This document shows, piece by piece, positions 1 to 64,000 of a stretch of 64,000 bases of DNA; positions within the stretch are counted from its first letter, which is position 1; each line of letters begins with the position of its first letter. A program made the position numbers and the translations under genes. This DNA is from Akkermansiaceae bacterium (GTDB taxonomy: Bacteria > Verrucomicrobiota > Verrucomicrobiia > Verrucomicrobiales > Akkermansiaceae): assembly GCA_026461385.1 (NCBI GenBank), contig JAPJNB010000043.1, positions 4,718-68,717 of the forward strand, read 5' to 3'. Below the pieces are notes generated by a model that was not told the DNA's origin, made no database searches, and was given only the letters and a program-made list of their open reading frames with translations.

Positions 1-2
1 AT

Positions 3-149
3 CAAGTTCAAAAGTCCACCAACCTGGTGAACTGGAGCAATCTCGGTTCGGCGGTTTCGGGTGATGGTTCTACTAAGTCGAAGACCGATGCAATCGGTGC
101 GACCAAGGCATTCTTTAAGGTCATCGAGACGACGCCAGCGAATCAATAA
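3..149 (+). CDS. 3' end of an upstream gene; C-terminal domain typical of verrucomicrobial secreted proteins (partial)
   Basis: Frame 3 is open from the window edge to TAA at 147-149: QVQKSTNLVNWSNLGSAVSGDGSTKSKTDAIGATKAFFKVIETTPANQ*. The Q-x-STNL-x-x-W ... FF(K/R)V pattern resembles the C-terminal tails of other secreted proteins in this window. A terminator follows. Confidence 0.7.
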   Translation, partial: QVQKSTNLVNWSNLGSAVSGDGSTKSKTDAIGATKAFFKVIETTPANQ

Positions 150-162
150 ATGGCTCACCAAT

Positions 163-196
163 CGGCGGTCGGTGTACAACCGGCCGCCGTTTTTTT
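163..196 (+). terminator. Rho-independent terminator
   Basis: 11-bp GC-rich stem CGGCGGTCGGT / ACCGGCCGCCG (one G-U pair), 5-nt loop and a T7 tract, just after the stop at 149. Confidence 0.8.
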
Positions 197-238
197 CTCC
201 CCCTCTAACAGATTTAAGCTCGCCTCCATCGTGAATCC

Positions 239-2146
239 ATGCCTCCTGAAGTGCTAGAAAATAGGCTTGAACCTCGCCATGGAAGCACGAAGGCCAGAGA
301 AAAACCATTCGTTCGCATTCTTCGCCTGCCGCTGAAGCCCATCTTAATTTTGTTAGGTTTTGCTCTAACAGAATCCGTTAGAGCACAAACCATTCCTGGC
401 TATACCTTGTGCTGGGCAGATGAATTCAATCAGACGGATGGCAGCACGCCGGATGCTCAAAAGTGGGGATATGACACGGGTGCCTCGGGTTGGGGAAATG
501 GTGAGCTTCAAAATTACACCACTCGTGTAGAAAATGCGCGGATTGAGGCTGGGCAATTGGTGATTGAGGCTCGCAAAGAAAACTACGCGGGAAGTAATTA
601 CACCTCTGCACGTTTGTTGACAAAGAACAAGGCTTCGTGGACCTATGGTCGCATGGAGGCACGGATGAAACTTCCGAGAGGCCAAGGAATCTGGCCAGCA
701 TTCTGGATGCTTGGCTCGGACATCGATGTCGTGGGTTGGCCGAGTTGTGGGGAGATCGACATCATGGAGAACATCGGTGCACTTCCCTCGACGGTTTATG
801 GGACGGTGCATGGCCCTGGTTACTCGGGTAGCGGGGGAATTGGCGGAAGTTTCACCCGAGCCGGCGGAGCACTCGCCGACGATTTTCACGTCTTCGCGAT
901 TGAGTGGGAATCGAACGAAATCCGCTGGATCATCGATAACCAGACCTATTTTACGGTTCGACCATCTGACCTTCCGAGTGGAGGTCGTTGGGTGTTCAAC
1001 AAGCCGCACCATCTGCTGCTCAATCTAGCAGTCGGAGGCGCGTGGCCGGGCTATCCGAATGCGTCCACGACATTTCCCCAACGCATGACGGTCGACTATG
1101 TGCGGGTCTATCAGCGATCAGGATTTGTCCCTGTGGTCCCGCAGTTTGTGACGGTGACACCCGTAGAAAATTGGATAGGGTACATGCATGTGTCGAACCG
1201 TCCTCAAGATGGCGGGGCTTATCAATTTGGCACAACTTGGTCGACGGCCGATCTCAGTGCGAGCTTTTCGGGTGCGAACCTGATCCTGAAACCTAACAGT
1301 ATCAGCGATCCTGCGACTTACTGGTATGTGGGTGGCGGCGGCCCAGGGCGAGCAGGCAATAAGATCATGGATGCCAACATGTATGTCGAGAAAACCAATA
1401 CCCTCTCCGGGAAGACCGTGGTCTTTAAGGGCAATGTGCTTTCAAACACACTGACTGGAGCGCACCATTCATTCGCATTCATCAAAGACTTCGCGCCAGA
1501 CTATTCCTCAAGCGTTTCGGTGCAGGTCCCTCTAACAAACGGCGTCTTTAAGTTGATTCTCGACACGCTCCCTGGCGTGGGGCGTCACGTGCAGTATGGA
1601 TTCGAGACGTTTGGGGTGAATGTGTGGGCGTCTGATTCCGCAGTGTTCGGGTCGGTTCAGATCGGCGCAGCGGAGGATGACCTCTATGAACGGTGGATCA
1701 GAGGATTTGAGATGAGTTCAATTCCGGGACCCGACCTTAGTGCCCGTGGCGATCCTGACGGAGATGGGCAGAGTAACCTGTTAGAGTATGCGATCAATGA
1801 CAACCCAGCCCGCCCGTCGATTTCAGGGAAAATGAGGTCGCAGATCCGGATGATCGATGGTGCAAGGTGTTTTGAATTGACTCTGCCCGTGCGGGATGGG
1901 GCGGTTTTCAGTGGGTCGCCGGCGAAATCGGCGCTTGCAGGCCAGTTGGCCTATACCGTGGAGGGTTCGAGTGAATTGAAGGTCTTTGATCGAGAAGTGA
2001 CTGAATTATCGCCTCTCACGGAAGGGCTGCCCGCACTCGATGAGGGTTGGTCTTACCGGAGTTTTAGGCTGAATAGCGCAATTGGCTCCGTAACTCCTCA
2101 GCGATCGGCGGGTTTCCTTCGTGCGAAAATCACCGCAGTCCCCTGA
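239..2146 (+). CDS. Secreted GH16 beta-1,3-glucanase (laminarinase-like) with an unassigned middle domain and a C-terminal DxDGDG/sorting-like domain
   Basis: GH16 motifs WADEFN, GWGNGELQNYT, YTSARL, GIWPAFWMLG and catalytic WPSCGEIDIMEN (ExDxxE). Signal-peptide-like LKPILILLGFALTESVRA, so the real start may be downstream of 239. C-terminus has DPDGDGQSNLLEYA...FLRAK. Confidence 0.9.
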   Translation: MPPEVLENRLEPRHGSTKAREKPFVRILRLPLKPILILLGFALTESVRAQTIPGYTLCWADEFNQTDGSTPDAQKWGYDTGASGWGNGELQNYTTRVENARIEAGQLVIEARKENYAGSNYTSARLLTKNKASWTYGRMEARMKLPRGQGIWPAFWMLGSDIDVVGWPSCGEIDIMENIGALPSTVYGTVHGPGYSGSGGIGGSFTRAGGALADDFHVFAIEWESNEIRWIIDNQTYFTVRPSDLPSGGRWVFNKPHHLLLNLAVGGAWPGYPNASTTFPQRMTVDYVRVYQRSGFVPVVPQFVTVTPVENWIGYMHVSNRPQDGGAYQFGTTWSTADLSASFSGANLILKPNSISDPATYWYVGGGGPGRAGNKIMDANMYVEKTNTLSGKTVVFKGNVLSNTLTGAHHSFAFIKDFAPDYSSSVSVQVPLTNGVFKLILDTLPGVGRHVQYGFETFGVNVWASDSAVFGSVQIGAAEDDLYERWIRGFEMSSIPGPDLSARGDPDGDGQSNLLEYAINDNPARPSISGKMRSQIRMIDGARCFELTLPVRDGAVFSGSPAKSALAGQLAYTVEGSSELKVFDREVTELSPLTEGLPALDEGWSYRSFRLNSAIGSVTPQRSAGFLRAKITAVP

Positions 2147-2244
2147 TCTTTAATAAATTGCCCTGAAATGATACCAGTAAGTTGCATTAAATTTCTCGAC
2201 TAGGTCGGATTTTGATGCGATGAATTCTTCTGTTCTTTAAACCC

Positions 2245-2991
2245 ATGAAAGCAAGCCAACAACCCCAGCGCCGTAGGAGTGGATTCACTCTTGTTGAAAT
2301 CCTTGTCACTCTAACCATTGTCGCGGTGCTTGCGGGAGTGGTGTTTAGTATATCGGCGAAGGCCAAGCAGTCGGCCTTGTCGGCGAGTACCTTGAATAAC
2401 CTCCGTGAGATTGGGGGTTGTGCGGGACTCTGGATGTCAGAAAACAACAATTTTTTCCCACCTGCATGGGACAACACCAATGGTGCCAATCGGTCCTATG
2501 CGCAGAGTTTTGATCCCTACATGCATGGAGTGCCGATCTACCGTTCGGACCGCAGCAAGTTCATCGGCCCCGATAAGAGAATCGCGGTGAAAGTGAATAG
2601 CAATTCTCACCCACTCACCTATGCCATGAATCGCGCAGTCTGTCGCGATACCACTTCTAACGGCAAGCCTGGTGAAACGCTGGTGCATGTCACCAAAGTT
2701 TCACAACCCACCCAAGTGATCCTCCTTGCCGATGGCTGCCAGAACCCAGGAAACTTAGGACAGTCGAATGCTTCCGCCTATCGGTTATATGCCGCAACAG
2801 GTCAGTTTGGCCCTCCAGGCAAAGGCACGCAAACGATTCCCATTGGGCCTGACGTTGATACCGCAGCGGGCGACGGTTGGTTCCGCTATCCATGGGGCAA
2901 ATGTCACGCCTTGATGTGCGATGGATCTGCGATGGTCTTCGCGAAGGGGACGATCAAGAACAAAAACATCTGGATCGATAGCGATATATAA
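2245..2991 (+). CDS. Prepilin-type N-terminal cleavage/methylation domain protein with a degenerate H-X9-DG tail
   Basis: RRRSG|FTLVEILVTLTIVAVLAG prepilin cleavage motif; C-terminal FRYPWGKCHALMCDGS. Confidence 0.85.
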   Translation: MKASQQPQRRRSGFTLVEILVTLTIVAVLAGVVFSISAKAKQSALSASTLNNLREIGGCAGLWMSENNNFFPPAWDNTNGANRSYAQSFDPYMHGVPIYRSDRSKFIGPDKRIAVKVNSNSHPLTYAMNRAVCRDTTSNGKPGETLVHVTKVSQPTQVILLADGCQNPGNLGQSNASAYRLYAATGQFGPPGKGTQTIPIGPDVDTAAGDGWFRYPWGKCHALMCDGSAMVFAKGTIKNKNIWIDSDI

Positions 2992-3016
2992 GAATGCGTC
3001 GCGGGCGAACCAGAGA

Positions 3017-4351
3017 TCAAATCCGGCGCGCGGCAAGATCGGTGCGCATGGTCTTGCAGGTGGCCTCATCGAGGCCGTAGCGCAGGAAGAAGATCGAGAG
3101 CATTAGCAGACCTACAGCAGGAATCAGACTTGAGAGAAGTAAGATGCCGTGCAGGGAAGCGGTGGTCTGTTCGGCATTGGCCACGTAGCCAAAGTAGCTA
3201 AGCAACCATCCAGCGAAGGCAGCACCGATGCCCATGCCTGCCTTCTGTGACGAGGTGGTCGCTGAGAAAATAATCCCCGTGGTGCGCACCTTGAACTTCC
3301 ACTCCGCATAGTCCGCGGTATCCGCGACGAGGGCCCAGTAAAGTGTCGCGTTGATTCCTGCGAAGATCATCCCAAGAATCTGAAAGGTGAAAATCAATTC
3401 AGTTTGTTGGGGCTTGATCCAGTAGAACGGAATAGCGGTTAGAGCGACGAGAGCCATGCTGGTGATAAATGAGTATTTCTTACCGATTGACCGCACTGCA
3501 AACTTCGTGAGCATGGCGCCGAAGATCATGGCGAGTCCGCCAACGAGAAAATAGGTGGCGATTTGCTTGTCGTCCCACTTCAGGTAGCTCTTCAGATAAT
3601 AGACGCCGGCGGTTCCACGGACCACGGCGAAGGTAATATTGATGATCCCGGCCGCAAACATCATCAACCAGTGCCGGTTCGCTAACAGGGTTTTAATATC
3701 GCCGCTAAGTTTGGTTTTTTGGGCGACGGGTGGGTGGATTCGTTCGCGGGTTGAGAAGAACGAAATGAGAAAGAAGACGACCGAGATTGCACTGAAAAGG
3801 ATCACGGTACGTTGGGCGCCAAGTTGCTGGTTTTCTCCGCCGAAGGTTTTGATCAACAGCAGAAAACTGGAGTTAGCGACGATCCCGCCGAGTTGGGCGA
3901 GGACCATTCGGAAGCTATTGACGCTCGTGCGTTCTAGGGGATCGTCCGTCATCACGCCAGACAAGGCCCCGTAAGGGATATTGATGGCCGAGTAGAGGAG
4001 CATCAGTAAGTTGTAGGTGGTCCATGCCCAAACCAACTTGCCCCATGAACTGAAGTTGGGTGTCGTAAACGCAAGGACGAATACGACGGCAAGTGGAAGG
4101 CAAAGCCAAAGAAGGTAGGGGCGGAATTTTCCCCAACGTGAATGGGTTCGATCAGCCGCCGCGCCGATGAAGAAGTCCACGAATCCATCGGTGCAGCGCG
4201 CGAACAAAAGCATGGTTCCGGCGGCCGCTGCGGTGATGCCAAAAATGTCGGTATAGAAGAACATGATAAAATTCATCATCAGTGCCCAGATGAAATTGCT
4301 GGCGGTGTCGCCAAGCCCATAGCCGATTTTTTCTTGAATGGAAACTTTCAT
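3017..4351 (-). CDS. MFS sugar transporter, glycoside-pentoside-hexuronide (GPH) cation symporter family
   Basis: Likely start ATG at 4351 (MKVSIQEKIGYGLGD). Motifs DRTHSRWGKFRPYLLW, NIPYGAL and ADTADYAEWK; about 12 hydrophobic segments. The ORF track extends it upstream to 4507, overlapping the next gene. Confidence 0.9.
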   Translation of the reverse strand: MKVSIQEKIGYGLGDTASNFIWALMMNFIMFFYTDIFGITAAAAGTMLLFARCTDGFVDFFIGAAADRTHSRWGKFRPYLLWLCLPLAVVFVLAFTTPNFSSWGKLVWAWTTYNLLMLLYSAINIPYGALSGVMTDDPLERTSVNSFRMVLAQLGGIVANSSFLLLIKTFGGENQQLGAQRTVILFSAISVVFFLISFFSTRERIHPPVAQKTKLSGDIKTLLANRHWLMMFAAGIINITFAVVRGTAGVYYLKSYLKWDDKQIATYFLVGGLAMIFGAMLTKFAVRSIGKKYSFITSMALVALTAIPFYWIKPQQTELIFTFQILGMIFAGINATLYWALVADTADYAEWKFKVRTTGIIFSATTSSQKAGMGIGAAFAGWLLSYFGYVANAEQTTASLHGILLLSSLIPAVGLLMLSIFFLRYGLDEATCKTMRTDLAARRI

Positions 4352-4371
4352 CGTTTTTGAAAATAGAGATG

Positions 4372-7300
4372 TTAGAAATGAGTGACGAGTTTTTTTGGAA
4401 GCTTGACCGTGATGGACTGGATCACATGGTTGCGCGCGAACAACGCTTGGCACACTGTGGATGGAAGCTGATTGCCGTCGATTTCCAAGACTTTGCCATC
4501 GGCGCAATCAACCGTGATGGATGCTTTGTCCGCGAGCTGATAGCAGATTGGAGTTTGGAATGCTGTGAACGCAAGGGTCATGGGATCGAGCTTCCACGTT
4601 TGGCCGTCGCCGTTCACGTCGATATAGTGGAATGCATGCGAGGTCGTGAAAAACTCGTGAGTTGTAAGAAGTGTGGGGTTGAAGCGCAGGCATCCGCCCT
4701 CGATTTGAACCCCGAGTTCTCCGAGGCGGGTGAGAATTTCTTCTTTCACTTGACCCGTCATGCCGGGTTGCTGGGCACCTCGGTGGCGTGGGGAGTGCGA
4801 ATAAGGGTCGGTGGGAAATGCACCATAGGTGGGCGCATCCTTGGTGAAGCCGAGTCCATTCCTGATGTCCCGATACACCTCCGCAAGTTGGTTGGATTCA
4901 ACCGAAGTTGGGTCAAGTCTAGATGAATTTTGATAGATCTCTTGAACGGCTAACAGCAACTTCGCGATCATGTGCCAGTAAATGCTGCCCAGTCCCTCGA
5001 AGGCGAACATGGATCCGCTTCGGCCCGTGAACGACTGGTGGCGAAAGACCTGCTCCCAAAGCTCTAGCAAGCTACTGCGATCGGTTGACAGGGCATCTTG
5101 CCAGCGTGGCTCGGTGCTCAGTCGATCCATGAGCGATTGAAGATCGCGAGCATTGGTTAGATCCGGATGGAAGTGTGCATGGCCACGGCTGTCTCGGCGG
5201 ATGAGGCTTCGATCTCCAAGGCCGACGATTTCCGCAAGGTGAGGGATCTGTTTTTCCCAGTGGCAAGGCAGTGTGTTGCGCTCGAGGAACGGGGGGATCG
5301 TGCGATCGGGGTAGAGCAAGTAGCTGTGTTGGTCCGCACGATAGAGTGCGCTCGAACGCAACGAGCTCAGCAAGCTCAGCGCTTCAGCGGGATCCAGGGT
5401 ACCGCTGCTCAATGCGGCGACTTGGCCTTCGAGCATGAGATCGAGATGATGAACGACTGCGCTTTGTCCGCGTTGTTCTAACAGGTTGTAGCTGTGGAAG
5501 AGTGATCCATCGCGGCGATTGACGCGGAGCGTGGCATCAACGGCGGCAAGGCCCTTGGAGATGAAGTCCTTGAGCGCCTGATGCCTGACGGTGGTGAAGG
5601 ATTGGATCCCGTGGGTGTAAATCGCCGTGCGGTGTTTCTCCCCAGCACGTCCGAGTGCCTCCGTGAGACGGCCTCGTTCCAGATCGTCCATGACCTCAAC
5701 TGCGAGTTCTGGCAGGATTTTTGTTAGGTCGGCGAGCAATTGGGCAACTGGCTCCGATAGAGAAAATTCAGCGACTTCCTCACCGATGAGCTTTTCGAGG
5801 AAAGCCAGATAGCGGCGCATGTAGCAAACGGTGACAACGGAAAGACCCCAGCCCGCGAGTGCGTTGTTGGCATCGTTCCACTCAGGTCTCTGGGTGTTGA
5901 GCCAGATGCCGCCGCCGGGGACGAGGTTGCTCAGCTTGACAAGCAATGGTACGAGCAACTTTTCTGTTAGAGTGACCAGCGTGATCTGGCCCGTCTCGTC
6001 AGTGAGCAATTTGCCATCGCCCCCGAGCGCTTCTGCCCACGTCATGAGTTTTTCGTGGAGGGCTTGATTGAAAGTGATCGAGTTTTTCGGGTCTTGGCGG
6101 AGGACGTCAAATCCCGCGATCTCGTAGGGAACACACGCGTAGGTGTGAGTGCGTCGGTTGAGCGTTTGGCGCAGTTTGCCGGGATGGAATTGTTCGTGGC
6201 CTTCGAGGAGCCGGAGCAAATAGATGATTTGGTGGTCGCCCCAGTAGCCGATTTGGCTCCAGGGATCATTGGCTTCGAGGACTTCCCAGTCGATGCCGTT
6301 GCGAGTGATCCGGTAGGGGTTGTAGCCGTCTGCGGTGGAGGCATTGAGGAAGATGGCGATCATCGACTCGAAGCAACCTGGGTAGCTGTAGGCGAGGCTT
6401 TCCCAGTTTTGGAAAATGTCGCGCCAGTTTCCTGCATAGGCAAAACGCGGGCTACCATCCGCATCCTTGGTGTGGATTTCAAACCGGTTCCATGGGCGGC
6501 TTGGGTCGCCATGTCGGCGGCTGAAGCAGATGGGTAGGTATTCGCCTGCAACGCGGGCGAGGTGGGGGTCGGCGGTCTCTGCGGCGTGGGTAAGCAGCCC
6601 GTCGAGCGAGCAGGGGTCTGGCAGCGTGCTGAGCCATTCGGTCCGTTGCGAAAACAGCTCGGTGTTGCGGCATTTGAGAAATGCGGCAAAATCACGGCGC
6701 GGGAAATGATAGTTGTCGTGGAGGGTGCCACCCCGCATGCAGTTGAAGAGGACGTTGGCAAAGTGGTGGATGCTTGCAGGGGCATCAGCGCTTTGCTGGA
6801 TGGCGTCGGCTCCAGCGATGCGTCGTTTCAATGCAAGCGCATTTCCGGAGAGGTCGGCCACCAAGTGAGCTTGAAGGGCCTCGGGTTCAAGAAGCCTTTC
6901 ATGCAGGCTCCAGAGCGCGGTGTGGTCGAGCCCCGTATCCGCCACCATGAACCACTGGCACGTCGCTGCGGCCTCAAGTTCGATTTCGGCACTCAGCAAA
7001 TGGGCCCCAAATACCCCGCGCACCGCTGACTCTTGGGTCACGGGTAGGCCGCGGCGAAAGGCGTCGATCTGCTGGCCTGATAGAAGCGTTGTCGCCTGGT
7101 CAAGGCCGAGTGACCACGCGCAAGAAACGCGGAGTGATTCACAAGGTTCGGCACGGTCGGTGACTCCCGAGTTGAGCGTGTAAATTCCTAAGCCACTGCC
7201 CGCCACGATCTCGTGCCGCATGTAAGCTGCTGCCAAATAGCTGTAGCGCGAATACGTTTCTTGGGTCACCCCATGGGGTAAAAGGTGGTTCCAGCCGTCA

Positions 7301-7839
7301 AGTACCCGCAGGTTGCGTCGAGAGTCTGTTAGGTTTTCTAACTCGCAGGTCCTCACCAGTCCGAAGCGCTCGCTGGCGCTCAGCGTCCACCGGCAGATAA
7401 GGCCTAACCGGCGGTTGATTTCTTCAAAAATGACGCTGGTGCCCGTGACGTGTTTGTAGAGGTTTCGGGTGATTTCATCGGGCGGTGATTCAGGTGCCCA
7501 TGGTTCCCAGATGGCACCATCGATGATGATGATGCTGGTGACGCCGCAGGATTTTGGCTGGCTGAGGATTTTGTCGGCGGTTTGATAGGGGAAAAGCGCG
7601 TGGTCCGGATCGACACGCCCCGCAGTGAATCCCCCATTGCTGCCGACAAAAAGCCATAGATCAGAATCCGAAGCCACGCTCATGAGAAACGGCAGCATTC
7701 GATCCACATTTTGGATGCAGAGGTATTCCTCGCCGCTGAAGGGTGTGGTGCGTTCGCTCGCAGCTTTGGAAGTTTGCTCAACGCGAGTTGAAGGCGGTGC
7801 CTGTCCTGCTGGTGGACACAAGGCGGATGGAGTTCGCAT
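4372..7839 (-). CDS. Probable beta-1,3-glucan phosphorylase (GH149-like, GH94-related fold)
   Basis: 1155 aa with no signal peptide. Motifs PFLMSVASDSDLWLF, GNWRDIFQNWE, NASTADGYNPYRI, IGYWGDHQIIY, NTQRPEWNDANNAL (WND catalytic-loop motif of inverting phosphorylases) and GAFPTDPYSH. Size and GH16/MFS context fit GH149. Family assignment is from recall, not a search. Confidence 0.7.
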   Translation of the reverse strand: MRTPSALCPPAGQAPPSTRVEQTSKAASERTTPFSGEEYLCIQNVDRMLPFLMSVASDSDLWLFVGSNGGFTAGRVDPDHALFPYQTADKILSQPKSCGVTSIIIIDGAIWEPWAPESPPDEITRNLYKHVTGTSVIFEEINRRLGLICRWTLSASERFGLVRTCELENLTDSRRNLRVLDGWNHLLPHGVTQETYSRYSYLAAAYMRHEIVAGSGLGIYTLNSGVTDRAEPCESLRVSCAWSLGLDQATTLLSGQQIDAFRRGLPVTQESAVRGVFGAHLLSAEIELEAAATCQWFMVADTGLDHTALWSLHERLLEPEALQAHLVADLSGNALALKRRIAGADAIQQSADAPASIHHFANVLFNCMRGGTLHDNYHFPRRDFAAFLKCRNTELFSQRTEWLSTLPDPCSLDGLLTHAAETADPHLARVAGEYLPICFSRRHGDPSRPWNRFEIHTKDADGSPRFAYAGNWRDIFQNWESLAYSYPGCFESMIAIFLNASTADGYNPYRITRNGIDWEVLEANDPWSQIGYWGDHQIIYLLRLLEGHEQFHPGKLRQTLNRRTHTYACVPYEIAGFDVLRQDPKNSITFNQALHEKLMTWAEALGGDGKLLTDETGQITLVTLTEKLLVPLLVKLSNLVPGGGIWLNTQRPEWNDANNALAGWGLSVVTVCYMRRYLAFLEKLIGEEVAEFSLSEPVAQLLADLTKILPELAVEVMDDLERGRLTEALGRAGEKHRTAIYTHGIQSFTTVRHQALKDFISKGLAAVDATLRVNRRDGSLFHSYNLLEQRGQSAVVHHLDLMLEGQVAALSSGTLDPAEALSLLSSLRSSALYRADQHSYLLYPDRTIPPFLERNTLPCHWEKQIPHLAEIVGLGDRSLIRRDSRGHAHFHPDLTNARDLQSLMDRLSTEPRWQDALSTDRSSLLELWEQVFRHQSFTGRSGSMFAFEGLGSIYWHMIAKLLLAVQEIYQNSSRLDPTSVESNQLAEVYRDIRNGLGFTKDAPTYGAFPTDPYSHSPRHRGAQQPGMTGQVKEEILTRLGELGVQIEGGCLRFNPTLLTTHEFFTTSHAFHYIDVNGDGQTWKLDPMTLAFTAFQTPICYQLADKASITVDCADGKVLEIDGNQLPSTVCQALFARNHVIQSITVKLPKKLVTHF

Positions 7840-8010
7840 GGCGGCTGGTTAGATCTTAAGCTGAAATTTCGGAGGCGAGTTCACCCCCTAGTCGCGGCCC
7901 AGTTCCATTCTTGGGTTTTGGCGGTGTTCAAGGGATGGAGACTGCCTGATCGAACGGTAGGAAAGTTCGTGCCCTTGAATAGGGGAGGGGCGCGGCATCC
8001 ACAAGCGAAA

Positions 8011-8028
8011 ATTGCATTATGTTGCAAT
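8011..8028. promoter_or_regulatory. Candidate operator palindrome upstream of the phosphorylase gene
   Basis: ATTGCA-TTATGT-TGCAAT inverted repeat in the lacI-phosphorylase intergenic region. Confidence 0.35.
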
Positions 8029-8100
8029 GAGATCGCGTCGTGAAATTCCCATTGTGCTCGCCCTGATGCAGGGCCGAGTGGAAGGGAGGACGGGAAATCG

Positions 8101-9144
8101 CTAACTGGCAGGGCCAATCGTGGCACCGGGCCTGAGACGGCAATCGATCAGCACATGTTGTGCGGAGCCGAATCGTTTGGAGGCCCGTTCGATCAGGCGC
8201 TGGGTCCCGATCGTCCCGATTTCCCGGAACGGGATGACCACCGTGGTCAATTTGGGGCAATCTTGGGGCGCCTCGATTCCATCGAAGCCCGTGACCGAGA
8301 CGTCTTGAGGCACCCGGATTCCACGCTTTTCAAGGCATCGGATGAGGTCGTAGGCTTGGTGGTCGGCCGCGCACACCCAAGCGGTGACACCGGCGCGAAT
8401 CCGCTCGACCGCGTAGTCGATGCTGCTTTCGTCATCCCCCTCATGCGAAGGAAACACATTGACGATGTCCTCGATGGCCACCGGCAATCTCAGGCGAGCC
8501 ATCGCTTCCAAATATGAAGCATACCGCCGGTATGACCAACTTGCTTCGATCTCGTAGCGTCGGGTGAAAAACCCAATCTTGCGGTGCCCATTTTCGGCAA
8601 GGTGTTCGACGATGGACGAGATCCCTTTGTAGTGATCGACGTCGACGCAATCGATTCCCGTGTGATCGAACTGCTCGACCAAGGACACCAGGGGGATTCT
8701 CGGTGCCAAGTGGTCGAGCACGGTGTCTGGGAAGGGATAGACTAACAACAGTCCATCCCATCGGTTGCATAGCTTTTCGATTCGGAGAAATTTCGCATCA
8801 TTGAGAGCGCAGTGTTTGGGGTCGATCAAGTGGACCTCGACCTCGGCCCCGCTGAGGTGGGCGCAATCGGTCACACCAGTTAGAATCTGTTCGCTTGGAT
8901 TTTGATAATCTTTGCGGAGGTATTCTTTTTCGGACGAGCAAATCAGCACACCGAAGATTTGCTTTACGATCTTTTTGCGCTTCGCTCGTGGTGTGCGCAT
9001 TTGCAAATGCACATAGCCGATCTCGGCTGCCAACTGGAAGACCCGGGCGCGGGTCACCGGATTGATTCCAGGATGGTTGGTAAAACAGCGGGATACGGTG
9101 GCGCGAGAAATATTCAAGCGATCTGCGATCCATTGCTGGTTCAC
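8101..9144 (-). CDS. LacI-family transcriptional regulator
   Basis: N-terminal HTH MNQQWIADRLNISRATVSRCF; sugar-binding domain with VCAADHQA, VPQDVSVTGFDG and LTTVVIP. Confidence 0.9.
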   Translation of the reverse strand: MNQQWIADRLNISRATVSRCFTNHPGINPVTRARVFQLAAEIGYVHLQMRTPRAKRKKIVKQIFGVLICSSEKEYLRKDYQNPSEQILTGVTDCAHLSGAEVEVHLIDPKHCALNDAKFLRIEKLCNRWDGLLLVYPFPDTVLDHLAPRIPLVSLVEQFDHTGIDCVDVDHYKGISSIVEHLAENGHRKIGFFTRRYEIEASWSYRRYASYLEAMARLRLPVAIEDIVNVFPSHEGDDESSIDYAVERIRAGVTAWVCAADHQAYDLIRCLEKRGIRVPQDVSVTGFDGIEAPQDCPKLTTVVIPFREIGTIGTQRLIERASKRFGSAQHVLIDCRLRPGATIGPAS

Positions 9145-9295
9145 CTCGGGGGATGTTTCGTTCGTGATGATGCGAAGGATTGGTTGGGTGAGCGACTTGG
9201 TAGATAAGGATCAAGCGGATAGCAAGTCCAATTTGGATTTGGTGGTCTTTAGCGATGGCTGATGAGACCACCGAGCTCGGTTCATGTCCTGCCGC

Positions 9296-10042
9296 TTAGA
9301 GGTTCCTTTTTCTTCGATAGGCCAGCGGACTGATTCCCACGGCTTGCTTGAACTGGCGTGAAAATGAAGACTGGTCGGAGTAGCCGCAAGCAAGGGCAAT
9401 CTGAGCGATGGGCTCGGTGGTGCTGGAAAGCCTTAGGCATGCAGCATCGATCCGGACTTTCACTAGATATTGGCCTGCGGTGACGTGGAATAACGAACGG
9501 ATGCGCTGGTCGAATTGATAGACTGAAAGCCCCGCCATTTTCGCCAGTTCTGGGAGCCGGAGTGCTTCATCGTAATGCCGATGAATGTGATCGACCGCCC
9601 CCGACAAGGCGGCAAAGTCTTCCTCCTGTCCACCGGGTGCGCGGAGGTCGCGCGAGATTCCGCAGATCCCTGCGATGCGCCCATCTTTTTCCATGATGGG
9701 TTCTTTGTAAGTGAGGCACCATCCGCAGTGACCGCCAAGATAAAGGTGCAGTTCCATGTGATCGCGGATCGGATGGCCCGTTTTTAGGATTTCACGGTCT
9801 TGCAGTGCAAAGGCCTTCCCGAGGGGCGCGGGGAAAAGCTCATCCGCCGTTAGACCCAGCGCGGCTTCCTTGCTTTGCAGTCCGCAGCGCGCGGCCAGGG
9901 TGTCGTTGACCGCCATGTAGCGACCGACCGCATCCTTGACAAAAAAGACGATGTCGGGAACGCCATCGAAAAGGCGATCGATGGGCAATAACCCGTTAAG
10001 GGATTGAGCGAATGAGTGTCGAACCGTGTTGAATGAAGCCAT
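9296..10042 (-). CDS. AraC-family regulator with an N-terminal PAS-like domain
   Basis: N-terminal FDGVPDIVFFVKDAVGRYMAVN (PAS-like); C-terminal IAQIALACGYSDQSSFSRQFKQAVGISPLAYR AraC HTH. Divergent from the hydroxyproline genes. Confidence 0.9.
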   Translation of the reverse strand: MASFNTVRHSFAQSLNGLLPIDRLFDGVPDIVFFVKDAVGRYMAVNDTLAARCGLQSKEAALGLTADELFPAPLGKAFALQDREILKTGHPIRDHMELHLYLGGHCGWCLTYKEPIMEKDGRIAGICGISRDLRAPGGQEEDFAALSGAVDHIHRHYDEALRLPELAKMAGLSVYQFDQRIRSLFHVTAGQYLVKVRIDAACLRLSSTTEPIAQIALACGYSDQSSFSRQFKQAVGISPLAYRRKRNL

Positions 10043-10134
10043 GGCGCAATTGCTGATGGCGGTTTAGTAGCCCGATTCGGGAGAGAGTGCTAGAGGATTC
10101 GCCAAGACCCCAATGCTATCTATGTTAAATACCG

Positions 10135-11091
10135 ATGAGCACCCTCCCACTACGCGTGATCGATTCTCACACCGAAGGTGAACCCACCCGAGTGGTAGTT
10201 TCCGGCGGGCCAGACCTCGGCTCAGGAACGATCGCCGAACGCGCCGTGATCCTTCGTGAGCAGCATGACTGGTTGCGGAGTGCGGTTTGCAACGAACCCC
10301 GCGGTCACGAAGCGATGGTCGGCGCCCTGCTTTGCGAACCTTACGAACCCGATTGCTGCTGCGGGGTGATCTTTTTCAATAACGTCTCCACCTTGCACAT
10401 GTGCATCCACGGCACGATCGGTCTCGCCGTGACTCTCGCTCACTTGGGGAAAATCGGACCCGGGATTCACCGGATCGATACGCCAGTGGGTGTGGTCGAG
10501 GCCGAACTCCGGTCAGATGGATCGGTCGAGGTGACCAATGTACCGAGCTTCCGGACGGCCGCCGCAGTGGCGGTGAATGTCCTAGGCTGGGGCGAGATTC
10601 AGGGTGACATCGCGTGGGGCGGAAATTGGTTTTTCCTCGTGGGCAATCAGGGCCCGGCGATCCAGCCATCGAACATCGAGGCTCTAACAACTTTCGCCCG
10701 GGACATTCGCAACGCACTGGAAACACAGGGCATCACGGGAGACCATGGCATGGAAATCGATCACATCGATTTGTTTGGCCCGCCGAGCGACCCCACCTTG
10801 GCCGATAGTCGGAATTTCCTGCTTTGCCCGGGGAAGGCGTATGACCGCTCACCTTGCGGCACCGGCACCAGCGCGAAACTTGCCTGCCTCCACGCCGACG
10901 GGAAACTCAAGCCAGGCGAAATCTGGCGACAAGCCGGCATCCTTGACACGATTTTTTGCGGCCGCATCGAGGAGATTGCAGAGGGCAAGATCATCCCCTT
11001 TGTCTCGGGCCGTGCTTGGGTGAATGGCGAAAGCACTTATTTTTTAGATTCAACCGATCCTTTCCGCTACGGCATCCCAGTATCAATCTAA
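10135..11091 (+). CDS. Proline racemase family protein, probable 4-hydroxyproline 2-epimerase
   Basis: VIDSHTEGEPTR, MCIHGTIG (first catalytic Cys) and DRSPCGTGTSA (second catalytic Cys). Confidence 0.88.
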   Translation: MSTLPLRVIDSHTEGEPTRVVVSGGPDLGSGTIAERAVILREQHDWLRSAVCNEPRGHEAMVGALLCEPYEPDCCCGVIFFNNVSTLHMCIHGTIGLAVTLAHLGKIGPGIHRIDTPVGVVEAELRSDGSVEVTNVPSFRTAAAVAVNVLGWGEIQGDIAWGGNWFFLVGNQGPAIQPSNIEALTTFARDIRNALETQGITGDHGMEIDHIDLFGPPSDPTLADSRNFLLCPGKAYDRSPCGTGTSAKLACLHADGKLKPGEIWRQAGILDTIFCGRIEEIAEGKIIPFVSGRAWVNGESTYFLDSTDPFRYGIPVSI

Positions 11092-11108
11092 CCAAAAACA
11101 CAAAACTG

Positions 11109-12014
11109 ATGAGCATCCAATGGAAGGGCGTCATGCCCGCGACACTGACCCAATTCAACGCCGACCTCACCATCGACCACGGTCTAATGGCAGAGCACGG
11201 CAAATGGCTGATTGAGAATGGTTGCACGGCCATCGTGGCCCATGGTTCGCTTGGGGAAGGAGCCACGCTCTCGTTCGACGAGAAAATCGCGCTGCAGAAA
11301 ACCTACGTCGCCGCGCTGCCAGACAGCCCGATCATTCCAGGAGTGGCTGCGCTTTCGACACGTGAAGCCGTGGACATCGCCAAGGCCGCCAAGGACAACG
11401 GTTGCCGTGGTCTGATGGTTTTGCCTCCTTACCTTTACGCATCGGATTGGCGGGAAATGAAGACGCACATGACCGCGGTGATCCATGCGACCGACCTGCC
11501 GTGCATCATTTATAACAACCCCGTCGCATACAAAACCGACTTCACCCCGGCGCACATCAAGGAGCTTGCTGACGAGTGTGCGAATGTCGAGTCGGTGAAG
11601 GAATCCTCCACGGATGCGCGTCGCATCGCTGGTATTCGCGAACTTTGCGGGGATCGCCTCGCCCTGGGTGTCGGAGTGGACGATTGCGCGCTTGAGGGCG
11701 CTGCGATGGGCGCGAAGTTCTGGATCACCGGCGTGGGTGGCGCATTCCCGAAGCACAACGTGAAACTGTGGGATCTCGCCACTAGTGGACGCATCGAGGA
11801 AGCCATGCCGCTTTACCACTGGATGCTCGACATGCTGCGCATGGACACGGTGGTCAAATTTGTCCAACTCATCAAGCTCCAGCAAAATCTCGCAAGCGGC
11901 GGTAAGCTCGGTAACAATCGGGTGCGTCCACCACGGTTGGAACTCGTGGGTGAGGAGTTGGCGACGGCGACGGCGATTATTGAAAAAGCCCTCGCAACGG
12001 CTCCTGTAATCTAA
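11109..12014 (+). CDS. DHDPS-family protein, probable delta1-pyrroline-4-hydroxy-2-carboxylate deaminase
   Basis: Likely start ATG 11109 (MSIQWKGVMPA). Motifs GSLGE, IYNNP and VKESS (Schiff-base Lys). Lies between the epimerase and the semialdehyde dehydrogenase. Confidence 0.8.
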   Translation: MSIQWKGVMPATLTQFNADLTIDHGLMAEHGKWLIENGCTAIVAHGSLGEGATLSFDEKIALQKTYVAALPDSPIIPGVAALSTREAVDIAKAAKDNGCRGLMVLPPYLYASDWREMKTHMTAVIHATDLPCIIYNNPVAYKTDFTPAHIKELADECANVESVKESSTDARRIAGIRELCGDRLALGVGVDDCALEGAAMGAKFWITGVGGAFPKHNVKLWDLATSGRIEEAMPLYHWMLDMLRMDTVVKFVQLIKLQQNLASGGKLGNNRVRPPRLELVGEELATATAIIEKALATAPVI

Positions 12015-12025
12015 CATCTAATCGC

Positions 12026-13585
12026 ATGATCACCCCACTACTTGGCTCATCCTTCATTGGCTACTCGCGCTCCACTGGCACCGACCCTTGCGGCACTGCG
12101 GTGCAACCGGGAACTGGCACTGTGTTAGAGCCAGTCTATCACTCGGCCACCCCCGCTGAAGTGGAGCGTGCGATGGTGCTCGCGGCGGCGGCGTTCCCGA
12201 TCTTTTCCAATCGATCGGCCGCGGAGCGTGCAGGATTTCTCCGGGCGATCGCTTTGGAGATCGAAGGGGTGATTGAGGATGTCGTTGAGCGTGGTATGTT
12301 AGAAACGGCGCTGGCCGAGCCCCGCTTGCGAGGCGAGATGGGCCGCACCACTGGCCAACTCCGGATGTTTGCCAGTCTCATCGAGGAAGGGTCTTGGGTC
12401 GATGCTCGGATCGATCGCGCGGATCCAGACCGCAAGCCGATCCCGAAAGTGGATTTGCGTTCGATGCTTCGTCCACTCGGACCGGTGGCGGTGTTTTGCG
12501 CGAGCAATTTTCCACTGGCCTTTTCCGTGGCGGGTGGTGACAGCGCTTCGGCATTGGCGGCGGGATGCCCCGTAGTCGTCATCGCTCACGCTTCGCATCC
12601 AGGGGTTGCTGAAATCATCGCCTCCGCAGTGATTCGTGCGGCCAAACTCACCGACATGCCAGAAGGAGTTTTCTCGGTTCTTTACGGCGGCGGCCGCAAG
12701 GTGGGGCAAGCGGTCGTGAAGCACCCCGTCATTCAAGCCGTGGGCTTCACTGGGTCACGCTTGGGGGGCACCGCGCTGATGGTGACTGCAGCAAGCCGGC
12801 CTCAACCGATCCCCGTGTATGCGGAAATGAGTTCGGTGAATCCGATCGTCGTCCTGCCCGGTGCGTTAGACCGTGGCGAAGATGAATTGGCCACGGCATT
12901 TTTCGGGTCGCTCACGTTGGGGGTTGGGCAGTTTTGTACGAACCCGGGATTGGTATTTCTCCCTACAGGAAAAGGGGATGAGTTCCTCGCCAAACTGAAG
13001 ACCCTCGTGGAAGCCGGTGCGCCGGGGACCATGCTCAATGCGGCGATCTCCAAGGCTTTCGTCGCATCGACCGCCGCGATTGCCTCGGCACCCGGCGTGG
13101 AAACTCTCGCGCGCTGCAGCGCCGAGGCGGGACAAGACCAAGCCGCACCCGCGGTGTTTGTGGTCTCGATCGAGGACTTCCTCAAGAATCCCTCGCTGCA
13201 ACATGAGATGTTTGGCCCAGCGACCTTGGTGGTGCGTGGGACCTTGGAGGAAATCGAGTTTGCGATCCTCCGATTGGGGGGGCAATTGACCGCAAGCCTC
13301 CACGCGACCGAGGCCGAGCTTGCCGCCCACTCAGGCCTTGTCTTCGCCCTGCAGAACCGCGCGGGACGCGTCATTTTCAATGGCTTTCCGACGGGGGTGG
13401 AAGTCTGCAATAGCATGGTACACGGCGGACCCTTTCCAGCGACCTCCGATGGACGTAGTAGTTCGGTCGGCACCCTGTCGATCTTCCGATTCTGCCGCCC
13501 CGTCTCGTGGCAAAGTTTCCCAGATGCAGCGCTGCCCGCAGAGCTTCAAGAGGCGAACCCACTTGGCATCCGCCGGATGGAGTGA
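12026..13585 (+). CDS. NADP-dependent aldehyde dehydrogenase, alpha-ketoglutarate semialdehyde dehydrogenase-like
   Basis: PVAVFCASNFPLAFSVAGGD, GFTGS, YAEMSSVNP, GVGQFCTNPG (catalytic Cys), EMFGP and HGGPFPA. Confidence 0.88.
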   Translation: MITPLLGSSFIGYSRSTGTDPCGTAVQPGTGTVLEPVYHSATPAEVERAMVLAAAAFPIFSNRSAAERAGFLRAIALEIEGVIEDVVERGMLETALAEPRLRGEMGRTTGQLRMFASLIEEGSWVDARIDRADPDRKPIPKVDLRSMLRPLGPVAVFCASNFPLAFSVAGGDSASALAAGCPVVVIAHASHPGVAEIIASAVIRAAKLTDMPEGVFSVLYGGGRKVGQAVVKHPVIQAVGFTGSRLGGTALMVTAASRPQPIPVYAEMSSVNPIVVLPGALDRGEDELATAFFGSLTLGVGQFCTNPGLVFLPTGKGDEFLAKLKTLVEAGAPGTMLNAAISKAFVASTAAIASAPGVETLARCSAEAGQDQAAPAVFVVSIEDFLKNPSLQHEMFGPATLVVRGTLEEIEFAILRLGGQLTASLHATEAELAAHSGLVFALQNRAGRVIFNGFPTGVEVCNSMVHGGPFPATSDGRSSSVGTLSIFRFCRPVSWQSFPDAALPAELQEANPLGIRRME

Positions 13586-13606
13586 TGCTCGCGCGAGCGA
13601 CAGGTT

Positions 13607-16600
13607 TCAGTGGAAATCGTGCGATCGTGCGGCATGCTCGGGCTCGATCCCATCCAGTTCTTGGACGTGGATGACATAGACGGTCGGTTGGTCACCCTCC
13701 GAGCGCTGAAGGATTCCTTCGATCCAGAGAAAGGGCTCGCTGCTGATCACGCGCCGCAACCGGTGGAAGGTGGTCTTGGGAACAAAGAGATTGGCGATGC
13801 CTGTCTCATCTTCGAGCGAAATGAAGCAGTGCCCCTTCGCGGTGCCTGGCCGCTGACGGCAGATGACCATCCCCGCGATGGTGACCGGAACGCCGTGAGG
13901 AAGGTTTTTCAAGTCATTGGAACGTAGCACGTTGCTGCTACCACACGCATCCCTCCAGAGAGCCATCGGATGGGTGCCGACGCTTGCGCCTTGGGTGGTG
14001 AAATCGGCCGTCAGCCGCTCCCCCGCCGACATGGGCGGCAACACCGACCGATATCCCGACCGGCAGGGAATCAACAGATCGTCATGGAGTGGCAATTCGA
14101 TCTGCCACAAGGCGTCCCGCCGGTGCTGGATCTCCGGCATCCCATTCAACGCCCCCGCCTTGGCCAACATCCGCTTCTCGTTCGCGCTCGGACGAGTTCT
14201 TGTTAGAAAATTTTCTAATGAACTAAAAGGCTCTTTCCGCCGTTCTTCCGTGATCCGGTGCAGGGTCTCAGCGGATACGCCTTTGATCCGGTGCAGGCCG
14301 AGGCGCAGGGTTTGATCGTCCTCCACCTCGGTGAGCACCTCGCTGAAGAGACAGGAAACCGGTTTGATGCGGATGCCATGTCGCTTCGCATCCTGCATGA
14401 GCGTGTTGACCGAGTAAAAACCCATGGGCTGATGGTTGATGAGTCCTGCGTAGAATTCAGCCGGATGATGCACCTTGAACCAGCAGCTGGCATATGCGAT
14501 GAGCGCGAAGGAAATGGCGTGGCTTTCCGGAAAACCATAGAGCGCAAATGACCCGATCGATGCGATGATTTTCTCTTGGACCTCTTTCGAGACACCGCGC
14601 TCGGTCATGCCATGGCGGAGCTTGGTGGTCACGTTTTCCATCCGGTCGTCGCTCCGCTTGAATGCCATCGCCCGCCGAAGCTCGTCGGCTTCAGCTCCGC
14701 TGAAACCCGCAACGGCCATCGCCATTCGCAACACCTGCTCTTGGAAGAGCGGGACGCCTAAAGTGCGGCGTAGAATTTCCTCACAGGCGGGATGAATGAA
14801 GTCGATTTTTTCCCGGCCATTCCTGCGGTTCAGATACGGGTGGACGAGATCGCCGACGATCGGCCCAGGCCGGATGATCGCCACCTGGATGGCGATATCG
14901 TAAAAGGTTTGGGGGCGCATCACCGGCAAGGTGGCCATCTGCGCGCGGCTCTCAACCTGGAAAGTGCCGATGGTGTCAGCGCGACACAGCATTTCAAAGA
15001 CGGCAGGGTCGTTCTTGGGGATGGTGGCAAGATCTAACGGATGGCCGCGACGCGAACGGATTTCTAATGCGTATTCAAGCGAGGCCAACATCCCGAGACC
15101 TAGCAGATCGATTTTGACGATTCCCATGTCTTCGCAATCGTCCTTGTCCCACTGAACGACGCATCGCCCCGCCATGGTGGCAGGTTGCAAGGGCACGACC
15201 GCATCAAGCCCGTGATCGCAAACGATCATCCCGCCAGAGTGCTGGCCAAGATGCCGTGGGATCCCTAACACCGCGTGATAGAGGTGGGTCAGCGCGGGAA
15301 GCCGTGGATGCGATGGCGGCAAAATCCCGGAAACGCGCTCTTCGAACTCGGCCTCATGGTCTCTTGTCTTTGATCCATCTCCGCCAAACGACGATGGGCT
15401 CGCCGAAAACCGCTCCGCCACCGATGGTGGAAAGCCTAACACTTTGCTCATCTCGCGGAATGCGGACTTCGGCCGATACGTGATGACATTCGCGGTCATC
15501 GCGGCGTTGCGAGTCCCGTATTTGCGGAACACGTGTTGAATCACTTCCTCGCGTCGATCGCCCGAGGGGAAATCGATGTCGATGTCTGGCCAGCTCCGAC
15601 GGTTTTCTGATAGAAATCGCTCGAATAACAACCCGCCGCCGACAGGATCCACCGAGGTGATGCCCAAGGCGTAGCAAACCACCGAGTTTGCCGCAGATCC
15701 GCGGCCTTGGCAGAGGATGCCGCGGCCACGGGCGAACTCGACAAGGTCATGGACGATCAGGAAATAGCCGGGAAATCCGAGCCGGTGGACCATGGCCAAC
15801 TCATGCTCGAGCTGCGCCCGGACCTTGCTACTACAAATCCCGTAGCGACGCGACGCCCCAGCATAGGCGTGCCGACGCAGCAAGGTCGATTGCTCGGCGA
15901 GTGATAAGGGATGGCCGTGACCATCGGGGAAATCGGGGAAGCGGTAGTCGAGGTTTTCCAAGGTGAAACCGATTCGCTCCGCAAGCCGCCGCGTGTTTCG
16001 GATCGATTCGGGCAGATCGGCGAAAAGCGTGGACATCTCGTGAGGTGACTTGAGGTGCCGCTCGCCATTCGGGGAGAGCAGGCGCCCGGCGCGGTCGAGT
16101 GGCACGCGGTGGCGAAGGCAAGCAAAGGCGTCTGCGAGGCGGCGGTCACTGCGAGTCGCATGCAGCGGCGCGTTGCTTGCCAACAACGGCAGTCGCAGGT
16201 GACTTGCGAGATCGATGAGCTCGCGGTTCAAGCGGCCATCGTCTCTCAAGCCGTGGCGGTGAATCTCGACGTAAACATTGGCTTGCCCAAAAACATGGAT
16301 CAAGCGCTGCGCGGCGTGCAGCGCGCCTGTGCGGTCACTCGCGAGCAAGCGGCGGCATAGCGGACCGTCACGGTCGCCAGTGAGGGCGATGAGCTGACCT
16401 TCTAATGGGAAAAAATCATGCGCTGCGTCTGGCATGAGATGGAAATCGGTGAGGTGGCGTGACAGCATCCGGTAACCTTCGCGTGAGGCACAGAGGACGG
16501 GGATGCGCGTTTGATCGGCTAGAGTGATGGTGCTACCGACTAAGGCCCGGATGCCACAGCGTTGCGCCGCATGGTGGGCGCGGGCGGAGCCGTAAAACCC

Positions 16601-16732
16601 CGCGATGTCGGTGATGGCGATGGCTTCGCAACCGATTTCCGCCGCTCGCTGGACCATCGATTCGGGCTGGCTTGCGCCTAACAGAAATGAAAAAGCCGAG
16701 TGTGCGTGCAACTCACAAAAAGTTTTTTTCAC
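13607..16732 (-). CDS. dnaE2: Error-prone DNA polymerase III alpha subunit DnaE2
   Basis: PHP start ELHAHSAFSFLLGAS; GRGSAANS, PDIDIDF, HLGQHSGG, GTFQVESRAQM, YGFPESHA; C-terminal OB fold and ARSHDFH tail. A GTG start at 16732 overlaps the imuB TGA (GTGA), so it is preferred to 16852. Confidence 0.95.
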   Translation of the reverse strand: MKKTFCELHAHSAFSFLLGASQPESMVQRAAEIGCEAIAITDIAGFYGSARAHHAAQRCGIRALVGSTITLADQTRIPVLCASREGYRMLSRHLTDFHLMPDAAHDFFPLEGQLIALTGDRDGPLCRRLLASDRTGALHAAQRLIHVFGQANVYVEIHRHGLRDDGRLNRELIDLASHLRLPLLASNAPLHATRSDRRLADAFACLRHRVPLDRAGRLLSPNGERHLKSPHEMSTLFADLPESIRNTRRLAERIGFTLENLDYRFPDFPDGHGHPLSLAEQSTLLRRHAYAGASRRYGICSSKVRAQLEHELAMVHRLGFPGYFLIVHDLVEFARGRGILCQGRGSAANSVVCYALGITSVDPVGGGLLFERFLSENRRSWPDIDIDFPSGDRREEVIQHVFRKYGTRNAAMTANVITYRPKSAFREMSKVLGFPPSVAERFSASPSSFGGDGSKTRDHEAEFEERVSGILPPSHPRLPALTHLYHAVLGIPRHLGQHSGGMIVCDHGLDAVVPLQPATMAGRCVVQWDKDDCEDMGIVKIDLLGLGMLASLEYALEIRSRRGHPLDLATIPKNDPAVFEMLCRADTIGTFQVESRAQMATLPVMRPQTFYDIAIQVAIIRPGPIVGDLVHPYLNRRNGREKIDFIHPACEEILRRTLGVPLFQEQVLRMAMAVAGFSGAEADELRRAMAFKRSDDRMENVTTKLRHGMTERGVSKEVQEKIIASIGSFALYGFPESHAISFALIAYASCWFKVHHPAEFYAGLINHQPMGFYSVNTLMQDAKRHGIRIKPVSCLFSEVLTEVEDDQTLRLGLHRIKGVSAETLHRITEERRKEPFSSLENFLTRTRPSANEKRMLAKAGALNGMPEIQHRRDALWQIELPLHDDLLIPCRSGYRSVLPPMSAGERLTADFTTQGASVGTHPMALWRDACGSSNVLRSNDLKNLPHGVPVTIAGMVICRQRPGTAKGHCFISLEDETGIANLFVPKTTFHRLRRVISSEPFLWIEGILQRSEGDQPTVYVIHVQELDGIEPEHAARSHDFH

Positions 16733-18207
16733 CGGTAAATTCCCTCCAGTGTCCAGCGGTTGGGTGTTTGGAAAACTAGGCGGAGCAGGTGGTGGCTCAT
16801 CAGTTGGATGTCCCACTCGAGTCTTTGCCATGAGGCATCGGGGTTCCACCAATCCCCAGAGATGGGAAATGGGCCGCGGCGGTCCGTGATTTCACCCAGA
16901 TGTGGGCCAGTGAGCAGTGCCAAGGGCCATGGCTTGCGGTTGCGCAACTCGTGGGCAACGGCGACCTCATGCGGCGGCCGGAACCGATGCAAGGGAACTG
17001 GGCATGCGGGTTGTGCCGTGAAATTTGGAGCTGTCGGCAGCGCCCCAGCTACTGGGTGGAGGACGAAATCATCGGGGGAAAATGAGTCGCCAGGCGCTGG
17101 GATACCCACACGCCCATGGCCTAACAGCGCATCCAGTTTTGCCAGCGTCTCGGCCCAGCGTTCGGGTTGCGGCAGTTGGCGGCCGAACCATTCACGCTGT
17201 GCTGCGGTCGCAAAGGTGGTTTCCACATCGAGTCGCAAGGCGGCGATCGGCGCAGCGGGTTTGAGCGAGTCTAACAGCGTTTGCAGGGGTGAAAGCATTC
17301 CCTCCACGGCGGTCTGCGGCTCGGGCAGACGCACGCGCCGCATCCATTCGGCACCGGATGTTAGGACGAGGCGGATTTCCAAGCAACTCGCCGCGAGGTG
17401 GCGTGATGCCAAGCGCCCCGCAAGCGTGTGAAGCAGGCGCTTGAGCGCGAAAACCAGCGGGTCAAGCGAGACCAGTGGATCATCGAAATCCACCACCTGG
17501 TCGAACGATTCGGGTGGGCGGTGCAGGCGCAAGAGGCGGCAAGCCTTGCCATGGACGAGGTCGTGCCAGGTGCCAACATCCGGCCCAAGCCGTTCGGTGA
17601 TGGCTTGGCGCGGCAACTCCATGAAATCTCCGAGCGTTCGCAAACCCCAAGATTCTAACAATTTTCCGGATGGGTGTCCTGCGGCAAGCGAGTCGAGCAC
17701 GTTGAATGGCAGCGGCGCGAGATCCGCCGGGGAAACCATTTTTCCGCGCGTCGCGGGGTGGCGTGATGCCAGATGGGCGAGGTCTGGCGTCAGCGCACGG
17801 GCGTGGTGGATCGTGGTGCCTGCCAATGTCAAACGATCCAGCGCAGCGGTCACGGGGCTGGAGCGGCCTGATAGATCGACAATCACAGCATCGGCCGCCG
17901 TGAGTTCGACATCTGCGGCAAGCGACTCAGCGATGAGAAAAAGCTCGTTGCGCAGGACGGCTTCCGCCGTGAGATCTCGCGAGAGGATCCTCAGGTCAGG
18001 GCAACGCACGAGTGCGCGATGAAGCGGCCACCCGTGGCGGATTCCGGCGATCCGCGCCGCAGGGTTGGTGGCGAGGAGGGGTAACTTTTCGCGGCTGGTG
18101 GATGCGGGTCCCGCCTCGAGGACCGCGCAGGGATATGCTCCCTCCACCGCGCGATTTCGCAGGGCGGCGATGATGGGAAAATCCGGGAGACAAAGGGCGG
18201 CAAACAT
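16729..18207 (-). CDS. imuB: ImuB, Y-family polymerase-like accessory protein
   Basis: Likely start ATG 18207 (MFAALCLPDF). Motifs ARIAGIRHGW, WGLRTLGDF and GPFPISGDWW; ends EGIYR. Directly upstream of dnaE2. Confidence 0.88.
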   Translation of the reverse strand: MFAALCLPDFPIIAALRNRAVEGAYPCAVLEAGPASTSREKLPLLATNPAARIAGIRHGWPLHRALVRCPDLRILSRDLTAEAVLRNELFLIAESLAADVELTAADAVIVDLSGRSSPVTAALDRLTLAGTTIHHARALTPDLAHLASRHPATRGKMVSPADLAPLPFNVLDSLAAGHPSGKLLESWGLRTLGDFMELPRQAITERLGPDVGTWHDLVHGKACRLLRLHRPPESFDQVVDFDDPLVSLDPLVFALKRLLHTLAGRLASRHLAASCLEIRLVLTSGAEWMRRVRLPEPQTAVEGMLSPLQTLLDSLKPAAPIAALRLDVETTFATAAQREWFGRQLPQPERWAETLAKLDALLGHGRVGIPAPGDSFSPDDFVLHPVAGALPTAPNFTAQPACPVPLHRFRPPHEVAVAHELRNRKPWPLALLTGPHLGEITDRRGPFPISGDWWNPDASWQRLEWDIQLMSHHLLRLVFQTPNRWTLEGIYR

Positions 18208-18212
18208 CGGAG

Positions 18213-18848
18213 TTAGGTGGCGCGGCGGAGTTGGTCCGACGAAGCTTGAACGCGTGGGAGCAGCTCCGCTTGGGCGCGGTCGAAGTCCGCCAGTGAAAGC
18301 CCTGCGGAGAGCGAAACCCTGAGGCTCGCGCAGGGGACCAGCGGGGAGGTGGCGAGCACCACCAAGCGCCGTCCAGAGCGCTCGACCGCTTGTTTCATCC
18401 GCCACCACGCGGCGGCGGGGAGCGCGTTGAGATCCTGCCGTTTGACACCGGTAGAATCTAACAGAACAAAGGGCATGTTGCCATCATGCACGAGCAAGTC
18501 TGCCGCCTTGAGCATTTCGAGAGCAGACTTGCAGCGAATCCACACCAATTTCGAGCAGGCATCGCCCGGGAAGGAATTGGGGTCAAAGGCATCCGCGCCA
18601 TCGATCAGCACCAACTGTGGCAGGGAATTGGCCGCCTCGGACTCGTCTAGCAGGCCGGCCATGAACAAGGCGAGGCCTGCGCTTGGCCCAGCGGGCAGGA
18701 CTTCCGAAATGGCGCCGATGGGGAAGGAGTCGGCCGAAAATGGTTTCTCTAACAACGGGCTGGGCGCGGGGTTTGGGCGCAGTCCATGCGCTTGCGGGAA
18801 TTGATCACGCAGTTGCTGACGTAAGATTTCTACTGCCGAGGCCGCCAT
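18213..18848 (-). CDS. imuA: ImuA-like RecA-fold protein
   Basis: GAISEV, LVLIDGADAFDP, LVWIRC and FVLLD RecA-like segments without a Walker A motif. First gene of the imuA-imuB-dnaE2 cassette. Confidence 0.75.
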   Translation of the reverse strand: MAASAVEILRQQLRDQFPQAHGLRPNPAPSPLLEKPFSADSFPIGAISEVLPAGPSAGLALFMAGLLDESEAANSLPQLVLIDGADAFDPNSFPGDACSKLVWIRCKSALEMLKAADLLVHDGNMPFVLLDSTGVKRQDLNALPAAAWWRMKQAVERSGRRLVVLATSPLVPCASLRVSLSAGLSLADFDRAQAELLPRVQASSDQLRRAT

Positions 18849-18876
18849 GGCGGGACGCTAAATGCAAATTCATGAA

Positions 18877-18890
18877 TGTTCAAGTGAACA
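18877..18890. promoter_or_regulatory. LexA (SOS) box, Verrucomicrobia type
   Basis: TGTTC-AAGT-GAACA is an exact match to the described Verrucomicrobia LexA motif TGTTC-N4-GAACA, 29-42 bp upstream of the imuA start. Confidence 0.85.
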
Positions 18891-18984
18891 CTCATGAATT
18901 CGTCGCATCTGAGGTCAGGCGATGGACCACGGCCACCGTGGATCCTAGCCAAGACGGGGCTAAAACGCCGGAAAATCCGACGAT

Positions 18985-19371
18985 TTATTTCATCGGTGCA
19001 ATGAACATGCACTCCTTGCCCTTGTCATTCACCATGACCATTTTCCATTGGTCGCCATTTCGACCGGGAGGGCCGACGTGTTTGATGGTGTATTTCTGTT
19101 TGCAGGAGTCGCAATGGATCGTGCCGCCATTGTGGCAAAGGGCTTGCGCGTCCTTTTCGCTGGCAACCTCTTTCACGCTCACCGATTTGCATTCCATGCA
19201 GACCAAGGCATAGCGACTGCCTTTTTTCATGCTTTGGATGTTTTGTGGATTTGATTCCTCAAGGTAAGTTCCAGTGACAAGCGGACCCTTGCCGGGGGGC
19301 GAGGCTGACACTGCGGTGACGAGACTGGCGGCGAATGCGGCCATGATCAGGCTTTTCAGGGGGGATTTCAT
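18985..19371 (-). CDS. Small secreted Cys/His-rich protein of unknown function
   Basis: Signal-like MKSPLKSLIMAAFAASLVTAVSA (ATG 19371; an alternative in-frame ATG is at 19413). Mature part carries CMEC, LCH and HCDSC. Has its own sigma70-like promoter. Confidence 0.7.
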   Translation of the reverse strand: MKSPLKSLIMAAFAASLVTAVSASPPGKGPLVTGTYLEESNPQNIQSMKKGSRYALVCMECKSVSVKEVASEKDAQALCHNGGTIHCDSCKQKYTIKHVGPPGRNGDQWKMVMVNDKGKECMFIAPMK

Positions 19372-19476
19372 ATGATTGGGGGGGTATTTGGTTCGTTTTG
19401 GCACCATTTTCATGTTGCCGATTTATTCATGATGGGCGTGCCCGACTCCATCCGTTGGAATCAAGACGCTTTTTTC

Positions 19477-19505
19477 AGTATAGCATGAAATGCTGAAAAA
19501 ATCAA
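19477..19505 (-). promoter_or_regulatory. Sigma70-like promoter of the small CxxC gene
   Basis: Minus strand -35 TTGATT (19505-19500), 17-bp spacer, -10 TATACT (19482-19477). Confidence 0.65.
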
Positions 19506-19635
19506 GAATGCGTGGCGAAGTGATAAATGGCATCATTTATATCTGGGTGTCATTCTACTTGGCGCAATACCCCGCCAACACCAAATCAATGAATTCACTG
19601 GCAACGGTAAGGAGACCACTTCATCTCCCCAGCCG

Positions 19636-19824
19636 CTGTCAGGAAGTCACCAAGCGCTGTCGGTGACTCACTTGGAGCTGTCAGGGCATTCCTAGCCGTT
19701 GTCAGCCAATTCCCAGAAGCTGTCAGGGCATTCCCAGACGCTGTCAGTCAATTCCCACACGCTGTCAGAGACTCCCCAAGTCCTGTCAGCCCCCGACCCG
19801 TCGCGGTCAGACACATTCCCATCC
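19636..19824. repeat. Degenerate 21-bp tandem repeat, 9 units
   Basis: The core (C/T)TGTC(A/G)G recurs at 19636, 19657, 19678, 19699, 19720, 19741, 19762, 19783 and, degenerate, 19804: exact 21-bp period. Approximate consensus CTGTCAGnnnATTCCCAGnnG. Confidence 0.85.
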
Positions 19825-20078
19825 CAGGCCCTCCAATCCTCATTTCTGTCAGTTGCATCGCATTCCATCGCTGGCTCATTTTCATTAACTTAAGCCCATC
19901 ACCCCATTCGGTGGTAGCGGGAGCCCGCCGCCTCGCCCATACCGATTGGCTGCGAGCGGACAAGGCTCTCCATGCTCTGCTGGATATCGAGCGTTTTCCC
20001 GGCTCCGTGCGCCGCGTAGCCGAAAAATGATTTAACTTCGGATTTCGGGATTATTTTTCGGGGACATGGCCCGAAAGC

Positions 20079-20100
20079 AATGTGACAGGTTTGTCACATT
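20079..20100. promoter_or_regulatory. Perfect palindrome upstream of cheA (CRP-like half-sites, 8-bp spacer)
   Basis: AATGTGACA-GGTT-TGTCACATT has 9-bp perfect arms and contains TGTGA-N8-TCACA. Confidence 0.6.
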
Positions 20101-20107
20101 GGGTTAA

Positions 20108-22390
20108 TTGTTAGCTAACCGTTTTACAATGCAACCTAACCAATCTGTGATGTCCACTTCTTCTAGCGAATCGAAATACCTTCTCCAATTTGTTGAGCTG
20201 CACAGCCAGATTGGTGTGGAACTGGCTTTCGTGGGGCCGGGATCTGATGTTGGCCTCCTGCCGATCAACAGCCTTCTCATGGATTTTGAAGATGCCAACG
20301 AGTCGGACATTCCCGCAGTATTGGTAAGTGGAATTGCGATCGCCCGAGTCTGGTTGGACCATATTTTTGATCAAACCGGGCAGTTTTCAGAGGAGTTGAT
20401 TCTCAGCTTCAATGAATGGCACGGCTGGATGGCGGAGGCGCTTGCGGCATGGGAAAGGGCAGAAGCGTTACCCGCGATCCCATCGACATGGACGAATCAA
20501 GTGGCAACTGCCAGCGCGCCAGCAGAACTGTTGGAATCTGAATCTTCCGAAGTTGCTTCAGTCGTGTCGGAGGAGATTCCCGAATTTGAAGAGAAGGCGA
20601 TTGTGCTCAATCTCAAGGATGATGCGGAGCTGCTTTATGAGTTCCACGGAGAGTCGGTCGAGCTGCTTCAAGAAATTGAACAAGGCGTGCTCATCCTTGA
20701 GGAAAACCCCAGGGACTCAGCGACGATCAATTCGATTTTTCGCGCCTTCCACACCTTCAAGGGCGGGGCTGGCTTCCTTCATCTTCATGCACTGCAAGAT
20801 TTGGCGCACGATCTCGAGTCTTTGCTCGATGCCGCCCGCCAGTCAAAGTTGCAAATCACTTCGCACGTCATCGATTTGATCCTTGCGGGTTCAGACGTGC
20901 TTAAAAATTACACCAACGAGATCGGCGCACAGCTCAAAGGGGTTCACGCCGGTGAGCCGATCACGGTTCCAACCAGTCAGTTGATCTTGCGGGTTAAGGC
21001 CGTTTTGAACGGCGAGACGCCGATTTTGGCACCGAGTCCTGCAAAGCCGGCCCCTGTCGTTGCGATGGCCAAGGTCGAAGTTGCGCCGCAACTCGTGATT
21101 GAAATGGTGGTTCCCAACGTGATCGCGGCACCGGCATTGGAGCCAATGCCCACGGTGATCGCGGTGGATAAAGCACCCGCCGCAGAAGTGGCTGCCAAGC
21201 CGGTCCCTAGCAAGCGTGCCGCAGCGGTGGAGTCGAGTTCTGGCTTTATTAAACTTGAGACTTGGAAACTCGATGCACTTGTGGACTTGGTGGGTGAGCT
21301 CTTCATCGCGCAGTCGATGGTGGTTCAAGATCCGGATGTCCAGAACCTCGACAGTCGCACTTTAGCCCGCAGCCTCCGACAGCTTAGCCGCACGACCACG
21401 GAGCTTCAACGCAACGCGATGTCGCTGCGCATGGTGCCCATTCGCGGGGTTTTTCAAAAGATGACGCGTCTCGTCCGCGACATTGGTGCGGTTCAACACA
21501 AAGAAGTACAACTCATCCTCGACGGTGAAGAAACTGAGCTCGATCGAAATATCGTCGACAAACTCGGAGATCCACTGGTCCACATGATCCGCAATGCTGT
21601 CGATCATGGCCTCGAGTCGCCCAGCGATCGAACCGCCATGGGCAAGCCATCACTTGGCACCGTTCGACTCAGCGCTTCTCACCAGCGCGGGGGGATTTTG
21701 ATTCGGATTCAGGACGACGGCAAAGGGCTCGATGCTGCGAAGATTCTCGCCAAGGCCATCGAGCGTGGACTGGTCGCTCAAAATGCCGAGCTCACGGAGG
21801 CGGAAATTTTTGATCTGATTTTCATGCCCGGATTTTCCACGGCAGCAGCCGTCACCGATCTTTCTGGGCGCGGCGTTGGCATGGACGTGGTGCGCCGGAA
21901 CATCGAGGGCCTGCGTGGCAAAATCGAAATTCAATCGGCACTGGGAGCGGGCTCCACCTTCAACATTCTATTGCCTCTCACTCTCGCGATCATCGACGGT
22001 CTGATGGTCGGGGTTGGTGGCGAGCGTTACATCATACCGACCATCTCCGTTCGCGAGTCTTTCCGGCCGGCCCCAGGCATGGTCAGCACCGTCCAAGAAC
22101 GTGGCGAGCTGGTGATGGTCCGCGGCAAGCTGACTCCGGTGCTCCGTCTCGGCCAGTTCCTTGGCACGATCCCCAAAGCCAACACACCCGAAGAAGGCAT
22201 CATCGTCGTCGTCGAATCGGGCGATGCCATGCGAGCGATCCTTGTCGATGAACTGATCGGCAAACAAGAAGTGGTGATCAAGAGCCTTGGCGACACCTTC
22301 CAGCACCAGAACCTACTCGCGGGAGCCGCCGTCCTTGGCGATGGCGCGGTCGGCCTCATCCTCGATGTCGATACCATCGTGAAACTCTGA
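20108..22390 (+). CDS. cheA: Chemotaxis histidine kinase CheA
   Basis: Hpt IFRAFHTFKGGAGF, dimerisation KLDALVDLVGELFI, HATPase HMIRNAVDHG / DDGKG / FMPGFST / SGRGVGMDVV and C-terminal CheW domain. In-frame ATGs at 20129 and 20150 are likelier starts than the TTG at 20108. Confidence 0.95.
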   Translation: MLANRFTMQPNQSVMSTSSSESKYLLQFVELHSQIGVELAFVGPGSDVGLLPINSLLMDFEDANESDIPAVLVSGIAIARVWLDHIFDQTGQFSEELILSFNEWHGWMAEALAAWERAEALPAIPSTWTNQVATASAPAELLESESSEVASVVSEEIPEFEEKAIVLNLKDDAELLYEFHGESVELLQEIEQGVLILEENPRDSATINSIFRAFHTFKGGAGFLHLHALQDLAHDLESLLDAARQSKLQITSHVIDLILAGSDVLKNYTNEIGAQLKGVHAGEPITVPTSQLILRVKAVLNGETPILAPSPAKPAPVVAMAKVEVAPQLVIEMVVPNVIAAPALEPMPTVIAVDKAPAAEVAAKPVPSKRAAAVESSSGFIKLETWKLDALVDLVGELFIAQSMVVQDPDVQNLDSRTLARSLRQLSRTTTELQRNAMSLRMVPIRGVFQKMTRLVRDIGAVQHKEVQLILDGEETELDRNIVDKLGDPLVHMIRNAVDHGLESPSDRTAMGKPSLGTVRLSASHQRGGILIRIQDDGKGLDAAKILAKAIERGLVAQNAELTEAEIFDLIFMPGFSTAAAVTDLSGRGVGMDVVRRNIEGLRGKIEIQSALGAGSTFNILLPLTLAIIDGLMVGVGGERYIIPTISVRESFRPAPGMVSTVQERGELVMVRGKLTPVLRLGQFLGTIPKANTPEEGIIVVVESGDAMRAILVDELIGKQEVVIKSLGDTFQHQNLLAGAAVLGDGAVGLILDVDTIVKL

Positions 22391-22432
22391 CCCACCGAAA
22401 CAAGCGCCTGCCGACAAATTTAATACTTACTG

Positions 22433-22969
22433 ATGAGCACGACACCACCATCCACCGCTGAAACCAAAAGCAAAACCGGCCGCTATCTAACATTTAGACT
22501 TGGCCAAGAGACCTACGGTCTGCCGGTTCTGAATGTCCGGGAAATCATTCGCATCTGCCCGATCACCCCGGTACCTAAAATGCCGACCCATATTAAAGGA
22601 GTGATCAACCTGCGTGGCACCGTGATCGCGGTGTTAGACCTTCGGGCGAAGTTCGATCTTTCCAAGGCGGATTTCGGCGACCGCGCCTGCATCATCGTGG
22701 TTCAACTCACGGCACCAGACGGTCGCAAAAATCTGATTGGCGCGATGGTCGATGCGGTGGAAGAAGTGATCCAACTCAATGAGGAAAGCATCGAGCCCGC
22801 GCCTGACTTTGGAGGGTCCCAAGAAACCCAATACATCCTCGGTGTGACCACTGGCCAAGACGGCGTGAAGACCCTCTTGGACATCAATAAGATTTTCACG
22901 GATGACTTCTCCGCGACCCGCCCGCTGGCCGAAGGGGCGGCAAATCATCAGAGCGAAGCGCTCAGCTAA
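22433..22969 (+). CDS. cheW: CheW coupling protein
   Basis: YLTFRLGQETYGLPVLNVREII, ITPVP, GVINLRGTVI and VDAVEEV. Confidence 0.95.
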   Translation: MSTTPPSTAETKSKTGRYLTFRLGQETYGLPVLNVREIIRICPITPVPKMPTHIKGVINLRGTVIAVLDLRAKFDLSKADFGDRACIIVVQLTAPDGRKNLIGAMVDAVEEVIQLNEESIEPAPDFGGSQETQYILGVTTGQDGVKTLLDINKIFTDDFSATRPLAEGAANHQSEALS

Positions 22970-23040
22970 ATTTCTGCCTATAGCGAAACTAAATTTTTTA
23001 AGAAACGACACGCAAAACCATATTATACCATCGAATCAAT

Positions 23041-24711
23041 ATGAAAAACTGGACTATATCACGCCGCATTATTACCGGCTTCACTGTTATCGTGCTCATC
23101 GCGACCCTCATGGGATCCTATGCCTTGTATCGGATCACCGGCCTCTCTAAAGAAATTCTCAACCTAGGTGAAAATTCGATACCGAGTATCGTATTGCTAA
23201 CCACGGTCGATCGAGAAATCAGTGCCACGATGCTTCATCTGGAGCAAATGGAGGGAGAGAATAATCCCAAGGCCATCGCTGAATTTAAGGAAAGTTTGCC
23301 CAAACATAAGGCCACGATCGGCGAGCTCATTAAAAAATATGATGGGCTGATTTCTGATGCCAAGGATCGTAGTCTATTTGATGAGGTCATCAAATACGAG
23401 CGGTTATACTTCCCCGCGTATGAACATTCCTATGAACTTCTCGCTAGCGGTAAAAGTGATGAGCATGACAAAGCACAGGCGGAAGATGTCATCCCGACTT
23501 ACCGCAAGATGATGACGGCCCTTGAGGAAGATGCCCAATATAACGAAACTCTGGCGAATCAGGCATCTTCTAAAGGTAAGGCGGATGCTACATCTTCGAC
23601 CTATATCGTTGGCATCATCTTGGCCGCCACGGTTCTGTTCGCGACGTTCTTTGCATGGCTGGTCTCCAGCAGCACCAAAAAGGCATTGCAAACCTTGGCC
23701 AGCAATCTCGCTCAAGGCGCGTTGCAAACCGCAGCGGCTGCCCGTCAGGTTTCGATGGCGAGCAACCAACTTTCCTCTGGCTCTAGCGAGCAGGCATCTT
23801 CCGTCGAGGAGACCAGCACCTCACTGGAAGAGATGTCGAGCATGATCCGTGCAACCGCAGAAAACGCGCAAAAAGCCAAGTCGCTTGCGACTGAGGCTCG
23901 TGCGGAAGCGCAGGCGGGTAGCCAAACGATGGGCGAAATGATGGAGGCCATGACCGCGATCAACACCTCGAGTGCCGAGGTTGCGAAAATTGTCAAAAAC
24001 ATCGATGAAATCGCCTTCCAAACCAACATCCTCGCGCTCAACGCAGCGGTCGAGGCCGCGCGTGCGGGTGAGGCAGGTGCTGGCTTTGCGGTGGTGGCCG
24101 ACGAGGTCCGCTCCCTCGCGCAGCGAAGTGCCGCTGCCGCCAAGGAAACGGCGGAGAAGATTGAAGCGGCCATCGCTAACAGCCGCAATGGTTCCCTGTG
24201 CTCCACCAAGGTCGGTGAGTCACTCAAGCAGATCACCGAAAAGGTCAGCGCGACGGATGCCCTCGTGGCGGACATCGCGGCGGCCGCCTCCGAACAATCC
24301 CAAGGCATCCAACAAATCAACAATGCGATGGCGCAGATGGACAAGGTGACGCAGGGAAATGCTGCCAGCTCAGAAGAGAGCGCGAGTGCGGCCGAAGAAC
24401 TGGATGCCCAGGCGGAGACGATGAAGGACTTGGTCGGTCAACTTCGCGAACTCGTGGAAGGCAAGTCCAAGGGTGGATCTGCAACGAATCATGGCCAATA
24501 TCAATCCGCTGGCGCTCAGGAGAATTACCGCACCAAAGCGGTTTTCACTGGAGCTTATAACGGTGGTGGACGTCGTCCGATTCCAATGCCAGAGGACGGT
24601 GACTATCGCAGCCGTCCCGCCATCGCGAATAGCGGCCCACGGCTGATACCGATGCCGGACGACAATCATTCCACGGGTGCTAACGACGACAGCAACTTTC
24701 GGAATTTCTAA
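23041..24711 (+). CDS. Methyl-accepting chemotaxis protein with a periplasmic 4HB sensor domain and a C-terminal pentapeptide
   Basis: Two TM segments flank a helical periplasmic domain; hairpin tip [43 protein letters not shown]; ends DDSNFRNF. Confidence 0.95.
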
Positions 24712-24729
24712 TCCGAGAATCATTGCTAG

Positions 24730-25590
24730 ATGTTCGACTCTCAACCCATCAAGGATTTCAGAGATGCTACCATCTCTGCAGATGCTTACCGAATCATTGT
24801 CGAGTTGGTCTACGAGCATAGTAGAATCAAACTCGGCAATGACAAGCAGACCTTGTTGTCTAACCGCCTCGGCAAAAGGTTAAGGCATCTTGGGCTGAAC
24901 TCATACGATGAGTATGGTGTCCTGCTGCGTTCGCATGGGGCGAGTGAGGAGCTGGAGCATTTGGTAGACCTCATTTCCACCAACCACACCCGTTTCTACC
25001 GAGAGCCAGATCACTTTACTTTTCTGACCAGTCGGATCTTGCCGCCGCTGATTCCACAGCTCGCGGAAGTGGGCGAACCGCTGCGGGTATGGTCCGCGGC
25101 GTCTTCGTCAGGCGAGGAACCCTATACCTTAGCCATCGTCCTTGCCGAGTATCTGAGGATTCACCCAAGCATCAAATGGCAAATTGAGGCATCTGACATC
25201 TCGAACAAAATGATCGATCAGGCACGGCGTGGGATCTATCGGATGGATGTGGTCGAGCCGGTGCCCCAGGTGTTGTTGGAGCGCTATTTTCAGAAAGGGG
25301 TGGGCGAGCAACATGGCAACTGCCGTGTTCGTGAGGAGTTGAGGCAAAAAGTCCGCTACGACCGCGTGAATTTGTTTCAGCCAGAATATCCAGTAGCACG
25401 CAAGCAACATGTAATATTTTGCCGGAATGTGATGATCTATTTCGATATTCCATCGCGTGAGCTGGCAGTGAAGAAGTTATCTCAGTATCTAGCACCCGGC
25501 GGCTACCTCATCGTGGGACATTCGGAGAGTCTGATGGGTATTAAACATGGATTGGAATCGGTACGGCAGGGAGTTTATCGAAAGCCATGA
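24730..25590 (+). CDS. cheR: CheR methyltransferase
   Basis: STNHTRFYREPDHF, LRVWSAASSSGEEPYT, ASDIS, IFCRNVMIYF and LIVGHSESL. Confidence 0.95.
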   Translation: MFDSQPIKDFRDATISADAYRIIVELVYEHSRIKLGNDKQTLLSNRLGKRLRHLGLNSYDEYGVLLRSHGASEELEHLVDLISTNHTRFYREPDHFTFLTSRILPPLIPQLAEVGEPLRVWSAASSSGEEPYTLAIVLAEYLRIHPSIKWQIEASDISNKMIDQARRGIYRMDVVEPVPQVLLERYFQKGVGEQHGNCRVREELRQKVRYDRVNLFQPEYPVARKQHVIFCRNVMIYFDIPSRELAVKKLSQYLAPGGYLIVGHSESLMGIKHGLESVRQGVYRKP

Positions 25591-26645
25591 TGCTAGGAGG
25601 TCGAAAAATCAGGGTGCTGGTGGTGGACGACTCGGCGCTTGCGCGTCGGGCCATCACCGACGCTTTGGCGCGCGACCACGAGATCGAGGTGATTGGGGGT
25701 GCAGCCGATGCCTATCAGGCCCGCGAGAAAATTTTAGAGTTAGAGCCAGACGTCGTTACGTTGGATCTGGAGATGCCGCGGATGGACGGGCTCACCTTTC
25801 TGAAGATTTTGCAGGAGCATCATCCAGTTCCAGTCGTGGTGATTAGTTCTCTTACCCAGGCAGGTTCTGCCAAAGCGATGGATGCGCTGAATGCAGGGGC
25901 GATCGATGTGATCGGGAAACCCGACGGCAGTCGAAGTTTAGTACAAATGGGGCATGTCCTTGCGTATCATGTGAAGGCGGCTGCTCGTTCTCGCCCAAAG
26001 CCTCGCATTGCTAAAACCGAGCCCGCACCGAAATCTCCATTCCCAACTGCCTTTCCGGCGGGGAAATTTTCCCCACGCCAGTTGATTGTGATCGGCTCGT
26101 CTACGGGCGGCGTGGAGGCGCTGCGCTATATTTTGCCACGCCTTCCTGCGGGCCTGCCGCCCATCGTGGTGGTTCAACATATCCCCGCGAATTTTTCGAG
26201 AATCATGGCTCATCATCTCGATGAGCTCTGCTCATTTCAGGTTCGTGAAGCGCGTGATGGTGAGGAGTTGCGTGCCGGCACCTGCCTCATTGCGCCAGGG
26301 GATTTTCACGTCACGCTGGTTTCTAATGGAATGGGCTACCGGGTGAGGCTCGTGCAGTCGCCACCGGTTCACCATTGTCGGCCGGCGGTTGATATCCTCT
26401 TTCGCTCAGCAGCACAGTATGCTGGATCCCACGCGGTAGCCGCGTTGTTGACGGGCATGGGTGTCGATGGTGCAGCAGGTTTGAAAGCGCTCCAAATGTC
26501 TGGTGCTAAAACATTCGCAGAAGCCGAAGAGAGCTGTATCGTCTTCGGCATGCCGCAAGCCGCCATCAAACTCGGTGCTGCAGATCATGTGGTCCCACTT
26601 CCTCAAATGCCTCAGTCCATTCTTAAGGCCATCACCACCAAATAG
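25587..26645 (+). CDS. cheB: CheB response regulator-methylesterase
   Basis: REC domain (VLVVDDS, TLDLEMP) plus esterase triad motifs IGSSTGG, VQHIP and LTGMGVDG. Confidence 0.95.
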   Translation: MMLGGRKIRVLVVDDSALARRAITDALARDHEIEVIGGAADAYQAREKILELEPDVVTLDLEMPRMDGLTFLKILQEHHPVPVVVISSLTQAGSAKAMDALNAGAIDVIGKPDGSRSLVQMGHVLAYHVKAAARSRPKPRIAKTEPAPKSPFPTAFPAGKFSPRQLIVIGSSTGGVEALRYILPRLPAGLPPIVVVQHIPANFSRIMAHHLDELCSFQVREARDGEELRAGTCLIAPGDFHVTLVSNGMGYRVRLVQSPPVHHCRPAVDILFRSAAQYAGSHAVAALLTGMGVDGAAGLKALQMSGAKTFAEAEESCIVFGMPQAAIKLGAADHVVPLPQMPQSILKAITTK

Positions 26646-26648
26646 CCG

Positions 26649-27122
26649 ATGACGATTTCAAACCATCTATCGAATGAGCTCAGTCAAACTGCGGCCAACG
26701 CCATATCTGAGGTTTTTTCAACCCAACTGAAGCTCTATCCTGAAGAATCCTCCCTGGCGATGGAATCGAGTGCATTGCATCATTCGTCCGTTACCATCAT
26801 CGGAGAGCGCATGGAGGCTTCAGTTTTGTTGCAATTTTCAGAAGTGTTCGCTGCGCGGGCTACGGAATTAATGATTGGCGGCGAGTGCGAGGAGGATGAC
26901 ATCAAGGATGTGACCGGTGAGCTTTGCAATATGGTCGCTGGCAGGGTGAAGGCGGGGCTTGCGGCTGTCGGATTTGTTGGAACCCTCGCGACACCGATCG
27001 TGACCAGCGGCCCTTTCATCAAACTACGGAAAATGGCAGGCTCTGAATTTTGTGAAAATAACTGGTCCTGCGAAGGTCATGCAATCAATCTCCAAGTACT
27101 CCTACGGATTCTACCATCATGA
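26649..27122 (+). CDS. cheX: CheX-family phosphatase
   Basis: DVTGELCNMVAG (ExxN motif) and ATPIVTSG. Confidence 0.8.
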   Translation: MTISNHLSNELSQTAANAISEVFSTQLKLYPEESSLAMESSALHHSSVTIIGERMEASVLLQFSEVFAARATELMIGGECEEDDIKDVTGELCNMVAGRVKAGLAAVGFVGTLATPIVTSGPFIKLRKMAGSEFCENNWSCEGHAINLQVLLRILPS

Positions 27123-27505
27123 TCCCTAAAATTCTGACTGTTGACGACAGTAGAGCGATTCGCATGGTGCTTAAGCGGCTCTTCCGGCCATTTGCCTGTG
27201 AACTATTTGAGGCCGGTGATGGTGAGGAAGGTCTTGCCGTAGCAACCAACGAAAAACCCGACCTGATCATCCTCGATTACAACATGCCAGTGATGGATGG
27301 CGTGGCGATGCTGCGCCAGATGAGAGAGAACCCCGAGCTTAAGCGAACACCGGTGATCATGCTTACGGCGGATGCGAGTAGCGAGATCATCAATACGGTG
27401 GCCCGCCTCGGAGTAAGAGATTACGTCACCAAGCCATTCGATGATGCACAGCTTCTGGATAAAGTATCTCGAGTCATTGCGCTGAATCGCATTGAAGAGG
27501 CTTGA
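27119..27505 (+). CDS. Single-domain response regulator (CheY-like)
   Basis: ILTVDDS, LIILDYNMPVMDG (phospho-Asp), LTAD and YVTKPF. Confidence 0.9.
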   Translation: MIPKILTVDDSRAIRMVLKRLFRPFACELFEAGDGEEGLAVATNEKPDLIILDYNMPVMDGVAMLRQMRENPELKRTPVIMLTADASSEIINTVARLGVRDYVTKPFDDAQLLDKVSRVIALNRIEEA

Positions 27506-27545
27506 TCGTTTCCTCCTAAAATCGAATTCTTTCCACGAAAAAATC

Positions 27546-28706
27546 ATGAACGAGATCATTCCACAAGTGCCCAACCCAGATGGGGCAGTTCTTCCCCAGC
27601 AAGTCGCCAGTACCCTGAAAAAAGCGGATGTCCTTGTGGTAGACGATAGCCGCATGATGCGTGCGGCACTAGGCCGCTCGTTAAGGGAACTGGGATTTAG
27701 CAATATCTCGGAAGCCGTAGATGGTGCCGATGCAGTCAACAAACTCCTCGAAAAACCTTATGATTTGATGCTGCTGGACATGGAAATGCCCGTCATGAAC
27801 GGGATGGAAGTGCTGGCCGCGATGCGACTCGACTCGAGGCTTAGTGGAGTCCCCGTGATCGTCATTTCAGCCGCCGATCAAATCGAGAAGGCCGTCCAGT
27901 GCATTGAGGCGGGAGCTGAAGATTATCTTCCTAAGCCACCTGCACTTACCTTGCTGCGGGCGCGGGTGACCACGGCACTGGAGAAAAAGCGTCTGCGTGA
28001 TCTCGAACGTCTCCGCTTCGCTCAGTTGCAGGCAGAAAAGGAATTGGTAGAGCTCGAAAAGGAAAAATCAGAAAAATTGCTGCTGAATATTCTTCCTGGC
28101 GCAATTGCTGGACGTCTGAAAAGCGGCGAAAAAACCATTGCTAACGGTCATGCCACAGTTTCGGTCATGTTTGCAGATCTCTGCGGTTTCACGGCTCTCT
28201 CGCGTAAGACGAATCCCGCTCAATTGGTTGAAATGCTGAATGGTATTTTCACGGCCTTCGACCTGATTGTCGAAAAGCACGGGGTAGAAAAAATTAAGAC
28301 CATCGGTGATTGCTATATGATGGTGGGGGGGCTCCCAACCCATCGCGATGACCATGCCCAAGTGGTGGCAGATGCGGCCCTTGAAATGGTGCAGGCCCTC
28401 GACCGACTCAATCAAATCAATGGGACTGATTTAAAAATGCGTGTTGGCATTCATACCGGACCGGTGGTGGCGGGCGTCATTGGGAAGATTAAATTTACCT
28501 ACGATCTCTGGGGAGATACCGTCAATGTTGCAAGTCGGATGGAATCATCGGGCTTGCCCGGAATGGTGCATCTTTCCGAGCAGACACAGGAAGCGCTCAA
28601 AGGTAAATTCATGTTGGAAGAAAGGGGATTTGTCGAATGCAAGGGTCTTGGCCAAGTTAAAACTTTTTTCCTGAAAGGTCGTGAGGGTCAGGTGATACCT
28701 GTCTAG
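27546..28706 (+). CDS. Response regulator-class III adenylate cyclase fusion
   Basis: REC (VLVVDDS, LLDMEMP, DYLPKP), coiled coil SEKLLLNILP, then cyclase with FADLCGFT, EKIKTIGDCY and YDLWGDTVNVASRMES. Likely start ATG 27546; the ORF track gives 27492. Confidence 0.92.
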   Translation: MNEIIPQVPNPDGAVLPQQVASTLKKADVLVVDDSRMMRAALGRSLRELGFSNISEAVDGADAVNKLLEKPYDLMLLDMEMPVMNGMEVLAAMRLDSRLSGVPVIVISAADQIEKAVQCIEAGAEDYLPKPPALTLLRARVTTALEKKRLRDLERLRFAQLQAEKELVELEKEKSEKLLLNILPGAIAGRLKSGEKTIANGHATVSVMFADLCGFTALSRKTNPAQLVEMLNGIFTAFDLIVEKHGVEKIKTIGDCYMMVGGLPTHRDDHAQVVADAALEMVQALDRLNQINGTDLKMRVGIHTGPVVAGVIGKIKFTYDLWGDTVNVASRMESSGLPGMVHLSEQTQEALKGKFMLEERGFVECKGLGQVKTFFLKGREGQVIPV

Positions 28707-28754
28707 TAGCGAGAGGTCCCATGCTAGATAATTGAAGAACCTGAAAGGACAGCT

Positions 28755-29633
28755 ATGAATACTGGAACTACTATGATTGAGTCATCGACTGCAGTGCTCC
28801 GGTTTTGGGGGGTTCGGGGATCAATTCCGACGCCGGGCCCGTCTACGCTGCGCTATGGCGGAAACACGACTTGCGTCGAATTGCGCATTGGAAGCGAAAT
28901 TGTCGTCATTGATGCGGGGTCGGGTATCCGCGCGCTGGGTGGCTCGCTCGTCCGGGAATTCGGAGCAAAGCCGATCTCGTTGAGTGTATTGATCACACAT
29001 ACGCATTGGGATCATATCCAAGGCTTCCCTTTCTTCATCCCTGCGTTCGGCAAGAACAATCGGATCCGAGTCATTGGCCCGCAATCTGAGCCCGATGGCT
29101 TAAAGGGAGTATTTGAAAAACAGATGGATGGGAGCCGTTGCTTCCCCGTCACCTTGGGAATGATGTCGGCTCAAATCAGCTTCGACCATCTCGATAAAGA
29201 TCAAGGTATCCAGTTTGAGATTGGAGACGTCAAGGTTACGTCTTGCCCGACCAATCATCCAGGTGGCTGTCTAGCATATCGTTTTGAGACGCCTGCTGGC
29301 GGAATCGCCTTCCTCTCAGATCATGAGACAGGCGGCGATGACGAATTGCGGATTCTTGAATTCATCAAAGACGCTAAAATTCTTATTGCAGATGCTCAGT
29401 ATGATGCGTCTGAAATGGTGGCGCGCAAGGGCTGGGGACATGGTTGTACCGACGATGTGGTCTCATTGGCCATGAAGGCAGGTGCCGAACAGCTCTATCT
29501 CTTCCACCATGATCCCACGCATGATGATGCCTTTATCGATGGCATGTTGGAACATGCCAAAGGATTGGTTTGCCAATTTGGATCGCTTCTTCAAGTTCAG
29601 GCTGCGGCAGAGGGCTGTGAAATCAGCATTTAA
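28755..29633 (+). CDS. MBL-fold metallo-hydrolase (RNase Z/phosphodiesterase-like); putative cyclic nucleotide phosphodiesterase
   Basis: WGVRGSIPTPG, YGGNTTCVE, THTHWDHIQG (HxHxDH), NHPG, SDHE and LFHHDP. The PDE role is inferred from context only. Confidence 0.75.
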   Translation: MNTGTTMIESSTAVLRFWGVRGSIPTPGPSTLRYGGNTTCVELRIGSEIVVIDAGSGIRALGGSLVREFGAKPISLSVLITHTHWDHIQGFPFFIPAFGKNNRIRVIGPQSEPDGLKGVFEKQMDGSRCFPVTLGMMSAQISFDHLDKDQGIQFEIGDVKVTSCPTNHPGGCLAYRFETPAGGIAFLSDHETGGDDELRILEFIKDAKILIADAQYDASEMVARKGWGHGCTDDVVSLAMKAGAEQLYLFHHDPTHDDAFIDGMLEHAKGLVCQFGSLLQVQAAAEGCEISI

Positions 29634-29709
29634 TTCTTGAGACCACTTCATGCTTCAAACAAGTCAAAGTCAGTGGCAGGCTCGAACAATTTTCTAAGAT
29701 GACATACTC

Positions 29710-31884
29710 ATGAGGCAAAGCACGATCGATTTTATTTTCTTGTGGTCGAACTACAATAAATTTTTGCGGTCTCACGGACGTGAGTACGCCTTGATTTTGC
29801 TGGGGATTTTCAGCCAGTTAATTTTTTACATCGTCTACCCGCTGATCTTTAAGTACATTTTCGATCAAATTGTTCCAAATAAGGATTTTGATCAGCTTGT
29901 AGCATACGCCGTAGGAATTGTGATCCTGCTTGTAACTTGTGGCTTTGGTGCCTACATCCAGACGAAATACATGGCCCACGTTGGAGGGAAAATTCTCGCC
30001 GATTTGCGTTCACAAATGGTCTCCAAGTTTCACAAGCTGTCTTTTTCGTTTTACGCAGGGGTTGATTCGGTGGACCTGTTGTCACGTTTTTCAAACGATA
30101 TGGATAAAGTGGAAAACTCGCTGACGCGCGCCTTGCCATCATTGCTAGAAAGTATCCTGATTACCACGGGATGTTTGGTTGCCATTTTTTTCATTGACTG
30201 GCGTCTTGCGGTCTCAGCTGGCATTCTTATTCCTATTGGGTTTTCTGCGAATTCTATTTTAGGTCCTAGAGAAGATCGGCTAAACAGTGAGAGCCGACAG
30301 CAAAAAAATAGCATGTTAATGGTTGTGAGTGATTTTATCAATTCTTGGCTATTAATCCGAGCGTTCAATGATAAGGTCCATGTCAAAAAAAGGTTTGAAC
30401 TTTCAAATAACAGTTACACAAAGACCTCTTCCAATTACTCATACTGTAGCAATATCACGCCAGTTTTTTCGGAATATGGCGTTAACGCAAGTCTTGCGGT
30501 TATCGTGATTGTCGGGGCTGTTCTTACGATGAAGGGTGCTCTGACCGCCGGATCATTTATTGGTTGCTTTGCTCTTCTGCGTAAAGTTGCCGACGGTTCG
30601 GCAAAATCAGCAAAAAATTACACCACTTTCATTAACGCGCTCCGACCTTACAAGCGAATCCAGAAACTTTTGGCGGAGGAGGAAATTGCAGGAGATCGTC
30701 ACGATTCAGTTGAGCTATATCCATTGAAAAGCGATATTGTGTTTAAGAATGTAAGTTTTGGGTATGGCGCTGGTCAATTGGCCGTTGATCATATTAGTTT
30801 TTCAATTAAGAAAGGTAGCTCAGTTGCCATTGTTGGAACCAGTGGATCCGGGAAGAGTACCTTATTGAAACTTATCATGCGTATCGTAGAACCTAGCCAA
30901 GGCTCGATTCTTTATGATGGCATCAATTTGGACCTTGCGTCAGTTGCCTCAGTCCGTCGTCACAGCAGCATGGTGCTTCAGGAAAGTCATGTTTTACGAG
31001 GGACAATCGCTGAAAACATTCGTTACGGTGCGGACGGGATAGGCGATGAGAGACTTTATCATGCTGCTGAGAGGGCAGGAATTCACGATTTCATCACTCA
31101 ACTTCCACTCGGTTATGAAACTGTTATCAATGATCGAGGGAGTTCTCTCTCGGGCGGCCAACGGCAACGCATTGCGATCGCAAGGGCCTTCGCTCACGAG
31201 CCACCTTTGCTTTTCTTGGATGAGCCTACTTCAATGCTTGATCCCATCAATGAAGCGGCGATCAATGAGACTTTCTTGAAGCTCACCGGTGGGAGAACGG
31301 TCATCCTCGTAAGCCATCGCCTCGCCACTTCGAGGGATTTTGATAAGATCTTGGTTCTCCATAAAGGAAAACTCATTGAGGAGGGGAATCACCATGAACT
31401 CATGGCGATGGATGGGTTTTACCGCACGATGTGGGATAAGCAAAATGGATTTATGATCAGTGCTGAAGGCAACGCTAAAATCACGCCAGAGCGACTTCGA
31501 TTGATCCCTATTTTCTCGAATCTTGAGTTGCAGGTTCTCTCGGATCTAGCAGGCCAATTTGATACCGAGGCTTTCGAGGCGGGGGTGAGGATTATTCAAG
31601 AAGGCGCAAAAGGTGACAAATTTTACATCGCTGTCCGCGGTAACCTGAGAGTTCTCAAGAAGAATGCTGATGGGGGTGAGGTCGAACTTGCAGTTCTAAG
31701 CGATGGAGACCATTTCGGAGAAATTGCGCTGATGAAGTCTGTTGCGCGCACGGCGTCAATTGAGACGCTATCGCATACGAGCTGCCTTAGCCTAAGTCGC
31801 GAGCGATTCAATCGCTTGGTGGAGACTCAGCCTGAACTTTTCAAGGCACTTACGGAGGCCATGGCCGCCCGCTTCACGGCATGA
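29710..31884 (+). CDS. ABC exporter (TMD-NBD) with a C-terminal cyclic-nucleotide-binding domain
   Basis: N-terminal TM helices; Walker A GTSGSGKST, signature LSGGQRQR, Walker B LFLDEPTS, H-loop SHRL; C-terminal cNMP domain IIQEGAKGDKFY...FGEIALMKSVARTASI. Confidence 0.9.
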   Translation: MRQSTIDFIFLWSNYNKFLRSHGREYALILLGIFSQLIFYIVYPLIFKYIFDQIVPNKDFDQLVAYAVGIVILLVTCGFGAYIQTKYMAHVGGKILADLRSQMVSKFHKLSFSFYAGVDSVDLLSRFSNDMDKVENSLTRALPSLLESILITTGCLVAIFFIDWRLAVSAGILIPIGFSANSILGPREDRLNSESRQQKNSMLMVVSDFINSWLLIRAFNDKVHVKKRFELSNNSYTKTSSNYSYCSNITPVFSEYGVNASLAVIVIVGAVLTMKGALTAGSFIGCFALLRKVADGSAKSAKNYTTFINALRPYKRIQKLLAEEEIAGDRHDSVELYPLKSDIVFKNVSFGYGAGQLAVDHISFSIKKGSSVAIVGTSGSGKSTLLKLIMRIVEPSQGSILYDGINLDLASVASVRRHSSMVLQESHVLRGTIAENIRYGADGIGDERLYHAAERAGIHDFITQLPLGYETVINDRGSSLSGGQRQRIAIARAFAHEPPLLFLDEPTSMLDPINEAAINETFLKLTGGRTVILVSHRLATSRDFDKILVLHKGKLIEEGNHHELMAMDGFYRTMWDKQNGFMISAEGNAKITPERLRLIPIFSNLELQVLSDLAGQFDTEAFEAGVRIIQEGAKGDKFYIAVRGNLRVLKKNADGGEVELAVLSDGDHFGEIALMKSVARTASIETLSHTSCLSLSRERFNRLVETQPELFKALTEAMAARFTA

Positions 31885-32266
31885 GGTCCGGCAGTGATTC
31901 GGTGGGGGTGCCTCGGAGCTGGCTCATTTGACGGACTCGGTTCACGAGTACGGTCATCACATGCTTCGCGAAGAAAGGATTGTTCTGAATGATGAAATTG
32001 AAGCGCCTTTCATCGACCTTCGCGAGGCGGCAGGGCTCAGCTGCGATTACCGTTGCTGCCCGAGGTGAGTTATCGATGAGTGCCATTTCTCCTAGCAAGG
32101 AACCGCTGGTGGAACGTTCAACCACTTCTTGGTTGACGATAATATCTGCGGAGCCTTCGAGCAGTACATACATGCAATCCCCGGGTTCACCTTGAGTGAA
32201 AAGAACCTCGCCTGGAGCTAGGTTTGTCGTGTCGGTATCGTGTTTAAAGAGATTGGCAGGGTTCAT
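31874..32266 (-). CDS. Stand-alone cyclic-nucleotide-binding domain protein (no HTH)
   Basis: Likely start ATG 32266 (MNPANLF). LFTQGEPGDCMYVLLEG and LGEMALIDNSPRAATV phosphate-binding cassette; ends soon after the C-helix. Convergent with the ABC gene and overlaps it by 11 bp. Confidence 0.85.
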   Translation of the reverse strand: MNPANLFKHDTDTTNLAPGEVLFTQGEPGDCMYVLLEGSADIIVNQEVVERSTSGSLLGEMALIDNSPRAATVIAAEPCRLAKVDERRFNFIIQNNPFFAKHVMTVLVNRVRQMSQLRGTPTESLPDLMP

Positions 32267-32409
32267 GGATTTATGGTTAGGGGCAGGCGGATACTCGGCA
32301 AGGTTTTTTTCGGATGAGGCAATGGTTCCGATCGGTGCGGTGACCGGGCGGCATTGCGGGAATCCCATCAAGAATCATTGGTGATGCAAATTGCCGAGAA
32401 GGGCATACC

Positions 32410-33453
32410 TCACCTGCCGCGAGCGGGTCCGGTGCTTTCGCGCAGGATCAATTGGCTTGCGAGCACCTTCTCGCGCGGACCTTCTTTGGTTTTCCCCTCG
32501 ATCCGATCAAAGAGCATCTCCACGGCGTATTGGCTGATCTCATCAATCGGTTGGGCGATCGACGTGAGGCTGGGATTCAGTAACGGGCAAAGTGAGATGT
32601 CATCCACGCCGATGACCGAAAGGTCGCGTGGCACTTGCAAGCCGACATCGTGCGCTCCGCGCAAGGCCCCGATGCCGCAGAGGTCGTTCAATCCGATCAC
32701 CGCGGTCGGCGGGTTGCCTTTCCGGCTGTCAATCAGGCGGTGGAATGCTTCTTTTGCGCCGGCCATCGTGTGATCCGAAGGCTCCACGTATAAATCCTTT
32801 TCGTCGAATCCAAGATTGCGGGCTATGTTGAGAAATATTTCTTGGCGGCCGTTATCCGCCTGATTTTCTGCGAGTGCTCGGATGAAACCTACGCGTGAGT
32901 GGCCTGTGCGGCGCAGATAGGAAAGTGCCTGACCGAGGCCGCCCTCGAAGTCCACGGTGATTAGGTCAACGGGTAGCGGCCTAGCTCCCCGCTGGCCGGC
33001 CACCACCATGGGGATGCCGTATTTGATGTGGCTTTTCAGGAAGTCCGCATGAACCGGCGGATCGATCAAGCAGGCAATGATGCCGTCCACTTGGCGGTCC
33101 ATGATGCTTTCCAGGCATTTCATTTCGCGAAGCAAATCGACTCGGCTGTGTTCGATGATAAGGTCGTAGCCGCGGGCTTCTGCCGCAAGCTCGAGCTGAT
33201 CTGCTAGACTCATGAAGAATGGATTGTTCAGGTCAGGCACGATCAGTCCAATCGTGTCGAACCTACGCTTCTTGACTGCCAATGCGATCCGGTTAGGCCG
33301 ATATCCAAGGCGTTTCGCTTCTTCCAGCACTCGAGCGCGGGTTGCTTCTGATGCCCAGCAATTCGGGCGATCATTGAGCACCATGGAAGCCGTATTGGTG
33401 GCGACTCCCGCCGCCTTCGCGACATCCACGAGCCTAGGTCGTTTTACGTCCAT
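32410..33453 (-). CDS. LacI-family transcriptional regulator
   Basis: Likely start ATG 33453 (MDVKRPRLVDVAKAAGVATNTASMVLN). LGYRPN, IGLIVPDLNNPFF, VPRDLSVIGVDD and LTSIAQP. The ORF track extends it to 33558. Confidence 0.92.
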   Translation of the reverse strand: MDVKRPRLVDVAKAAGVATNTASMVLNDRPNCWASEATRARVLEEAKRLGYRPNRIALAVKKRRFDTIGLIVPDLNNPFFMSLADQLELAAEARGYDLIIEHSRVDLLREMKCLESIMDRQVDGIIACLIDPPVHADFLKSHIKYGIPMVVAGQRGARPLPVDLITVDFEGGLGQALSYLRRTGHSRVGFIRALAENQADNGRQEIFLNIARNLGFDEKDLYVEPSDHTMAGAKEAFHRLIDSRKGNPPTAVIGLNDLCGIGALRGAHDVGLQVPRDLSVIGVDDISLCPLLNPSLTSIAQPIDEISQYAVEMLFDRIEGKTKEGPREKVLASQLILRESTGPARGR

Positions 33454-33627
33454 TGGTCCGTTTTCCGCTACCGAGCGTTTCATGCCCGGCGCTGATTTTT
33501 TTCCGGAGTTGTCCATGCGTGAAAGAGATAAGCTGCTGTTTGTTTCAATTTTCAACACAATTTCTCGCTAGGAGAAATATCCCATCAGGAGGGAGGCAAA
33601 GACCGAAGGGGTAATTTTCTGCCTCAT

Positions 33628-33641
33628 ACGAAACATTTCAT
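33628..33641 (-). promoter_or_regulatory. Candidate LacI operator upstream of lacI (autoregulation)
   Basis: Minus strand ATGAAATGTTTCGT, a 12/14 match to the ATGAAATGATTCAT site found three times downstream. Confidence 0.5.
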
Positions 33642-33938
33642 AGAAAATGGCAAGATTGGGCCGCCGAAACAGCAAGCCGCCCTTCAGTGGCGTGGAATAT
33701 TGCTCACGCCAAGTTTGGCCGTTTTGTCGTCGTAAATTTCAAAAACTTCCACGGTCAGGTGCATCATGGGATAAAACTCCCGCCTTGGGCGAGTGCCACG
33801 ATTCCATGGGCAGGCAGGAACCATTCGACCGTATTTTTGACTCGTTCGGCGGCTTTTCTTCCCAAATCGCCCCGCGTGAAGGCTTTCCGTAGCGGCGACG
33901 GTCCGAAACCGGATTTTTTGGCCGTTGGAATTTTTGCC

Positions 33939-33964
33939 TTGATTCAAACATGAAATGATTCATG
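33939..33964 (+). promoter_or_regulatory. Promoter/operator copy 1
   Basis: TTGATT-N5-ATGAAATGATTCATG upstream of the PEP-CTERM gene; the same layout recurs at 44196 and 48352. Confidence 0.7.
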
Positions 33965-34031
33965 TTGGATTCCTAGCTTCGCCAGTCAGCGAGCAATCCA
34001 AAGCAAAAACAACCTGAAAAACCCTTAGAAT

Positions 34032-34772
34032 ATGATCCCGAATATGAATATTAAGATTCTGACTCTTGCTGTAACCACCGTTGCCGCATTTTCACTCGTG
34101 CTCCAATCCGCCCACGCTGCTGTTTACTGGAACGGCAGCGTCAGCAGTGATTGGGCAGAAACGTCCAATTGGTCGGGCGGCCTGCCATCCACATCAGGTG
34201 CGGGCGATGCCATCATCAACCCCGGCTCACCCAATGTAAAACCAGTGATCAGCACCCCAGTGGCTGCCACCGTTGGGCAGACATACGTGTCCATTGGTGC
34301 GGGCTTGCAGGTTACCACGGGCGGAAGCTTGACCACCGTTAGTTTGATCACGGGGATCTGGGGCCATAGCGACGTCGTCGACGTCTCGGGGGGGAGCCTG
34401 ACTATCTCAAATAACTTGCTGCTGGGCTACTCTGGTTATGACGGAAAGATGAACATCTCCGGCGGCACGGTGACCGCCAACAATTTATCCATCAACATGG
34501 GTGGCGGAGCCAAGATGAACCTCGGCGGTTCGGGTGCCTTCATTGCGCCGGTCAGTAACCTCGGAAATATCAACTACTGGATCGCCAATAATGCCATCAT
34601 CGCGGGCAACGGTGCATCTGGATGGTCGGTCAACGTTGACACCACGAGCAATGCAGGCAACGTCGTTCTAACCGCAGTGCCGGAACCTTCGGTTTCCCTG
34701 CTGGCGGTTGGCGGAGCTTTGGGATGCTGTTTCCTGAGGTCGCGCCGGAAGAGCGCTTCCTTCCAGGATTGA
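34032..34772 (+). CDS. PEP-CTERM surface protein with a ~190-aa beta-rich domain
   Basis: Signal peptide ending SAHA; C-terminal VPEPS, a hydrophobic helix and basic RSRRK. Confidence 0.9.
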   Translation: MIPNMNIKILTLAVTTVAAFSLVLQSAHAAVYWNGSVSSDWAETSNWSGGLPSTSGAGDAIINPGSPNVKPVISTPVAATVGQTYVSIGAGLQVTTGGSLTTVSLITGIWGHSDVVDVSGGSLTISNNLLLGYSGYDGKMNISGGTVTANNLSINMGGGAKMNLGGSGAFIAPVSNLGNINYWIANNAIIAGNGASGWSVNVDTTSNAGNVVLTAVPEPSVSLLAVGGALGCCFLRSRRKSASFQD

Positions 34773-34836
34773 AATCAGCGATTTTCGACCCGCATCGAGT
34801 CCGCCCCACATCCCGAACGCTCGCTTTAACAACAAG

Positions 34837-37800
34837 ATGAGAATCACCCTCTTTTTCTCCGGCATCCGCTCCGGTTCGCGGCCTGTTTCAGGAGCCTCAC
34901 GGCAGAATGAAACTCTCAGCAGCCCGTCAGTTTTCAGTCATGAACTGAACGCTGTCGGAGGAGCTGAGGCATTGGCGGCGAATCGCAGCTTGGCGAGAAA
35001 ACCGAGAGTGAAGGCTGTGAAGCATTTTACGGGGTATTTCATCCGAGCCTTCTCGATCTTTCTCATGCTCACGCCTTCCGGATGGGCCGCCACGTCGACC
35101 TTGAGCACCAGCGGAGCATGGGCGACTGCGTCCAATTGGACACCGAGCGGTGTGCCGGGATCCACCTCCGATGTCGTGGTCAATGGGGCCAAATACGCCA
35201 TCGTTTCCACCAGTGCCGGCAGCATCAAGTCGATGGCCTTGGGGAATCAGTCGGGCGAGGGAGCCATCAACATGCGTGCGGGTGGCAACCTGACGGTGTC
35301 GAATGGGAGCGGGGTTTCTGTGGTGGTCGGTGGACCGGGAGCAGCTGGCAGCCAAGTAAGCCCCTACCCGGCGTACTACAGCCACGAAGATGGGAATTTC
35401 AGCACCACGGGGGACATGGTCGTCGGCACGAGCACGCTTTCTGGCCAAGCGTTTTTCAGTAAAGGCAAACTGAGCGTGGGTGGCAGGTTGAAAATTGGTG
35501 TCCAGACGGCAGGCGGCTCCGAGTTTAAAATCAACGGTGCCGGATCAGGTGTCTCGACTCTTGCCGTGAACGGGCTTGAAGTGGGCAGCAAGGGGACGCT
35601 GAACTTTGACTATCTGGGCGGCGCAGGAGTACTCGCGATTTCCGTCGCGAATCAGGTCAGCCTCAGCACCGGTTCGACCTTGATCGTTAGCAACGCCGCC
35701 GCTCTCCAAGCTGGGACATATAACTTGGTCAATGGAGGATCCATCTCCGGAACCTTTGGTGCCACGAACGTTTCGGGTCTGCCCACCTACATGTCTGCGG
35801 AAATTCAGTATGACGCCGCCAACGGGGATGTGAATTTGGTGGTAACCAATTCGATCACGGAATTTGACAATTATGATGGCGATGGATTGTGGTCGACGTC
35901 GCAGAACTGGAATCCCTTCTATCCCGATGCGACGTCTTTTGGAAGATTGCTGGCATTCGTGCAGGTCACGTCTGCGGTAGAAATTGGTTATCTCGAAATA
36001 GGAACCACACAGGCGAACTACGGGTTAAATCTGTGGGACGAGGCTGGATCACTGACCCTCAGCCGTGCAGGTGTTTCCTTGGTTGTTGGTGCCGCGAATA
36101 ATGCGGGCGGGGGTGCCAACTACCCAGGAGGAATCGGCTACCCAAATTACTATTCTCATGCCGCCGGAAGCTTGACCACGGTGGGCGACATGATCCTCGG
36201 CGCGAATGGCGCTAAGGTTGAGGCGTCTTTTTCTAGTGGATCGGTCAGCGTGGGAGGGACCCTCCGTTTGGGTTCATATCAAAGCTCAGGCGCATCGGTT
36301 TTTGAGTTAAGGGGCGGAGGCGGCACGCTTGCGACGCACGACCTCGAAGTGGGCGACGCGGGGAAACTTGTCTTCGACTTCATTGGCGGCGCTTCGTTGA
36401 AAATCATGCATGTCACCGGACAGGCTTCGATGATCTCGGGGGCTAAGCTCGCCATCAAAAACACATCACAGAACCCAGCCGCCATCACTCCCACCACCTA
36501 CGACTTGATCCAGGCCGACTCGATTGTCGGGACTTTCTCGCAGGTGGACTTTTCGGGATTCCCCTCGTCGGTTGTTCCTCGGATCGCGTATTCGGGCAAA
36601 AAAATTCAGTTGGTGGTTGAATCGGCTTCGGGTGCGCCCGTGGTGGATGCCGGAACTTCTCGGTTAAGCGGCTACAGCCGTGTCGCGCCCCTCGGCGCAG
36701 CGGGTTACTCGTTTGGAAGTGGGGCGGACGGGGAAGATATCTATTATTCCGATTATTCCGCCGGAACCATCACTCGGGTTTCGGGTGGAGTTTCCACCAC
36801 GCTGAAATCCAACTTGGTGGGGATTTATTCCTTAGCGGTGAAGGGAAATAAAATGTACTTCGCGCGTGAATATGACAGCAATTACGGAACCGCCAAAATC
36901 TTCGTCATGACCAAGAGCGGGGCCACTTGGGGAGATCCTGTGCAAGTGGTGGGTGGCTTGACGAGGCCGAGGCAGCTTTTTATCGAGAGTTCGGGCAGCC
37001 TGTTGTTAGCCGTGGAGGCATTGGCTCAGGGTCAAGGAGGAGCCATTCTCAGGATCACTCCGGCGACCGGTGCATCGACCACGTTGGTGACTGGACTTTA
37101 TGCACCGCAAGCGGTGGTTTCGGATGCTTCAGGCAATCTTTATTTCAACGAATACGGCAGCACCACGGCAGACGGCACTCCGACCTTATCGGGCAAGCTC
37201 TGGAAAATGGCCGCAGGGACAACCACCAAGACCCAACTCCTTGAGGGTCGCCGCCTCCGCGGATTGGCGTTGGTGCCGGGGAGTCCGGACCAGTTGGTTC
37301 AGCTGGCCGAGGCCAACAACAACGACCAAGGAAATTCCTCAACGACCTCCATCCTGACGACTTCGGGCACCCTGCTCCGGACGATCGAGGGGGTGGATTA
37401 TCCTCAGTTCACTGGGGTCACCGCCTCCGGGAATGTGGTGACCACCTGCCCGCGTGATCTGGCGCTCCTCAGCATTCTTCCGAACAGCAGTTCCGGATCG
37501 GATTCGGCCATCGCGCTTCGGACTGGGGTGGATTCATTTGCCTGCGTTCGCGGTCTCTCGTATCGGACCAGTGGAGAGGGAAGATTCCCCGTGACCCTCA
37601 CAGGAATGAAGGATGGTTCTTTGACATTCTATGTTTCCCCTAACTCTAACAGAAAATTTGCCGGCTGGATCCGAATGACTAAATCCCAGTGGCCAGGGAT
37701 ATCCACCAGCGAGCTGGTTTCGAATCCTGGATATTACGCTCTGCCCCAACCGGGAGTCCAGTGTGCGATTGGAACCTTGAATCGGCTGCAGATTTTTCCA

Positions 37801-39804
37801 CATCGCAGCAGGAACATTTCCCGCTGGCCGATGACGAATGTGGGAACCGCGCAAGAAGCGCCTCAGGTAGGTTTTTCTGAAGCTCCGGAAGCTTATCTTG
37901 CCTATGTCGAAATTTCAGAGCTTGCCATGACCCTTGCTTGGGATGGCGGCGGTGGTGCTGATGCGGCTTGGTCTACGGCGGCAAACTGGAGCGGAGATGG
38001 GTTGCCGGGTGCTTCCGACAACGTGTTGGCGAACGGCGGCGTCTATGTCACCAGTGCCGTGGGGCCGGTTGGCAATGTGGTGGTAGGCAATGCGGCCGGT
38101 AACGGTGCCCTCAACTTGGTTTCCCCAGGGAGCCTGAGCGCGGCATCCATCAAGATCGGCGAAGCAAACAATGCCGGAGGTGGCACTGGGTACCCGAATT
38201 ATTTCCGCGGAGATGGTGGAGCCATTACGACGACGGGCGACTTGGTGATCGGGGCGAGTGGTGCCAAAATCGATGGCGTCTACACATGGGGTAATATCAC
38301 CGTCGGTGGCGCCCTGAAGATCGGCGCTGGGTACGCGGATCCGGGCGGCTCAAGCTTATTGTTACGAGGCGCATCCAGCACGATCTCATCGAACAGTCTA
38401 ACGATTGGCGGCGGGGTGAAGTTGATCATGGACTTTATCGGAGGCAACTCGATGCGGACCTTGACGTCGACGGGAGCCGTGACCTTGGAGTCGGGATCGT
38501 CGATCAAGATTGTGGGCAATTCGAGCGTGGTGACGGGAAATAACCGGCGCTTGATCGATGGCGGCGCCGGTCAGTTGAGTGGAACATTTAGCAATGTGAC
38601 CTTTGAAGGGTTCTCATCCAACGTAGTCCCCAGTTTGGTCTATAACAGCACTGACGGAGATGTCTGGCTGGTGGTTTCCACTCGTGTGGTTTCTTGGGAC
38701 GCGGGTGGGGCAGCCGATCAGAAATGGTCCACGGTTGCAAACTGGAGCGGGGATGTCTTGCCGGGATCTGGGGACGATGTGTTGCTGAACGGTGGAGCTC
38801 AGGTGACAACGGCGGCGGGCCCGGTTGGGAACGTGGTGGTGGGAAATGCCAGTAGCAACGGAGCGTTGAACATGATTTCCCCGGGAAGTTTGACTGCTAC
38901 ATCCTTGACGATTGGGGCGGCCAACAACACCGGGGGAGGCACAGGATATTCGAACTACTTCTATGGGAATGGAGGCAATATTACGACGACGGGCGACTTA
39001 GTGATCGGGGCGAGTGGAGCGAAGATCGATGGCATCTACACATGGGGTAATATCAACGTTGGTGGCGCTCTAAAGATCGGCGCTGGGTACGCGGATCCGG
39101 GCGGCTCAAGCTTATTGTTACGAGGCGCATCCAGCACGATCTCATCGAACAGTTTAACGATTGGCGGCGGGGTGAAGTTGATCATGGACTTTATCGGAGG
39201 CAACTCGATGCGGACCTTGACGTCGACGGGGGCCGTGACCTTGGAGTCGGGATCGTCGATCAAGATTGTGGGCAATTCGAGCGTGGTGACGGGAAATAAC
39301 CGGCGCTTGATCGATGGCGGTGCCGGTCAGCTGAGTGGAACATTTAGCAATGTGACCTTTGAAGGGTTCTCATCCAACGTAGTTCCCAGTTTGGTCTATA
39401 ACAGCACCGACGGAGATGTTTGGCTGGTGGTGAGTGCTGGAGGAACCACGTTCGCATCTTGGTCAGGTTCTGCGGCTGCGGCAGACAGCATCTCCCTCAT
39501 GAAATATGGGGTCGGCGGGTCAGCGAGCCCCTCCGGGACTTCCGAAAAAATCGTCTTGTCCCTCGATACCACAAGCTTGTCGATCAGCGCGATTGTGCGG
39601 GTAGATGACGCCAAGCTGACGGTGGTGGGTCAGTCATCCACGAACTTGATTGGCTCTTGGACCGATCTATCCCAAAATCTAACAGGTTCCATTAGTTCCG
39701 ACCAGGCGGGAGTTCCTGCCGGTTGCCAACGGCGGATCTTCAGCATCAGCAAGGGGTCGAATCCGAAGATGTTCTTAAGACTCAAGGTCTTGATGAGCAA
39801 CTGA
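34837..39804 (+). CDS. Large secreted multidomain protein (beta-helix-like repeats, NHL/SMP30-like propeller, tandem 252-aa duplication)
   Basis: Open 1655-aa frame; probable start GTG 35008 before signal-like YFIRAFSIFLMLTPSGWA. Repeated W-S/A-T-A-x-N-W modules; propeller-like PQAVVSDASGNLYFNEY and PRQLFIESSGSLLLA; C-terminal FLRLKV tail. Confidence 0.85.
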   Translation: MRITLFFSGIRSGSRPVSGASRQNETLSSPSVFSHELNAVGGAEALAANRSLARKPRVKAVKHFTGYFIRAFSIFLMLTPSGWAATSTLSTSGAWATASNWTPSGVPGSTSDVVVNGAKYAIVSTSAGSIKSMALGNQSGEGAINMRAGGNLTVSNGSGVSVVVGGPGAAGSQVSPYPAYYSHEDGNFSTTGDMVVGTSTLSGQAFFSKGKLSVGGRLKIGVQTAGGSEFKINGAGSGVSTLAVNGLEVGSKGTLNFDYLGGAGVLAISVANQVSLSTGSTLIVSNAAALQAGTYNLVNGGSISGTFGATNVSGLPTYMSAEIQYDAANGDVNLVVTNSITEFDNYDGDGLWSTSQNWNPFYPDATSFGRLLAFVQVTSAVEIGYLEIGTTQANYGLNLWDEAGSLTLSRAGVSLVVGAANNAGGGANYPGGIGYPNYYSHAAGSLTTVGDMILGANGAKVEASFSSGSVSVGGTLRLGSYQSSGASVFELRGGGGTLATHDLEVGDAGKLVFDFIGGASLKIMHVTGQASMISGAKLAIKNTSQNPAAITPTTYDLIQADSIVGTFSQVDFSGFPSSVVPRIAYSGKKIQLVVESASGAPVVDAGTSRLSGYSRVAPLGAAGYSFGSGADGEDIYYSDYSAGTITRVSGGVSTTLKSNLVGIYSLAVKGNKMYFAREYDSNYGTAKIFVMTKSGATWGDPVQVVGGLTRPRQLFIESSGSLLLAVEALAQGQGGAILRITPATGASTTLVTGLYAPQAVVSDASGNLYFNEYGSTTADGTPTLSGKLWKMAAGTTTKTQLLEGRRLRGLALVPGSPDQLVQLAEANNNDQGNSSTTSILTTSGTLLRTIEGVDYPQFTGVTASGNVVTTCPRDLALLSILPNSSSGSDSAIALRTGVDSFACVRGLSYRTSGEGRFPVTLTGMKDGSLTFYVSPNSNRKFAGWIRMTKSQWPGISTSELVSNPGYYALPQPGVQCAIGTLNRLQIFPHRSRNISRWPMTNVGTAQEAPQVGFSEAPEAYLAYVEISELAMTLAWDGGGGADAAWSTAANWSGDGLPGASDNVLANGGVYVTSAVGPVGNVVVGNAAGNGALNLVSPGSLSAASIKIGEANNAGGGTGYPNYFRGDGGAITTTGDLVIGASGAKIDGVYTWGNITVGGALKIGAGYADPGGSSLLLRGASSTISSNSLTIGGGVKLIMDFIGGNSMRTLTSTGAVTLESGSSIKIVGNSSVVTGNNRRLIDGGAGQLSGTFSNVTFEGFSSNVVPSLVYNSTDGDVWLVVSTRVVSWDAGGAADQKWSTVANWSGDVLPGSGDDVLLNGGAQVTTAAGPVGNVVVGNASSNGALNMISPGSLTATSLTIGAANNTGGGTGYSNYFYGNGGNITTTGDLVIGASGAKIDGIYTWGNINVGGALKIGAGYADPGGSSLLLRGASSTISSNSLTIGGGVKLIMDFIGGNSMRTLTSTGAVTLESGSSIKIVGNSSVVTGNNRRLIDGGAGQLSGTFSNVTFEGFSSNVVPSLVYNSTDGDVWLVVSAGGTTFASWSGSAAAADSISLMKYGVGGSASPSGTSEKIVLSLDTTSLSISAIVRVDDAKLTVVGQSSTNLIGSWTDLSQNLTGSISSDQAGVPAGCQRRIFSISKGSNPKMFLRLKVLMSN
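37930..39431 (+). repeat. Intragenic tandem duplication, 756-bp period
   Basis: The W codons at 37939 and 38695 and the ATTACGACGACGGG starts at 38224 and 38980 are 756 bp apart. 38224-38675 versus 38980-39431 differ at about 16 positions by eye. Confidence 0.9.
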
Positions 39805-39871
39805 CCCATCAGCGGATGCACTCATCGATTCGTTTTCCCGGGGCGGGCGTAGGCCTCGGCCACTCAATTTC

Positions 39872-41770
39872 ATGTTAGACAGAAACACGACACTCATCAC
39901 GCTGGCCAATGCGCTCAAGCGACTCATCCATCCGAGGTGCATCCAGCTGTTGCTCCTTTGGATCGTCCTCATGCTTGCCTCCACCGAAACTCGCGCCCAA
40001 TCGCATCGGGCCGCGCAAGAGGTCGACTACAAGGTGGGATTTTTGGGTGCCCCCTGTCACCCGGAGGTGGAGTGGAATTCGGCGAATCTACAGCGCATGA
40101 AGGATCTGGGGTTCAATGTTCTGCAACTGAACATTGCTTGGGGTTATCGCCCCAATGATGAGGCCCTCAATCTCGAAGACGTGGTCGACTTGCCGATGGA
40201 AATTTCTCGCACGGCTGGCGACAAGAGCCGTGAGCCTATGCGAACTCCCGAAAGGATCGGCCGCCGGAGTGAAAAACTGCGGCAGCGGATCGACATCAGC
40301 CAGAAATTTGGATTTCGAACGATGTTCCATTTTGGAGCGCCGAATGTGTTGTATCCGCCGGAATCTCCGGGGGCACCTGGGGTGATTTTGGATCAGTGCA
40401 TTTCGGATCAAGCGACCCTCACAAGGTATATCATTCTCCTACGAGCGTTTCATGCCAAGTTCCCGGAGGTGGATGATCTGTTATGCTATACTTATGATCA
40501 AAATGCATGGCTCTGCAACGAGGTGGGAGCCTGTCGCAAGTGCCGTGGTGTTCCGTTGGCCAAGCGGGTTTCTAACTTCATCAACACTTTGGCTCGGACC
40601 TGGCGTGAACTCAACCCAGCGGGCACCTTGTTCTGGGAGCCTTGGGAACTTTCCGCAGGCCAGGCGTATCAGTCCGTTGATTTGCTCGATCCATCCTGTG
40701 TGGGGCTTTCGCTGCACTCCAACATTGCGGAAGTCCAAATTGCCTTCCCGGCGGACCGCTGGTTCAAAAACATGCTGACCAAAGCGGAGGAAAGGAAAAT
40801 ACCTGTCCTTGGGGAGTTGTGGACCGGCAGCCCCACCGAGGAGATGGAACCATTTCTGCACATCGCCACCCCGCTGGCCACGCTACGTGCTCTTCGCGCG
40901 GTGAACGAGGCGGGAAAGCTCAAAGGGATCAAAGAATACTATGGCAACGTGCCGGATCAAGAAGACCCTAACCTGCGCATGTCGGGCCTGTTCTTTAAAA
41001 ACCCAAACATCGGTGATGATGAGGCACTCGTGCAGTTGGCCTCGCCCTACGGTGACGCCGCTGAAGAGGTTGCGAAGGTTTGGAGGCTGACCTCCGAAGC
41101 GGTGGAAATGTACCCGTGGGACGTTTCCTGGTTGGCTCGGGAAGTCGGACGAAGTACCCCCAAGCACGCGCTGAGCGCAGCGATTCTGAAGGGCGCCAGT
41201 TGGCAGACGCCGAGTTGGCAGGCCAACCGCAGAGTCGACTTCATGAGAACCGACGAGACAGCGGCACCAAACTTCTGGATGTGTGAAGATGTTCAATTGC
41301 GGTTTGAGCAAACGGCCCATAAACTCGATGCCAGCATTCAGGCGGCCGAGGCCGTGCAACGCAAAGTCCCGGAAATCTATCAGAAAGATTTCGCCAAGAG
41401 CATCGAGGAACTGAAGGCCTTCCGTGTCCGCGTGCTGGCCTATGCCTACCACCTTCGAGAGACAAATCTAACCAATCTAATGCGCGGGGACGTCCAGCAG
41501 GGACTTGAGTTGAATCAAGAAAACATCCGGGCACTCAGAGAAGTGATGTTGAAAGATCAGCAAAACATGGGAAGCAAGGAACCGCTCGGGACTGCGATCC
41601 AGATGCTTGATGCGGATCTTAAAAAATTTCTAACAACCTACTTCCTTCCTTGGTCAGAATCCACTAAAAATCAGGATTGGGCTGAATGGGGGAGCGCCGC
41701 GAACTGGACGATCACATCGCCCAACGAGTTCTTTGAAACACACATAAATGACCATGGGAAAAACGATTAA
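39872..41770 (+). CDS. Secreted protein of unknown function, TIM-barrel glycoside-hydrolase-like; paralog of the C-terminal part of 44319-46676
   Basis: Signal-like IQLLLLWIVLMLASTETRA; LQRMKDLGFNVLQLNIAWG resembles the first strand/helix of clan GH-A-like barrels; YTYDQNAWLCNEVGACRKC. Confidence 0.6.
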   Translation: MLDRNTTLITLANALKRLIHPRCIQLLLLWIVLMLASTETRAQSHRAAQEVDYKVGFLGAPCHPEVEWNSANLQRMKDLGFNVLQLNIAWGYRPNDEALNLEDVVDLPMEISRTAGDKSREPMRTPERIGRRSEKLRQRIDISQKFGFRTMFHFGAPNVLYPPESPGAPGVILDQCISDQATLTRYIILLRAFHAKFPEVDDLLCYTYDQNAWLCNEVGACRKCRGVPLAKRVSNFINTLARTWRELNPAGTLFWEPWELSAGQAYQSVDLLDPSCVGLSLHSNIAEVQIAFPADRWFKNMLTKAEERKIPVLGELWTGSPTEEMEPFLHIATPLATLRALRAVNEAGKLKGIKEYYGNVPDQEDPNLRMSGLFFKNPNIGDDEALVQLASPYGDAAEEVAKVWRLTSEAVEMYPWDVSWLAREVGRSTPKHALSAAILKGASWQTPSWQANRRVDFMRTDETAAPNFWMCEDVQLRFEQTAHKLDASIQAAEAVQRKVPEIYQKDFAKSIEELKAFRVRVLAYAYHLRETNLTNLMRGDVQQGLELNQENIRALREVMLKDQQNMGSKEPLGTAIQMLDADLKKFLTTYFLPWSESTKNQDWAEWGSAANWTITSPNEFFETHINDHGKND

Positions 41771-44120
41771 CTCGTCTCAGTTTGCAGCCGTGAGATTTTC
41801 GATTTTTCCAGTTCTAGCCGCCATCGTGACGGCAGCCGTGCAGGTGCAGGACGTGGCAAGCGCGACCGATTCGGCGGAAGCTGCTTGGGGGAGATCCTTG
41901 GTGGATGCGGCTTTTGTGAAGGAGGGCATGGATCGTTTTCGCCATCCTCAATACCAGTACGAATGCCTTGGCCTTGGGGGGACGGTCATGCGGGTGGGAC
42001 CCGATGGGTTGACCCAGCAGGGTGCAGTGCTCACGCCGGCGAAGGGTTTTCTCAGGCACGTTCCCTATCTCTCCTACCAGTACTGGTGGGATGAGGAGGG
42101 ACATCGCCATCTGCCGTTTGATCTTGGCGGCGGATACGGGGGAAAAATGGAACCTGGCGAGGTGACTGCTTTCCGGCACCATCTGGATATCTCTAACGGT
42201 TTTCTCGAGATCGATTTGGGAATCAAGGTGCCCGGCGAGGGCTCGAGTTCCTTTCAAAGCCATCGGGAGATGTTTGTTACGCAGGAAGGAATTCTCGTGA
42301 TTCGGGTCACGGATTCGGCGGGTGCAACCATGCCATTTCGAATGCGCGTGGGGATCAATCAGAATGTCAGAATTTATCTTAACGAAGGGGTCTACGCGAA
42401 AGCGCACGATCCTTGGGTGGGCAAGGGCTCGGGCAAGACGCAGGGGCTGTTAGTCATGGCGAAGCGACCCAAGTCATGCACCGCCACTCTCGGCATGGCC
42501 CTAGAAGGCACCGAAATTTCTGTGGATGCGAAATCGTTGGAGCTTGGAGCTACGAAGCCTAGCAAGAGCGTGACGTTCTACATCGCCCCCGGTTCATCGT
42601 ATGAGAACGATGACCCCGCGTCGTCTGCATGGAAAAAGGCGGAGGCGGCCAAATCCCGCGGCTTTGAAACGCTTCGCAAGGAGACCGCTCATTGGTGGAG
42701 GGATTATTACGAGCGATCCACGGTTTGCATTCCTGACCCGGCGTTGCAGAAGTGGTTTGCGAGATCCACCTACTACATGGGGGTCTTTTCCGGCAACACC
42801 GATGTCCCACCCGGATGCAATGGGACAAGCATCGAGAGCTTTGCCGGCGCCGTCTGCCCAGAGTATGACTTGGTGCTCAATCAGATGGCGTTGCTTTACG
42901 GCAATCACTTCGATGAAGCGCGCCGCGTGGTGGGATGGCTGGAGCGGGTGCTGCCTCGAGCGGAAAAATATGCGACGGAGGGACTTACGCTGCATCAGAC
43001 TTCGGTCAAATATGCGGGAGGGGCCAAGTTTGGCCCGCTGATGGGCTACGATGGCACCGTGATGGTTCCGCCGACCATCGGTGAGGGGATTTGGGCGCAC
43101 GAGGATTTTTCGGGCAACAACGCGGCGCTCATGGCACTGAACTATGTCGATTGGAGCGGTGATGAGCGCTGCGAGCCACTGGCGAAGAAAATCCTCCGGG
43201 AGACGACCCAGATTTCCGTCGAGGACCTCGAGTGGCGTGCGGACTTTCAATCCTACCTCAACCGATTCATGCCGGCGACGGTGCAGCAGGCGGGCACGTT
43301 GTATGGTCTGCGTGAGTCCATTCGGCGCGGAGTTGCGGAAGCGGGTTGGGCGGAAAAGGCAGACAAAGTCCTGATTCCCAAGGCCGACTTCGAAGGGAAA
43401 AAACGTTTAGCGGTGGGACCGGGCCAGAATCTGGAGAAAAACTGCGGGGATGCCACTTGGCTGAGTCCCGCGTGGTGCTATCGGGTGGTGGCAGATGATG
43501 ATCCGATTGTCAGCGACAGCTATGCTTTGTTTCGCACGTCGAAGACTGGGGATTACATTTTCAACAACGGCTGGATGGGGGTCATCGCATCGAAGCTCGG
43601 TGAGGGCGATGAAGCGCTCCAATGGGCGAGAAACTTTTTGCGGCCAGACGTCACCCTGTTTGACGATACCTGTTTTGGTGAGATCATCAACGGCTCCGAG
43701 GACTTCAAGAAGACTCCCGAGGTGGCCGCCCATGCCGCCTTGATTTGCAACCTCACGCAGATGCTGCTGGATCCCGACAACGAAGCGTCCCTCTCGATCT
43801 TTCCCGCAATCCCGGCGGGGTGGGAAAAACCGGGTTTGGGTTTTACTCAGCTGGCCGCGAAGGGAAACATTTTAGTTTCGGCTGAATTTAGCACGAATCG
43901 AGTCTCTGTGGCGCTGGAGAATCGTTCGGACCATGATTGTGTCCGGAGCCTGCGCGTGCGACTGCCGAAGGGCACGACGAGCCTGCGCCATCCGGAGAAG
44001 GAGGTTCAAGTGAAAGACGGTAGGGCAGTAATTTCCTCCATCAAGCTTCCGGCAAAATCAAAGGTGACTCTTAGCTTCGAGCCGTTGGTGGCGTCACCAA
44101 ATCCTCGAGAGAAAGACTAA
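41748..44120 (+). CDS. Secreted glycoside-hydrolase-like protein, (alpha/alpha)6 barrel, distantly GH95/GH65-like
   Basis: N-terminal FRHHLDISNGFLEI beta domain; ETAHWWRDYYERSTVCIPDPALQKWFARSTYY; C-terminal SLSIFPAIPAGW...LAAKGNILVSA. This layout is typical of GH95/GH65. Confidence 0.55.
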   Translation: MTMGKTINSSQFAAVRFSIFPVLAAIVTAAVQVQDVASATDSAEAAWGRSLVDAAFVKEGMDRFRHPQYQYECLGLGGTVMRVGPDGLTQQGAVLTPAKGFLRHVPYLSYQYWWDEEGHRHLPFDLGGGYGGKMEPGEVTAFRHHLDISNGFLEIDLGIKVPGEGSSSFQSHREMFVTQEGILVIRVTDSAGATMPFRMRVGINQNVRIYLNEGVYAKAHDPWVGKGSGKTQGLLVMAKRPKSCTATLGMALEGTEISVDAKSLELGATKPSKSVTFYIAPGSSYENDDPASSAWKKAEAAKSRGFETLRKETAHWWRDYYERSTVCIPDPALQKWFARSTYYMGVFSGNTDVPPGCNGTSIESFAGAVCPEYDLVLNQMALLYGNHFDEARRVVGWLERVLPRAEKYATEGLTLHQTSVKYAGGAKFGPLMGYDGTVMVPPTIGEGIWAHEDFSGNNAALMALNYVDWSGDERCEPLAKKILRETTQISVEDLEWRADFQSYLNRFMPATVQQAGTLYGLRESIRRGVAEAGWAEKADKVLIPKADFEGKKRLAVGPGQNLEKNCGDATWLSPAWCYRVVADDDPIVSDSYALFRTSKTGDYIFNNGWMGVIASKLGEGDEALQWARNFLRPDVTLFDDTCFGEIINGSEDFKKTPEVAAHAALICNLTQMLLDPDNEASLSIFPAIPAGWEKPGLGFTQLAAKGNILVSAEFSTNRVSVALENRSDHDCVRSLRVRLPKGTTSLRHPEKEVQVKDGRAVISSIKLPAKSKVTLSFEPLVASPNPREKD

Positions 44121-44195
44121 CCACTGGCCCGGAGCCTTACGAACCGCATTTGACGAGGCGAATCCCGCGGAAAAGCTGGCGGATGAAAATTCTTC

Positions 44196-44221
44196 TTGAC
44201 CCTTATATGAAATGATTCATG
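44196..44221 (+). promoter_or_regulatory. Promoter/operator copy 2
   Basis: TTGACC-N5-ATGAAATGATTCATG. Confidence 0.7.
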
Positions 44222-44318
44222 TTGAGCTGGAGCAAGCTAGGTTTACCCAATTTGGACTCACGCAAAAACCACCCGAAAAACCCCGCCCCGCATCCGGAAC
44301 CATCGACTTACCAACAGA

Positions 44319-46676
44319 ATGAGAAACTACAGAATAAAAAGTTATAGAATGAAAAACGATAGAATTGCCACGGTCGCAGCGACGGCATTCGCATTGCTTC
44401 CGGCAGTCCTTCAAGCCGATGTTTTCTGGAACGGCGCGGCGAGCGGCGATTGGTCTGATGCCGCGAATTGGAAGGGCGGCCTGCCATCTCAGGCGGATGC
44501 GGGAAACGTGGTCATCAATCCGGGGTCACCTTTTGCGGAACCGGTCGTCAAGACGCCGGGCGTGATTACGGCAGGGCAAACCTATCTATCCATTGGTGCC
44601 AGTTTGAGCATCGCGAACGGCGGAGAAATGACCACGACCGATTTGGTCACTGGGAGCTGGGGGGATAGCTCGACGGTATCCGTCAAGGGCGGAACCCTGA
44701 ACATCCGTGGCATTCTGAATTTGGGGGCCGGTGGTCATGATGGTGATGTGAAGGTCTCGGGTGGTTTGGTTAGAGCATCCGGTCTATCCATCAATGGTAC
44801 CAGTGGAGCGACTCTGGACATCTCTGACTCCGGGTCCGTCATTCTGCCAGCCAGCCAGCTGGACAACATCGGTCACTGGGTGGAAAGCAACAGCATCACC
44901 GCCAACGGCGGAGCCGCTGGATGGTCCTTGCGCATCGATTCCAAGAGCCAACCCGACAAGGCCATCATCAAAGCGGTGTTCACCCCGCCGCTCACCGATC
45001 TCATCACGGGATGCAAACACAAGCAGCCCGAAGGTGGAAAACCCAAGGATTGTTGCCGGGGAAATTATCAATATTTCGTAGGAATCGTCGGAAATCCGTT
45101 GGTGCCGGAAATCAGATGGAGCGATGATGAACTCGAGAAAATCAAGGATCTCGGCGTCAACATGGTGCAGCTCAGCATCGCATGGGGCGGCAAGCCTGCC
45201 AATGAAGTCCTCAATCTCGAGGATCTCGATGATCCTGCACAGCGGGAGAAATTCGCATTCCGGATCTCACAGGCGAAAAAGCATGGACTCAAGACGCTCG
45301 CCCATTTCGGCATCCCGCGGGCAGTGAACGCGAATCCCGTGCGCCCCGCGTGCATTCTCGATTCGGAGGTGTGTGCGAAATATACGGCAAGGATCAAGGC
45401 GTTCATGACAGACTTCCCCGGGGTCGATGATGTCCTCGTTTACACCTTCGACCAGCAGGCGTGGCTGTGCAGTGAATTCGGCCCATGCCCACGCTGCAGC
45501 GGCATCCCCGTCGGCGAGCGCCTGCCGGCCTTCCTCGACATGCTCAACGACGCCATGCGTTCGGTTCGGCCAAGCTCCAGACTCTGGTGGAAACCGTGGG
45601 AGTTGTCGCGGGGCCAAGTGGTGACGGTTCTCGAGCGGGTCAAGGCCGAGGGCTTCGGCTTGGCACTCAACCCGTCCACCAGCAACGAGGTCTATCCATT
45701 CAACGACCGATCCTTTGCCTCCGATCTGGGCGTGAAACGCATGGTGCGCTCCGCCTATGAGCGCGGGATTCCCGTACTGGGCGAGTTCGATCACACATTC
45801 TACAAGCCATCTTACGCAATCGAGGACTTCTTCCCACGCCTGATCTTCGAACAAATGCAGGGTTGGAAAGGAATGGAGGGGATTGTCGGCGTGAAGGAAT
45901 ACTTTGGTTTCGCTCCATCCACGTTCTCTGTTAATTGCGCCATGCTCAAAGCGTGGATGAGGTCGCCGGATGCCAAGCTCGACACGCTGCTCCAAGAAAT
46001 CGTCACGCCATACGGCAAGGCTGCGGCTCCGCACATGATCGCAGCATGGGAATATGTTGCTCAATCGGTTGAAGCTTTCCCGTGGGACACCACCTATCTA
46101 ATCGGCCCGATGGGACTGGACCGCGGAAGTGACGGCTCACACGACTGGAAACCCGTGACGATCTCGAGCGGCACGTGGGACACGCCGATCTGGAAGACGA
46201 ACCGCCGTGGGAATTTCATGCTGACCGATGCACCCAAGGCGCATCCGTGGCTGTTTGAAGATGCCGGGCTCCGGTTGGAAGATTCCGCCGCCCTCGCTTT
46301 CAAGGCAGCGGACTTGTTCGAAAAAGCCATTGCCGCCGGTGGGGAACGCGCCGATGATATCCGCAAGCAACTGGAAATCACCCGCAGGATGGCCCGCTCC
46401 ATCCGCATGAAATCTCTCCATTTCCTCCAGACTCTTGCCACCCAAGACGCACGCATGGTTCAGCATGATCCAAAACAATTCCCGATCGTCATCCAGCGCC
46501 TCGAAGGCCTGCTGAAGAGGGATGTGAAAAACCAAGGCGGGCGTGCCGAGGTGGCTCAGAAACTCGCCGAGCTGCAGAGCAATCCAAAGGCGTGGCTGAG
46601 CACCAACTACCTGCCCTTCGAATACGAGACCAAGACGGTCATCGATTGGAGTCGCTGGATACCGCGCCAAGACTGA
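44319..46676 (+). CDS. Secreted fusion: shared ~190-aa N-terminal domain plus the unassigned TIM-barrel-like enzyme domain
   Basis: VFWNGAASGDWSDAANWKGGLPS...VINPGSP matches 34032 and 48448; VGIVGNP...IKDLGVNMVQLSIAWG...NLED and YTFDQQAWLCSEFGPCPRC match 39872. Confidence 0.8.
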   Translation: MRNYRIKSYRMKNDRIATVAATAFALLPAVLQADVFWNGAASGDWSDAANWKGGLPSQADAGNVVINPGSPFAEPVVKTPGVITAGQTYLSIGASLSIANGGEMTTTDLVTGSWGDSSTVSVKGGTLNIRGILNLGAGGHDGDVKVSGGLVRASGLSINGTSGATLDISDSGSVILPASQLDNIGHWVESNSITANGGAAGWSLRIDSKSQPDKAIIKAVFTPPLTDLITGCKHKQPEGGKPKDCCRGNYQYFVGIVGNPLVPEIRWSDDELEKIKDLGVNMVQLSIAWGGKPANEVLNLEDLDDPAQREKFAFRISQAKKHGLKTLAHFGIPRAVNANPVRPACILDSEVCAKYTARIKAFMTDFPGVDDVLVYTFDQQAWLCSEFGPCPRCSGIPVGERLPAFLDMLNDAMRSVRPSSRLWWKPWELSRGQVVTVLERVKAEGFGLALNPSTSNEVYPFNDRSFASDLGVKRMVRSAYERGIPVLGEFDHTFYKPSYAIEDFFPRLIFEQMQGWKGMEGIVGVKEYFGFAPSTFSVNCAMLKAWMRSPDAKLDTLLQEIVTPYGKAAAPHMIAAWEYVAQSVEAFPWDTTYLIGPMGLDRGSDGSHDWKPVTISSGTWDTPIWKTNRRGNFMLTDAPKAHPWLFEDAGLRLEDSAALAFKAADLFEKAIAAGGERADDIRKQLEITRRMARSIRMKSLHFLQTLATQDARMVQHDPKQFPIVIQRLEGLLKRDVKNQGGRAEVAQKLAELQSNPKAWLSTNYLPFEYETKTVIDWSRWIPRQD

Positions 46677-46687
46677 CAATCCATTCC

Positions 46688-47407
46688 ATGACGGACGCCA
46701 TGCGAAATCAATCGAAACCCACCCAAGGCTTCACGCTCGTCGAGTTGCTGATCGTCATTGCCATCGTGGCGGTGCTGGCGGCGGTTACCATGTCGGTCTC
46801 ACGCAGGATGATGGCATCCGCAAATGAAACGGTGTGCGCGGCCAATCTTCGCGGCCTGGCCACAGCCCTCAACAGTTATGCTGCGGAAAACAACGGGGTT
46901 TTCCCCGTCTCCGACCAAGGCAACCGATCACCAAGCAACTGGATTGTGGCGCTTCTGGACGGCGAGTATCTCAACGCAAAGCAAGGGGACACCCAGCGCT
47001 CTTTCGTCAACAGCCGGGGGAAGAACGGCCTCTTCTGCCCCGCCGCAATCCGCGTGGCGAAGCCTTTGGACGGCAACTGGAACACCTATGCAATGAACGT
47101 TCAAGCAGGCGGCTGGTATCAATCCGCAGGCCAGGCACCGGCCGCACGCTTGCCGCGTGTCCAGTATCCGGCGGAAACCGCTCTCGTCATGGACGGCTGC
47201 AGGGTCAGCGGGAATTATTACGTGACGACGGTGGGCCGCGCCGACTGGTTTCCCGAGATGGTGCATCCACCCGAACTGCTCAACCAACCCAAGGATCTGA
47301 ATCGGGGTGCCAACGTGGCTTTTGTCGACGGCCATACGGAATTTCGCAAAGTTTCAAAAATTCCCACCGATACCACCGGAGTTTTTTGGAGTGGCATCAA
47401 GCCTTGA
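46688..47407 (+). CDS. Prepilin-type N-terminal cleavage/methylation domain protein with an H-X-DG tail
   Basis: KPTQG|FTLVELLIVIAIVAVLAA; ETVCAANLRGL; C-terminal GANVAFVDGH. Start ATG 46688 or 46700 rather than 46592. Confidence 0.88.
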   Translation: MTDAMRNQSKPTQGFTLVELLIVIAIVAVLAAVTMSVSRRMMASANETVCAANLRGLATALNSYAAENNGVFPVSDQGNRSPSNWIVALLDGEYLNAKQGDTQRSFVNSRGKNGLFCPAAIRVAKPLDGNWNTYAMNVQAGGWYQSAGQAPAARLPRVQYPAETALVMDGCRVSGNYYVTTVGRADWFPEMVHPPELLNQPKDLNRGANVAFVDGHTEFRKVSKIPTDTTGVFWSGIKP

Positions 47408-47447
47408 ATGAGACTCACGAGATGAATCTAACGGAAAAAATGCGATT

Positions 47448-48308
47448 ATGATGAATCAGATCCGTTCGATGGCCATCGGGGCGACACTGTCATTGATCCA
47501 ACCCGCATCCGCGGAACTTCCCATGCTGGAACAGCCATGGCTCGGCTACTTCGCAGTCGCACAGGAACGAAACTTTCAGTTTTTGTTCAGCTCGAAAGGC
47601 GGCTTCAACCTCATGGTCCTCGATCATCAAGGCGCTCCGATTCAGCAATCCATCGGCCTGCAATTCCTCGGATTGGAAACTCTCCCAGATGGCAGCATCA
47701 AGGAATTGCCGATGGCATTGGACACCTTTGAATCCTCGGATCCACCCACCGCCAAGCTCAAGAAGACGGTTTTTAGATTCAAATTGACCGATCAGGCGAC
47801 CGGCCAAGCGATCGGCCAACCTACCATGGAGGGCACCATCGAGATCATCAGCGGGACCGTTCTTGCCAACGCTCGGATCATCGACAAGGGAGCATCCGAT
47901 AAAAACCCCATTCAACCGGTGATCCGTACGATCTTCACGGCCTTCTACGTGAATGAGAACATTCACAAAGAATCTTGGGACAGGAAACAAGTCAAAGAGT
48001 TCGAAAAGCGGATCGGCGCAGATTCCGTAACCTTAAAACACCTCGATGAGAAACGGGTCAAACTGGTCTGCGTTGATAAGACCGATCCAAAATCCAAGGA
48101 GGTGAACGGCGGCGGCAGTTCCTTGGCTGAGGTGGAGATCAGTTTCTATCAGAAGCGGAAAATTGAGCTTCTTGCCGCCCCCAACTCATCGCTCACCCTT
48201 TGCAATGCGGGCCCGGCTCCACTCCACCATGGCTTCTGGTTCCAATGGTCCGCCGATGCCGCCAAAGACCCCGATGGCAAAGCCAAACTCGCGCTCAGGA
48301 TCCAATAG
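47448..48308 (+). CDS. Secreted hypothetical protein
   Basis: Signal peptide AIGATLSLIQPASA; 286-aa open frame co-oriented after the pilin-like gene; no motif recognised. Confidence 0.7.
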   Translation: MMNQIRSMAIGATLSLIQPASAELPMLEQPWLGYFAVAQERNFQFLFSSKGGFNLMVLDHQGAPIQQSIGLQFLGLETLPDGSIKELPMALDTFESSDPPTAKLKKTVFRFKLTDQATGQAIGQPTMEGTIEIISGTVLANARIIDKGASDKNPIQPVIRTIFTAFYVNENIHKESWDRKQVKEFEKRIGADSVTLKHLDEKRVKLVCVDKTDPKSKEVNGGGSSLAEVEISFYQKRKIELLAAPNSSLTLCNAGPAPLHHGFWFQWSADAAKDPDGKAKLALRIQ

Positions 48309-48351
48309 CCCCAACTGACCCAAGGTCGGATCGAAGATTGGAATTTCTAAC

Positions 48352-48377
48352 TTGACCACGATATGAAATGATTCATG
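48352..48377 (+). promoter_or_regulatory. Promoter/operator copy 3
   Basis: TTGACC-N5-ATGAAATGATTCATG. Confidence 0.7.
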
Positions 48378-48447
48378 GTTGCCGCTGTTGATTCGCCTCC
48401 AATCGTAAAATTCCGCCAAAAAACGAACACTCACAAACCCAAAACAC

Positions 48448-50655
48448 ATGAACCCCAAACGCAAGAACACGGCCATTGCATTGACCACCATGGCTCTCAT
48501 TTCACTATCTTTTGAATCCGCCCGCGCCGCCGTTTACTGGAACGGTAGCGTCAGCAGTGATTGGGCAGAAGCCTCCAACTGGACAGGCGGCTTGCCATCC
48601 ACATCGGGTGCGGGCGATGCCATCATCAACCCCGGCAGCTCACCCAATGAGAAGCCCGTGATCAGTTCCGCAGTGGCTACCACCGTTGGGCAGACTTACG
48701 TGTCCATCGGTGCGGGTTTGCAGGTTACCACGGGCGGAAGCTTGACCACCGTTAGTTTGATCACGGGGATCTGGGGCGACAGCAACGTGGTCGATGTCTC
48801 GGGAGGAACCCTGACCATCTCAAATAACCTGCTGCTGGGCTACGGCGGCTATGATGGGAAAATCAATATCTCTGGCGGAACGGTGACTGCCAACTATCTA
48901 TCCATCAACACGACACGCGGAGCCAAGATGAACCTCGGTGGCACAGGTTCCTTCATCGCGCCCGCCAGCAACCTCGGCAACATCAACTATTGGATCGCAA
49001 ACAATGCGATTATCGCCGGCAACGGCGCAGCCGGATGGTCGGTGGTGGCTGATACTACTAGCCTCTCGGGCAAGGTGATCCTTACCGCCTTCAATCCGAA
49101 CAATGTTTTCACGGCTGCCAACAACAACAACTACGCCGAGAGTGGCAATTGGAACAACGGGCTCGTTCCGACCTCTGCCCAGTCCGCCTTCATCAACCAG
49201 CACCGCACGGCGGAACTCAGCACCAACCCGTCGCCGAACCAGCCGGGAAGCCTCTACGTCGGTCAGGGAACCGGCAGCGAAAGTGGCACATTGGAGGTCT
49301 CCTCAGCCGGAGTTCTGAGCCCGGGCAATCTGCTCATCGGTCGCGACGGATCCAGCTCTGGAACGATCAACCAATCGGGCGGCACGGTCACGGTGACCGG
49401 CGGGACGTTCGGCATCAGCAGCAATTCTAATGGCGCAGGCAGTTATCACTTGTCCGGTGGCACCCTTGCGGCGACTTCAGCCCCCCTGTGGCTGGGCTAC
49501 GGCACCGGAACTACCACCGGCACCGGCAACTTCACGATGAGCGGCGGCACGCTGAGCCTCGGCTCCTATTTCAGCGCAGCCTTCGCCAGTGGCACAAAAG
49601 CCAATGTGTCATTCAGCGGCGGCAACGCGACGATCGCCGGCAGCCTCACGGTCGGACGTCAGGGCAAGGGGCTTGCCGAAATTTCCGGCACCGCCTACGT
49701 CAACCCCGCCACGCTGCAAGTCGTCGAGTCCGGTGAGGGTGCCGCCGATTCCACGCTGACCGTCAGTGGAGGAACGCTCGCCGTGAGCCGCCAGATCAAT
49801 GTCGGCAATTCCGTCGATACCGGAGTGGCATCTAGCATGGTCATCAGCGGAGGCGCAGTTACTTGGCACGCGGACGGCCAGACCTCCGGATTGTTCAGCG
49901 TTTACAGCGAGGTGAAGGTCAGTGGCAATTCGGCAACGATCGGCAGTAACGCGTCGACCGATGCTCTCTTCAACGTTCGCGCCACTGGTAAACTGCGCTA
50001 TCAACTTGCTGCCAATGGCTCGGTTGCGTTGATCAACGTGCCCAACGCCACGATGGGAATTGCCCAAGGCGCGCAGTTGATCATCGACGGCTCGGCACTC
50101 TCACTCGGCGCTGGTACTTACTCGATCACCTTGGTGGATCACAATGGCTACTCGGCTGCCGCTGCTTTCGGTGCCACGAGCATGTCACACAGCTTTGTTG
50201 GCTTCGGACTGACTTGCACACCGACGATCAGTTACGACGCGTCTGCCATCACCTTGCATCTATCGGTGGGCGGTGGCTCCGACTATGATTCGTGGAAAAG
50301 CACCAACAATTTGACTGGCGGACCAAATGCCGACGACGATGGAGATGGTGTGAAAAACTCCGACGAATACGCTTTCGGCCTCAATCCGAAGTCCGGAAGC
50401 TCGGCCAACCCGATCAGTTCTGCGGTCGACAAGGCGACCGGCATCTTCAAGTACACCCGTCGCAAGCAGTCGCTCACCGGGGTAGCTTACACCTATGAGT
50501 CGTCCACCACGCTTACGGGCACATGGCCGGCCTTCACTCCAAACTCTGCTACCTCTAACAATGGCGATCCCATCGAAGAAATTACCGTCGATGTGCCAGA
50601 CGCGTTGCTGACCCATCCCGCGCTGTTTATCCGCGTGAAAGCCGTCCAGCCATGA
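48448..50655 (+). CDS. Secreted beta-helix-like protein with the shared N-terminal domain and a C-terminal DxDGDG/sorting-like domain
   Basis: N-domain nearly identical to the PEP-CTERM gene (AVYWNGSVSSDWAE...NYWIANNAIIAGNGA); Gly/Thr/Ser-rich SGGTL repeats; tail DDDGDGVKNSDEYAFGLNP...FIRVK. Confidence 0.85.
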   Translation: MNPKRKNTAIALTTMALISLSFESARAAVYWNGSVSSDWAEASNWTGGLPSTSGAGDAIINPGSSPNEKPVISSAVATTVGQTYVSIGAGLQVTTGGSLTTVSLITGIWGDSNVVDVSGGTLTISNNLLLGYGGYDGKINISGGTVTANYLSINTTRGAKMNLGGTGSFIAPASNLGNINYWIANNAIIAGNGAAGWSVVADTTSLSGKVILTAFNPNNVFTAANNNNYAESGNWNNGLVPTSAQSAFINQHRTAELSTNPSPNQPGSLYVGQGTGSESGTLEVSSAGVLSPGNLLIGRDGSSSGTINQSGGTVTVTGGTFGISSNSNGAGSYHLSGGTLAATSAPLWLGYGTGTTTGTGNFTMSGGTLSLGSYFSAAFASGTKANVSFSGGNATIAGSLTVGRQGKGLAEISGTAYVNPATLQVVESGEGAADSTLTVSGGTLAVSRQINVGNSVDTGVASSMVISGGAVTWHADGQTSGLFSVYSEVKVSGNSATIGSNASTDALFNVRATGKLRYQLAANGSVALINVPNATMGIAQGAQLIIDGSALSLGAGTYSITLVDHNGYSAAAAFGATSMSHSFVGFGLTCTPTISYDASAITLHLSVGGGSDYDSWKSTNNLTGGPNADDDGDGVKNSDEYAFGLNPKSGSSANPISSAVDKATGIFKYTRRKQSLTGVAYTYESSTTLTGTWPAFTPNSATSNNGDPIEEITVDVPDALLTHPALFIRVKAVQP

Positions 50656-52139
50656 ACCTCATGGTGGCGTCCGCCCTTGCAGCGCTCCTACTGGCTCTGC
50701 CATGGGACGCTTGCAGGGCGGATGCGGTGCGCAGCAAGCCCAATATTCTATTTCTTCTAACAGATGATCAGCGTTGGGATACGCTCGGGTGCATGGGAAA
50801 CCCCGTGATCCAAACCCCGAACCTCGACCATCTCGCCGCTCAGGGGATCTTGTTTCGCAACGCGTTTGTCACCGCTTCCGTGTGCAGTGTGAGCCGAGCC
50901 GCCATCCTGACCGGTGCTTATCCGTGCTCGCGCGGAACGAAGGATCTAGCAAAAATGGTGACTCCCAAGGAGGTAAACGCGACCTACCCAGCTGTTTTGC
51001 GTGCGGGTGGCTATGACACCGGCTACATCGGCAAGTGGGATGTGGGGGTGGGCGAGGACGGGTTCCGCATGGGCATGAACCTTTTTGATTACTGGGCCGG
51101 AGACCGCTTTCACGGCAACTATTGGCATGAGGCGGACTGCCCACTGGTGACCAACGAGGGTCGTCAGTCCAAATCGGAAATCAAATGCACCTGCACCCCG
51201 GAAGGATCCATGCCACGCATCGGTTCCGCAGGCATGAATCATCCTATCCACTTTGACCGTGAGATCGTTCCGGTCAAGATGAGGCAGTATCTTGCAGGGC
51301 GTGACAAAGCGAAACCGTTTTTCTTGGCCATCGCATTTCGCGGACCCAAGGACCCATGGGCGGACTACCCGAAAAATGTCGCCGAGCTTTATGCTTCTAA
51401 CACCATGCCCATCCCGGCCACGGCGACAACGGCGGATGCCATGCGCCAACCCGCTTTCCTGCGGGCTTCCATGGGGAGTGAGGCCGGCTTTTCGCGGGTC
51501 AGTAATCCTGCCACCCTGGCCGATGAACTGCGGAAAAACTACCGGTTAGTTTCTAACATCGATGATACGATTGGAGAACTTCGTCGGATTCTAGTAGAGC
51601 AAGGACTGGATTCTAACACCATCATCGTCTTCACCTCCGACAACGGGCATTTTCACGGGGACCACGGTTTCTGGGGCAAATGGCTGCCTTACGAGGAATC
51701 CATTAGGGTGCCATTGGTCGTTTTTGATCCCCGCCTGTCGGAGCAGCAGCGTGGCGTGACACGCGGAGAGATGATTCTCAATGTCGATCTCGCACCAACC
51801 TTTCTGACGTGGGCCGGTTTACCCGTCCCTTCGACCATGCAGGGCAGGGACTTTGCACCGCTGGAGGGTGGCGGCAGCCCGCCATGGCGTGAGGACTTCT
51901 ATCACGAGTTCACTTGGACCGCGGAAGGACGGATTGCCCCGAGCGAAGGCATCCGGTCAGCTCAGTGGAAATACATCCGCTATCCTGGCCAAAATCCCGT
52001 GGTGGAGCAGTTGTTCAATCTACAAAACGATCCCGGTGAAACGACGGATCTCATCGCCGACCCCGCCCATTCCACCGCACTTGAGTCGCTACGAATCAAG
52101 CTCGAGGCCCACAGGACCCATCTCTCCGCGGTAAACTGA
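50652..52139 (+). CDS. Secreted sulfatase (S1 family)
   Basis: KPNILFLLTDDQR, VCSVSRAAILTG (formylglycine motif variant), YIGKW, FTSDNG, GKWLPYEESIRVP and LFNLQNDPGE. ATGA overlap with the upstream stop. Confidence 0.92.
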   Translation: MNLMVASALAALLLALPWDACRADAVRSKPNILFLLTDDQRWDTLGCMGNPVIQTPNLDHLAAQGILFRNAFVTASVCSVSRAAILTGAYPCSRGTKDLAKMVTPKEVNATYPAVLRAGGYDTGYIGKWDVGVGEDGFRMGMNLFDYWAGDRFHGNYWHEADCPLVTNEGRQSKSEIKCTCTPEGSMPRIGSAGMNHPIHFDREIVPVKMRQYLAGRDKAKPFFLAIAFRGPKDPWADYPKNVAELYASNTMPIPATATTADAMRQPAFLRASMGSEAGFSRVSNPATLADELRKNYRLVSNIDDTIGELRRILVEQGLDSNTIIVFTSDNGHFHGDHGFWGKWLPYEESIRVPLVVFDPRLSEQQRGVTRGEMILNVDLAPTFLTWAGLPVPSTMQGRDFAPLEGGGSPPWREDFYHEFTWTAEGRIAPSEGIRSAQWKYIRYPGQNPVVEQLFNLQNDPGETTDLIADPAHSTALESLRIKLEAHRTHLSAVN

Positions 52140-53580
52140 ATCCCGAGCCACCTTCGCAACCGTCGCGCGAAATCGGATAGAGACGGATGGCGAGCAGCGA
52201 GACGAGGCACATGAGAGCGCTGACGAGAAAGGTAACCAAACCCAGACCCCACACCGCCTGGTGGGTCTGGGTGACGGCTCGGCCATCCTCAGAAACCTTG
52301 TAGCCGATGCCACTGAGACACCAGCTTGAGAGAATCAGGCTGAAGGAAATCGCCAGCCGCATGGTCAGACTGAATAAGGATGAATAGCCACCGTATTTGG
52401 CTTTTCCCGTTTGCAGACGACGCGTCTCGCTGACATCCGCCATCATCGCGGTTGAAACCGGCAGCATGATGCCGCATCCGAACCAGTAGCAGGTGTGAAA
52501 TGCAACGAAGAGAATCAAAGCGGATGGCACGTTGGCGCCCATGCAGATGAAGGTAGCGCCCGGCTCGACAAGGTCTGTTAGAAAGAGCGCGGCAAGGATC
52601 ATGTTGCCCGCGATGCTGATGGCTCCGCCGATGATGACCGCGCTCTTTTTGTCAAAACGCTGCGTCAGCTTGATCGAGAGTAACGCGCCGAGCGCCATGC
52701 TAACCATGGTGCTACCGTGAGCGATGGATTTCTGCCACGAGGGGAATTTCATGAAATCATCGTAAACAAACATCTGCAACGAACCGACCAGCACCATTCC
52801 TGCGGTGAGGATAAAAATGAAGGCGAACACCCAGCGAGGATTCGGGTCATTGAGGATTTCCGTCATTTCGAACCAGAAATTTCTCAACCATCCCGACCGT
52901 GAGTTCCGAGGCGAATCACGGGTATCCTCGCGCCAGCGGAACGTGAAGATCACCACGAGTACCGTAAAAACAGCGGTGGCGGTGGCGAAGGTCGCACCCA
53001 TGTGCTGGTAGTTCGCCTCAATCGTGGTGGCCTGAAAGTTCCCTTTCCCGCCGAAGAAGAAAACCCATGCCATCGCCGGACCCGCGAAATTGGCGACCAT
53101 GTTGGCGATCTGACGGATCCCCTGGAGACGGGAGCGTCCATGGTAGTCCCCGCACATTTCAAAGCCGAGAGCAAGGTAGGGGATGAAGAACATCGTCAGT
53201 CCGGCACGCAGCAGCAGATTCACCACAACGAGATAACTGAAAACCCAAATATGGCTGCCGCGGCAAAACGCCGGAATCGTCCACATCAGGTAATAACAAA
53301 GCGCCATTAGCAGACCGCCAGCCAACATGTACGGGTGCCGCCGTCCCCAAGAACTGCGGGTGTTGTCGCTGATCTGTCCCATGATGGGTTCCGTGACGGC
53401 CTCTACAAACACGGCCAGTGACATGATGAATCCCGCCCACTTTGGATCGATGCCGTGCGCCTTCGTGTAAAACAGCATCGCAAATGCGAAGATGCCATTC
53501 ATCACGAGTGAGTTCGCACATTCGCCCAGCGAATAAACGCACATGGCTCCTGTCGAGCAGGCTTTTCGATTTGGGGTCAT
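52096..53580 (-). CDS. MFS sugar transporter, GPH family
   Basis: YSLGE, ISDNTRSSWGRRHPY, FIPYLALG and MMADVSE; about 12 TM segments. The 3' end overlaps the sulfatase by 44 bp. Confidence 0.88.
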   Translation of the reverse strand: MTPNRKACSTGAMCVYSLGECANSLVMNGIFAFAMLFYTKAHGIDPKWAGFIMSLAVFVEAVTEPIMGQISDNTRSSWGRRHPYMLAGGLLMALCYYLMWTIPAFCRGSHIWVFSYLVVVNLLLRAGLTMFFIPYLALGFEMCGDYHGRSRLQGIRQIANMVANFAGPAMAWVFFFGGKGNFQATTIEANYQHMGATFATATAVFTVLVVIFTFRWREDTRDSPRNSRSGWLRNFWFEMTEILNDPNPRWVFAFIFILTAGMVLVGSLQMFVYDDFMKFPSWQKSIAHGSTMVSMALGALLSIKLTQRFDKKSAVIIGGAISIAGNMILAALFLTDLVEPGATFICMGANVPSALILFVAFHTCYWFGCGIMLPVSTAMMADVSETRRLQTGKAKYGGYSSLFSLTMRLAISFSLILSSWCLSGIGYKVSEDGRAVTQTHQAVWGLGLVTFLVSALMCLVSLLAIRLYPISRDGCEGGSGFSLPRRDGSCGPRA

Positions 53581-53741
53581 CGTGTCCCTTGGATCACCTT
53601 GAGCCGTTGGCGTGCATCGCGGATGGCTTCATCAAGCGTGGTGGTATCTGTGATTTTCATATTCTCTATCGGTAGGTAGCCTATCGGTTGGAGATGTTGC
53701 AAGATCACGTTTTCAGCGTAGAAATTTCGCGCTCTAGCAGC

Positions 53742-55172
53742 TCAGCAAACCACGGCGGTTTCCATACCGAGGAATTTTCCAATCACTTCGATCTGGTGAG
53801 CGAGGTGGCCGACGCCGACTGCACAGTGATGGGCGGGGCCGTGAGCGTTCCAGCGGTTCATGAAATTACGCGCGCCAATGGGAAAACGATACCGGCTGTT
53901 GGTGTTGCCGATTTCGAGGATCGGGCCGGGCACGGATTCTCCCTCGGCAACGAGCAGCATGAGACGGTGATCCGCCGTCTCCACCACGCTCAGAAGCGTC
54001 ACGGGGCCGTGCTTCACTGACATTTCAACCGAGAGCCCCTTGCCCACCTTCCCATGATAGACCGTGAGCGGGCGAACCTTGGTGCGGCCTTCCGCGATGG
54101 CGATGTGTCCCGGACCGTCGTGTCCCATGAGTACGACGTCGTCATTCCAATCCACCGCGTAATACTCGGTGAACGAGCCGCCTACCCCGAGGATATCGAG
54201 GATTTTCATAGCCTGCACATTCTTGATTTCCAACTCGCCCGCCACCGGACAGCCGCGGGCGGTGAGCAGGGTGTTGCCGAGGATGATGGAGCTTAGCGTG
54301 TCTTCGTTTTCCGCGATTCCAGTGCCCATGTAGTAATAGGCCATCGACCCGAGCTTCTTTTCCGAGATGAGACGGTCCAGAGCCACGGACGTGCGTGCGG
54401 CGTGCGCAAGTTCTTCCTCGGAGCAATCGTCTTGGACATCAAAATCATCGCGGAATAACCCCACGCGTGCCGCGATTTCCGCATCGCTGACCTCGCGGCG
54501 CAGGGCGCTGAGTTCGTCGACTTCGAGCATCTCGATGTGGGTGCCGAACGCGGCACTTTGGAGTGTTAGATCGGAATAGATGTCGAGCATGCCGCCATAG
54601 TAGTGGCCCATCACGCCGAGGCGGTTGTGCGACATCACATGCGCGACACGGGCGGCATTGATCCACGCATCGACCTCACCCCAGCACTCAGGATCGTCGT
54701 GCAACATGCCGGTGATTTGTTCGAAGGGGATGCCGGAGCGTTTGAAGACATTGGCGATCTCCGGTACCGGACAGGCGGAGCAAAAAGCGAGCCATTCCCC
54801 GGTCATCGCGGTGCGATCCCCCAACCGATTGAATTTCGTGTAATCGATCGCCGCCTCGGGCGCGAGATTCAGAACGATGACCGGACATTTCGCCCTCCGC
54901 ACCACCGGCAAGACGGTGGAGGACAGCGCGTAGGTGGTGACGTGGAGGAAAATCATGTCCACATCCTCACGGCGGAATTGGTGGCCGGCATCCGTCGCCT
55001 TCTCCGGTGAGTCGATCAGCCCGAGGTTGATAATTTCCACACCCGGGCGCTCAAGTTTTCCACTCACCACTCCGAGGTATCCTTCGAGCCGCTCCTTCAA
55101 ACCGGCAAATTGCGGCCAGTAGGTGTCCAATCCGATGCCAAAAAGCCCTACGCGTACCGTTGTGTTTTCCAT
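53742..55172 (-). CDS. L-fucose/L-arabinose isomerase family protein
   Basis: GLFGIGLDTYWPQF, TYALSS, GMLDIYSD, GELEIKN (metal Glu), GSFTEY, MGHDGPGH and GPAHHCA. Confidence 0.8.
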   Translation of the reverse strand: MENTTVRVGLFGIGLDTYWPQFAGLKERLEGYLGVVSGKLERPGVEIINLGLIDSPEKATDAGHQFRREDVDMIFLHVTTYALSSTVLPVVRRAKCPVIVLNLAPEAAIDYTKFNRLGDRTAMTGEWLAFCSACPVPEIANVFKRSGIPFEQITGMLHDDPECWGEVDAWINAARVAHVMSHNRLGVMGHYYGGMLDIYSDLTLQSAAFGTHIEMLEVDELSALRREVSDAEIAARVGLFRDDFDVQDDCSEEELAHAARTSVALDRLISEKKLGSMAYYYMGTGIAENEDTLSSIILGNTLLTARGCPVAGELEIKNVQAMKILDILGVGGSFTEYYAVDWNDDVVLMGHDGPGHIAIAEGRTKVRPLTVYHGKVGKGLSVEMSVKHGPVTLLSVVETADHRLMLLVAEGESVPGPILEIGNTNSRYRFPIGARNFMNRWNAHGPAHHCAVGVGHLAHQIEVIGKFLGMETAVVC

Positions 55173-55236
55173 TTCCTAAAACTATCGGATTGCCAGTGAT
55201 TTTGGAATGGGGCTATTGATCATTTGCATATAAAAA

Positions 55237-56139
55237 ATGACTCTGAAGACCTCGGACTATTTTCGCTATTTTCCCGTGACGCCTGAACTGCGCCGGTGGG
55301 GCCTAGGGGTTACCGGCTCGGGCCACACGCGCATTGCCGCAGGTTCCTCTTATCCTCGGGAGAAGCATCCTGAAGACCATCAATTGGACTGGGAGCATGG
55401 CCGGGTGCTCGATGCGTTGCAGATTGTGCTGATTTCCTCCGGCGGTGGTTGGCTTGAGACCCGTGCGACCGGAGAGAGACGGGTGGAGGCTGGCATGGTG
55501 TTTCTGCTCCTTCCGCAAACGTGGCACCGCTATCGTCCCGACCCGAAAACCGGCTGGACGGAGAGCTGGATTGAGGTCCAAGGGCCGGTGGTCGATGAAC
55601 TTCTACACGCGGAAACTTTCCCCCCGGCCACGATTCTGCGCGTGGGTGCGATCGGCAGCGGGATAGAGGAGGTGCTGGAGTCCATTCACCGCGGCATCCT
55701 GCAAGGCCCTAATGGTTTTCAACCCGAACTCTCTGCTGCGGCTCTGCAGTTGCTGGCGCTTTGCTCGCGGATCAGCCAGAACCTTGCGCGTCCATCTCAA
55801 ATCCAGCGCGCCGTGAGCGAGGCGGAGCGCTACCTCGGCGAGCATCATTCGGAACCCGTCAACGTCGAGGCGCTTGCCGCAAAACTTGGCGTCAGCTACT
55901 CGCAATTTCGCCGTGCCTTTCGTGCCCGGACAGGATTCGCACCTTGGAAATATGTCATCCACCTGCGCCTCACCCGAGCCAGACGCTTGCTCACCTCCAG
56001 CGACGCAATACTGGACGACATCGCCGCGCGTGTGGGATTCAGCTCCGGATTCCACCTATCTAACGCGTTCAAGCAAGCCTACGGCGAATCGCCCGACAAG
56101 TGGCGCCGGACCTTGATGAATGGACATCCATCTATCTGA
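55237..56139 (+). CDS. AraC-family regulator with a cupin sensor domain
   Basis: FLLLPQTWHRYRPD cupin; IAARVGFSSGFHLSNAFKQAYGESP HTH. Divergent from the isomerase. Confidence 0.9.
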   Translation: MTLKTSDYFRYFPVTPELRRWGLGVTGSGHTRIAAGSSYPREKHPEDHQLDWEHGRVLDALQIVLISSGGGWLETRATGERRVEAGMVFLLLPQTWHRYRPDPKTGWTESWIEVQGPVVDELLHAETFPPATILRVGAIGSGIEEVLESIHRGILQGPNGFQPELSAAALQLLALCSRISQNLARPSQIQRAVSEAERYLGEHHSEPVNVEALAAKLGVSYSQFRRAFRARTGFAPWKYVIHLRLTRARRLLTSSDAILDDIAARVGFSSGFHLSNAFKQAYGESPDKWRRTLMNGHPSI

Positions 56140-56491
56140 ATTCGCAGTTCTGATCTTCAAAATGCCGAGCTGTTGGAGCAACCGGACTGGTGAAGTGAGC
56201 GTTGAATTTCCCTTTGGCCAATTTCTCCAGATCGGCCAGCAATTTGGTGAGCTCCATCGGGATACGGATCCGAAAAATTCTTGAACCATCGAGCCCAGTG
56301 AACGCAGAGTTTGCTGAAAATTCTCGCTAAAAATTGAGCCGCGCGCACCACGCATTGACCTTGTATCACTCCAGATCCGACTCAAAATGCCCATCGTGAG
56401 CATGGCGGCAACGTGCTTGTTTTTGGCGATACAGTGAAGGTTTTCAATCTCCATTCCGCGCAGACTCATCAATATTACGATCCAATCACCC

Positions 56492-57760
56492 ATGGCAAAA
56501 AATTCAAAATCCATCGCTCAATCCTACAAGCTCGCCCAAGCCCGATATGCCGATCTCGGTGTTGATACCGAGGCCGCAATGACCAAGCTCGCCGGCATTC
56601 CGATTTCACTGCATTGCTGGCAAGGCGATGACGTCGGCGGCTTCGAAAGTAGCGGCGAAGGCCTCAGCGGCGGCATCGCCGTGACCGGAAACTATCCCGG
56701 CAAGGCTCGCACGCCCGACGAACTCCGTGCTGACCTCGACAAGGCGCTTTCTCTCATCCCCGGCAAGCACCGCTTGAATCTCCACGCGTTCTACGGCGAG
56801 TTCGGCGGCAAGAAGGTTGATCGCAACGAGATCCGCCCCGAGCATTTTAAAAACTGGATCGACTGGGCGAAGGCCAACGGCATGGGCATGGATTTCAACC
56901 CCACCTGCTTCTCCCATCCGAAGGCGGCCGACGGATTCACGCTCTCTCATCCGAAAAAAGCCATCCGCGATTTTTGGATCGAGCATTGCATCGCCTCTCG
57001 TGAAATTGGTGCGGTCATGGGAAAAGCGCTAGGCTCGCCGACGGTGACTAACGTCTGGATCCCCGACGGTTACAAGGACACGCCGGTTGATCGGTCCGCT
57101 CCGCGCCAGCGCTTGGCCGATTCACTCGACAAGGTGTTCGCCAAAAAGCTCAATCCAAAACACCACCTCGACGCGGTGGAATGCAAACTCTTCGGGATCG
57201 GCAGCGAGAGTTATGTCGTCGGCTCGCACGAATTCTACATGGGCTACGCGATCAAGAATCAAAAAGTCCTCTGCCTCGACGCCGGCCATTTCCACCCGAC
57301 CGAAGGCATCGCGGACAAACTCAGCTCCGCGCTGATGTATGTTCCTGAAATCCTGCTCCATGTCAGCCGCGGCGTCCGTTGGGACAGCGACCACGTCGTC
57401 ACACTCGACGACGCGCTGCAATCGATCGCCGCCGAACTCGTGCGCAACAAGCTGCTCGCCCGCACCCACATCGGCCTCGATTTCTTCGACGCCAGCATCA
57501 ACCGCATCGCCGCGTGGACCATCGGTACCCGCAACACGCTCAAGGCCTTGCTCATGGCCCTGCTCGAGCCCGATGCCCTCCGCGATTCGGAAAAATCTGG
57601 CGACTACACCACGCGCCTCGCGCTCATGGAGGAAGCCAAGTCCCTGCCATGGGGTGCCGTCTGGGACGCCTATTGCGAATCCCAAAATGTCCCCGCCGGT
57701 GCCGATTGGCTGGCCGAGGTGAAGAGCTACGAAAATTCTGTCCTGAGCAAGCGCGCTTGA
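56492..57760 (+). CDS. rhaA: L-rhamnose isomerase
   Basis: [78 protein letters not shown] and [12 protein letters not shown]. Confidence 0.95.
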
Positions 57761-57812
57761 TCCAAACCCATCTCAATTACTAAAAAACCTAACACCTAAA
57801 ACCTAAAAAACG

Positions 57813-58988
57813 ATGAGCAACGCAATATTTGGAGTCATTTTTCACTGGCTCGGCGGCTTGGCTTCCGGGAGTTTTTACGTCCCTTACAAGGGCGTTAAAA
57901 AATGGTCCTGGGAGACCTACTGGCTGGTCGGCGGATTCTTCTCGTGGATCATCTGCCCGATCCTCCTCGCCACAGTTCTAACGAAAGATGTGTTTGGCGT
58001 CTTGAGCAGCCAATCCCCTGCCACACTTGGCTGGACCTTTATGTTCGGCGCGTTGTGGGGCACCGGAGGATTGACCTTCGGCCTCGCCATGCGCTATCTC
58101 GGCATGTCGCTGGGCATGGGGGTGGCTCTCGGTTACTGCGCCGCCTTCGGAACGCTGCTTCCGCCGTTTTTCAAGCTGTTTTTCCCGACCATCCCGGTAC
58201 CTGAAACGCTGGTCGAAATCGCTTCAAGCACCGCCGGCAAGGTGACCCTGTTAGGCGTGGGCGTCTGCCTGATTGGAATCTTCATCGCGGCACTTGCGGG
58301 TGCCACTAAGGAGAAGGAAATGTCCGAGGAAGACAAAAAGAAAGCCATCGCCGAGTTCAGTTTCAAAAAAGGCATTCTCGTCGCCACGTTTTCTGGAATC
58401 ATGAGCGCGTGTTTCAGTTTCGGCCTCACGGCTGGAAATCCGATTGGTGAGGCCTCCGCAGCTGCCGGAACGTCGATCATCTGGAGCGGCCTGCCAAAAT
58501 TGATCGTGGTGATGCTTGGCGGCTTTGTGACCAATTTCGTCTGGTGCGTTGGACTGAATATCAAGAACCGCACCGGCTACCAATACCTCGCGTCGCATGC
58601 TCGCCCCGAACACGCTGGATTAACCTCCACCGGTGGCGAACATGGAGGCGGAAGCGCTTCCGGCCCGCAAGCCTCTTCGAGCGATTTGGCAATCCCGATG
58701 TTAGGAAACTACCTGTTCTCCGCCCTCGCAGGCATCACTTGGTATTTCCAGTTTTTCTTCTACACCATGGGTGAAACGCAGATGGGCAAATTTGGCTTTG
58801 CTTCATGGACACTGCACATGGCGAGCATCATCATCTTCAGCACGATGTGGGGTTGGATCTTTCACGAGTGGAAGGGATCCAGCAAAAAGGCCTATCGTTT
58901 GATTGCGTCGGGCATTGCGATATTGATCCTTTCCACCATCATCATCGGGATCGGTACCTACCTCAAGGGCTCCGGTGGCGGCCACTGA
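57813..58988 (+). CDS. rhaT: L-rhamnose/proton symporter
   Basis: SFYVPYKGVKKWSWETYW, GLTFGLAMRYLGMSLG, YFQFFFY and SWTLHMASII...EWKG. Confidence 0.92.
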   Translation: MSNAIFGVIFHWLGGLASGSFYVPYKGVKKWSWETYWLVGGFFSWIICPILLATVLTKDVFGVLSSQSPATLGWTFMFGALWGTGGLTFGLAMRYLGMSLGMGVALGYCAAFGTLLPPFFKLFFPTIPVPETLVEIASSTAGKVTLLGVGVCLIGIFIAALAGATKEKEMSEEDKKKAIAEFSFKKGILVATFSGIMSACFSFGLTAGNPIGEASAAAGTSIIWSGLPKLIVVMLGGFVTNFVWCVGLNIKNRTGYQYLASHARPEHAGLTSTGGEHGGGSASGPQASSSDLAIPMLGNYLFSALAGITWYFQFFFYTMGETQMGKFGFASWTLHMASIIIFSTMWGWIFHEWKGSSKKAYRLIASGIAILILSTIIIGIGTYLKGSGGGH

Positions 58989-59161
58989 CGATTCGAAAAT
59001 GGCTTGTGGGGTGGGGGTCCTTGCAAAGGGTTGCCCACCGAATCGAGGTGCAGCACCATGATTTGTGTGGGAAATTTAAACTTCGCTCATGGTGCGGGCA
59101 GGTTGTCAGGAGCGCCAAGGTCCTCGTAGGCCCCGGGAGCGCTGGCGTCTCCGCCGTGCCC

Positions 59162-59330
59162 GGCACTCGACCATGGCCAGTCGCTGGGTTCGCGGCAGAG
59201 TCCTGCTTTCATAAGATTGCGGTGAATGCAGTCGATGGTGCCTCGCAAATGGTCATCATCACGGATGAACCGGTCTCAATATTCACGTATCCAGACTTGG
59301 TGCGGATGAGTTGCGTCCTTGCGACGAACT
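59162..59330 (-). pseudogene. Decayed 3' fragment of a REP-associated tyrosine (RAYT / IS200-like Y1) transposase
   Basis: Minus strand reads HQVWIREY*DRFIRDDDHLRGTIDCIHRNLMKAGLCREPSDWPWSSA, matching the RAYT C-terminal pattern WQxxYWDRxIR...YIxxNPVKAGL...WxWSS. It has an in-frame TGA at 59276-59278 and Cys at the catalytic-Tyr position. Confidence 0.7.
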
Positions 59331-59442
59331 GGCTTCGGACCGTGCCTTGATGACTCGGCTCGGCTCTTGTCTGGAATACTACCCGAAACCCCCATCGACT
59401 CGGAATTTTCTGATAGGCTTATCGTTCTCTTCAACTTGTCTG

Positions 59443-59473
59443 GGAAACAAATTTCACTTGGAAACAAATTTCA
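59443..59473 (+). repeat. Direct repeat in the AT-rich promoter region
   Basis: GGAAACAAATTTCA at 59443 and 59460 (17-bp period). Confidence 0.6.
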
Positions 59474-59847
59474 ATTTGGGTGAGAAATTGAAATAAAATG
59501 CAATTTGTATAGAAAATTAAAATGGTGGCGACGACGGACGGAATTTTGTTTACAAAATGGCCAGATTCGCAATTTTGGCGGTGCTGGTTCAATCAGCTTC
59601 TCTTGCCTCCCTCCGGTCCCCTCATGAACTTTCTCAACGGTCTTCACCCCAAAAGCAATCCCCTCGCATTCGCGCCGATGATCGCAGCTGCTGCCTGCTT
59701 TTTCACCTAGTGCCGATCAGTGAATCTTATGGCGGATGATATGTAAAATTATCCTCTGCAATGCTTATTCGATAAAGTTGCCCATCGAAGTAATTTCGGT
59801 ATCCACCCCTCAAGCCCCCTCAGCAGTACCCGCTGAATTTAATCCTC

Positions 59848-62800
59848 ATGAATTTCTTCCCGTCTCCTATGTCCACCTCCATTCCCTCCTCCGCTCTTGT
59901 CCGCCGCGTCCGCGCTGCGATCGCCGTCCTGCCCGCAGCCGCCTTCTTCACCGCCGCGCCCCTCGGCGCCCAGACCACCTTTTACTGGGACCTCGATACC
60001 GCGACCGGCAGTGGCAGCACTTCCACCACCGCCAACGGCACGTGTGATACCACCACGACCAACTGGACCACCAGCACCGGCCTAACGGGCGATCTAAGCG
60101 ACACCTCCGCCTCCACTTGGTTAAATAGTGCAGCCACCCCTAACAACGCCGTCTTCTCCGCCGCCGCCGACATCACGGGTGCTTCCACCATCACCCTCTC
60201 CTCTGCCGTGAATGCCAGTAACCTCGTTTTCGAGGAAGGTACCGTCACCATCGCCGGCGGCACGCTCACCCTCGGCAGCTCCACCAGCGCCACCAGCCCT
60301 TCCGTGTCGGTCGCTTCCGGCCTGACCGCCACCATCGCCTCCGTCGTCGCCGGCGATGACGGCCTTACCAAGACCGGAACCGGCACCCTTACCCTCTCCG
60401 GGGCCAACACCTATACCGGTGAGACCACCATCAACGCCGGCACCCTCGCCCTCGGCGCGGCGAACCGCATCGCCGACACCTCCACATTAAACGTTTCCGT
60501 GGGTGCAACCTTCGATCTTGGTAGCTTCTCCGAGACTGTCGGTGCGATCAATGACACATACGGAAGCTCGGGCGGCACGATTAAGCTGGGTTCGGGCACC
60601 CTCACTTTTGGCGGCGCTGACTCCAGTTATTTCGCCACAGCCATATCTGGTTCTGGTGGTATCACAAAAATCGGTAACACTAACGCGGTCCTCGTGGGCA
60701 TGAATACTTACACGGGACCGACCATAATCAGCGCTGGCTCCCTGACCTTCGCTAATGCGGCGCCCGGCAGCACCCCCGATACCTCCGCAGTAAGCGTCGC
60801 CGCTGGGGCCACTCTTAACTTCTTATATAGCGGAGCTAAAATCGGTTCCCTTGCTGGAGCCGGCACCGTATGGTTAAGTGATGCTTGTGATAACCTGATT
60901 CTAGGAGGCAACAATAGTTCGACTACCTTTTCGGGCGTTATCCAAGCCGACGCCCCTTATCTACCGAACACCGGTTTCTATCTCATCAGAGGCGACACAA
61001 GCGGTGGTATCACAAAAATAGGCACAGGCACGCTCACCCTTTCGGGAGCCAGTACCTACACCGGAGCGACGACCATCAGCGCCGGGACACTTGCCTTGGG
61101 CGCGGCCAATCGTATCGCCGACACCTCCAGTTTGATCGTCGGCTCCGGCACCACTTTTAACCTAGCTGGCTTCGCCGAAACCGTCGGAGCCCTTTCCGGC
61201 GGCGGTAATATCACCCTAGGCAACGCCACCCTTACTTTCGGCGGCAGAAACTCATCCGACACCTTTTCCGGTGTGGTTTCTGGCACGGGCGGTCTGACCA
61301 AGACCGGCACCGGTGCGCAAATCTTGTCGGGGGCCAATACCTACTCCGGCACCACCACCATCAGCGGCGGCGGTTCCGTCCAGTTCGCCTCCGCCGCCAA
61401 TCTCGGCACCGGATCCATCAGTCTCAGCGACGGCAAGCTGATCTGGGCCTCTGGGAACACTGCCGATGTTTCTTCCCGTTTCGCCGCCCTCGGGGCCTCG
61501 GGTGCCACGTTCGACACCAACGGCAACGACATCGCCTTCGCCTCCGCCCTTTCCGGCACCGGCCGACTGGTCAAGATCGGAGCCGGCGTTCTAAGCCTAA
61601 CGGCGAACAATACCTACTCTGGTGGCACCGCCGTCACCGGCGGCACTCTCGGTTTTTCTCGCCTCGCAAGCTTAGGTACTGGCAACGTGACGCTCGACGA
61701 TTCCACCCTGCGCTGGAATACCGGCAACACCGCCGACGTCTCCGCTCGGCTCGCCACGATCGGTGCCTATGGTGCGACTTTTGATACCAATGGCAACAAC
61801 GTCACCTTCGCCACCGGTTTATCCAGCGACTCCAAAACAAGCGCACCCTCAGGTATAGTAATTAACGGTGGATTGACAAAAACTGGCACTGGCACCCTCA
61901 CTCTCTCGGGTGTCAACACCTATATTGGCACGACTACCATCAGCGCCGGCACGCTCTCCCTCGGCGCGGCCAATCGTATCGCCGACGCCTCCCCCGTCAG
62001 CGTCGCCTCGGGTGCCACCTTTAACCTGGCCGGGTTCGCCGAGACCGTGGGGGCCCTTTCCGGTGCCGGCAACGTCACCCTCGGCGCAGGCACTCTGACC
62101 TTTGGCGGCAGAAACTCATCCGATACCTTTTCTGGCGTGGTGACTGGCACGGGCGGCCTCACCAAGACGGGTACCGGCACCCAAACGCTATCCGGGGCCA
62201 ATACCTACTCCGGCGCGACCACCATCTCCGGCGGCTCCATTCTCTTTTCTACCTCCGCCAGTTTAGGTACCGGTTCTCTCACGCTCAACGGCGGCGGGTT
62301 GGTCTGGGGCACTGGAAACACCCTAGACGTATCTTCTCGCCTCGCCGCCCTCGGCGCCAACGGTGCCACCTTCGACACCAATGGTAACAATGTGGCCATT
62401 ACTTCGGTTCTTTCCGGCACGGGCCGCCTGACTAAAGTCGGGAGTGGCGTCCTTAACCTTGGGGGGACCAATACCTATTCTGGCGGCACCGCGATTACCG
62501 GTGGCGCGGTTAGTTTTTCCACCCTCGCCAATCTTGGCGCTACCGGGGCAAATGTGACGCTCGATGGCGGCAGCTTGCGCTGGAACACCAGTAGCACGGT
62601 CGATGTTTCCAGTCGCCTCGCCGCCCTCGGCGCCTCCGGTGCCACCTTCGATACCAACGGCAACAACGTCGCCTTCGCTACCGCCCTTTCCGGGTCCGGT
62701 GGCCTTGCCAAAACTGGCAGCGGCACGCTTACGTTTTCCGGGGCAAATACCTATACTGGAAACACGACGGTGACCGCCGGCATCCTCGCCCTCGGCGCGG

Positions 62801-64000
62801 CCAACCGCATCGCCGATGCGTCCGCCCTGAGCGTCGCCTCGGGCGCGACCTTTAACCTCGCCAACTTTGCCGAAACCGTCGGAGCCCTTTCCGGCGGCGG
62901 TAATATCACCTTGGGCAACGCCACCCTTACTTTCGGCGGAAAAAACACCTCCGACGCCTTCAGCGGCGTCATTTCAGGCACTGGAAGCCTCGCCAAGACC
63001 GGCACCGGCACAGCCACGCTTTCCGGCGTCAACACCTACACCGGTGGCACCACCGTCACCGGCGGCTCCATTCTTTTCTCTACCTCCGCCAATTTAGGCA
63101 CCGGCAACATCACGCTCAACGGCGGGGGCTTGACTTGGGGCCCAAGCAACACGGCCGATATTTCGTCCCGCCTAAACGCCCTCGGAGCCTCTGGTGCCAC
63201 CTTCGACACCAATGGTAACAACGTCTCCTTCGCCACCGCCCTTAGTGGCACCTGGTTCACCAAAGCCGGCGCGGGCACCTTGACTCTCAACGCCGCCAAC
63301 ACCTACACCGGGCGCACCTCCATCTCCGGCGGCACACTTGCCCTGGGTGCCTCCAACCGCATTCCCGACGCCCAGCTATTCATTTCTGAAGGCGCCACCC
63401 TAAATCTCGCCGGCTTCTCCGAGTCCATCGCGGCCGATATCAGTATCTACGGCAATATCAACCTAGGCTCCGGCACTTTCGCAGGCGGCGGCTTTAACGA
63501 CTCATCAGTCGGTGGCGTCATCTCCGGCACCGGCGGCTTCACCAAGATCGGCACCGGCACTCTGGATTTCACCGGAGCCAACACCTACACCGGAGCGACC
63601 ACCATCAGCGCGGGCACGCTTAACCTACAAGCGCCGAACACCACCTCCAGCGCCTCGGCAGTGAACATCGCTTCGGGCGCCACCCTGGCCGTCTATTACG
63701 AAAATACCGTCGCCGCCCTGACTGGTTCGGGTAATCTTGAGCTCACGGGTTCTTTTTTCACGCCTGGCGGCGTGCTCACCTTTGGCGCCAACAACATGTC
63801 GAATACCTTCTCTGGCTCGGCCACCGGCGTTGGCGGGCTCATCAAAACCGGCACCGGCACCCAGACCCTCACCGGCAACAATACCTTCACCGGCCAGACC
63901 ATCATCAACGGTGGCACGGTCGTCCTCGCCGGCGGTACCAGCCTTTATGGCGATTCTTTCGTGAACAACGGCAGCACGCTGCGTGTCACAGCCGCGAACG
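59848..64000 (+). CDS. Very large secreted protein with autotransporter-associated (passenger) beta-strand repeats; 5' part only, truncated by the window end
   Basis: Absent from the ORF track because no stop occurs in the window. Frame 1 reads open from ATG 59848/59869 (MSTSIPSSALVRRVRAAIAVLPAAAFFTAAPLGAQTTFYWD) to 64000, with about 13 copies of LTKxGxGTLTLSGxNTYxGxTxIxxG. Confidence 0.92.
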   Translation, partial: MNFFPSPMSTSIPSSALVRRVRAAIAVLPAAAFFTAAPLGAQTTFYWDLDTATGSGSTSTTANGTCDTTTTNWTTSTGLTGDLSDTSASTWLNSAATPNNAVFSAAADITGASTITLSSAVNASNLVFEEGTVTIAGGTLTLGSSTSATSPSVSVASGLTATIASVVAGDDGLTKTGTGTLTLSGANTYTGETTINAGTLALGAANRIADTSTLNVSVGATFDLGSFSETVGAINDTYGSSGGTIKLGSGTLTFGGADSSYFATAISGSGGITKIGNTNAVLVGMNTYTGPTIISAGSLTFANAAPGSTPDTSAVSVAAGATLNFLYSGAKIGSLAGAGTVWLSDACDNLILGGNNSSTTFSGVIQADAPYLPNTGFYLIRGDTSGGITKIGTGTLTLSGASTYTGATTISAGTLALGAANRIADTSSLIVGSGTTFNLAGFAETVGALSGGGNITLGNATLTFGGRNSSDTFSGVVSGTGGLTKTGTGAQILSGANTYSGTTTISGGGSVQFASAANLGTGSISLSDGKLIWASGNTADVSSRFAALGASGATFDTNGNDIAFASALSGTGRLVKIGAGVLSLTANNTYSGGTAVTGGTLGFSRLASLGTGNVTLDDSTLRWNTGNTADVSARLATIGAYGATFDTNGNNVTFATGLSSDSKTSAPSGIVINGGLTKTGTGTLTLSGVNTYIGTTTISAGTLSLGAANRIADASPVSVASGATFNLAGFAETVGALSGAGNVTLGAGTLTFGGRNSSDTFSGVVTGTGGLTKTGTGTQTLSGANTYSGATTISGGSILFSTSASLGTGSLTLNGGGLVWGTGNTLDVSSRLAALGANGATFDTNGNNVAITSVLSGTGRLTKVGSGVLNLGGTNTYSGGTAITGGAVSFSTLANLGATGANVTLDGGSLRWNTSSTVDVSSRLAALGASGATFDTNGNNVAFATALSGSGGLAKTGSGTLTFSGANTYTGNTTVTAGILALGAANRIADASALSVASGATFNLANFAETVGALSGGGNITLGNATLTFGGKNTSDAFSGVISGTGSLAKTGTGTATLSGVNTYTGGTTVTGGSILFSTSANLGTGNITLNGGGLTWGPSNTADISSRLNALGASGATFDTNGNNVSFATALSGTWFTKAGAGTLTLNAANTYTGRTSISGGTLALGASNRIPDAQLFISEGATLNLAGFSESIAADISIYGNINLGSGTFAGGGFNDSSVGGVISGTGGFTKIGTGTLDFTGANTYTGATTISAGTLNLQAPNTTSSASAVNIASGATLAVYYENTVAALTGSGNLELTGSFFTPGGVLTFGANNMSNTFSGSATGVGGLIKTGTGTQTLTGNNTFTGQTIINGGTVVLAGGTSLYGDSFVNNGSTLRVTAAN

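Follow-up and report, generated by a model that had tools for sequence, protein, structure and literature searches.

A chemosensory gene cluster with a candidate cAMP output, conserved in three phyla, from an Akkermansiaceae bacterium

Chemosensory arrays are the most sophisticated of bacterial sensors, combining high gain with adaptation. Few of their known outputs lie outside motility, namely c-di-GMP in the Wsp system, gene expression or development, and, indirectly, cAMP in the Pil-Chp system. In Pil-Chp, the cyclase CyaB is unlinked to the chemosensory genes, membrane-bound and devoid of a receiver, and it is activated indirectly, by way of PilG and its partners, in a manner coupled to type IV pili. 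Known cyclases that carry a receiver of their own (e.g., cyanobacterial CyaC) obtain phosphate from classical or intramolecular histidine kinases and, to our knowledge, none has been shown to act as the output of a CheA array. Here, we describe a locus within a 64-kb window (the whole stretch of DNA analysed, 64,000 nucleotides from an Akkermansiaceae bacterium) in which chemosensory (che) genes are followed by genes for a receiver-fused adenylate cyclase (REC-cyclase), an MBL-fold hydrolase and an ABC exporter with a cyclic-nucleotide-binding (cNMP) domain. We consider it likely that the locus encodes a Che pathway with cAMP as its output, instead of or besides a motor. A receptor-to-cAMP-to-export circuit in one locus had been put forward as possibly undescribed in a first-pass annotation of this DNA. 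In the literature searched we likewise found no characterised Che-to-REC-cyclase pathway, and the Che-linked cAMP output looks like an unstudied one, although a supplementary table of 2012 has a single, uncommented entry for a REC-cyclase in a che cluster.

The eleven genes that the first-pass annotation described at 20108-32266 agreed in coordinates, domains and tight co-orientation with our ORF calls and with Pfam and NCBIfam matches:

20108 (TTG, opening of the ORF) or 20129 (ATG, likely start) to 22390, plus strand: cheA, with Hpt, H-kinase_dim, HATPase_c and CheW domains
22433-22969, plus strand: cheW (Pfam CheW, 127.5 bits)
23041-24711, plus strand: chemoreceptor (MCP), with Pfam 4HB_MCP_1 and MCPsignal
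24730-25590, plus strand: cheR (Pfam CheR_N and CheR; NCBIfam CheR, 213 bits)
25587-26645, plus strand: cheB (Pfam Response_reg and CheB_methylest; NCBIfam CheB, 402.6 bits, above its cut-off)
26649-27122, plus strand: cheX (Pfam CheX PF13690, 43.7 bits against a cut-off of 27)
27119-27505, plus strand: single-domain REC (Pfam Response_reg, 100.5 bits)
27492-28706 (likely start ATG 27546), plus strand: REC-cyclase (Pfam REC and Guanylate_cyc, PF00211)
28755-29633, plus strand: MBL hydrolase (Pfam Lactamase_B_2, PF12706, 63.8 bits)
29710-31884, plus strand: ABC-cNMP exporter (Pfam ABC_membrane, ABC_tran and cNMP_binding)
31874-32371, minus strand: stand-alone cNMP_binding protein of 165 aa (Pfam cNMP_binding, 72.4 bits)

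Intergenic gaps are 42 bp (cheA-cheW), 71 bp (cheW-MCP), 18 bp (MCP-cheR), -4 bp (cheR-cheB), 3 bp (cheB-cheX), -4 bp (cheX-REC), 40 bp (REC-cyclase, or -14 bp from the TTG start of the latter), 48 bp (cyclase-MBL) and 76 bp (MBL-ABC), and the gene for the 165-aa protein is convergent with the ABC gene, their 3' ends overlapping by 11 bp. The co-oriented, tightly spaced or overlapping run from che genes to exporter, together with its convergent cNMP neighbour, thus stands as annotated, and so does the statement that the window holds no flagellar or pilus motor genes, none being found among its other large ORFs. Because dozens of independent metagenomic and MAG contigs carry this layout as a block, it lies far beyond chance. 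Consensus scans for promoters and terminators found no more matches than in shuffled sequence, and they do not delimit the operon. A perfect palindrome upstream of cheA was absent from the 83 related loci searched and does not qualify as a conserved operator. We considered the LacI-family gene at 32410-33558 as a member of the system and excluded it, as it is not conserved with the cluster. Elsewhere in the window, two proteins carry a prepilin-type N_methyl motif alone.

The Che core is present, with Pfam matches for the CheA domains and CheW above their cut-offs. CheA consists of a 170-aa N-terminal region, an Hpt (P1) domain, a Pro/Ala-rich linker, and dimerisation, ATPase and CheW-like domains; its phospho-His motif reads HTFKGG in the translation, the NCBIfam CheA model matches across the kinase core (419.8 bits), and its orthologues are 56-94% identical. 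No P2 domain was detected in the Pro/Ala-rich linker, and the N-terminal ~170-180 aa had no match in the Pfam scan. The receptor has a periplasmic four-helix-bundle sensor and two transmembrane segments and lacks a HAMP domain. Its signalling domain is of the 36-heptad (36H) class, aligns without gaps to residues 267-516 of E. coli Tsr and, in that alignment, still has the EE/EQ pairs used for methylation. The C-terminal pentapeptide NFRNF ends a long, disordered tail with two IPMP[ED]D motifs, and the xFxxF terminus is kept in orthologues of three phyla. In CheB, the receiver lies N-terminal to the methylesterase domain. Judging by 36H class and pentapeptide, the receptor and Che core would fit an E. 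coli-like type, and an F7-related origin would also be compatible.

Behind this core, the cheX product is predicted to be a CheX-family phosphatase acting on phospho-receivers, since both the fold and the ExxN motif (GELCNMVAG, read from the translation) are present; it resembles Thermotoga CheX weakly (26 bits). cheX adjoins the REC gene in all Verrucomicrobial loci. For the single-domain, CheY-like REC we propose a role as phosphate sink, shuttle or second output. With CheB, REC and the REC-cyclase, three receivers in the window compete for CheA; in one related locus (L113), the small REC and the cyclase form a single REC-REC-cyclase protein.

The REC-cyclase, whose likely start was judged from orthologue alignments, comprises a receiver (aa 47-159), a coiled-coil/cyclase-transducer linker and a catalytic domain (aa 219-396). 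In the PDB, the cyclase domain is matched best by mammalian tmAC and Rv1625c, and the receiver by CheY; aligned to C1 and C2 of the tmACs AC8 and AC5, the cyclase also shows the conserved transducer element. All six class IIIa catalytic residues occur in one chain, namely the two metal-binding Asp, the Lys/Asp pair typical of an ATP substrate and the transition-state Asn and Arg (taken together, D229, K269, D273, D338, N345 and R349), and they are kept in about 30 orthologues. The receiver residues for phosphorylation, comprising an acidic pair, the phospho-acceptor Asp, a Ser and a Lys (D51, D52, D96, S126, K148), are kept in 30-33 of 33 sequences. The first-pass call of an adenylate cyclase with a REC domain is borne out by these intact ATP-type class IIIa and phospho-acceptor residues, and we predict from the sequence an ATP-specific, homodimeric class IIIa adenylate cyclase with a phosphorylatable CheY-like receiver.

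Both cNMP-domain proteins also hold up on their Pfam domains and binding cassettes. [quoted passage not shown] Its Walker A, Walker B-Glu and signature motifs are conserved (in 59-62 of 62 family members), as is the cNMP cassette FGEIAL...ARTAS (G/E in 62/62, RTA in 59/62). MsbA is its best NCBIfam match but falls below the cut-off, so the protein is not an MsbA orthologue, and we found no characterised TMD-NBD-cNMP exporter in the literature searched. The 165-aa protein has a PKA-like cassette (LGEMAL...PRAAT) and no HTH; its orthologues (61-68% identical) lie upstream of cheA in four loci (L002, L096, L100, L105), and that of L089 is placed convergently, as it is here. As the cAMP-binding cassette is kept in both, we predict that the two proteins are cAMP receptors, with the proviso that cNMP_binding domains can take other ligands, such as the ppGpp bound by that of HetC. 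At least 13 related loci have the ABC-cNMP gene where it lies here, many relatives lack it, and its G+C content is 0.46 against 0.50-0.56 for the other plus-strand genes. Beside the cluster in relatives, cNMP domains are fused to an ABC exporter, a K+ channel, an MscS channel, a SulP-STAS protein or a ZIP-like protein; the exporter is not a fixed part but one option among several such membrane effectors, which are interchangeable. An apparent second cyclase after the ABC gene in L002 and L030, suggested by clustering, turned out to be REC-SpoIIE.

To survey the gene neighbourhood, related loci were gathered by locus scans, and che genes were scored within 10 kb of the REC-cyclase. Orthologous REC-cyclases (51-94% identity) were found at 34 loci in related lake bacteria of Verrucomicrobiota, Planctomycetota and Burkholderiaceae, and 30 of these have che genes within that distance, against none of the 43 control loci, which are centred on homologues of just the catalytic domain or just the receiver. 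In three loci (L025, L031, L033), a REC-cyclase from this family stands without che neighbours. Starting from CheA, we counted the 14 orthologous che loci that reach past the small REC to the output slot. Ten have an orthologous REC-cyclase there, with the MBL gene downstream in 10/10 and the ABC-cNMP exporter in 7; the others have one REC-REC-cyclase fusion, two REC-PP2C proteins and one REC-hybrid kinase. Without exception, the gene behind cheX-REC encodes a response regulator of enzyme type, be it cyclase, PP2C or hybrid kinase. Five Planctomycete loci and the Burkholderiaceae locus L029 have no REC domains within 10 kb other than those of CheB and of the cyclase; the Planctomycete cyclase gene lies outside the che operon, in convergent orientation to it. 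The che-cyclase linkage is conserved in both search directions and in three phyla, and the outcome that the first-pass annotation had named as contrary to its reading, cyclase, MBL and ABC genes not conserved with che genes, was seen from neither direction. Gene content, integrity of domains and catalytic residues, and this cross-phylum linkage are what we observe.

Could the locus nevertheless be an ordinary motility chemotaxis operon, with REC as the CheY of a flagellar switch, CheX as its phosphatase and the REC-cyclase as a secondary cAMP branch? CheX-type flagellar systems likewise pair CheX with a single-domain REC, and the E. coli-like receptor and Che core would suit such an operon. 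Related freshwater lake Chthoniobacterales MAGs, moreover, carry and express flagellar genes, which makes a parallel motility output via the small REC possible. We nonetheless regard a motility operon as rather unlikely, given 64 kb without motor genes, the Planctomycete and Burkholderiaceae orthologous che clusters that lack CheY and have the cyclase receiver only, the invariable enzyme-type response regulator after cheX-REC, and the fusion in L113, which is hard to square with FliM docking. It is very improbable, in our estimate, that the genes are adjacent without being wired together, an unlinked histidine kinase phosphorylating the cyclase receiver while co-expression or block inheritance accounts for the neighbourhood. 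Such an arrangement would suit the three loci whose REC-cyclases lack che genes and the convergent Planctomycete cyclase, but the linkage persists despite differing flanks and orientations, the cyclase receiver is CheY-like, the conserved block includes no other kinase gene, and the CheY-less che clusters would otherwise be left without an output.

The substrate of the MBL hydrolase calls for a similar weighing. Atypical class-II phosphodiesterases are defined by an MBL fold, PF12706 and a [T/S]HxHxDH signature (PMC9293780); among them, YhfI prefers cAMP/cGMP, and the same-group Rv1339 and CpdA lower cAMP in vivo (PMC9293780, PMC9117128). The metal motif of the MBL protein (THTHWDH, aa 81-87) matches this signature, with H82, H84, D86 and H87 invariant across 30 homologues. 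For its AF2 model (pLDDT 89), the top Foldseek matches were BA1088 and YhfI (E 1e-14, TM 0.68-0.83), and BA1088 also came first in a profile search; in both searches RNase Z and PhnP followed close behind, and identity to B. subtilis YhfI is only 17-20%. PF23023, given for some MBL homologues, was absent from the Pfam scan of P0005. We regard the protein as probably an atypical class-II phosphodiesterase that acts on cAMP. The first-pass proposal that it degrades cAMP is supported by family motif and structural neighbours and weakened by the near-equal closeness of RNase Z and PhnP. An RNase Z/PhnP-like enzyme acting on RNA or another cyclic phosphate, with cAMP removed otherwise (e.g., by export), would account for that similarity in sequence and fold, for the JGI label 'phosphoribosyl 1,2-cyclic phosphodiesterase' on homologues, and for the rplM-rpsI genes that flank the MBL gene in some relatives. 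In Terrimicrobiaceae these lie between cyclase and MBL, so that strict co-transcription of the MBL gene is not universal; the small genes there had been considered as signalling genes, which was rejected once they proved to be rplM-rpsI. This alternative seems improbable to us: besides its signature, the protein lacks the length of an RNase Z exosite, and its gene lies 3' of the cyclase in all Verrucomicrobial loci extending far enough, except L019. Homologues of ~50% identity, many of them in Verrucomicrobia, are fused to a receiver (REC-MBL), which suggests that the enzyme is used as a signalling output, and in L029 a bona fide class-I phosphodiesterase (PF00233) with a small cNMP protein takes the place of MBL.

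For the cAMP-output pathway that we favour, we infer the following steps, from phosphate transfer and the direction of regulation to cAMP hydrolysis and the gating and cargo of the exporter. The HAMP-less receptor would form an array with CheW and CheA through its 36-heptad signalling domain, and ligand occupancy of its periplasmic four-helix bundle would set CheA autophosphorylation. Phosphate would pass from CheA to the CheY-like receiver of the homodimeric class IIIa cyclase, and phosphorylation there would change, most likely raise, cAMP synthesis via the coiled-coil/cyclase-transducer linker. CheR and CheB, probably tethered by the C-terminal xFxxF pentapeptide, would reset the receptor by methylation, so that cAMP would report changes in stimulus and not its level. 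CheX and the single-domain receiver may drain or buffer phosphoryl groups, hydrolysis of cAMP by the MBL-fold enzyme would make the signal transient, and cAMP would be read by the fused cNMP domain of the exporter and by the small stand-alone cNMP protein. A broader reading, which we consider quite unlikely, is that the locus represents a distinct, widespread family of pathways by which free-living freshwater bacteria turn chemoreception, with adaptation, into cAMP signals, and in which cAMP transients from the array would directly gate interchangeable transporters. This would amount to a prokaryotic counterpart of receptor/cyclase/phosphodiesterase/cyclic-nucleotide-gated-channel signalling, a post-translational 'chemo-control' of transport, not movement; in its boldest version, the cAMP-gated ABC protein would export cAMP or another signal as a cell-to-cell relay.

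If true, a direct link from CheA to an adenylate cyclase would bring cAMP into the set of messengers that arrays control. Accompanied by a phosphodiesterase of its own and by cAMP domains on transporters or channels, it would be a compact, portable system in which to study how temporal sensing becomes a messenger pulse, and it would suggest that the mostly uncultured, abundant lake Verrucomicrobia and Planctomycetes regulate transport physiology by chemoreception. The context also offers a function for three large uncharacterised families, the REC-cyclases, the PF12706 MBL proteins (including REC-MBL fusions) and the TMD-NBD-cNMP exporters.

Among known systems, the exporter resembles HetC/NHLP-type exporters (N-terminal cNMP domain) and bCNG (MscS-cNMP) channels as a transporter with a fused cNMP-type domain. 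It differs from the former in that this domain sits at the C-terminus of an MsbA-like half-transporter that has no peptidase domain, and in that the HetC domain has another ligand, as noted above. The MBL protein shares fold, PF12706 and the [T/S]HxHxDH signature with Rv1339, C. glutamicum CpdA and YhfI, the last being among its closest structural neighbours; identity to YhfI is about 18%, and no member of that group is known from a che locus. In its receiver-linker-catalytic build, six residues and transducer element, the cyclase is like REC-fused class III cyclases (CyaC, Galperin's response regulators) and the Rv1625c type. As in Pil-Chp of Pseudomonas aeruginosa, chemosensory activity would set cellular cAMP, but here the cyclase has its own receiver and sits in the che locus, and the window holds no pilus genes. 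A further parallel is Wsp of Pseudomonas, in which an array drives WspR (REC-GGDEF) and c-di-GMP: both systems join a full Che core to a nucleotide-messenger response regulator and keep the adaptation enzymes. Here, in contrast, the messenger would be cAMP made by a class III cyclase (PF00211), the locus being free of GGDEF domains; CheA lacks a fused REC, the cluster includes CheX and a single REC, a 36H receptor ends in a pentapeptide, and the putative degrading enzyme and cAMP receptors are encoded within the locus itself.

The first-pass annotation had placed a chemosensory array wired to a cAMP module at 20108-32266, and its gene map was reproduced exactly by the ORF list and profile searches, with gaps of -4 to 76 bp between the plus-strand genes of the block. 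As that annotation had also stated, flagellar or pilus motor genes are absent from the 64 kb of the window.

Genes of the block (window coordinates, strand, product)
20108/20129-22390, +, cheA (Hpt, dimerisation, HATPase_c and CheW-like domains)
22433-22969, +, cheW
23041-24711, +, receptor (MCP; 4HB_MCP_1/MCPsignal)
24730-25590, +, cheR
25587-26645, +, cheB
26649-27122, +, cheX
27119-27505, +, single receiver (small REC)
27492-28706, +, receiver-Guanylate_cyc protein (REC-cyclase)
28755-29633, +, MBL-fold hydrolase (MBL)
29710-31884, +, ABC_membrane/ABC_tran/cNMP_binding protein (ABC-cNMP)
31874-32371, -, 165-aa cNMP_binding protein, convergent with the ABC gene

By its composition and nearest relatives, the window belongs to a freshwater member of the Verrucomicrobiota. 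Outside the block it encodes regulators, proteins for polysaccharide use, several large proteins that match nothing in Pfam, and an imuB-dnaE2 cassette. This error-prone polymerase cassette (13607-18848, minus strand) lies directly upstream of the che locus and is followed by a Pfam-less 211-aa ORF that could be imuA. The large Pfam-less ORFs (1655, 632, 790, 785 and 1155 aa) occupy 34032-46676 and 4372-7839, and their run adjoins a small protein (34032-34772) whose C-terminus is PEP-CTERM-like. The cheA gene is preceded by 700 bp of intergenic DNA containing a 21-bp tandem repeat, GCTGTCAGGGCATTCCCAGAC, at 19677-19768 (to 19791); it is present in ~4.4 copies and has a super-period of 42 bp. 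Ahead of the cheA start, at a distance of 6-27 bp (20078-20101), lies CAATGTGACAggttTGTCACATTG, a perfect palindrome (10+10 bp) that may be an operator; it occurs once in the window and was not found in 83 related loci. Its half-sites, TGTGA and TCACA, are 8 bp apart, in contrast to the 6-bp spacing of a CRP site.

We surveyed gene neighbourhoods from the cyclase, scanning one genome per species (78 loci) and mapping all window proteins onto the loci. The linkage between cyclase and che genes that the first-pass annotation had noted is conserved: che genes lie within 10 kb of a full-length REC-cyclase orthologue (51-94% identity) in 30 of 34 loci, the other four being one 3.5-kb contig and three loci with a cyclase but no che genes (L025, L031, L033), as against 0 of 43 loci matching by the catalytic domain only (Leptospira, cyanobacteria, Bacteroidota and others) or the receiver only. 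Across Verrucomicrobiota (Chthoniobacterales, Terrimicrobiaceae, 'Spartobacteria', Opitutae) the order is cheA-W-mcp(1-3)-R-B-X-REC-RECcyclase; Planctomycetota have cheA-W-mcp-R-B with a convergent cyclase, and a Burkholderiaceae MAG (L029) has cheA-W-mcp-R-B-RECcyclase. Because the flanks vary from locus to locus, it is the block itself that is conserved and not its surroundings.

To avoid the ascertainment bias of a cyclase-based search, JGI metagenomes were also surveyed from CheA, and the linkage held in reverse. Among the 14 orthologous che loci reaching past the small REC (CheA identity 56-94%), an orthologous REC-cyclase follows it in ten, with MBL downstream in all ten and ABC-cNMP in seven. 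At L113 (9148-10908) the same position holds a REC-REC-cyclase, in which the small REC is fused to the cyclase; at L101 (~11341) and L107 (~20748) it holds a REC-PP2C (SpoIIE) protein, and at L109 (17201-21900) a REC-hybrid kinase (REC-HisKA-HATPase-REC-REC-Hpt) with REC-PP2C and an anti-sigma-type kinase after it. Behind cheX-REC there is therefore a slot for an output protein, which in this clade is usually the cyclase, and the output of orthologous che cores is modular. REC-PP2C genes also follow the ABC gene at L002, L030, L086 and L120. In L002, the one sequence compared, the REC-PP2C receiver and linker are closer to the cyclase receiver (50-53% identity) than to the small REC (~35%), which suggests that REC-PP2C and REC-cyclase share one upstream kinase.

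No other protein of the block is as well conserved as the cyclase, which shows 76-78% identity between Verrucomicrobia and Planctomycetes, compared with 57% for CheB, 52% for CheR and 51% for CheW. The nearest relatives of its catalytic domain are mammalian membrane cyclases and Rv1625c, which places it in class IIIa. Since the domain can be aligned to both C1 and C2 halves, a single chain supplies all required residues, namely the two metal aspartates (D229, D273), the Lys/Asp pair that specifies adenine (K269, D338) and the Asn/Arg of the transition state (N345, R349), a set characteristic of a homodimeric, ATP-specific enzyme. The segment N-terminal to the catalytic domain (LLLNILPGAIAGRLK), which we take to be a cyclase-transducer element, aligns with the helical segment preceding the AC5/AC8 catalytic domains. 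CheY proteins are the top structural relatives of the receiver (E ~1e-21) and CheY is its top NCBIfam model. Its acidic pair, phospho-acceptor D96, S126 and K148, together with the catalytic residues, are conserved in 30-33 of 33 sequences.

Overall, the Che core looks E. coli/F7-like. The receptor signalling domain can be aligned to E. coli Tsr 267-516 with no gap, which assigns it to the 36-heptad class; it retains EE/EQ methylation pairs, and no HAMP domain lies between TM2 and the bundle. Across all three phyla, the C-terminus of in-cluster receptors is a conserved pentapeptide, xFxxF (NFRNF in the window; DFRNF, SFKKF, NFTKF, NFRSF and HFKDF elsewhere), borne on a long disordered tail with a conserved IPMPxD motif. 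The pentapeptide is similar to the NWETF-type tether for CheR/CheB in E. coli-like receptors, which argues for functional receptor adaptation. In the MCP C-termini compared (L002-L030), IPMP[DEGN]D lies 15-20 residues upstream of xFxxF in Verrucomicrobia and Planctomycetes, with two copies in the window receptor (tail aa 513-556; 24577-24711); the L029 receptor has the pentapeptide and lacks the motif. Upstream paralogous receptors have neither. CheX carries its ExxN motif.

The assignment of MBL as a phosphodiesterase is the least secure component. Sequence searches alone gave weak matches to RNase Z, PhnP and BA1088. A confident AlphaFold model built from 30 homologues (pLDDT 89) retrieved BA1088 and B. 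subtilis YhfI as best Foldseek matches (E ~1e-14, target TM ~0.8), followed by RNase Z and the PhnP family, with Apyc1 lower, and a profile search agrees with this ranking. Its metal motif THTHWDH matches [T/S]HxHxDH, the defining signature of 'atypical class-II phosphodiesterases' (Rv1339, C. glutamicum CpdA, YhfI; PF12706), among which Rv1339 is a hydrolase of both cAMP and cGMP that reduces cAMP in vivo (PMC9293780). YhfI, with which MBL shares <20% identity, prefers cAMP/cGMP over cCMP/cUMP (PMC9117128). Independent support comes from L029, where a non-homologous class-I 3',5'-cyclic-nucleotide phosphodiesterase (PF00233 above cut-off, HDxxHxG motif) takes the place of MBL after the cyclase, followed by a small cNMP-binding protein. 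The MBL family is very large, and many ~50%-identical members are receiver-MBL fusions in Verrucomicrobia, indicating that the enzyme serves as a signalling output. These REC-MBL proteins (430-470 aa, N-terminal receiver; among homologues P0080-P0120, from Chthoniobacterales and other Verrucomicrobia) are an undescribed response-regulator class; no cyclase lies near the REC-MBL gene at the single locus inspected (L083, 8001-9329). In Terrimicrobiaceae, rplM-rpsI separates cyclase and MBL, a caution alongside the low identity to YhfI, and at L006 (11644-14500) and L003 (7182-9630) copies of this pair (ribosomal proteins L13, S9) flank MBL on both sides, which suggests local duplication or insertion.

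Walker A, signature and Walker B motifs are all intact in ABC-cNMP, an MsbA-like half-transporter whose gene comes after MBL in at least 13 related loci. The phosphate-binding cassette of its C-terminal cNMP domain (G-E...R-T-A) is conserved in 59-62 of 62 family members. This TMD-NBD-cNMP architecture is a sizeable uncharacterised family, with dozens of clusters at 50-62% identity, Rhodoferax included, and distant members in Firmicutes and Deltaproteobacteria; no characterised TMD-NBD-cNMP exporter was found in the open-access literature. At loci without ABC-cNMP, other cNMP-fused membrane proteins adjoin the block.

Proteins adjoining the block at loci without ABC-cNMP
L013, L034: cNMP-fused GYGD K+ channel
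L010, L018, L021 (Planctomycetes): cNMP-fused MscS-type channel
L079-82: SulP-STAS-cNMP and a ZIP-like-cNMP protein
Polaromonas: tandem-cNMP protein

Membrane transport controlled via cAMP domains is a recurring theme. The stand-alone small cNMP protein, whose PRAAT cassette is PKA-like, is found again upstream of cheA in L002, L096, L100 and L105. The ABC-cNMP gene has a G+C of 0.459 (GC3 0.48) versus 0.50-0.56 in the other plus-strand genes, a difference that may stem from later acquisition or from the composition typical of membrane proteins. In Rhodoferax (L084/L085, 1-22187), a 57%-identical exporter lies within Pho-regulon/phosphate-starvation genes (PhoX, PhoD, PhoU, PstSCAB, PPK2, 5'-nucleotidase), convergent with a cNMP-PP2C partner-switching module (cNMP-SpoIIE phosphatase, HATPase_c_2 kinase, STAS protein) and with no che genes in that interval.

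We propose, as the best-supported model, that the receptor would control CheA, which would phosphorylate the cyclase receiver, and that the transducer linker would convert this phosphorylation into altered cAMP synthesis. The change is probably an activation, as expected by analogy with other receiver-cyclases. CheR and CheB would adapt the receptor, CheX and the small REC would shape phosphate flux, MBL would clear cAMP, and the cNMP domains of the exporter and the small protein would read the signal. That cyclase and che genes are simply juxtaposed, with no phosphotransfer, is unlikely because their linkage is two-way and cross-phylum. The main rival takes the small REC as a motor-binding CheY and the cyclase as a side branch, a less likely reading, made plausible by flagellar genes in related lake Chthoniobacterales MAGs (10.1101/324970) but weakened by the REC-REC-cyclase fusion and by orthologous che clusters without CheY. 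A receiver-domain profile search of five Planctomycete loci and L029 found only the receivers of CheB and the cyclase within 10 kb, leaving the cyclase as the only candidate array output in those lineages.

The first-pass annotation had taken this receptor-to-cAMP-to-export circuit as perhaps undescribed, and we likewise found no characterised Che-to-REC-cyclase pathway in the open-access literature. The only trace there comes from a survey of CheR-TPR clusters published in 2012, whose receiver-fused outputs include 'mononucleotidyl cyclase'; one of its supplementary tables gives the single instance, from delta proteobacterium NaphS2 (PMC3447774). Here, we show that the locus is real and conserved; it is uncharacterised and is best read as a chemosensory system with second-messenger output. 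Such systems are already known as a kind, the Che-to-REC-cyclase version being the uncharacterised one, and a swappable enzyme output such as this one would be expected in systems of the 'alternative cellular function' type.

Follow-up and report, generated by a model that had tools for sequence, protein, structure and literature searches.

A LacI-linked locus of a lake verrucomicrobium probably encodes a cell-surface system for degrading a rhamnose-containing, at least partly sulfated heteroglycan

The window analyzed here is a 64,000-nucleotide stretch of contig JAPJNB010000043.1 from an Akkermansiaceae bacterium, a lake verrucomicrobium. It contains the gene for a LacI-family repressor (positions 32410–33558, minus strand), which is divergent from nine plus-strand open reading frames (ORFs). 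The repressor consists of an N-terminal helix-turn-helix domain (PF00356, E = 2e-10) and a periplasmic-binding-protein-like effector domain (PF13377, E = 5e-33, with Peripla_BP_3/1), the domain pair of the LacI/GalR family; its NCBIfam matches are RbsR/CytR/CcpA-like, every one of them under the equivalog cut-off. All nine products carry export leaders, as judged by eye from the translated N-termini, i.e., eight Sec-like signal peptides and one prepilin leader. A scan of the long ORFs taken as likely genes (27.5–64 kb) revealed neither a TonB-dependent receptor nor SusD, and the scanned proteins include no polysaccharide lyase, GH105, or GH88 enzyme. The adjacent susC and susD genes of a Bacteroidota-type PUL were thus not seen among these ORFs, whereas the orthologous Bacteroidota enzyme sets do have both. 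Next to the nine genes lie those for a GPH-family MFS symporter (52096–53580, minus strand; MFS_2, E = 4e-67; TIGR00792), an AraA/FucI-superfamily isomerase (53742–55172, minus strand; weak matches to the C-terminal domains of AraA and FucI), an AraC/RhaS-like regulator (55237–56139, plus strand), the L-rhamnose isomerase RhaA (56492–57760, plus strand; E = 2e-215), and the rhamnose–proton symporter RhaT (57813–58988, plus strand; E = 6e-69). The initial annotation had described nine co-oriented genes facing away from lacI, nearly all with secreted products, beside MFS/isomerase and rhamnose genes and without a TonB receptor or SusD, and coordinates, strands, and neighbors agree with it. Its labels for individual products (a PEP-CTERM protein, two paralogous barrel enzymes, a GH95/65-like protein, a pilin-like protein, a hypothetical protein, and a sulfatase) also hold on the evidence given for each below.

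The nine genes fall into three transcription units that each follow an identical 14-mer, ATGAAATGATTCAT, a candidate operator with inverted arms ATGAA/TTCAT. Copy O1 (33950–33963, plus strand) heads unit 1 within a conserved CTTGA...ATGAAATGATTCATG block, O2 (44207–44220, plus strand) heads unit 2, and O3 (48363–48376, plus strand) heads unit 3. A variant with two mismatches, ATGAAATGTTTCGT, is located upstream of lacI (33628–33641, minus strand) and suggests autoregulation. These four matches compare with 0.42 expected, a count of four was reached in none of 100 shuffles, and the whole 3.79-Mb genome contains no further copy; the isomerase–MFS and Rha genes have none. All four operators are kept in the orthologous locus L009, and a near-perfect palindrome, ATGAATCAATTCAT, occupies the site equivalent to O1 in locus L007. 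From the position and symmetry of the 14-mer, LacI is its predicted binder. A scan for sigma-70 promoters and terminators gave matches at chance level, so the shared operator block is the basis for the operon boundaries given here.

A module of 190 residues heads three proteins, the only ones in this genome. The first is a secreted protein (34032–34772, plus strand) whose C-terminal tail, VPEPSVSLLAVGGALGCCFLRSRRK, comprises a VPEPS motif, a hydrophobic stretch, and a basic RSRRK segment. Its PEP-CTERM match in Pfam is under the cut-off (E = 0.004; 17.6 versus 20.7 bits), and the assignment as an exosortase substrate rests on the tail together with an exosortase encoded in the genome (Exosortase_EpsH, 151 bits, contig C250). 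The second, ORF9 (48448–50655, plus strand), joins a module 80% identical to the first to a repeat region rich in Gly, Ser, and Thr and to a C-terminal domain; Pfam and PDB give no relative of it. The third is ORF6, described below. The module is rare worldwide, with 138 representative clusters, and is fused elsewhere to ORF6-type, ORF5-type, propeller, and GH43-like proteins of the same loci.

A giant surface protein of 1655 residues (34837–39804, plus strand) displays four repeats of ~250 residues (residues 95–336, 343–607, 1033–1280, and 1281–1532) around an NHL-type propeller with a conserved extension, and no Pfam family matches the whole protein. Its central domain (residues 612–1030; 36670–37926, plus strand) is homologous to T9SS-secreted propeller proteins, which are encoded between both barrel genes in Bacteroidota loci (26–31% identity, E = 1e-22 to 1e-32). 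The propeller profile (A4) matches Pizza/PknD propellers with E values of 1e-39 to 1e-20 and Vgb lyase with 1e-8 to 5e-11, as expected for a six-bladed propeller of the NHL/Vgb-lyase type. PF24684 is matched by seven of the eight aligned propeller members; the window's own segment matches no Pfam family. Two smaller proteins are encoded in the locus as well. A pseudopilin-like protein (46592–47407, plus strand) has the type IV pilin-like/T2SS pseudopilin leader QG/FTLVELL, a GspG-like N-terminus (N_methyl, E = 5e-8; TIGR04294, TIGR02532), and an H-X9-DG motif; its true start is likely at 46688 or 46700, and its adjacency to ORF6 is repeated in loci L008 and L009. ORF8 (47448–48308, plus strand) encodes a secreted protein of 286 residues with no recognizable relative beyond the closest genome and no usable match in Pfam, NCBIfam, or PDB.

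ORF4 (39872–41770, plus strand) encodes T4, a secreted candidate glycosidase predicted to fold as a TIM barrel followed by a helical domain (AF2 pLDDT 81.6). T6, the product of ORF6 (44319–46676, plus strand), is a T4 paralogue (31% identity) fused to an N-terminal 190-residue module. Neither has a usable sequence relative in Pfam, NCBIfam, or PDB. The best Foldseek matches of T4 are GH138, an RG-II α-galacturonidase family, followed by GH67, GH20, GH84, GH89, and GH115 (TM 0.4–0.53, ~10% identity), i.e., a modest likeness of the predicted fold. The order of TIM barrel and helical domain is common to T4/T6 and to GH138, GH67, GH115, and GH20, but the sequences are unrelated at this level; phmmer and profile searches of the PDB found no GH138 or GH67 chain. 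The family has invariant acidic and Cys residues, including a conserved four-Cys set (C176, C215, C221, and C224) that, to our knowledge, is not known from GH138, GH67, GH115, or GH20. More than 622 T4 homologues exist, all of them named hypothetical, and T4/T6 stretches number 198 in a collection of genomes from 185,579 species, spread over at least nine bacterial phyla and one archaeal MAG. In Firmicutes and Chloroflexota, the homologues have no signal peptide, and those of Cohnella (L069) and Paenibacillus agaridevorans (L070) are located beside ABC-importer genes, which makes an exo-action of T4 on small oligosaccharides probable. A 611-residue family (u9), a T4 neighbor in eight loci, was considered as a third paralogue but is unrelated (hhalign probability 0.2%).

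GH95L, the product of ORF5 (41748–44120, plus strand; AF2 pLDDT 85.3), is secreted and predicted to share with GH95, GH139, and GH65 (clan GH-L) an N-terminal β-sandwich, an (α/α)6 barrel, and a C-terminal β-sandwich, with Foldseek TM values of 0.64–0.69 at only 12–14% identity. No GH95 Pfam model matches it at E values up to 0.01; only the folds are alike. The Glyco_hydro_65N match, at 16.8 bits, stays under the cut-off of 26.6, and DUF5703_N is a further weak match. When compared by sequence, the HxNxNxQM region of GH95 corresponds to the differing PEYDLVLNQM, and E372 and D374 are invariant in the family. It has 148 homologues.

The ninth gene (50652–52139, plus strand) encodes a secreted S1 sulfatase with a Sulfatase domain (PF00884, E = 1e-46), SGSH_C, and the Cys/Ser-containing motif of formylglycine-dependent enzymes (C/S-x-P/A-x-R). 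By its best PDB match, 6hr5 (E = 6e-69, 236 bits; runner-up, 186 bits), it is S1_25-like. This structure is the S1_25 module of a GH78 rhamnosidase fusion from an ulvan PUL, and its CAASR aligns with CSVSR here, both without Pro. SulfAtlas S1_25 members (P36_S1_25 of Formosa agariphila and SWF4 of Wenyingzhuangia) are similar over the full length and likewise have an active-site Cys motif without the usual Pro, but the enzyme here stands alone, without a GH78 fusion. S1_25 enzymes are exo-sulfatases that take 3-O-sulfate off L-rhamnose or L-fucose (PMC9096561). The sulfatase is 70% identical to a partial one in L007 and 48–54% identical to those in five loci from other phyla (four Paludibacter/Bacteroidales and one Hydrogenedentes).

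Eighty loci from other genomes carrying the T4 family were compared. T4 is accompanied by a T6-type protein in 20 of these, SusC in 17, GH78 in 14, GH127, GH95L, a sulfatase, and the isomerase family in 12, 12, 11, and 11, respectively, and rhaM in eight; GH78, GH106, or rhaM occurs in 22. The AraC/RhaS-like cluster is kept in 14, in several of which it directly adjoins T4, and the MFS transporter is not conserved across these loci. In other phyla, orthologues of T4, T6, GH95L, the sulfatase, the isomerase, and the propeller domain cluster together. Indeed, Paludibacter genomes contain a co-oriented, tightly packed string GH95L–T6–sulfatase–isomerase–T4–rhaM (L033, L034, and L037; L044 stops at T4), Chitinophagaceae show the order SusC–SusD–T6–propeller–T4, and the Bacteroidota core set directly follows SusC/SusD beside GH78, GH127, and rhaM, with T6-type proteins after SusD that are 58–64% identical to T6. 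Carriers include soil and gut bacteria, and the closest relatives of the window locus are lake-metagenome MAGs. T4/T6 is found in none of 30 relatives. The host genome contains at least six GH78 matches above the Pfam cut-off outside the locus. Placing island boundaries by synteny was also tried and abandoned: 20 genus relatives have no copy of the flanking ABC-cNMP gene, and five without T4/T6 do have the isomerase.

The neighboring isomerase is probably functionally linked to the locus, since its family recurs in the related loci at 52–78% identity, mostly with GH95L. Its scores of 37.8–40.7 bits, against an NCBIfam AraA equivalog cut-off of 622, place it in the wider AraA/FucI superfamily only. 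With at least 8000 matches, this is a very large family, and it also occurs in genus relatives without T4/T6; the isomerase is therefore not specific to the system. A role as a FucI or RhaA substitute was rejected because both canonical enzymes are encoded in the genome. Canonical AraA is missing from it, so that the isomerase may have an L-arabinose-type role.

To date, regulator-linked sets of secreted glycosidases and sulfatases with sugar catabolic genes nearby, as observed here, are known from Bacteroidota SusC/SusD PULs such as those for ulvan in F. agariphila and for RG-II in Bacteroides thetaiotaomicron. Genuine SusC/SusD loci house orthologues of the core enzymes of this locus, the S1_25 module of the ulvan PUL resembles the sulfatase, and GH138 and GH139, the fold neighbors of T4 and GH95L, are RG-II enzymes. 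In contrast, the locus described here has PEP-CTERM and repeat-rich surface proteins instead of SusC/SusD or a TonB-dependent receptor, and its main enzymes belong to no recognized family of Pfam, NCBIfam, or PDB. The PVC fucoidan systems of Lentimonas, marine Verrucomicrobiota, and Planctomycetota (PMC8857213, PMC11685898) are likewise without SusC/SusD in verrucomicrobial hosts and direct exo-glycosidases and S1 sulfatases, including S1_25, at sulfated methyl pentoses. However, they employ the known families GH29, GH95, GH141, and GH107/168 with many sulfatases, whereas a compact single-repressor regulon with one sulfatase and unclassified enzymes is found here, its closest relatives being in lake metagenomes.

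Collectively, these observations make it probable that the locus is a repressor-controlled cell-surface glycan-degrading system, which performs a PUL-like job without SusC/SusD on a heteroglycan that contains rhamnose and is sulfated at least in part. The carbohydrate function claimed in the initial annotation agrees with the co-clustering of the barrel, GH95-like, sulfatase, isomerase, and propeller orthologues after SusC/SusD in Bacteroidota, and the sulfated or deoxy-sugar target that it proposed agrees with the S1_25-like sulfatase and the recurrent GH78, GH106, and rhaM. The glycan is thus rhamnose-linked and probably sulfated, and it is possibly of algal, cyanobacterial, or plant origin. 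Sulfation of the substrate may, however, be specific to certain lineages, since only six of the 11 neighboring sulfatases are close relatives of the one here. The suggestion of new CAZyme families stands as plausible: at least two families, T4/T6 and the divergent GH95-like enzymes, look unclassified, with no sequence relative in Pfam (2025), NCBIfam (2026), or PDB (2026) and fold matches to GH enzymes at 10–14% identity only. A literature search (DUF5703, S1_25 with rhamnose, rhamnan sulfate, GH138 with new family, and freshwater Verrucomicrobiota) retrieved no paper on these enzyme families.

In the proposed mechanism, LacI would shut the three promoters and its own without inducer, and a breakdown product would lift this repression. 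The 190-residue module, displayed on the surface by the PEP-CTERM module protein, the giant protein, and ORF9, would bind the target glycan or assemble the proteins. The propeller domain, T6, T4, and GH95L would cleave glycosidic bonds, and the sulfatase would strip 3-O-sulfate from terminal L-rhamnose or L-fucose. The freed sugars would enter via the GPH symporter and RhaT, and the AraA-like isomerase and RhaA, controlled by the AraC/RhaS-like regulator, would then isomerize them.

The strongest alternative, although an unlikely one, is that the target is a pectin-like glycan from plants or algae with many sugar types but no sulfate (RG-II-, arabinogalactan-, or rhamnogalacturonan-like). T4/T6 and GH95L would then be distant analogues of GH138 and of GH139/GH95, respectively, and the sulfatase an addition specific to this lineage or an enzyme acting on another ester. 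This reading draws on the best fold matches of T4 and GH95L, which at ~10–14% identity are no guide to specificity, and on the GH127, GH78, GH2, GH43-like, and GH106-like genes accompanying T4 in other loci, a mix resembling that of Bacteroides RG-II loci. The soil and gut carriers and the 69 of 80 related loci without a sulfatase within 10 kb also fit it. Against an incidental sulfatase, however, its close relatives lie between T6 and the isomerase in the Paludibacter string, and here it belongs to the third operator-headed unit.

It is still less probable that the locus serves adhesion or the remodeling of the cell's own surface or exopolysaccharide rather than feeding, with the PEP-CTERM and giant proteins as a surface layer and the enzymes trimming a self-made polymer. 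PEP-CTERM proteins and exosortases are classically tied to exopolysaccharide-producing bacteria, the genome encodes an exosortase, and the nine proteins include three surface proteins that are rich in repeats and not enzymes. Yet no glycosyltransferase or polysaccharide-export gene was found among the scanned long ORFs in or beside the locus, a LacI-type catabolic repressor is in control, and genes for a sugar symporter, for isomerases, and for rhamnose catabolism adjoin; in other phyla, moreover, these enzymes are encoded within SusC/SusD import loci and beside ABC importers. A chance neighborhood, or one united by secretion only and without a single substrate, would suit a variable region, with T4/T6 in none of 30 relatives and no partners of ORF8, ORF9, or the MFS transporter conserved in other loci, but this already disfavored reading is highly improbable given an operator confined to the locus, five to six families recurring across phyla (one packed string in Paludibacter), and a module fused elsewhere to the same enzyme set.

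Returning to the repressor-controlled glycan-degrading system, a more specific version is tentative. The 190-residue module may be a system-specific assembly or targeting domain, by which its PEP-CTERM copy and the giant protein would gather enzymes that carry the module (T6 in this locus; GH95L, the propeller, and the GH43-like enzyme in other organisms) into a surface multi-enzyme complex. If so, Verrucomicrobiota would have an equivalent of the cellulosome or the Sus surface complex, centered on two new Cys4-containing glycosidase families and directed at a sulfated rhamnoglycan not described as a bacterial substrate. The locus in any case gives compact, well-delimited access to candidate new glycoside-hydrolase families, at least two in number. 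The conserved propeller domain, the rare surface module, and the very abundant AraA-like isomerase are further unstudied parts. Knowledge of the substrate would name a rhamnose-linked glycan for whose degradation lake, soil, sediment, and gut bacteria are equipped, and would show how Verrucomicrobiota organize glycan capture without SusC/SusD. The same enzymes are encoded by the cultured bacteria Aestuariivivens sediminis, Flavivirga amylovorans, Paenibacillus agaridevorans, Paenibacillus mendelii, Cohnella phaseoli, and Deinococcus pimensis, which makes their function directly testable.

Between 32.4 and 52.1 kb of the window, nine plus-strand ORFs lie alongside a minus-strand gene of the LacI family (32410-33558, assigned with Pfam/NCBIfam), as the divergent layout described in the initial annotation had it. 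Judged by eye, all nine N-termini look like Sec signal peptides or, in the pilin-like protein, a prepilin-type leader, in agreement with the earlier statement that nearly all products carry signal peptides. Pfam and NCBIfam recognised four products of the locus: the regulator, a PEP-CTERM tail (protein at 34032-34772, +), the protein with the prepilin-type leader, which has H-X9-DG at its C-terminus, and an S1 sulfatase (50652-52139, +). The PEP-CTERM tail scores slightly under the cut-off; VPEPS, a hydrophobic stretch and RSRRK are plain in the sequence, and the genome encodes an exosortase. No Pfam or NCBIfam family was found for the giant protein (34837-39804, +; 1655 aa), ORF4 (39872-41770, +; 632 aa), ORF6 (44319-46676, +; 785 aa), ORF8 (47448-48308, +; 286 aa) or ORF9 (48448-50655, +; 735 aa), and ORF5 (41748-44120, +; 790 aa) gave matches to DUF5703_N and GH65N, both sub-threshold. 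The downstream neighbours are a GPH-type MFS symporter, an AraA/FucI-like isomerase (53742-55172), an AraC/RhaS-like regulator, RhaA and RhaT, and no TonB-dependent receptor or SusD was present among the long ORFs scanned. Thus, the PEP-CTERM, pilin-like and sulfatase genes, the adjacent MFS/isomerase and rhamnose genes and the lack of a TonB receptor or SusD were all borne out. Located 3' of the rhamnose genes is an open-ended ORF (59848-63999) whose product, at least 1384 aa long, contains 13 PATR (passenger-associated transport) repeats.

A conserved block with the end ATGAAATGATTCATG is located ahead of 34032, 44319 and 48448. The 14-mer ATGAAATGATTCAT has exactly three copies, plus a two-mismatch variant approximately 70 bp upstream of lacI. 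These four operator matches in the window compare with 0.42 expected, and four were reached in none of 100 shuffles; these four places are also the sole occurrences of the pattern ATGAAATGWTTCRT in the 3.79-Mb assembly, which is 94% complete. All four sites are kept in the closest foreign locus (L009), whose proteins are 85-94% identical, and in a more distant locus (L007) the interval from lacI to the giant gene contains ATGAATCAATTCAT, a near-perfect palindrome. The ATGAA/TTCAT arms are as expected of an operator for a LacI-type dimer, and we infer that LacI binds the 14-mer, so that the locus would be one regulon of three transcription units under a single repressor. The operator is missing from the isomerase-MFS and Rha genes, which are therefore presumably governed by the AraC/RhaS-like regulator.

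ORF4 (hereafter T4) is 31% identical to the C-terminal 550 residues of ORF6 (T6). Its AlphaFold model (pLDDT 81.6) shows a (beta/alpha)8 barrel with a long helical domain C-terminal to it, in keeping with the earlier view of two paralogous barrel enzymes. The top Foldseek matches of T4 are all glycoside hydrolases of the same architecture (GH138, GH67, GH20, GH84, GH89 and GH115), with TM values of 0.4-0.53 and an identity of about 10%, and neither single-sequence nor profile searches found a PDB relative of the family. The residues E102, D103, D209, E217, E259, E355, E472 and D562 do not vary among 96 family members, 95 of which also keep E315. Mapped onto the model, D209, E259, E315 and E355 coincide with or immediately follow strands beta4, beta5, beta7 and beta8; a loop behind beta2 contributes E102 and D103, and the helical C-terminal domain contributes E472 and D562. 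Cysteines are likewise conserved at four positions in members from many phyla (C176, C221 and C224 in 96/96, C215 in 92/96), forming a C-x5-C-x2-C pattern directly after strand beta4 with one cysteine earlier. Since all four are retained in homologues without a signal peptide, they suggest metal binding within a GH-like TIM barrel rather than disulfides.

ORF5 (GH95L) was modelled with a pLDDT of 85.3 as a beta-sandwich, an (alpha/alpha)6 barrel and a second beta-sandwich, i.e., the layout of GH95, GH65 and GH139. It matches structures of these families with TM values of 0.64-0.69 at 12-14% identity, and a profile search gave marginal matches to 9hyq and 9hmb, both from GH139, and to a GH95 fucosidase; at the level of the fold, this agrees with its naming as a GH95/65-like protein. 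In Bacteroidota, GH95L forms the C-terminal region of larger proteins (1370-1715 aa; L033:1026-5201, L037:1115-5236, L023:668-5812 and L040:11854-16599). The two that were scanned, from L033 and L023, both have an N-terminal Laminin_G_3 domain, and the former also a T9SS sorting tail. The isomerase belongs to a very large, strongly conserved family (at least 8000 matches; the best 120 listed are 76-99% identical) that JGI automatically names 'L-arabinose isomerase', and its score is far under the AraA equivalog cut-off. Its usual companion in related loci is GH95L, and hence GH95L may release an aldose that the isomerase converts.

The PEP-CTERM protein shares a module (residues approximately 29-215) with the N-termini of ORF9 (80% identity) and T6 (48%). 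An HMM built from these three copies of the module had no further match in this genome, and among 1.84 billion representative proteins it matched 138 at E ≤1e-3 and 21 at E ≤1e-30. Among these matches, the fusion partners of the module include T6 (P0250), the GH95L family (P0259; 34% identity across 736 aa), the same propeller domain as in the giant protein (P0269), a GH43-like family that also occurs in loci L007, L008 and L020 (P0248), and CBM9-like, Ig-like and PATR regions. The Laminin_G_3-GH95L fusions of Bacteroidota are a parallel to these fusions in PVC bacteria. Such repeated attachment of a rare module to one enzyme set would be explained if it either binds the substrate of the set or assembles the enzymes at the surface; the stand-alone PEP-CTERM copy and the giant protein fit both readings. 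The central domain of the giant protein is an NHL/PknD-type propeller, a distant relative of Vgb lyase, with a conserved extension of about 150 aa. Residues 612-1030 of the giant protein are homologous to the propeller protein of related loci (26-31% identity, E 1e-22 to 1e-32), and the conserved motifs include TRPRQL, DYPQF and RWPMxN. Four related repeats of about 250 aa surround the propeller. Repeats B3 and B4 correspond to a 756-nt (252-aa) tandem duplication inside the giant gene; DNA identity over the 300 nt compared (37934-38233 versus 38690-38989) is only 69%.

More than 622 homologues make up the T4 family; they lack Pfam domains, and every one is named 'hypothetical'. Scanning one genome per species gave 198 stretches, from Verrucomicrobiota, Planctomycetota, Bacteroidota, Ignavibacteria, Chloroflexota, Acidobacteriota, Lentisphaerota and Hydrogenedentota, with further carriers in Paenibacillus, Cohnella, Deinococcus pimensis and one archaeal MAG. 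Cultured bacteria with homologues of the enzymes include Aestuariivivens sediminis, Flavivirga amylovorans KACC 14157 and Paenibacillus agaridevorans T-3040. ORFs of the 80 best loci were called and clustered, cluster representatives were annotated via Pfam, and genes within 10 kb of T4 were counted. T6-type paralogues occur in 20 of the 80 loci, SusC in 17, GH78 and an AraC cluster in 14 each, GH127 and GH95L in 12 each, sulfatases and the isomerase family in 11 each and rhaM in eight; a gene directly tied to rhamnose is present in 22. The neighbouring isomerases are 52-78% identical to that of the window, and six of the 11 sulfatases share 48-70% identity with its sulfatase. Three Paludibacter/Bacteroidales loci have the co-oriented, tightly packed order [T9SS protein]-GH95L-T6-sulfatase-isomerase-T4-rhaM, and in a fourth the string stops at T4. 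The order is SusC-SusD-T6-propeller-T4 in Chitinophagaceae and SusC-SusD-T6-GH127-T4-rhaM in Aestuariivivens. In these Bacteroidota loci the orthologous T4 and T6 sit behind SusC-SusD, neither of which was present among the long ORFs scanned here. Taken together, T4, T6, GH95L, the sulfatase, the propeller domain and the adjacent isomerase appear to be one functional set that predates its carrier phyla, and the T4/T6 duplication is ancient because both types co-occur in four phyla. In Firmicutes and Chloroflexota, T4 has no signal peptide, and its neighbours in Cohnella (L069) and Paenibacillus agaridevorans (L070) are ABC-importer genes and AraC regulators, suggesting exo-action on oligosaccharides that have been imported. 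URO-D-like proteins (methyltransferase/decarboxylase fold) recur in T4 loci (L062:14210-15358, L049:14523-15734, L057 and L073) and might strip O-methyl groups from sugars. Another family of about 611 aa without a Pfam match, u9, directly adjoins T4 in eight of the 80 loci (L025:11762-13606, L039:11857-13704, L051:8214-10040 and five others); hhalign found it unrelated to T4.

The conserved context with GH78, GH127, rhaM and SusC supports the earlier interpretation as a glycan-utilisation locus. The best solved relative of the sulfatase is 6hr5 (E 6e-69), the S1_25 module of a GH78/sulfatase fusion from Formosa agariphila, and both lack the usual proline in the active-site Cys motif. The S1_25 enzymes that have been characterised act as exo-sulfatases on 3-sulfo-L-rhamnose and 3-sulfo-L-fucose (PMC9096561). 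FucI and RhaA are both encoded in the genome, GH78 has at least six matches above the Pfam cut-off elsewhere in it, and a canonical AraA is absent. The system can be firmly predicted to be carbohydrate-acting, rhamnose-linked and, in this lineage, equipped with a sulfatase of the probable 3-sulfo-deoxyhexose type. Most related loci have no sulfatase, as would be expected if the target were an unsulfated pectin-like glycan of many sugar types; we consider such a target unlikely. The locus is best described as a SusC/SusD-free glycan-utilisation locus with one putative repressor, a system-specific surface module and enzymes from families that, judged on Pfam, NCBIfam and the PDB, are not yet classified.

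T4/T6 family members were found in none of 30 relatives (18 of the same genus, 12 of the same order), and T4 is 54-60% identical between Verrucomicrobiota and Bacteroidota. The locus is probably an accessory trait that spreads horizontally. A neighbouring ABC-cNMP exporter gene is likewise unique within the genus, which together with the missing T4/T6 indicates a variable region in this part of the contig. One archaeal-binned contig (L082, Thermoproteota archaeon MAG, JBGOYZ010000018.1) encodes a T4 homologue that lacks a signal peptide, which reflects either horizontal transfer or a binning error.

Follow-up and report, generated by a model that had tools for sequence, protein, structure and literature searches.

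The window analysed here, a 64,000-nucleotide stretch of the genome of a lake bacterium of the Akkermansiaceae, contains an 18-kb sugar-polymer gene cluster in which three transcription units lie beside the gene of a LacI-family regulator:

32410 to 33516, minus strand: LacI-family regulator gene (368 aa; helix-turn-helix LVDVAKAAGVATNTASMVLN, hinge YRPNRIALAVKK), identified by Pfam and structure matches
34032 to 44120, plus strand: unit 1, encoding a 246-aa PEP-CTERM-like protein and proteins of 1655, 632 and 790 aa without an assigned family
44319 to 48308, plus strand: unit 2, encoding a 785-aa protein, a prepilin-type N-methyl / H-X9-DG protein and a 286-aa protein
48448 to 52139, plus strand: unit 3, encoding a 735-aa protein and a 495-aa sulfatase

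The proteins of 1655, 632, 790, 785, 735 and 286 aa have no match in Pfam or the PDB. Genes for cNMP-binding proteins adjoin lacI (29710-32371), an AraC gene is found at 55237-56139, and the window also has an MFS_2 transporter and an AraA/FucI-like isomerase under a separate AraC gene.

Gaps inside the units, including those of unit 1, do not exceed 67 bp, whereas the units are 198 and 139 bp apart. On the plus strand, no intrinsic terminator was predicted in either 44120-44196 or 48308-48352, and the promoters described below are therefore regarded as three internal promoters, with read-through being possible. Thus, of the three operons proposed in the preliminary description, the three promoters, one per unit, stand, but the separation of the operons, with no terminators predicted at their boundaries, is unproven.

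An 18-bp site in three related promoters

The elements of the promoters P1, P2 and P3 are as follows, with operator scores taken from a matrix scan and all other elements read from the sequence:

33927 to 33935, plus strand: P1 upstream A/T element GGAATTTTT, with a like element in the tRNA promoters of the genome
33939 to 33944, plus strand: P1 -35, TTGATT
33948 to 33965, plus strand: P1 operator ACATGAAATGATTCATGT, 28.9 bits
33961 to 33966, plus strand: P1 putative -10, CATGTT, with a 16-bp spacer, overlapping the right arm of the operator
44185 to 44193, plus strand: P2 upstream A/T element GAAAATTCT
44196 to 44201, plus strand: P2 -35, TTGACC
44205 to 44222, plus strand: P2 operator ATATGAAATGATTCATGT, 29.1 bits
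44218 to 44223, plus strand: P2 putative -10, CATGTT
48340 to 48348, plus strand: P3 upstream A/T element GGAATTTCT
48352 to 48357, plus strand: P3 -35, TTGACC
48361 to 48378, plus strand: P3 operator ATATGAAATGATTCATGG, 27.1 bits
48374 to 48379, plus strand: P3 putative -10, CATGGT

The arrangement TTGA(T/C)(T/C)-N5-ATGAAATGATTCATG, previously noted in three copies with identical spacing, is confirmed by the window sequence: the exact 15-mer ATGAAATGATTCATG occurs at 33950-33964, 44207-44221 and 48363-48377, always on the plus strand, and each copy is preceded, at a distance of 5 nt, by TTGATT or TTGACC (hexamers at 33939, 44196 and 48352). These are the only three exact copies in the whole 3.79-Mb assembly, all of them in the sugar-polymer locus; by simple arithmetic, about 0.007 copies of a 15-mer would be expected by chance in the assembly when both strands are counted. 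Genome-wide, the one match with a single mismatch, on C230, has no TTGA hexamer upstream, and the looser pattern ATGAA-N4-TTCAT is found three times in the window versus 0.07 times expected.

What is conserved is an 18-bp pseudo-palindrome, ACATGAA-ATGA-TTCATGT, with the conservation of ATGAAATGATTCATG reaching two bases further on each side. It is an even palindrome with 7-bp arms (ACATGAA and TTCATGT), and the P1 18-mer is symmetrical at 7 of 9 base-pair positions; positions 8-11 are asymmetric and identically oriented in all copies. The operator consensus reads AYATGAA-nYGn-TTCATRT, and the central pair is TG, and never CG, in all four sites of the window, i.e. the three promoter sites and a variant upstream of lacI. 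The reported match to the LacI-type TGAAACGTTTCA at 10 of 12 positions was counted correctly. LacI-family operators are even palindromes of 16-22 bp, usually 30-140 bp upstream of start codons (PMC4052901), and the 18-bp site agrees with this in size, symmetry and position, its core preceding the ATGs at 34032, 44319 and 48448 by 82, 112 and 85 bp. Its centre is less common, since 1173 of 1251 even-palindrome motifs of the family have a central CG, with another pair found for 49 factors and a degenerate one for 29 (PMC4052901).

In the genome-wide matrix scan that had been proposed as a check, the four locus sites come out on top with 24-29 bits, compared to 6 bits at the 99.99th percentile. 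The next-best match (22 bits, on C233) lies in the middle of an open reading frame, and the regulon is therefore local.

P1-P3 are built like the tRNA promoters of the same genome, with an AAATTYC element upstream of TTGNCN. The composite AAATYY-N1-6-TTGNNN is present upstream of 11 of 42 tRNA genes, 41-63 nt (in one case 85 nt) from the mature 5' end, versus 0.9% of random windows, and the tRNA -10s include CATTCT and CATACA, which the putative -10s of P1-P3 resemble. As expected for σ70, the -35s TTGATT, TTGACC and TTGACC are close to TTGACA; at 16-bp spacing, CATGTT and CATGGT agree with TATAAT at three of six positions, A2 and T6 among them. A generic promoter scan did not call P1-P3. For P1, P2 and P3, this layout predicts transcription starts near 33973, 44230 and 48386. 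The earlier placement of the site between -35 and -10 holds in so far as the site fills the spacer, but the operator, at 18 bp, also overlaps the -10.

The adjacent LacI and its proposed action

The 368-aa regulator has the domains of the LacI/GalR family, with matches to Pfam LacI, Peripla_BP_1, Peripla_BP_3 and Peripla_BP_4 (PF00356, 1.9e-10; PF13377, 5e-33; PF00532, 2e-22), and its closest solved structures, aligned over the full length, are CcpA, RbsR and PurR. In a narrow screen, lacI was the sole gene found in the genome that carries the recognition helix NTASM. A leucine lever inserting in the central CpG step is characteristic of the LacI/GalR family, though not universal; when the hinge YRPNRIALAVKK is aligned with that of CcpA, YRPNAVARGLASKK, a valine takes the position of Leu56. 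This position is Val or Ile in the LacI orthologues and Leu in several 47% paralogues. The gene most likely starts at 33516 rather than at 33453, as first assumed, because a protein record matches the 368 aa exactly, the additional N-terminal stretch is coding in the window, and similar extensions are seen in orthologues.

Two further elements lie upstream of lacI:

33626 to 33643, minus strand: operator variant CTATGAAATGTTTCGTAT, agreeing at 12 of 14 core positions, 24 bits
33648 to 33653, minus strand: putative lacI -35, TTGCCA, 6 nt upstream of the operator core, read from the sequence and conserved in a related genome (G041)

The 12/14 variant already described here is real; it corresponds to ATGAAATGTTTCGT at 33628-33641 on the minus strand, about 110 bp upstream of 33516, and its 15-mer is identical in G041 (L018:693-707). 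A candidate -10 for the lacI promoter, TATGAG, would require a 19-bp spacer. A fourth copy of the site, in such a promoter-like setting, implies autoregulation, which has been reported for 72% of LacI-family factors (PMC4052901).

The repeated sequence is thus very probably the operator of the adjacent LacI, situated within three σ70-like promoters and serving sugar-inducible repression. Each promoter would comprise an AAATTYC element, a TTGACC-type -35 and, after an interval of 4-5 nt, the operator core, the last three bases of which also begin a weak -10 (CATGTT or CATGGT). With a LacI dimer on the operator, both spacer and -10 would be masked and RNA polymerase excluded; an inducer, most likely a sugar freed from the glycan degraded by the products of the locus, would take the repressor off and so induce the three units jointly, and the weaker site upstream of lacI would make the repressor self-limiting. 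The earlier proposal of a regulon of the adjacent LacI is well supported by the form of the operator, its confinement to the locus and the lacI upstream region, its travelling with LacI orthologues, and the match of the -35 and its upstream element to the tRNA promoters of the genome.

That some other factor binds the site with LacI uninvolved, be it the AraC-type protein encoded nearby or a regulator of the CRP/FNR type associated with the adjacent cAMP module, is very improbable. The spacing of ATGAA-N4-TTCAT is FNR-like, 5-N4-5 as in TTGAT-N4-ATCAA, and both the cNMP-binding protein genes beside lacI and the AraC gene would offer candidates. However, a DNA-binding domain is absent from the cNMP-binding proteins, direct repeats are the usual form of AraC-family sites, and a site at about -29 to -12 is in a repressor position, as against -41.5 for class II activation by CRP or FNR. 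Moreover, sites of a global regulator would be expected in other parts of the genome, where the genome-wide scan found none, and LacI is the sole regulator gene that recurs in the neighbourhoods L039-L043, from which the cNMP genes and AraC are absent.

Conservation and spread of the site

Two further metagenome assemblies of the same organism, independent of each other (L019, L020), likewise contain P1, and ATGAA-N4-TTCAT sites, mostly in equivalent promoter position, occur at seven further loci with LacI orthologues that carry the helix NTASM and are 61-100% identical where full-length (G041, L021, L022, L039/L040, L041, L042, L043). The closest of these is the syntenic locus of the Akkermansiaceae MAG G041, where two compared proteins are 83% and 93% identical. 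Of its three sites, two keep the 15-mer unchanged and the third departs from it at one position; the lacI-side variant is identical, the flanks differ, and an extra PEP-CTERM gene copy follows its P2. The three copies of the window and the three of G041 are related by descent and do not count as six independent observations.

The more distant orthologues (the six other loci; 61-83% identity, helix NTASM(V/I)LN) are accompanied by one to four sites each, about a dozen distinct sites altogether, several of which have the form TTGACN-N4/5-site-CATRYW and precede PEP-CTERM, sulfatase-neighbouring or other unknown genes. Their putative -10s include CATATT, CATACA and CATATA, and some of these sites do have a CG centre (ACGAAACGCTTCAT in L021 and, twice, ATGAAACGATTCAT in L042). 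In L021, L022, L039, L041, L042 and L043 there is a second class of sites located on a start codon, with TTGAC(A/T) 28-32 nt upstream; at several loci the gene concerned begins with MNQFI, and conservation at these sites could stem in part from coding constraint. At 21 other loci, among them some 212 kb of sequence flanking LacI paralogues of 27-47% identity, no exact-arm site was found, i.e. the operator is present at all orthologue loci and absent from these 21.

These comparisons also bear on where transcription starts. LacI could bind with the start lying further upstream, such that the operator would be a roadblock in the 5' leader, or an alternative sigma factor could read TTGACC. The -10 is weak, the start is a predicted one, and the start-codon class would put the operator at or just after the start site. 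Across six distinct genomes, however, about a dozen sites keep a fixed distance of 4-5 nt between TTGACN and the operator, and the likeness to the tRNA promoters points to a housekeeping promoter; nothing is conserved 16-17 nt downstream, as an ECF-type TGAAAT -35 would need, and P1-P3 have no σ54 consensus. Such geometries therefore seem unlikely, and occlusion of a σ70-like promoter remains the preferred reading.

Shared ancestry of the promoters is a separate issue. The first genes of the three units have a common N-terminal domain of about 215 aa, with 73% and 43% identity to that of gene 1, which together with the extra PEP-CTERM copy behind P2 of G041 means that duplication of a cassette did occur. 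Judged by their sequences, P1-P3 are copies of one such cassette, consisting of promoter, operator, leader, signal peptide and the ~215-aa domain; these copies would have been joined to differing downstream genes, with the operator staying identical and the flanks diverging. It is hardly credible, however, that the identical 15-mers are just a passive relic of this duplication, owing to common descent or gene conversion and without regulatory role: the flanks nearest the site are essentially randomized between copies and yet all 15-18 positions are kept, the site is palindromic, its variant upstream of lacI lies outside the cassette, and related sites hold the equivalent promoter position even where LacI is only 61-65% identical.

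The probable operator of the adjacent LacI gives a testable regulatory handle on an 18-kb cluster whose proteins mostly match neither Pfam nor the PDB; a single repressor acting at four promoters through an 18-bp site would delimit the genes that work together. The inducer of LacI would indicate which glycan, probably sulfated and containing deoxy-sugars, is degraded by the cluster. In addition, the layout (AAATTYC, TTGNCN, about 16-17 bp, weak CAT/TA-type -10) is among the few explicit promoter models for a genome of the Verrucomicrobiota. More tentatively, and rather as a possibility than an expectation, the LacI orthogroup may represent an undescribed specificity class, with NTASM, Val or Ile at the lever and a TpG-centred 18-bp operator, that controls uncharacterized surface or secreted glycan-active proteins of freshwater Verrucomicrobiota through a portable cassette, with the operator sitting on the start codon of leaderless-looking mRNAs in relatives. 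The mechanism itself is almost certainly textbook LacI-type repression, neat and unsurprising, and its interest lies mainly in the controlled genes of no known function.

Comparison with known LacI-family systems

The best NCBIfam matches of the regulator are the RbsR, CytR, CcpA and PurR models, but all equivalog scores are far below the cut-offs (at best 193 versus 382 bits), and it is therefore not an orthologue of any named regulator. RbsR- and PurR-type repressors share with it the combination of helix-turn-helix and periplasmic-binding fold, as well as a local and, here, probably self-regulated mode of control. Their operators are of the GAAAC-GTTTC type (GCGAAAC-GTTTCGC for E. coli RbsR, ACGCAAAC-GTTTGCGT for PurR), i.e. 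also even palindromes with GAAA beside the dyad in the half-site, but have CG instead of TG at the centre. The recognition helix, NTASM, differs from SYQTVSR in LacI and SMATVSR in CcpA, and valine stands in place of the hinge leucine lever of PurR and CcpA. CcpA (1rzr/1zvv), the solved structure that the regulator matches best in sequence (E 3e-45), binds a 14-16-bp pseudo-palindrome, cre, and represses when bound over a core promoter, much as proposed here; in contrast to four sites in one locus, however, its regulon is global, and it needs the corepressor HPr-Ser-P.

With an operator in the spacer that abuts the -10, P1-P3 are most similar in geometry to the promoters of Lanzer and Bujard, who in 1988 reportedly found that a lac operator represses most tightly between -35 and -10; those promoters were engineered coliphage/lac hybrids, whereas here the arrangement is natural and occurs in three copies in a verrucomicrobial locus. 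Further parallels are RhaR of Actinomycetales, RhmR of Chloroflexus and RhiR, local LacI-family regulators that act through palindromic motifs on the uptake and breakdown of rhamnose-containing glycans (PMC3870299). Their motifs are 20 bp long, compared to 18 bp here, the transporter of the window itself is of the MFS_2 type, and the likeness to rhamnose systems comes from gene neighbourhood alone: RhaT symporter genes occur at L039, L040, L042 and L043, all of them orthologous loci, and the 47% LacI paralogues are located beside genes for RhaA and a GH78 rhamnosidase.

The repeated element and its distribution

The preliminary description had the same promoter/operator heading three transcription units next to a gene for a LacI-family regulator, a reading that is real and correct in its essentials. 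The 15-mer ATGAAATGATTCATG occurs at 33950, 44207 and 48363 (+), each time 5 nt past TTGATT or TTGACC as had been claimed, and the 12/14 variant placed at 33628-33641 is present as well, with the minus strand, i.e. the strand of lacI, reading ATGAAATGTTTCGT. The features concerned are:

32410..33516 (-): lacI, gene of the LacI-family regulator (LacI)
33626..33643 (-): lacI-side site, an operator variant
33939 (+): -35 hexamer of P1, putative promoter at the head of unit 1 (34032..44120, +)
44196 (+): -35 hexamer of P2, putative promoter at the head of unit 2 (44319..48308, +)
48352 (+): -35 hexamer of P3, putative promoter at the head of unit 3 (48448..52139, +)

Throughout the 3.79-Mb, 273-contig assembly, in which the window is C192:4718-68717, the exact 15-mer has these three copies, and its sole match with one mismatch lacks a promoter context. 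P1 was also found in two independent metagenome contigs, both with a 100% identical LacI. In a scan of a genome collection, the composite TTGAYY-N5-15-mer occurred in one other genome, the related Akkermansiaceae MAG G041, where a 19.8-kb contig is syntenic with the locus and two proteins compared with their window counterparts show 83% and 93% identity. Of its three promoter sites, two carry the exact 15-mer and the third has A as its last base, and it also has a lacI-side variant with an identical 15-mer. Single exact 15-mer matches among 200 genomes (in G225, G141, G094, G186, G090 and G178) were treated as chance, because the TTGAC hexamer and the leader are missing there.

Aligned without gaps, the three window copies and their three counterparts in G041 define a pseudo-palindrome of 18 bp whose arms are 7 bp long, ACATGAA-ATGA-TTCATGT; beyond the core, an A at -2 and a G/T after the core are conserved. 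Every copy is preceded on its 5' side by a conserved CTTGAYY plus an A/T-rich block (GGAATTTCT and variants), and outside these conserved blocks the flanks of different copies are essentially unrelated. The lacI-side variant shows the same layout directed toward lacI, with TTGCCA and 6 nt preceding it on the minus strand.

Orthologous loci and the predicted regulon

Orthologues of LacI (61-83% identical) were compared together with their neighbourhoods (loci L021, L022, L039/L040, L041, L042 and L043); all keep NTASM(V/I)LN and the hinge RPNRxALA(V/I). Where neighbours were readable, they encode the same kinds of proteins as in the window, among them large unknown proteins, sulfatases, N-methyl prepilin-like proteins and PEP-CTERM proteins, the last 63% identical in L021. 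ATGAA-N4-TTCAT sites were found in every orthologue locus, and in several of these sites the window-type architecture recurs:

L021: TTGACG-tagac-ACGAAACGCTTCATGTT
L021, second site: TTGACT-tcac-ATGAAGTGATTCATATA
L039: TTGATC-tcat-ATGAAATGATTCGTAAG
L041: CTTGACC-gtgat-ATGAAATGTTTCATGTT
L042: TTGACA-tggtt-ATGAAACGATTCATACA
L042, second site: TTGGCT-tccat-ATGAAACGATTCATATT

An exact-arm site is absent from 21 other loci, including about 212 kb around paralogues of 27-47% identity, and the G010 locus with a 42% LacI homologue has no site. The 47% paralogues have the helix NTAST and a different hinge; a search of their upstream regions for a motif, intended as a specificity control, gave no inverted repeat.

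The gene that diverges from lacI in the orthologous loci has the operator at its very beginning (ATGAATCAATTCAT, which encodes MNQFI... followed by a signal peptide), with a conserved TTGAC(A/T) 28-32 nt upstream; here the operator may lie at +1 of a leaderless mRNA. At L039, a second identical site lies 139 bp away. The operator-on-start sites are:

L039:9775-9788
L041:9874-9887
L042:9755-9768
L043:9841-9854
L021:5794-5807
L022:3216-3229

In the genome-wide motif scan that had been proposed for finding further regulon members, a position-weight matrix with nine distinct sites as input placed the four locus sites on top at 24-29 bits, compared with 6 bits at the genome's 99.99th percentile. 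The next match (C233:43914, 22 bits) was ruled out as a regulon member, being located in the middle of an ORF (222 aa), and the scan gave no site in the intra-unit gaps or in the adjoining araC/isomerase/MFS region. On these predictions, the regulon is local. ATGAA-N4-TTCAT has 15 genomic matches versus 1.6 expected from base composition; the remaining ones, lacking promoter context and in several cases falling on probable ATGAA start codons, were rejected as regulon members. Within the adjoining region, the genes of an MFS_2 transporter and an AraA/FucI-like isomerase, without a LacI site, lie beside an AraC-family gene (55237-56139), and the 3' ends of the sulfatase gene (+) and the convergent MFS_2 gene (-) overlap by 44 bp (52096-52139).

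Promoter architecture, transcription units and leaders

P1-P3 were not called by a generic consensus scan because their -10 is weak. The house promoter architecture of the source genome (G000), taken from its tRNA genes, is the composite AAAT(T/C)(T/C)-N1-6-TTG(A/C/T)(C/A)N, which lies upstream of 11 of the 42 tRNA genes, usually 41-63 nt before the mature 5' end, versus 0.9% of random 100-nt windows; the tRNA -10s at about 17 bp include TACACC, TAATCA, TATTCG, CATTCT and CATACA and are weakly TATAAT-like. P2 and P3 match this composite exactly, and P1 departs from it only by TTGATT. At 16 bp past the -35, the sites of the window and of the orthologous loci carry the hexamer CATGTT, CATGGT, CATAGT, CATATT or CATACA. 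The first three bases of this putative -10 are the last three of the operator core; it starts inside the core, so that the operator covers the spacer and the -10, which is, as judged from the sequence, the position of a repressor. Transcription is predicted to start near 33973, 44230 and 48386. That LacI binds the 18-bp site appears probable, and the exact -10 and start-site assignments are made with lower confidence than this. Reading TGAAAT as the -35 of an ECF promoter fails, with nothing conserved 16-17 nt downstream, a MerR-type 19-bp spacer yields no -10, and no sigma-54 consensus was found at the repeated promoters.

As to the proposed split into three operons, successive units are 198 and 139 bp apart, more than the gaps within units (at most 67 bp), and no terminator is predicted at either boundary. 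Most safely, the locus is described as one co-directional array that carries three co-regulated promoters, where read-through may occur, and is accompanied by a putatively autoregulated lacI. The first genes of the three units have a common N-terminal domain of about 215 aa, whose identity to the gene 1 version is 73% and 43% in the other two. G041 has an additional PEP-CTERM gene copy downstream of P2 (contig L018 = G041:C399, 11213-11946), i.e. the promoter travels with the gene's 5' end. The G041 counterpart of the 735-aa gene consists of two overlapping ORFs (L018 16053-18336), pointing to a frameshift or an error of assembly.

A leader hairpin directly 3' of the operator (TTGGATT..AATCCAA in P1, TTGGGC..GCCCAA in G041 P2) resembled covariation and was rejected; since the 3' arms fall in non-homologous columns and folding z-scores of the six leaders of the window and G041 range from -1.9 to +1.6, there is no consistent leader RNA structure. 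An Rfam search of the window gave no match. The first-gene leaders (34003-34031, 44262-44318 and 48420-48447) are A/C-rich (GCAAAAACnACCnGAAAAACCC, CCAAAAAACGAACACTCACAAACCCAAAACAC), a block common to G041, and in all three a Shine-Dalgarno-like GGAGG ahead of the start codon is absent. Just 5' of P1 (33890-33938), a relic of about 25-45 nt, CGGCGACGGTCCGAAACCGGATTT..., resembles the terminus of a repeated element, TGTCGGCGACGGTTCAAAACCGGATTTGTCGCC..., with copies at several contig ends (C254:72-95; C76:73-96 and 5275-5298; C67:73-96; C148:12502-12525). A stretch of about 230 bp in the interval that separates P1 from the lacI-side site is missing from the syntenic G041 locus and may represent an insertion scar.

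The regulator, its possible effector and known systems

The lacI ORF encodes a LacI HTH and sugar-binding fold, with RbsR, CytR, CcpA and PurR as best named relatives, all far under equivalog cut-offs, and CcpA, RbsR and PurR as the nearest solved structures. The most likely start codon is the ATG at 33516 rather than one at 33453, for a product of 368 aa, because the 368-aa form is the exact protein on record, 33454-33516 (-) is coding, for a 21-aa basic N-terminal tail ahead of the HTH (MDNSGKKSAPGMKRSVAENGP), and comparable tails are present in orthologues. The recognition helix is NTASMVLN, and a Val occupies the position aligned to the CcpA/PurR leucine lever; a narrow regex screen of the genome returned no second gene with an NTASM helix. 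The half-site GAAA(T/C) adjoining the dyad is also the one in operators of RbsR and PurR.

Genes for the symporter RhaT occupy the far end of four orthologous loci (L039, L040, L042 and L043), an AraA/FucI-like isomerase gene adjoins lacI in L043, and the 47% paralogues (loci L044 and L045) adjoin genes for RhaA, a GH78 rhamnosidase, a SASA esterase and sulfatases. Gene neighbourhood thus suggests a link to rhamnose and hints at a rhamnose-type deoxy-sugar as effector; control of rhamnose-oligosaccharide loci by LacI-family regulators has precedents (PMC3870299). The finding offers a way into a cluster of glycan-active proteins that are uncharacterised, as well as a promoter model for Verrucomicrobiota.

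The switch itself belongs to a well-known kind. Of 1303 LacI-family factors, 1251 have sites that are even palindromes of 16-22 bp; the central pair is CG for 1173 factors, another pair for 49 and degenerate for 29. More than 75% of the sites are located 30-140 bp ahead of a start codon, 72% of the factors regulate their own gene, and about 90% are local (PMC4052901). The present case agrees with this pattern on every point but the centre, which is TG here instead of the usual CG, with CG occurring in some of the orthologous sites.
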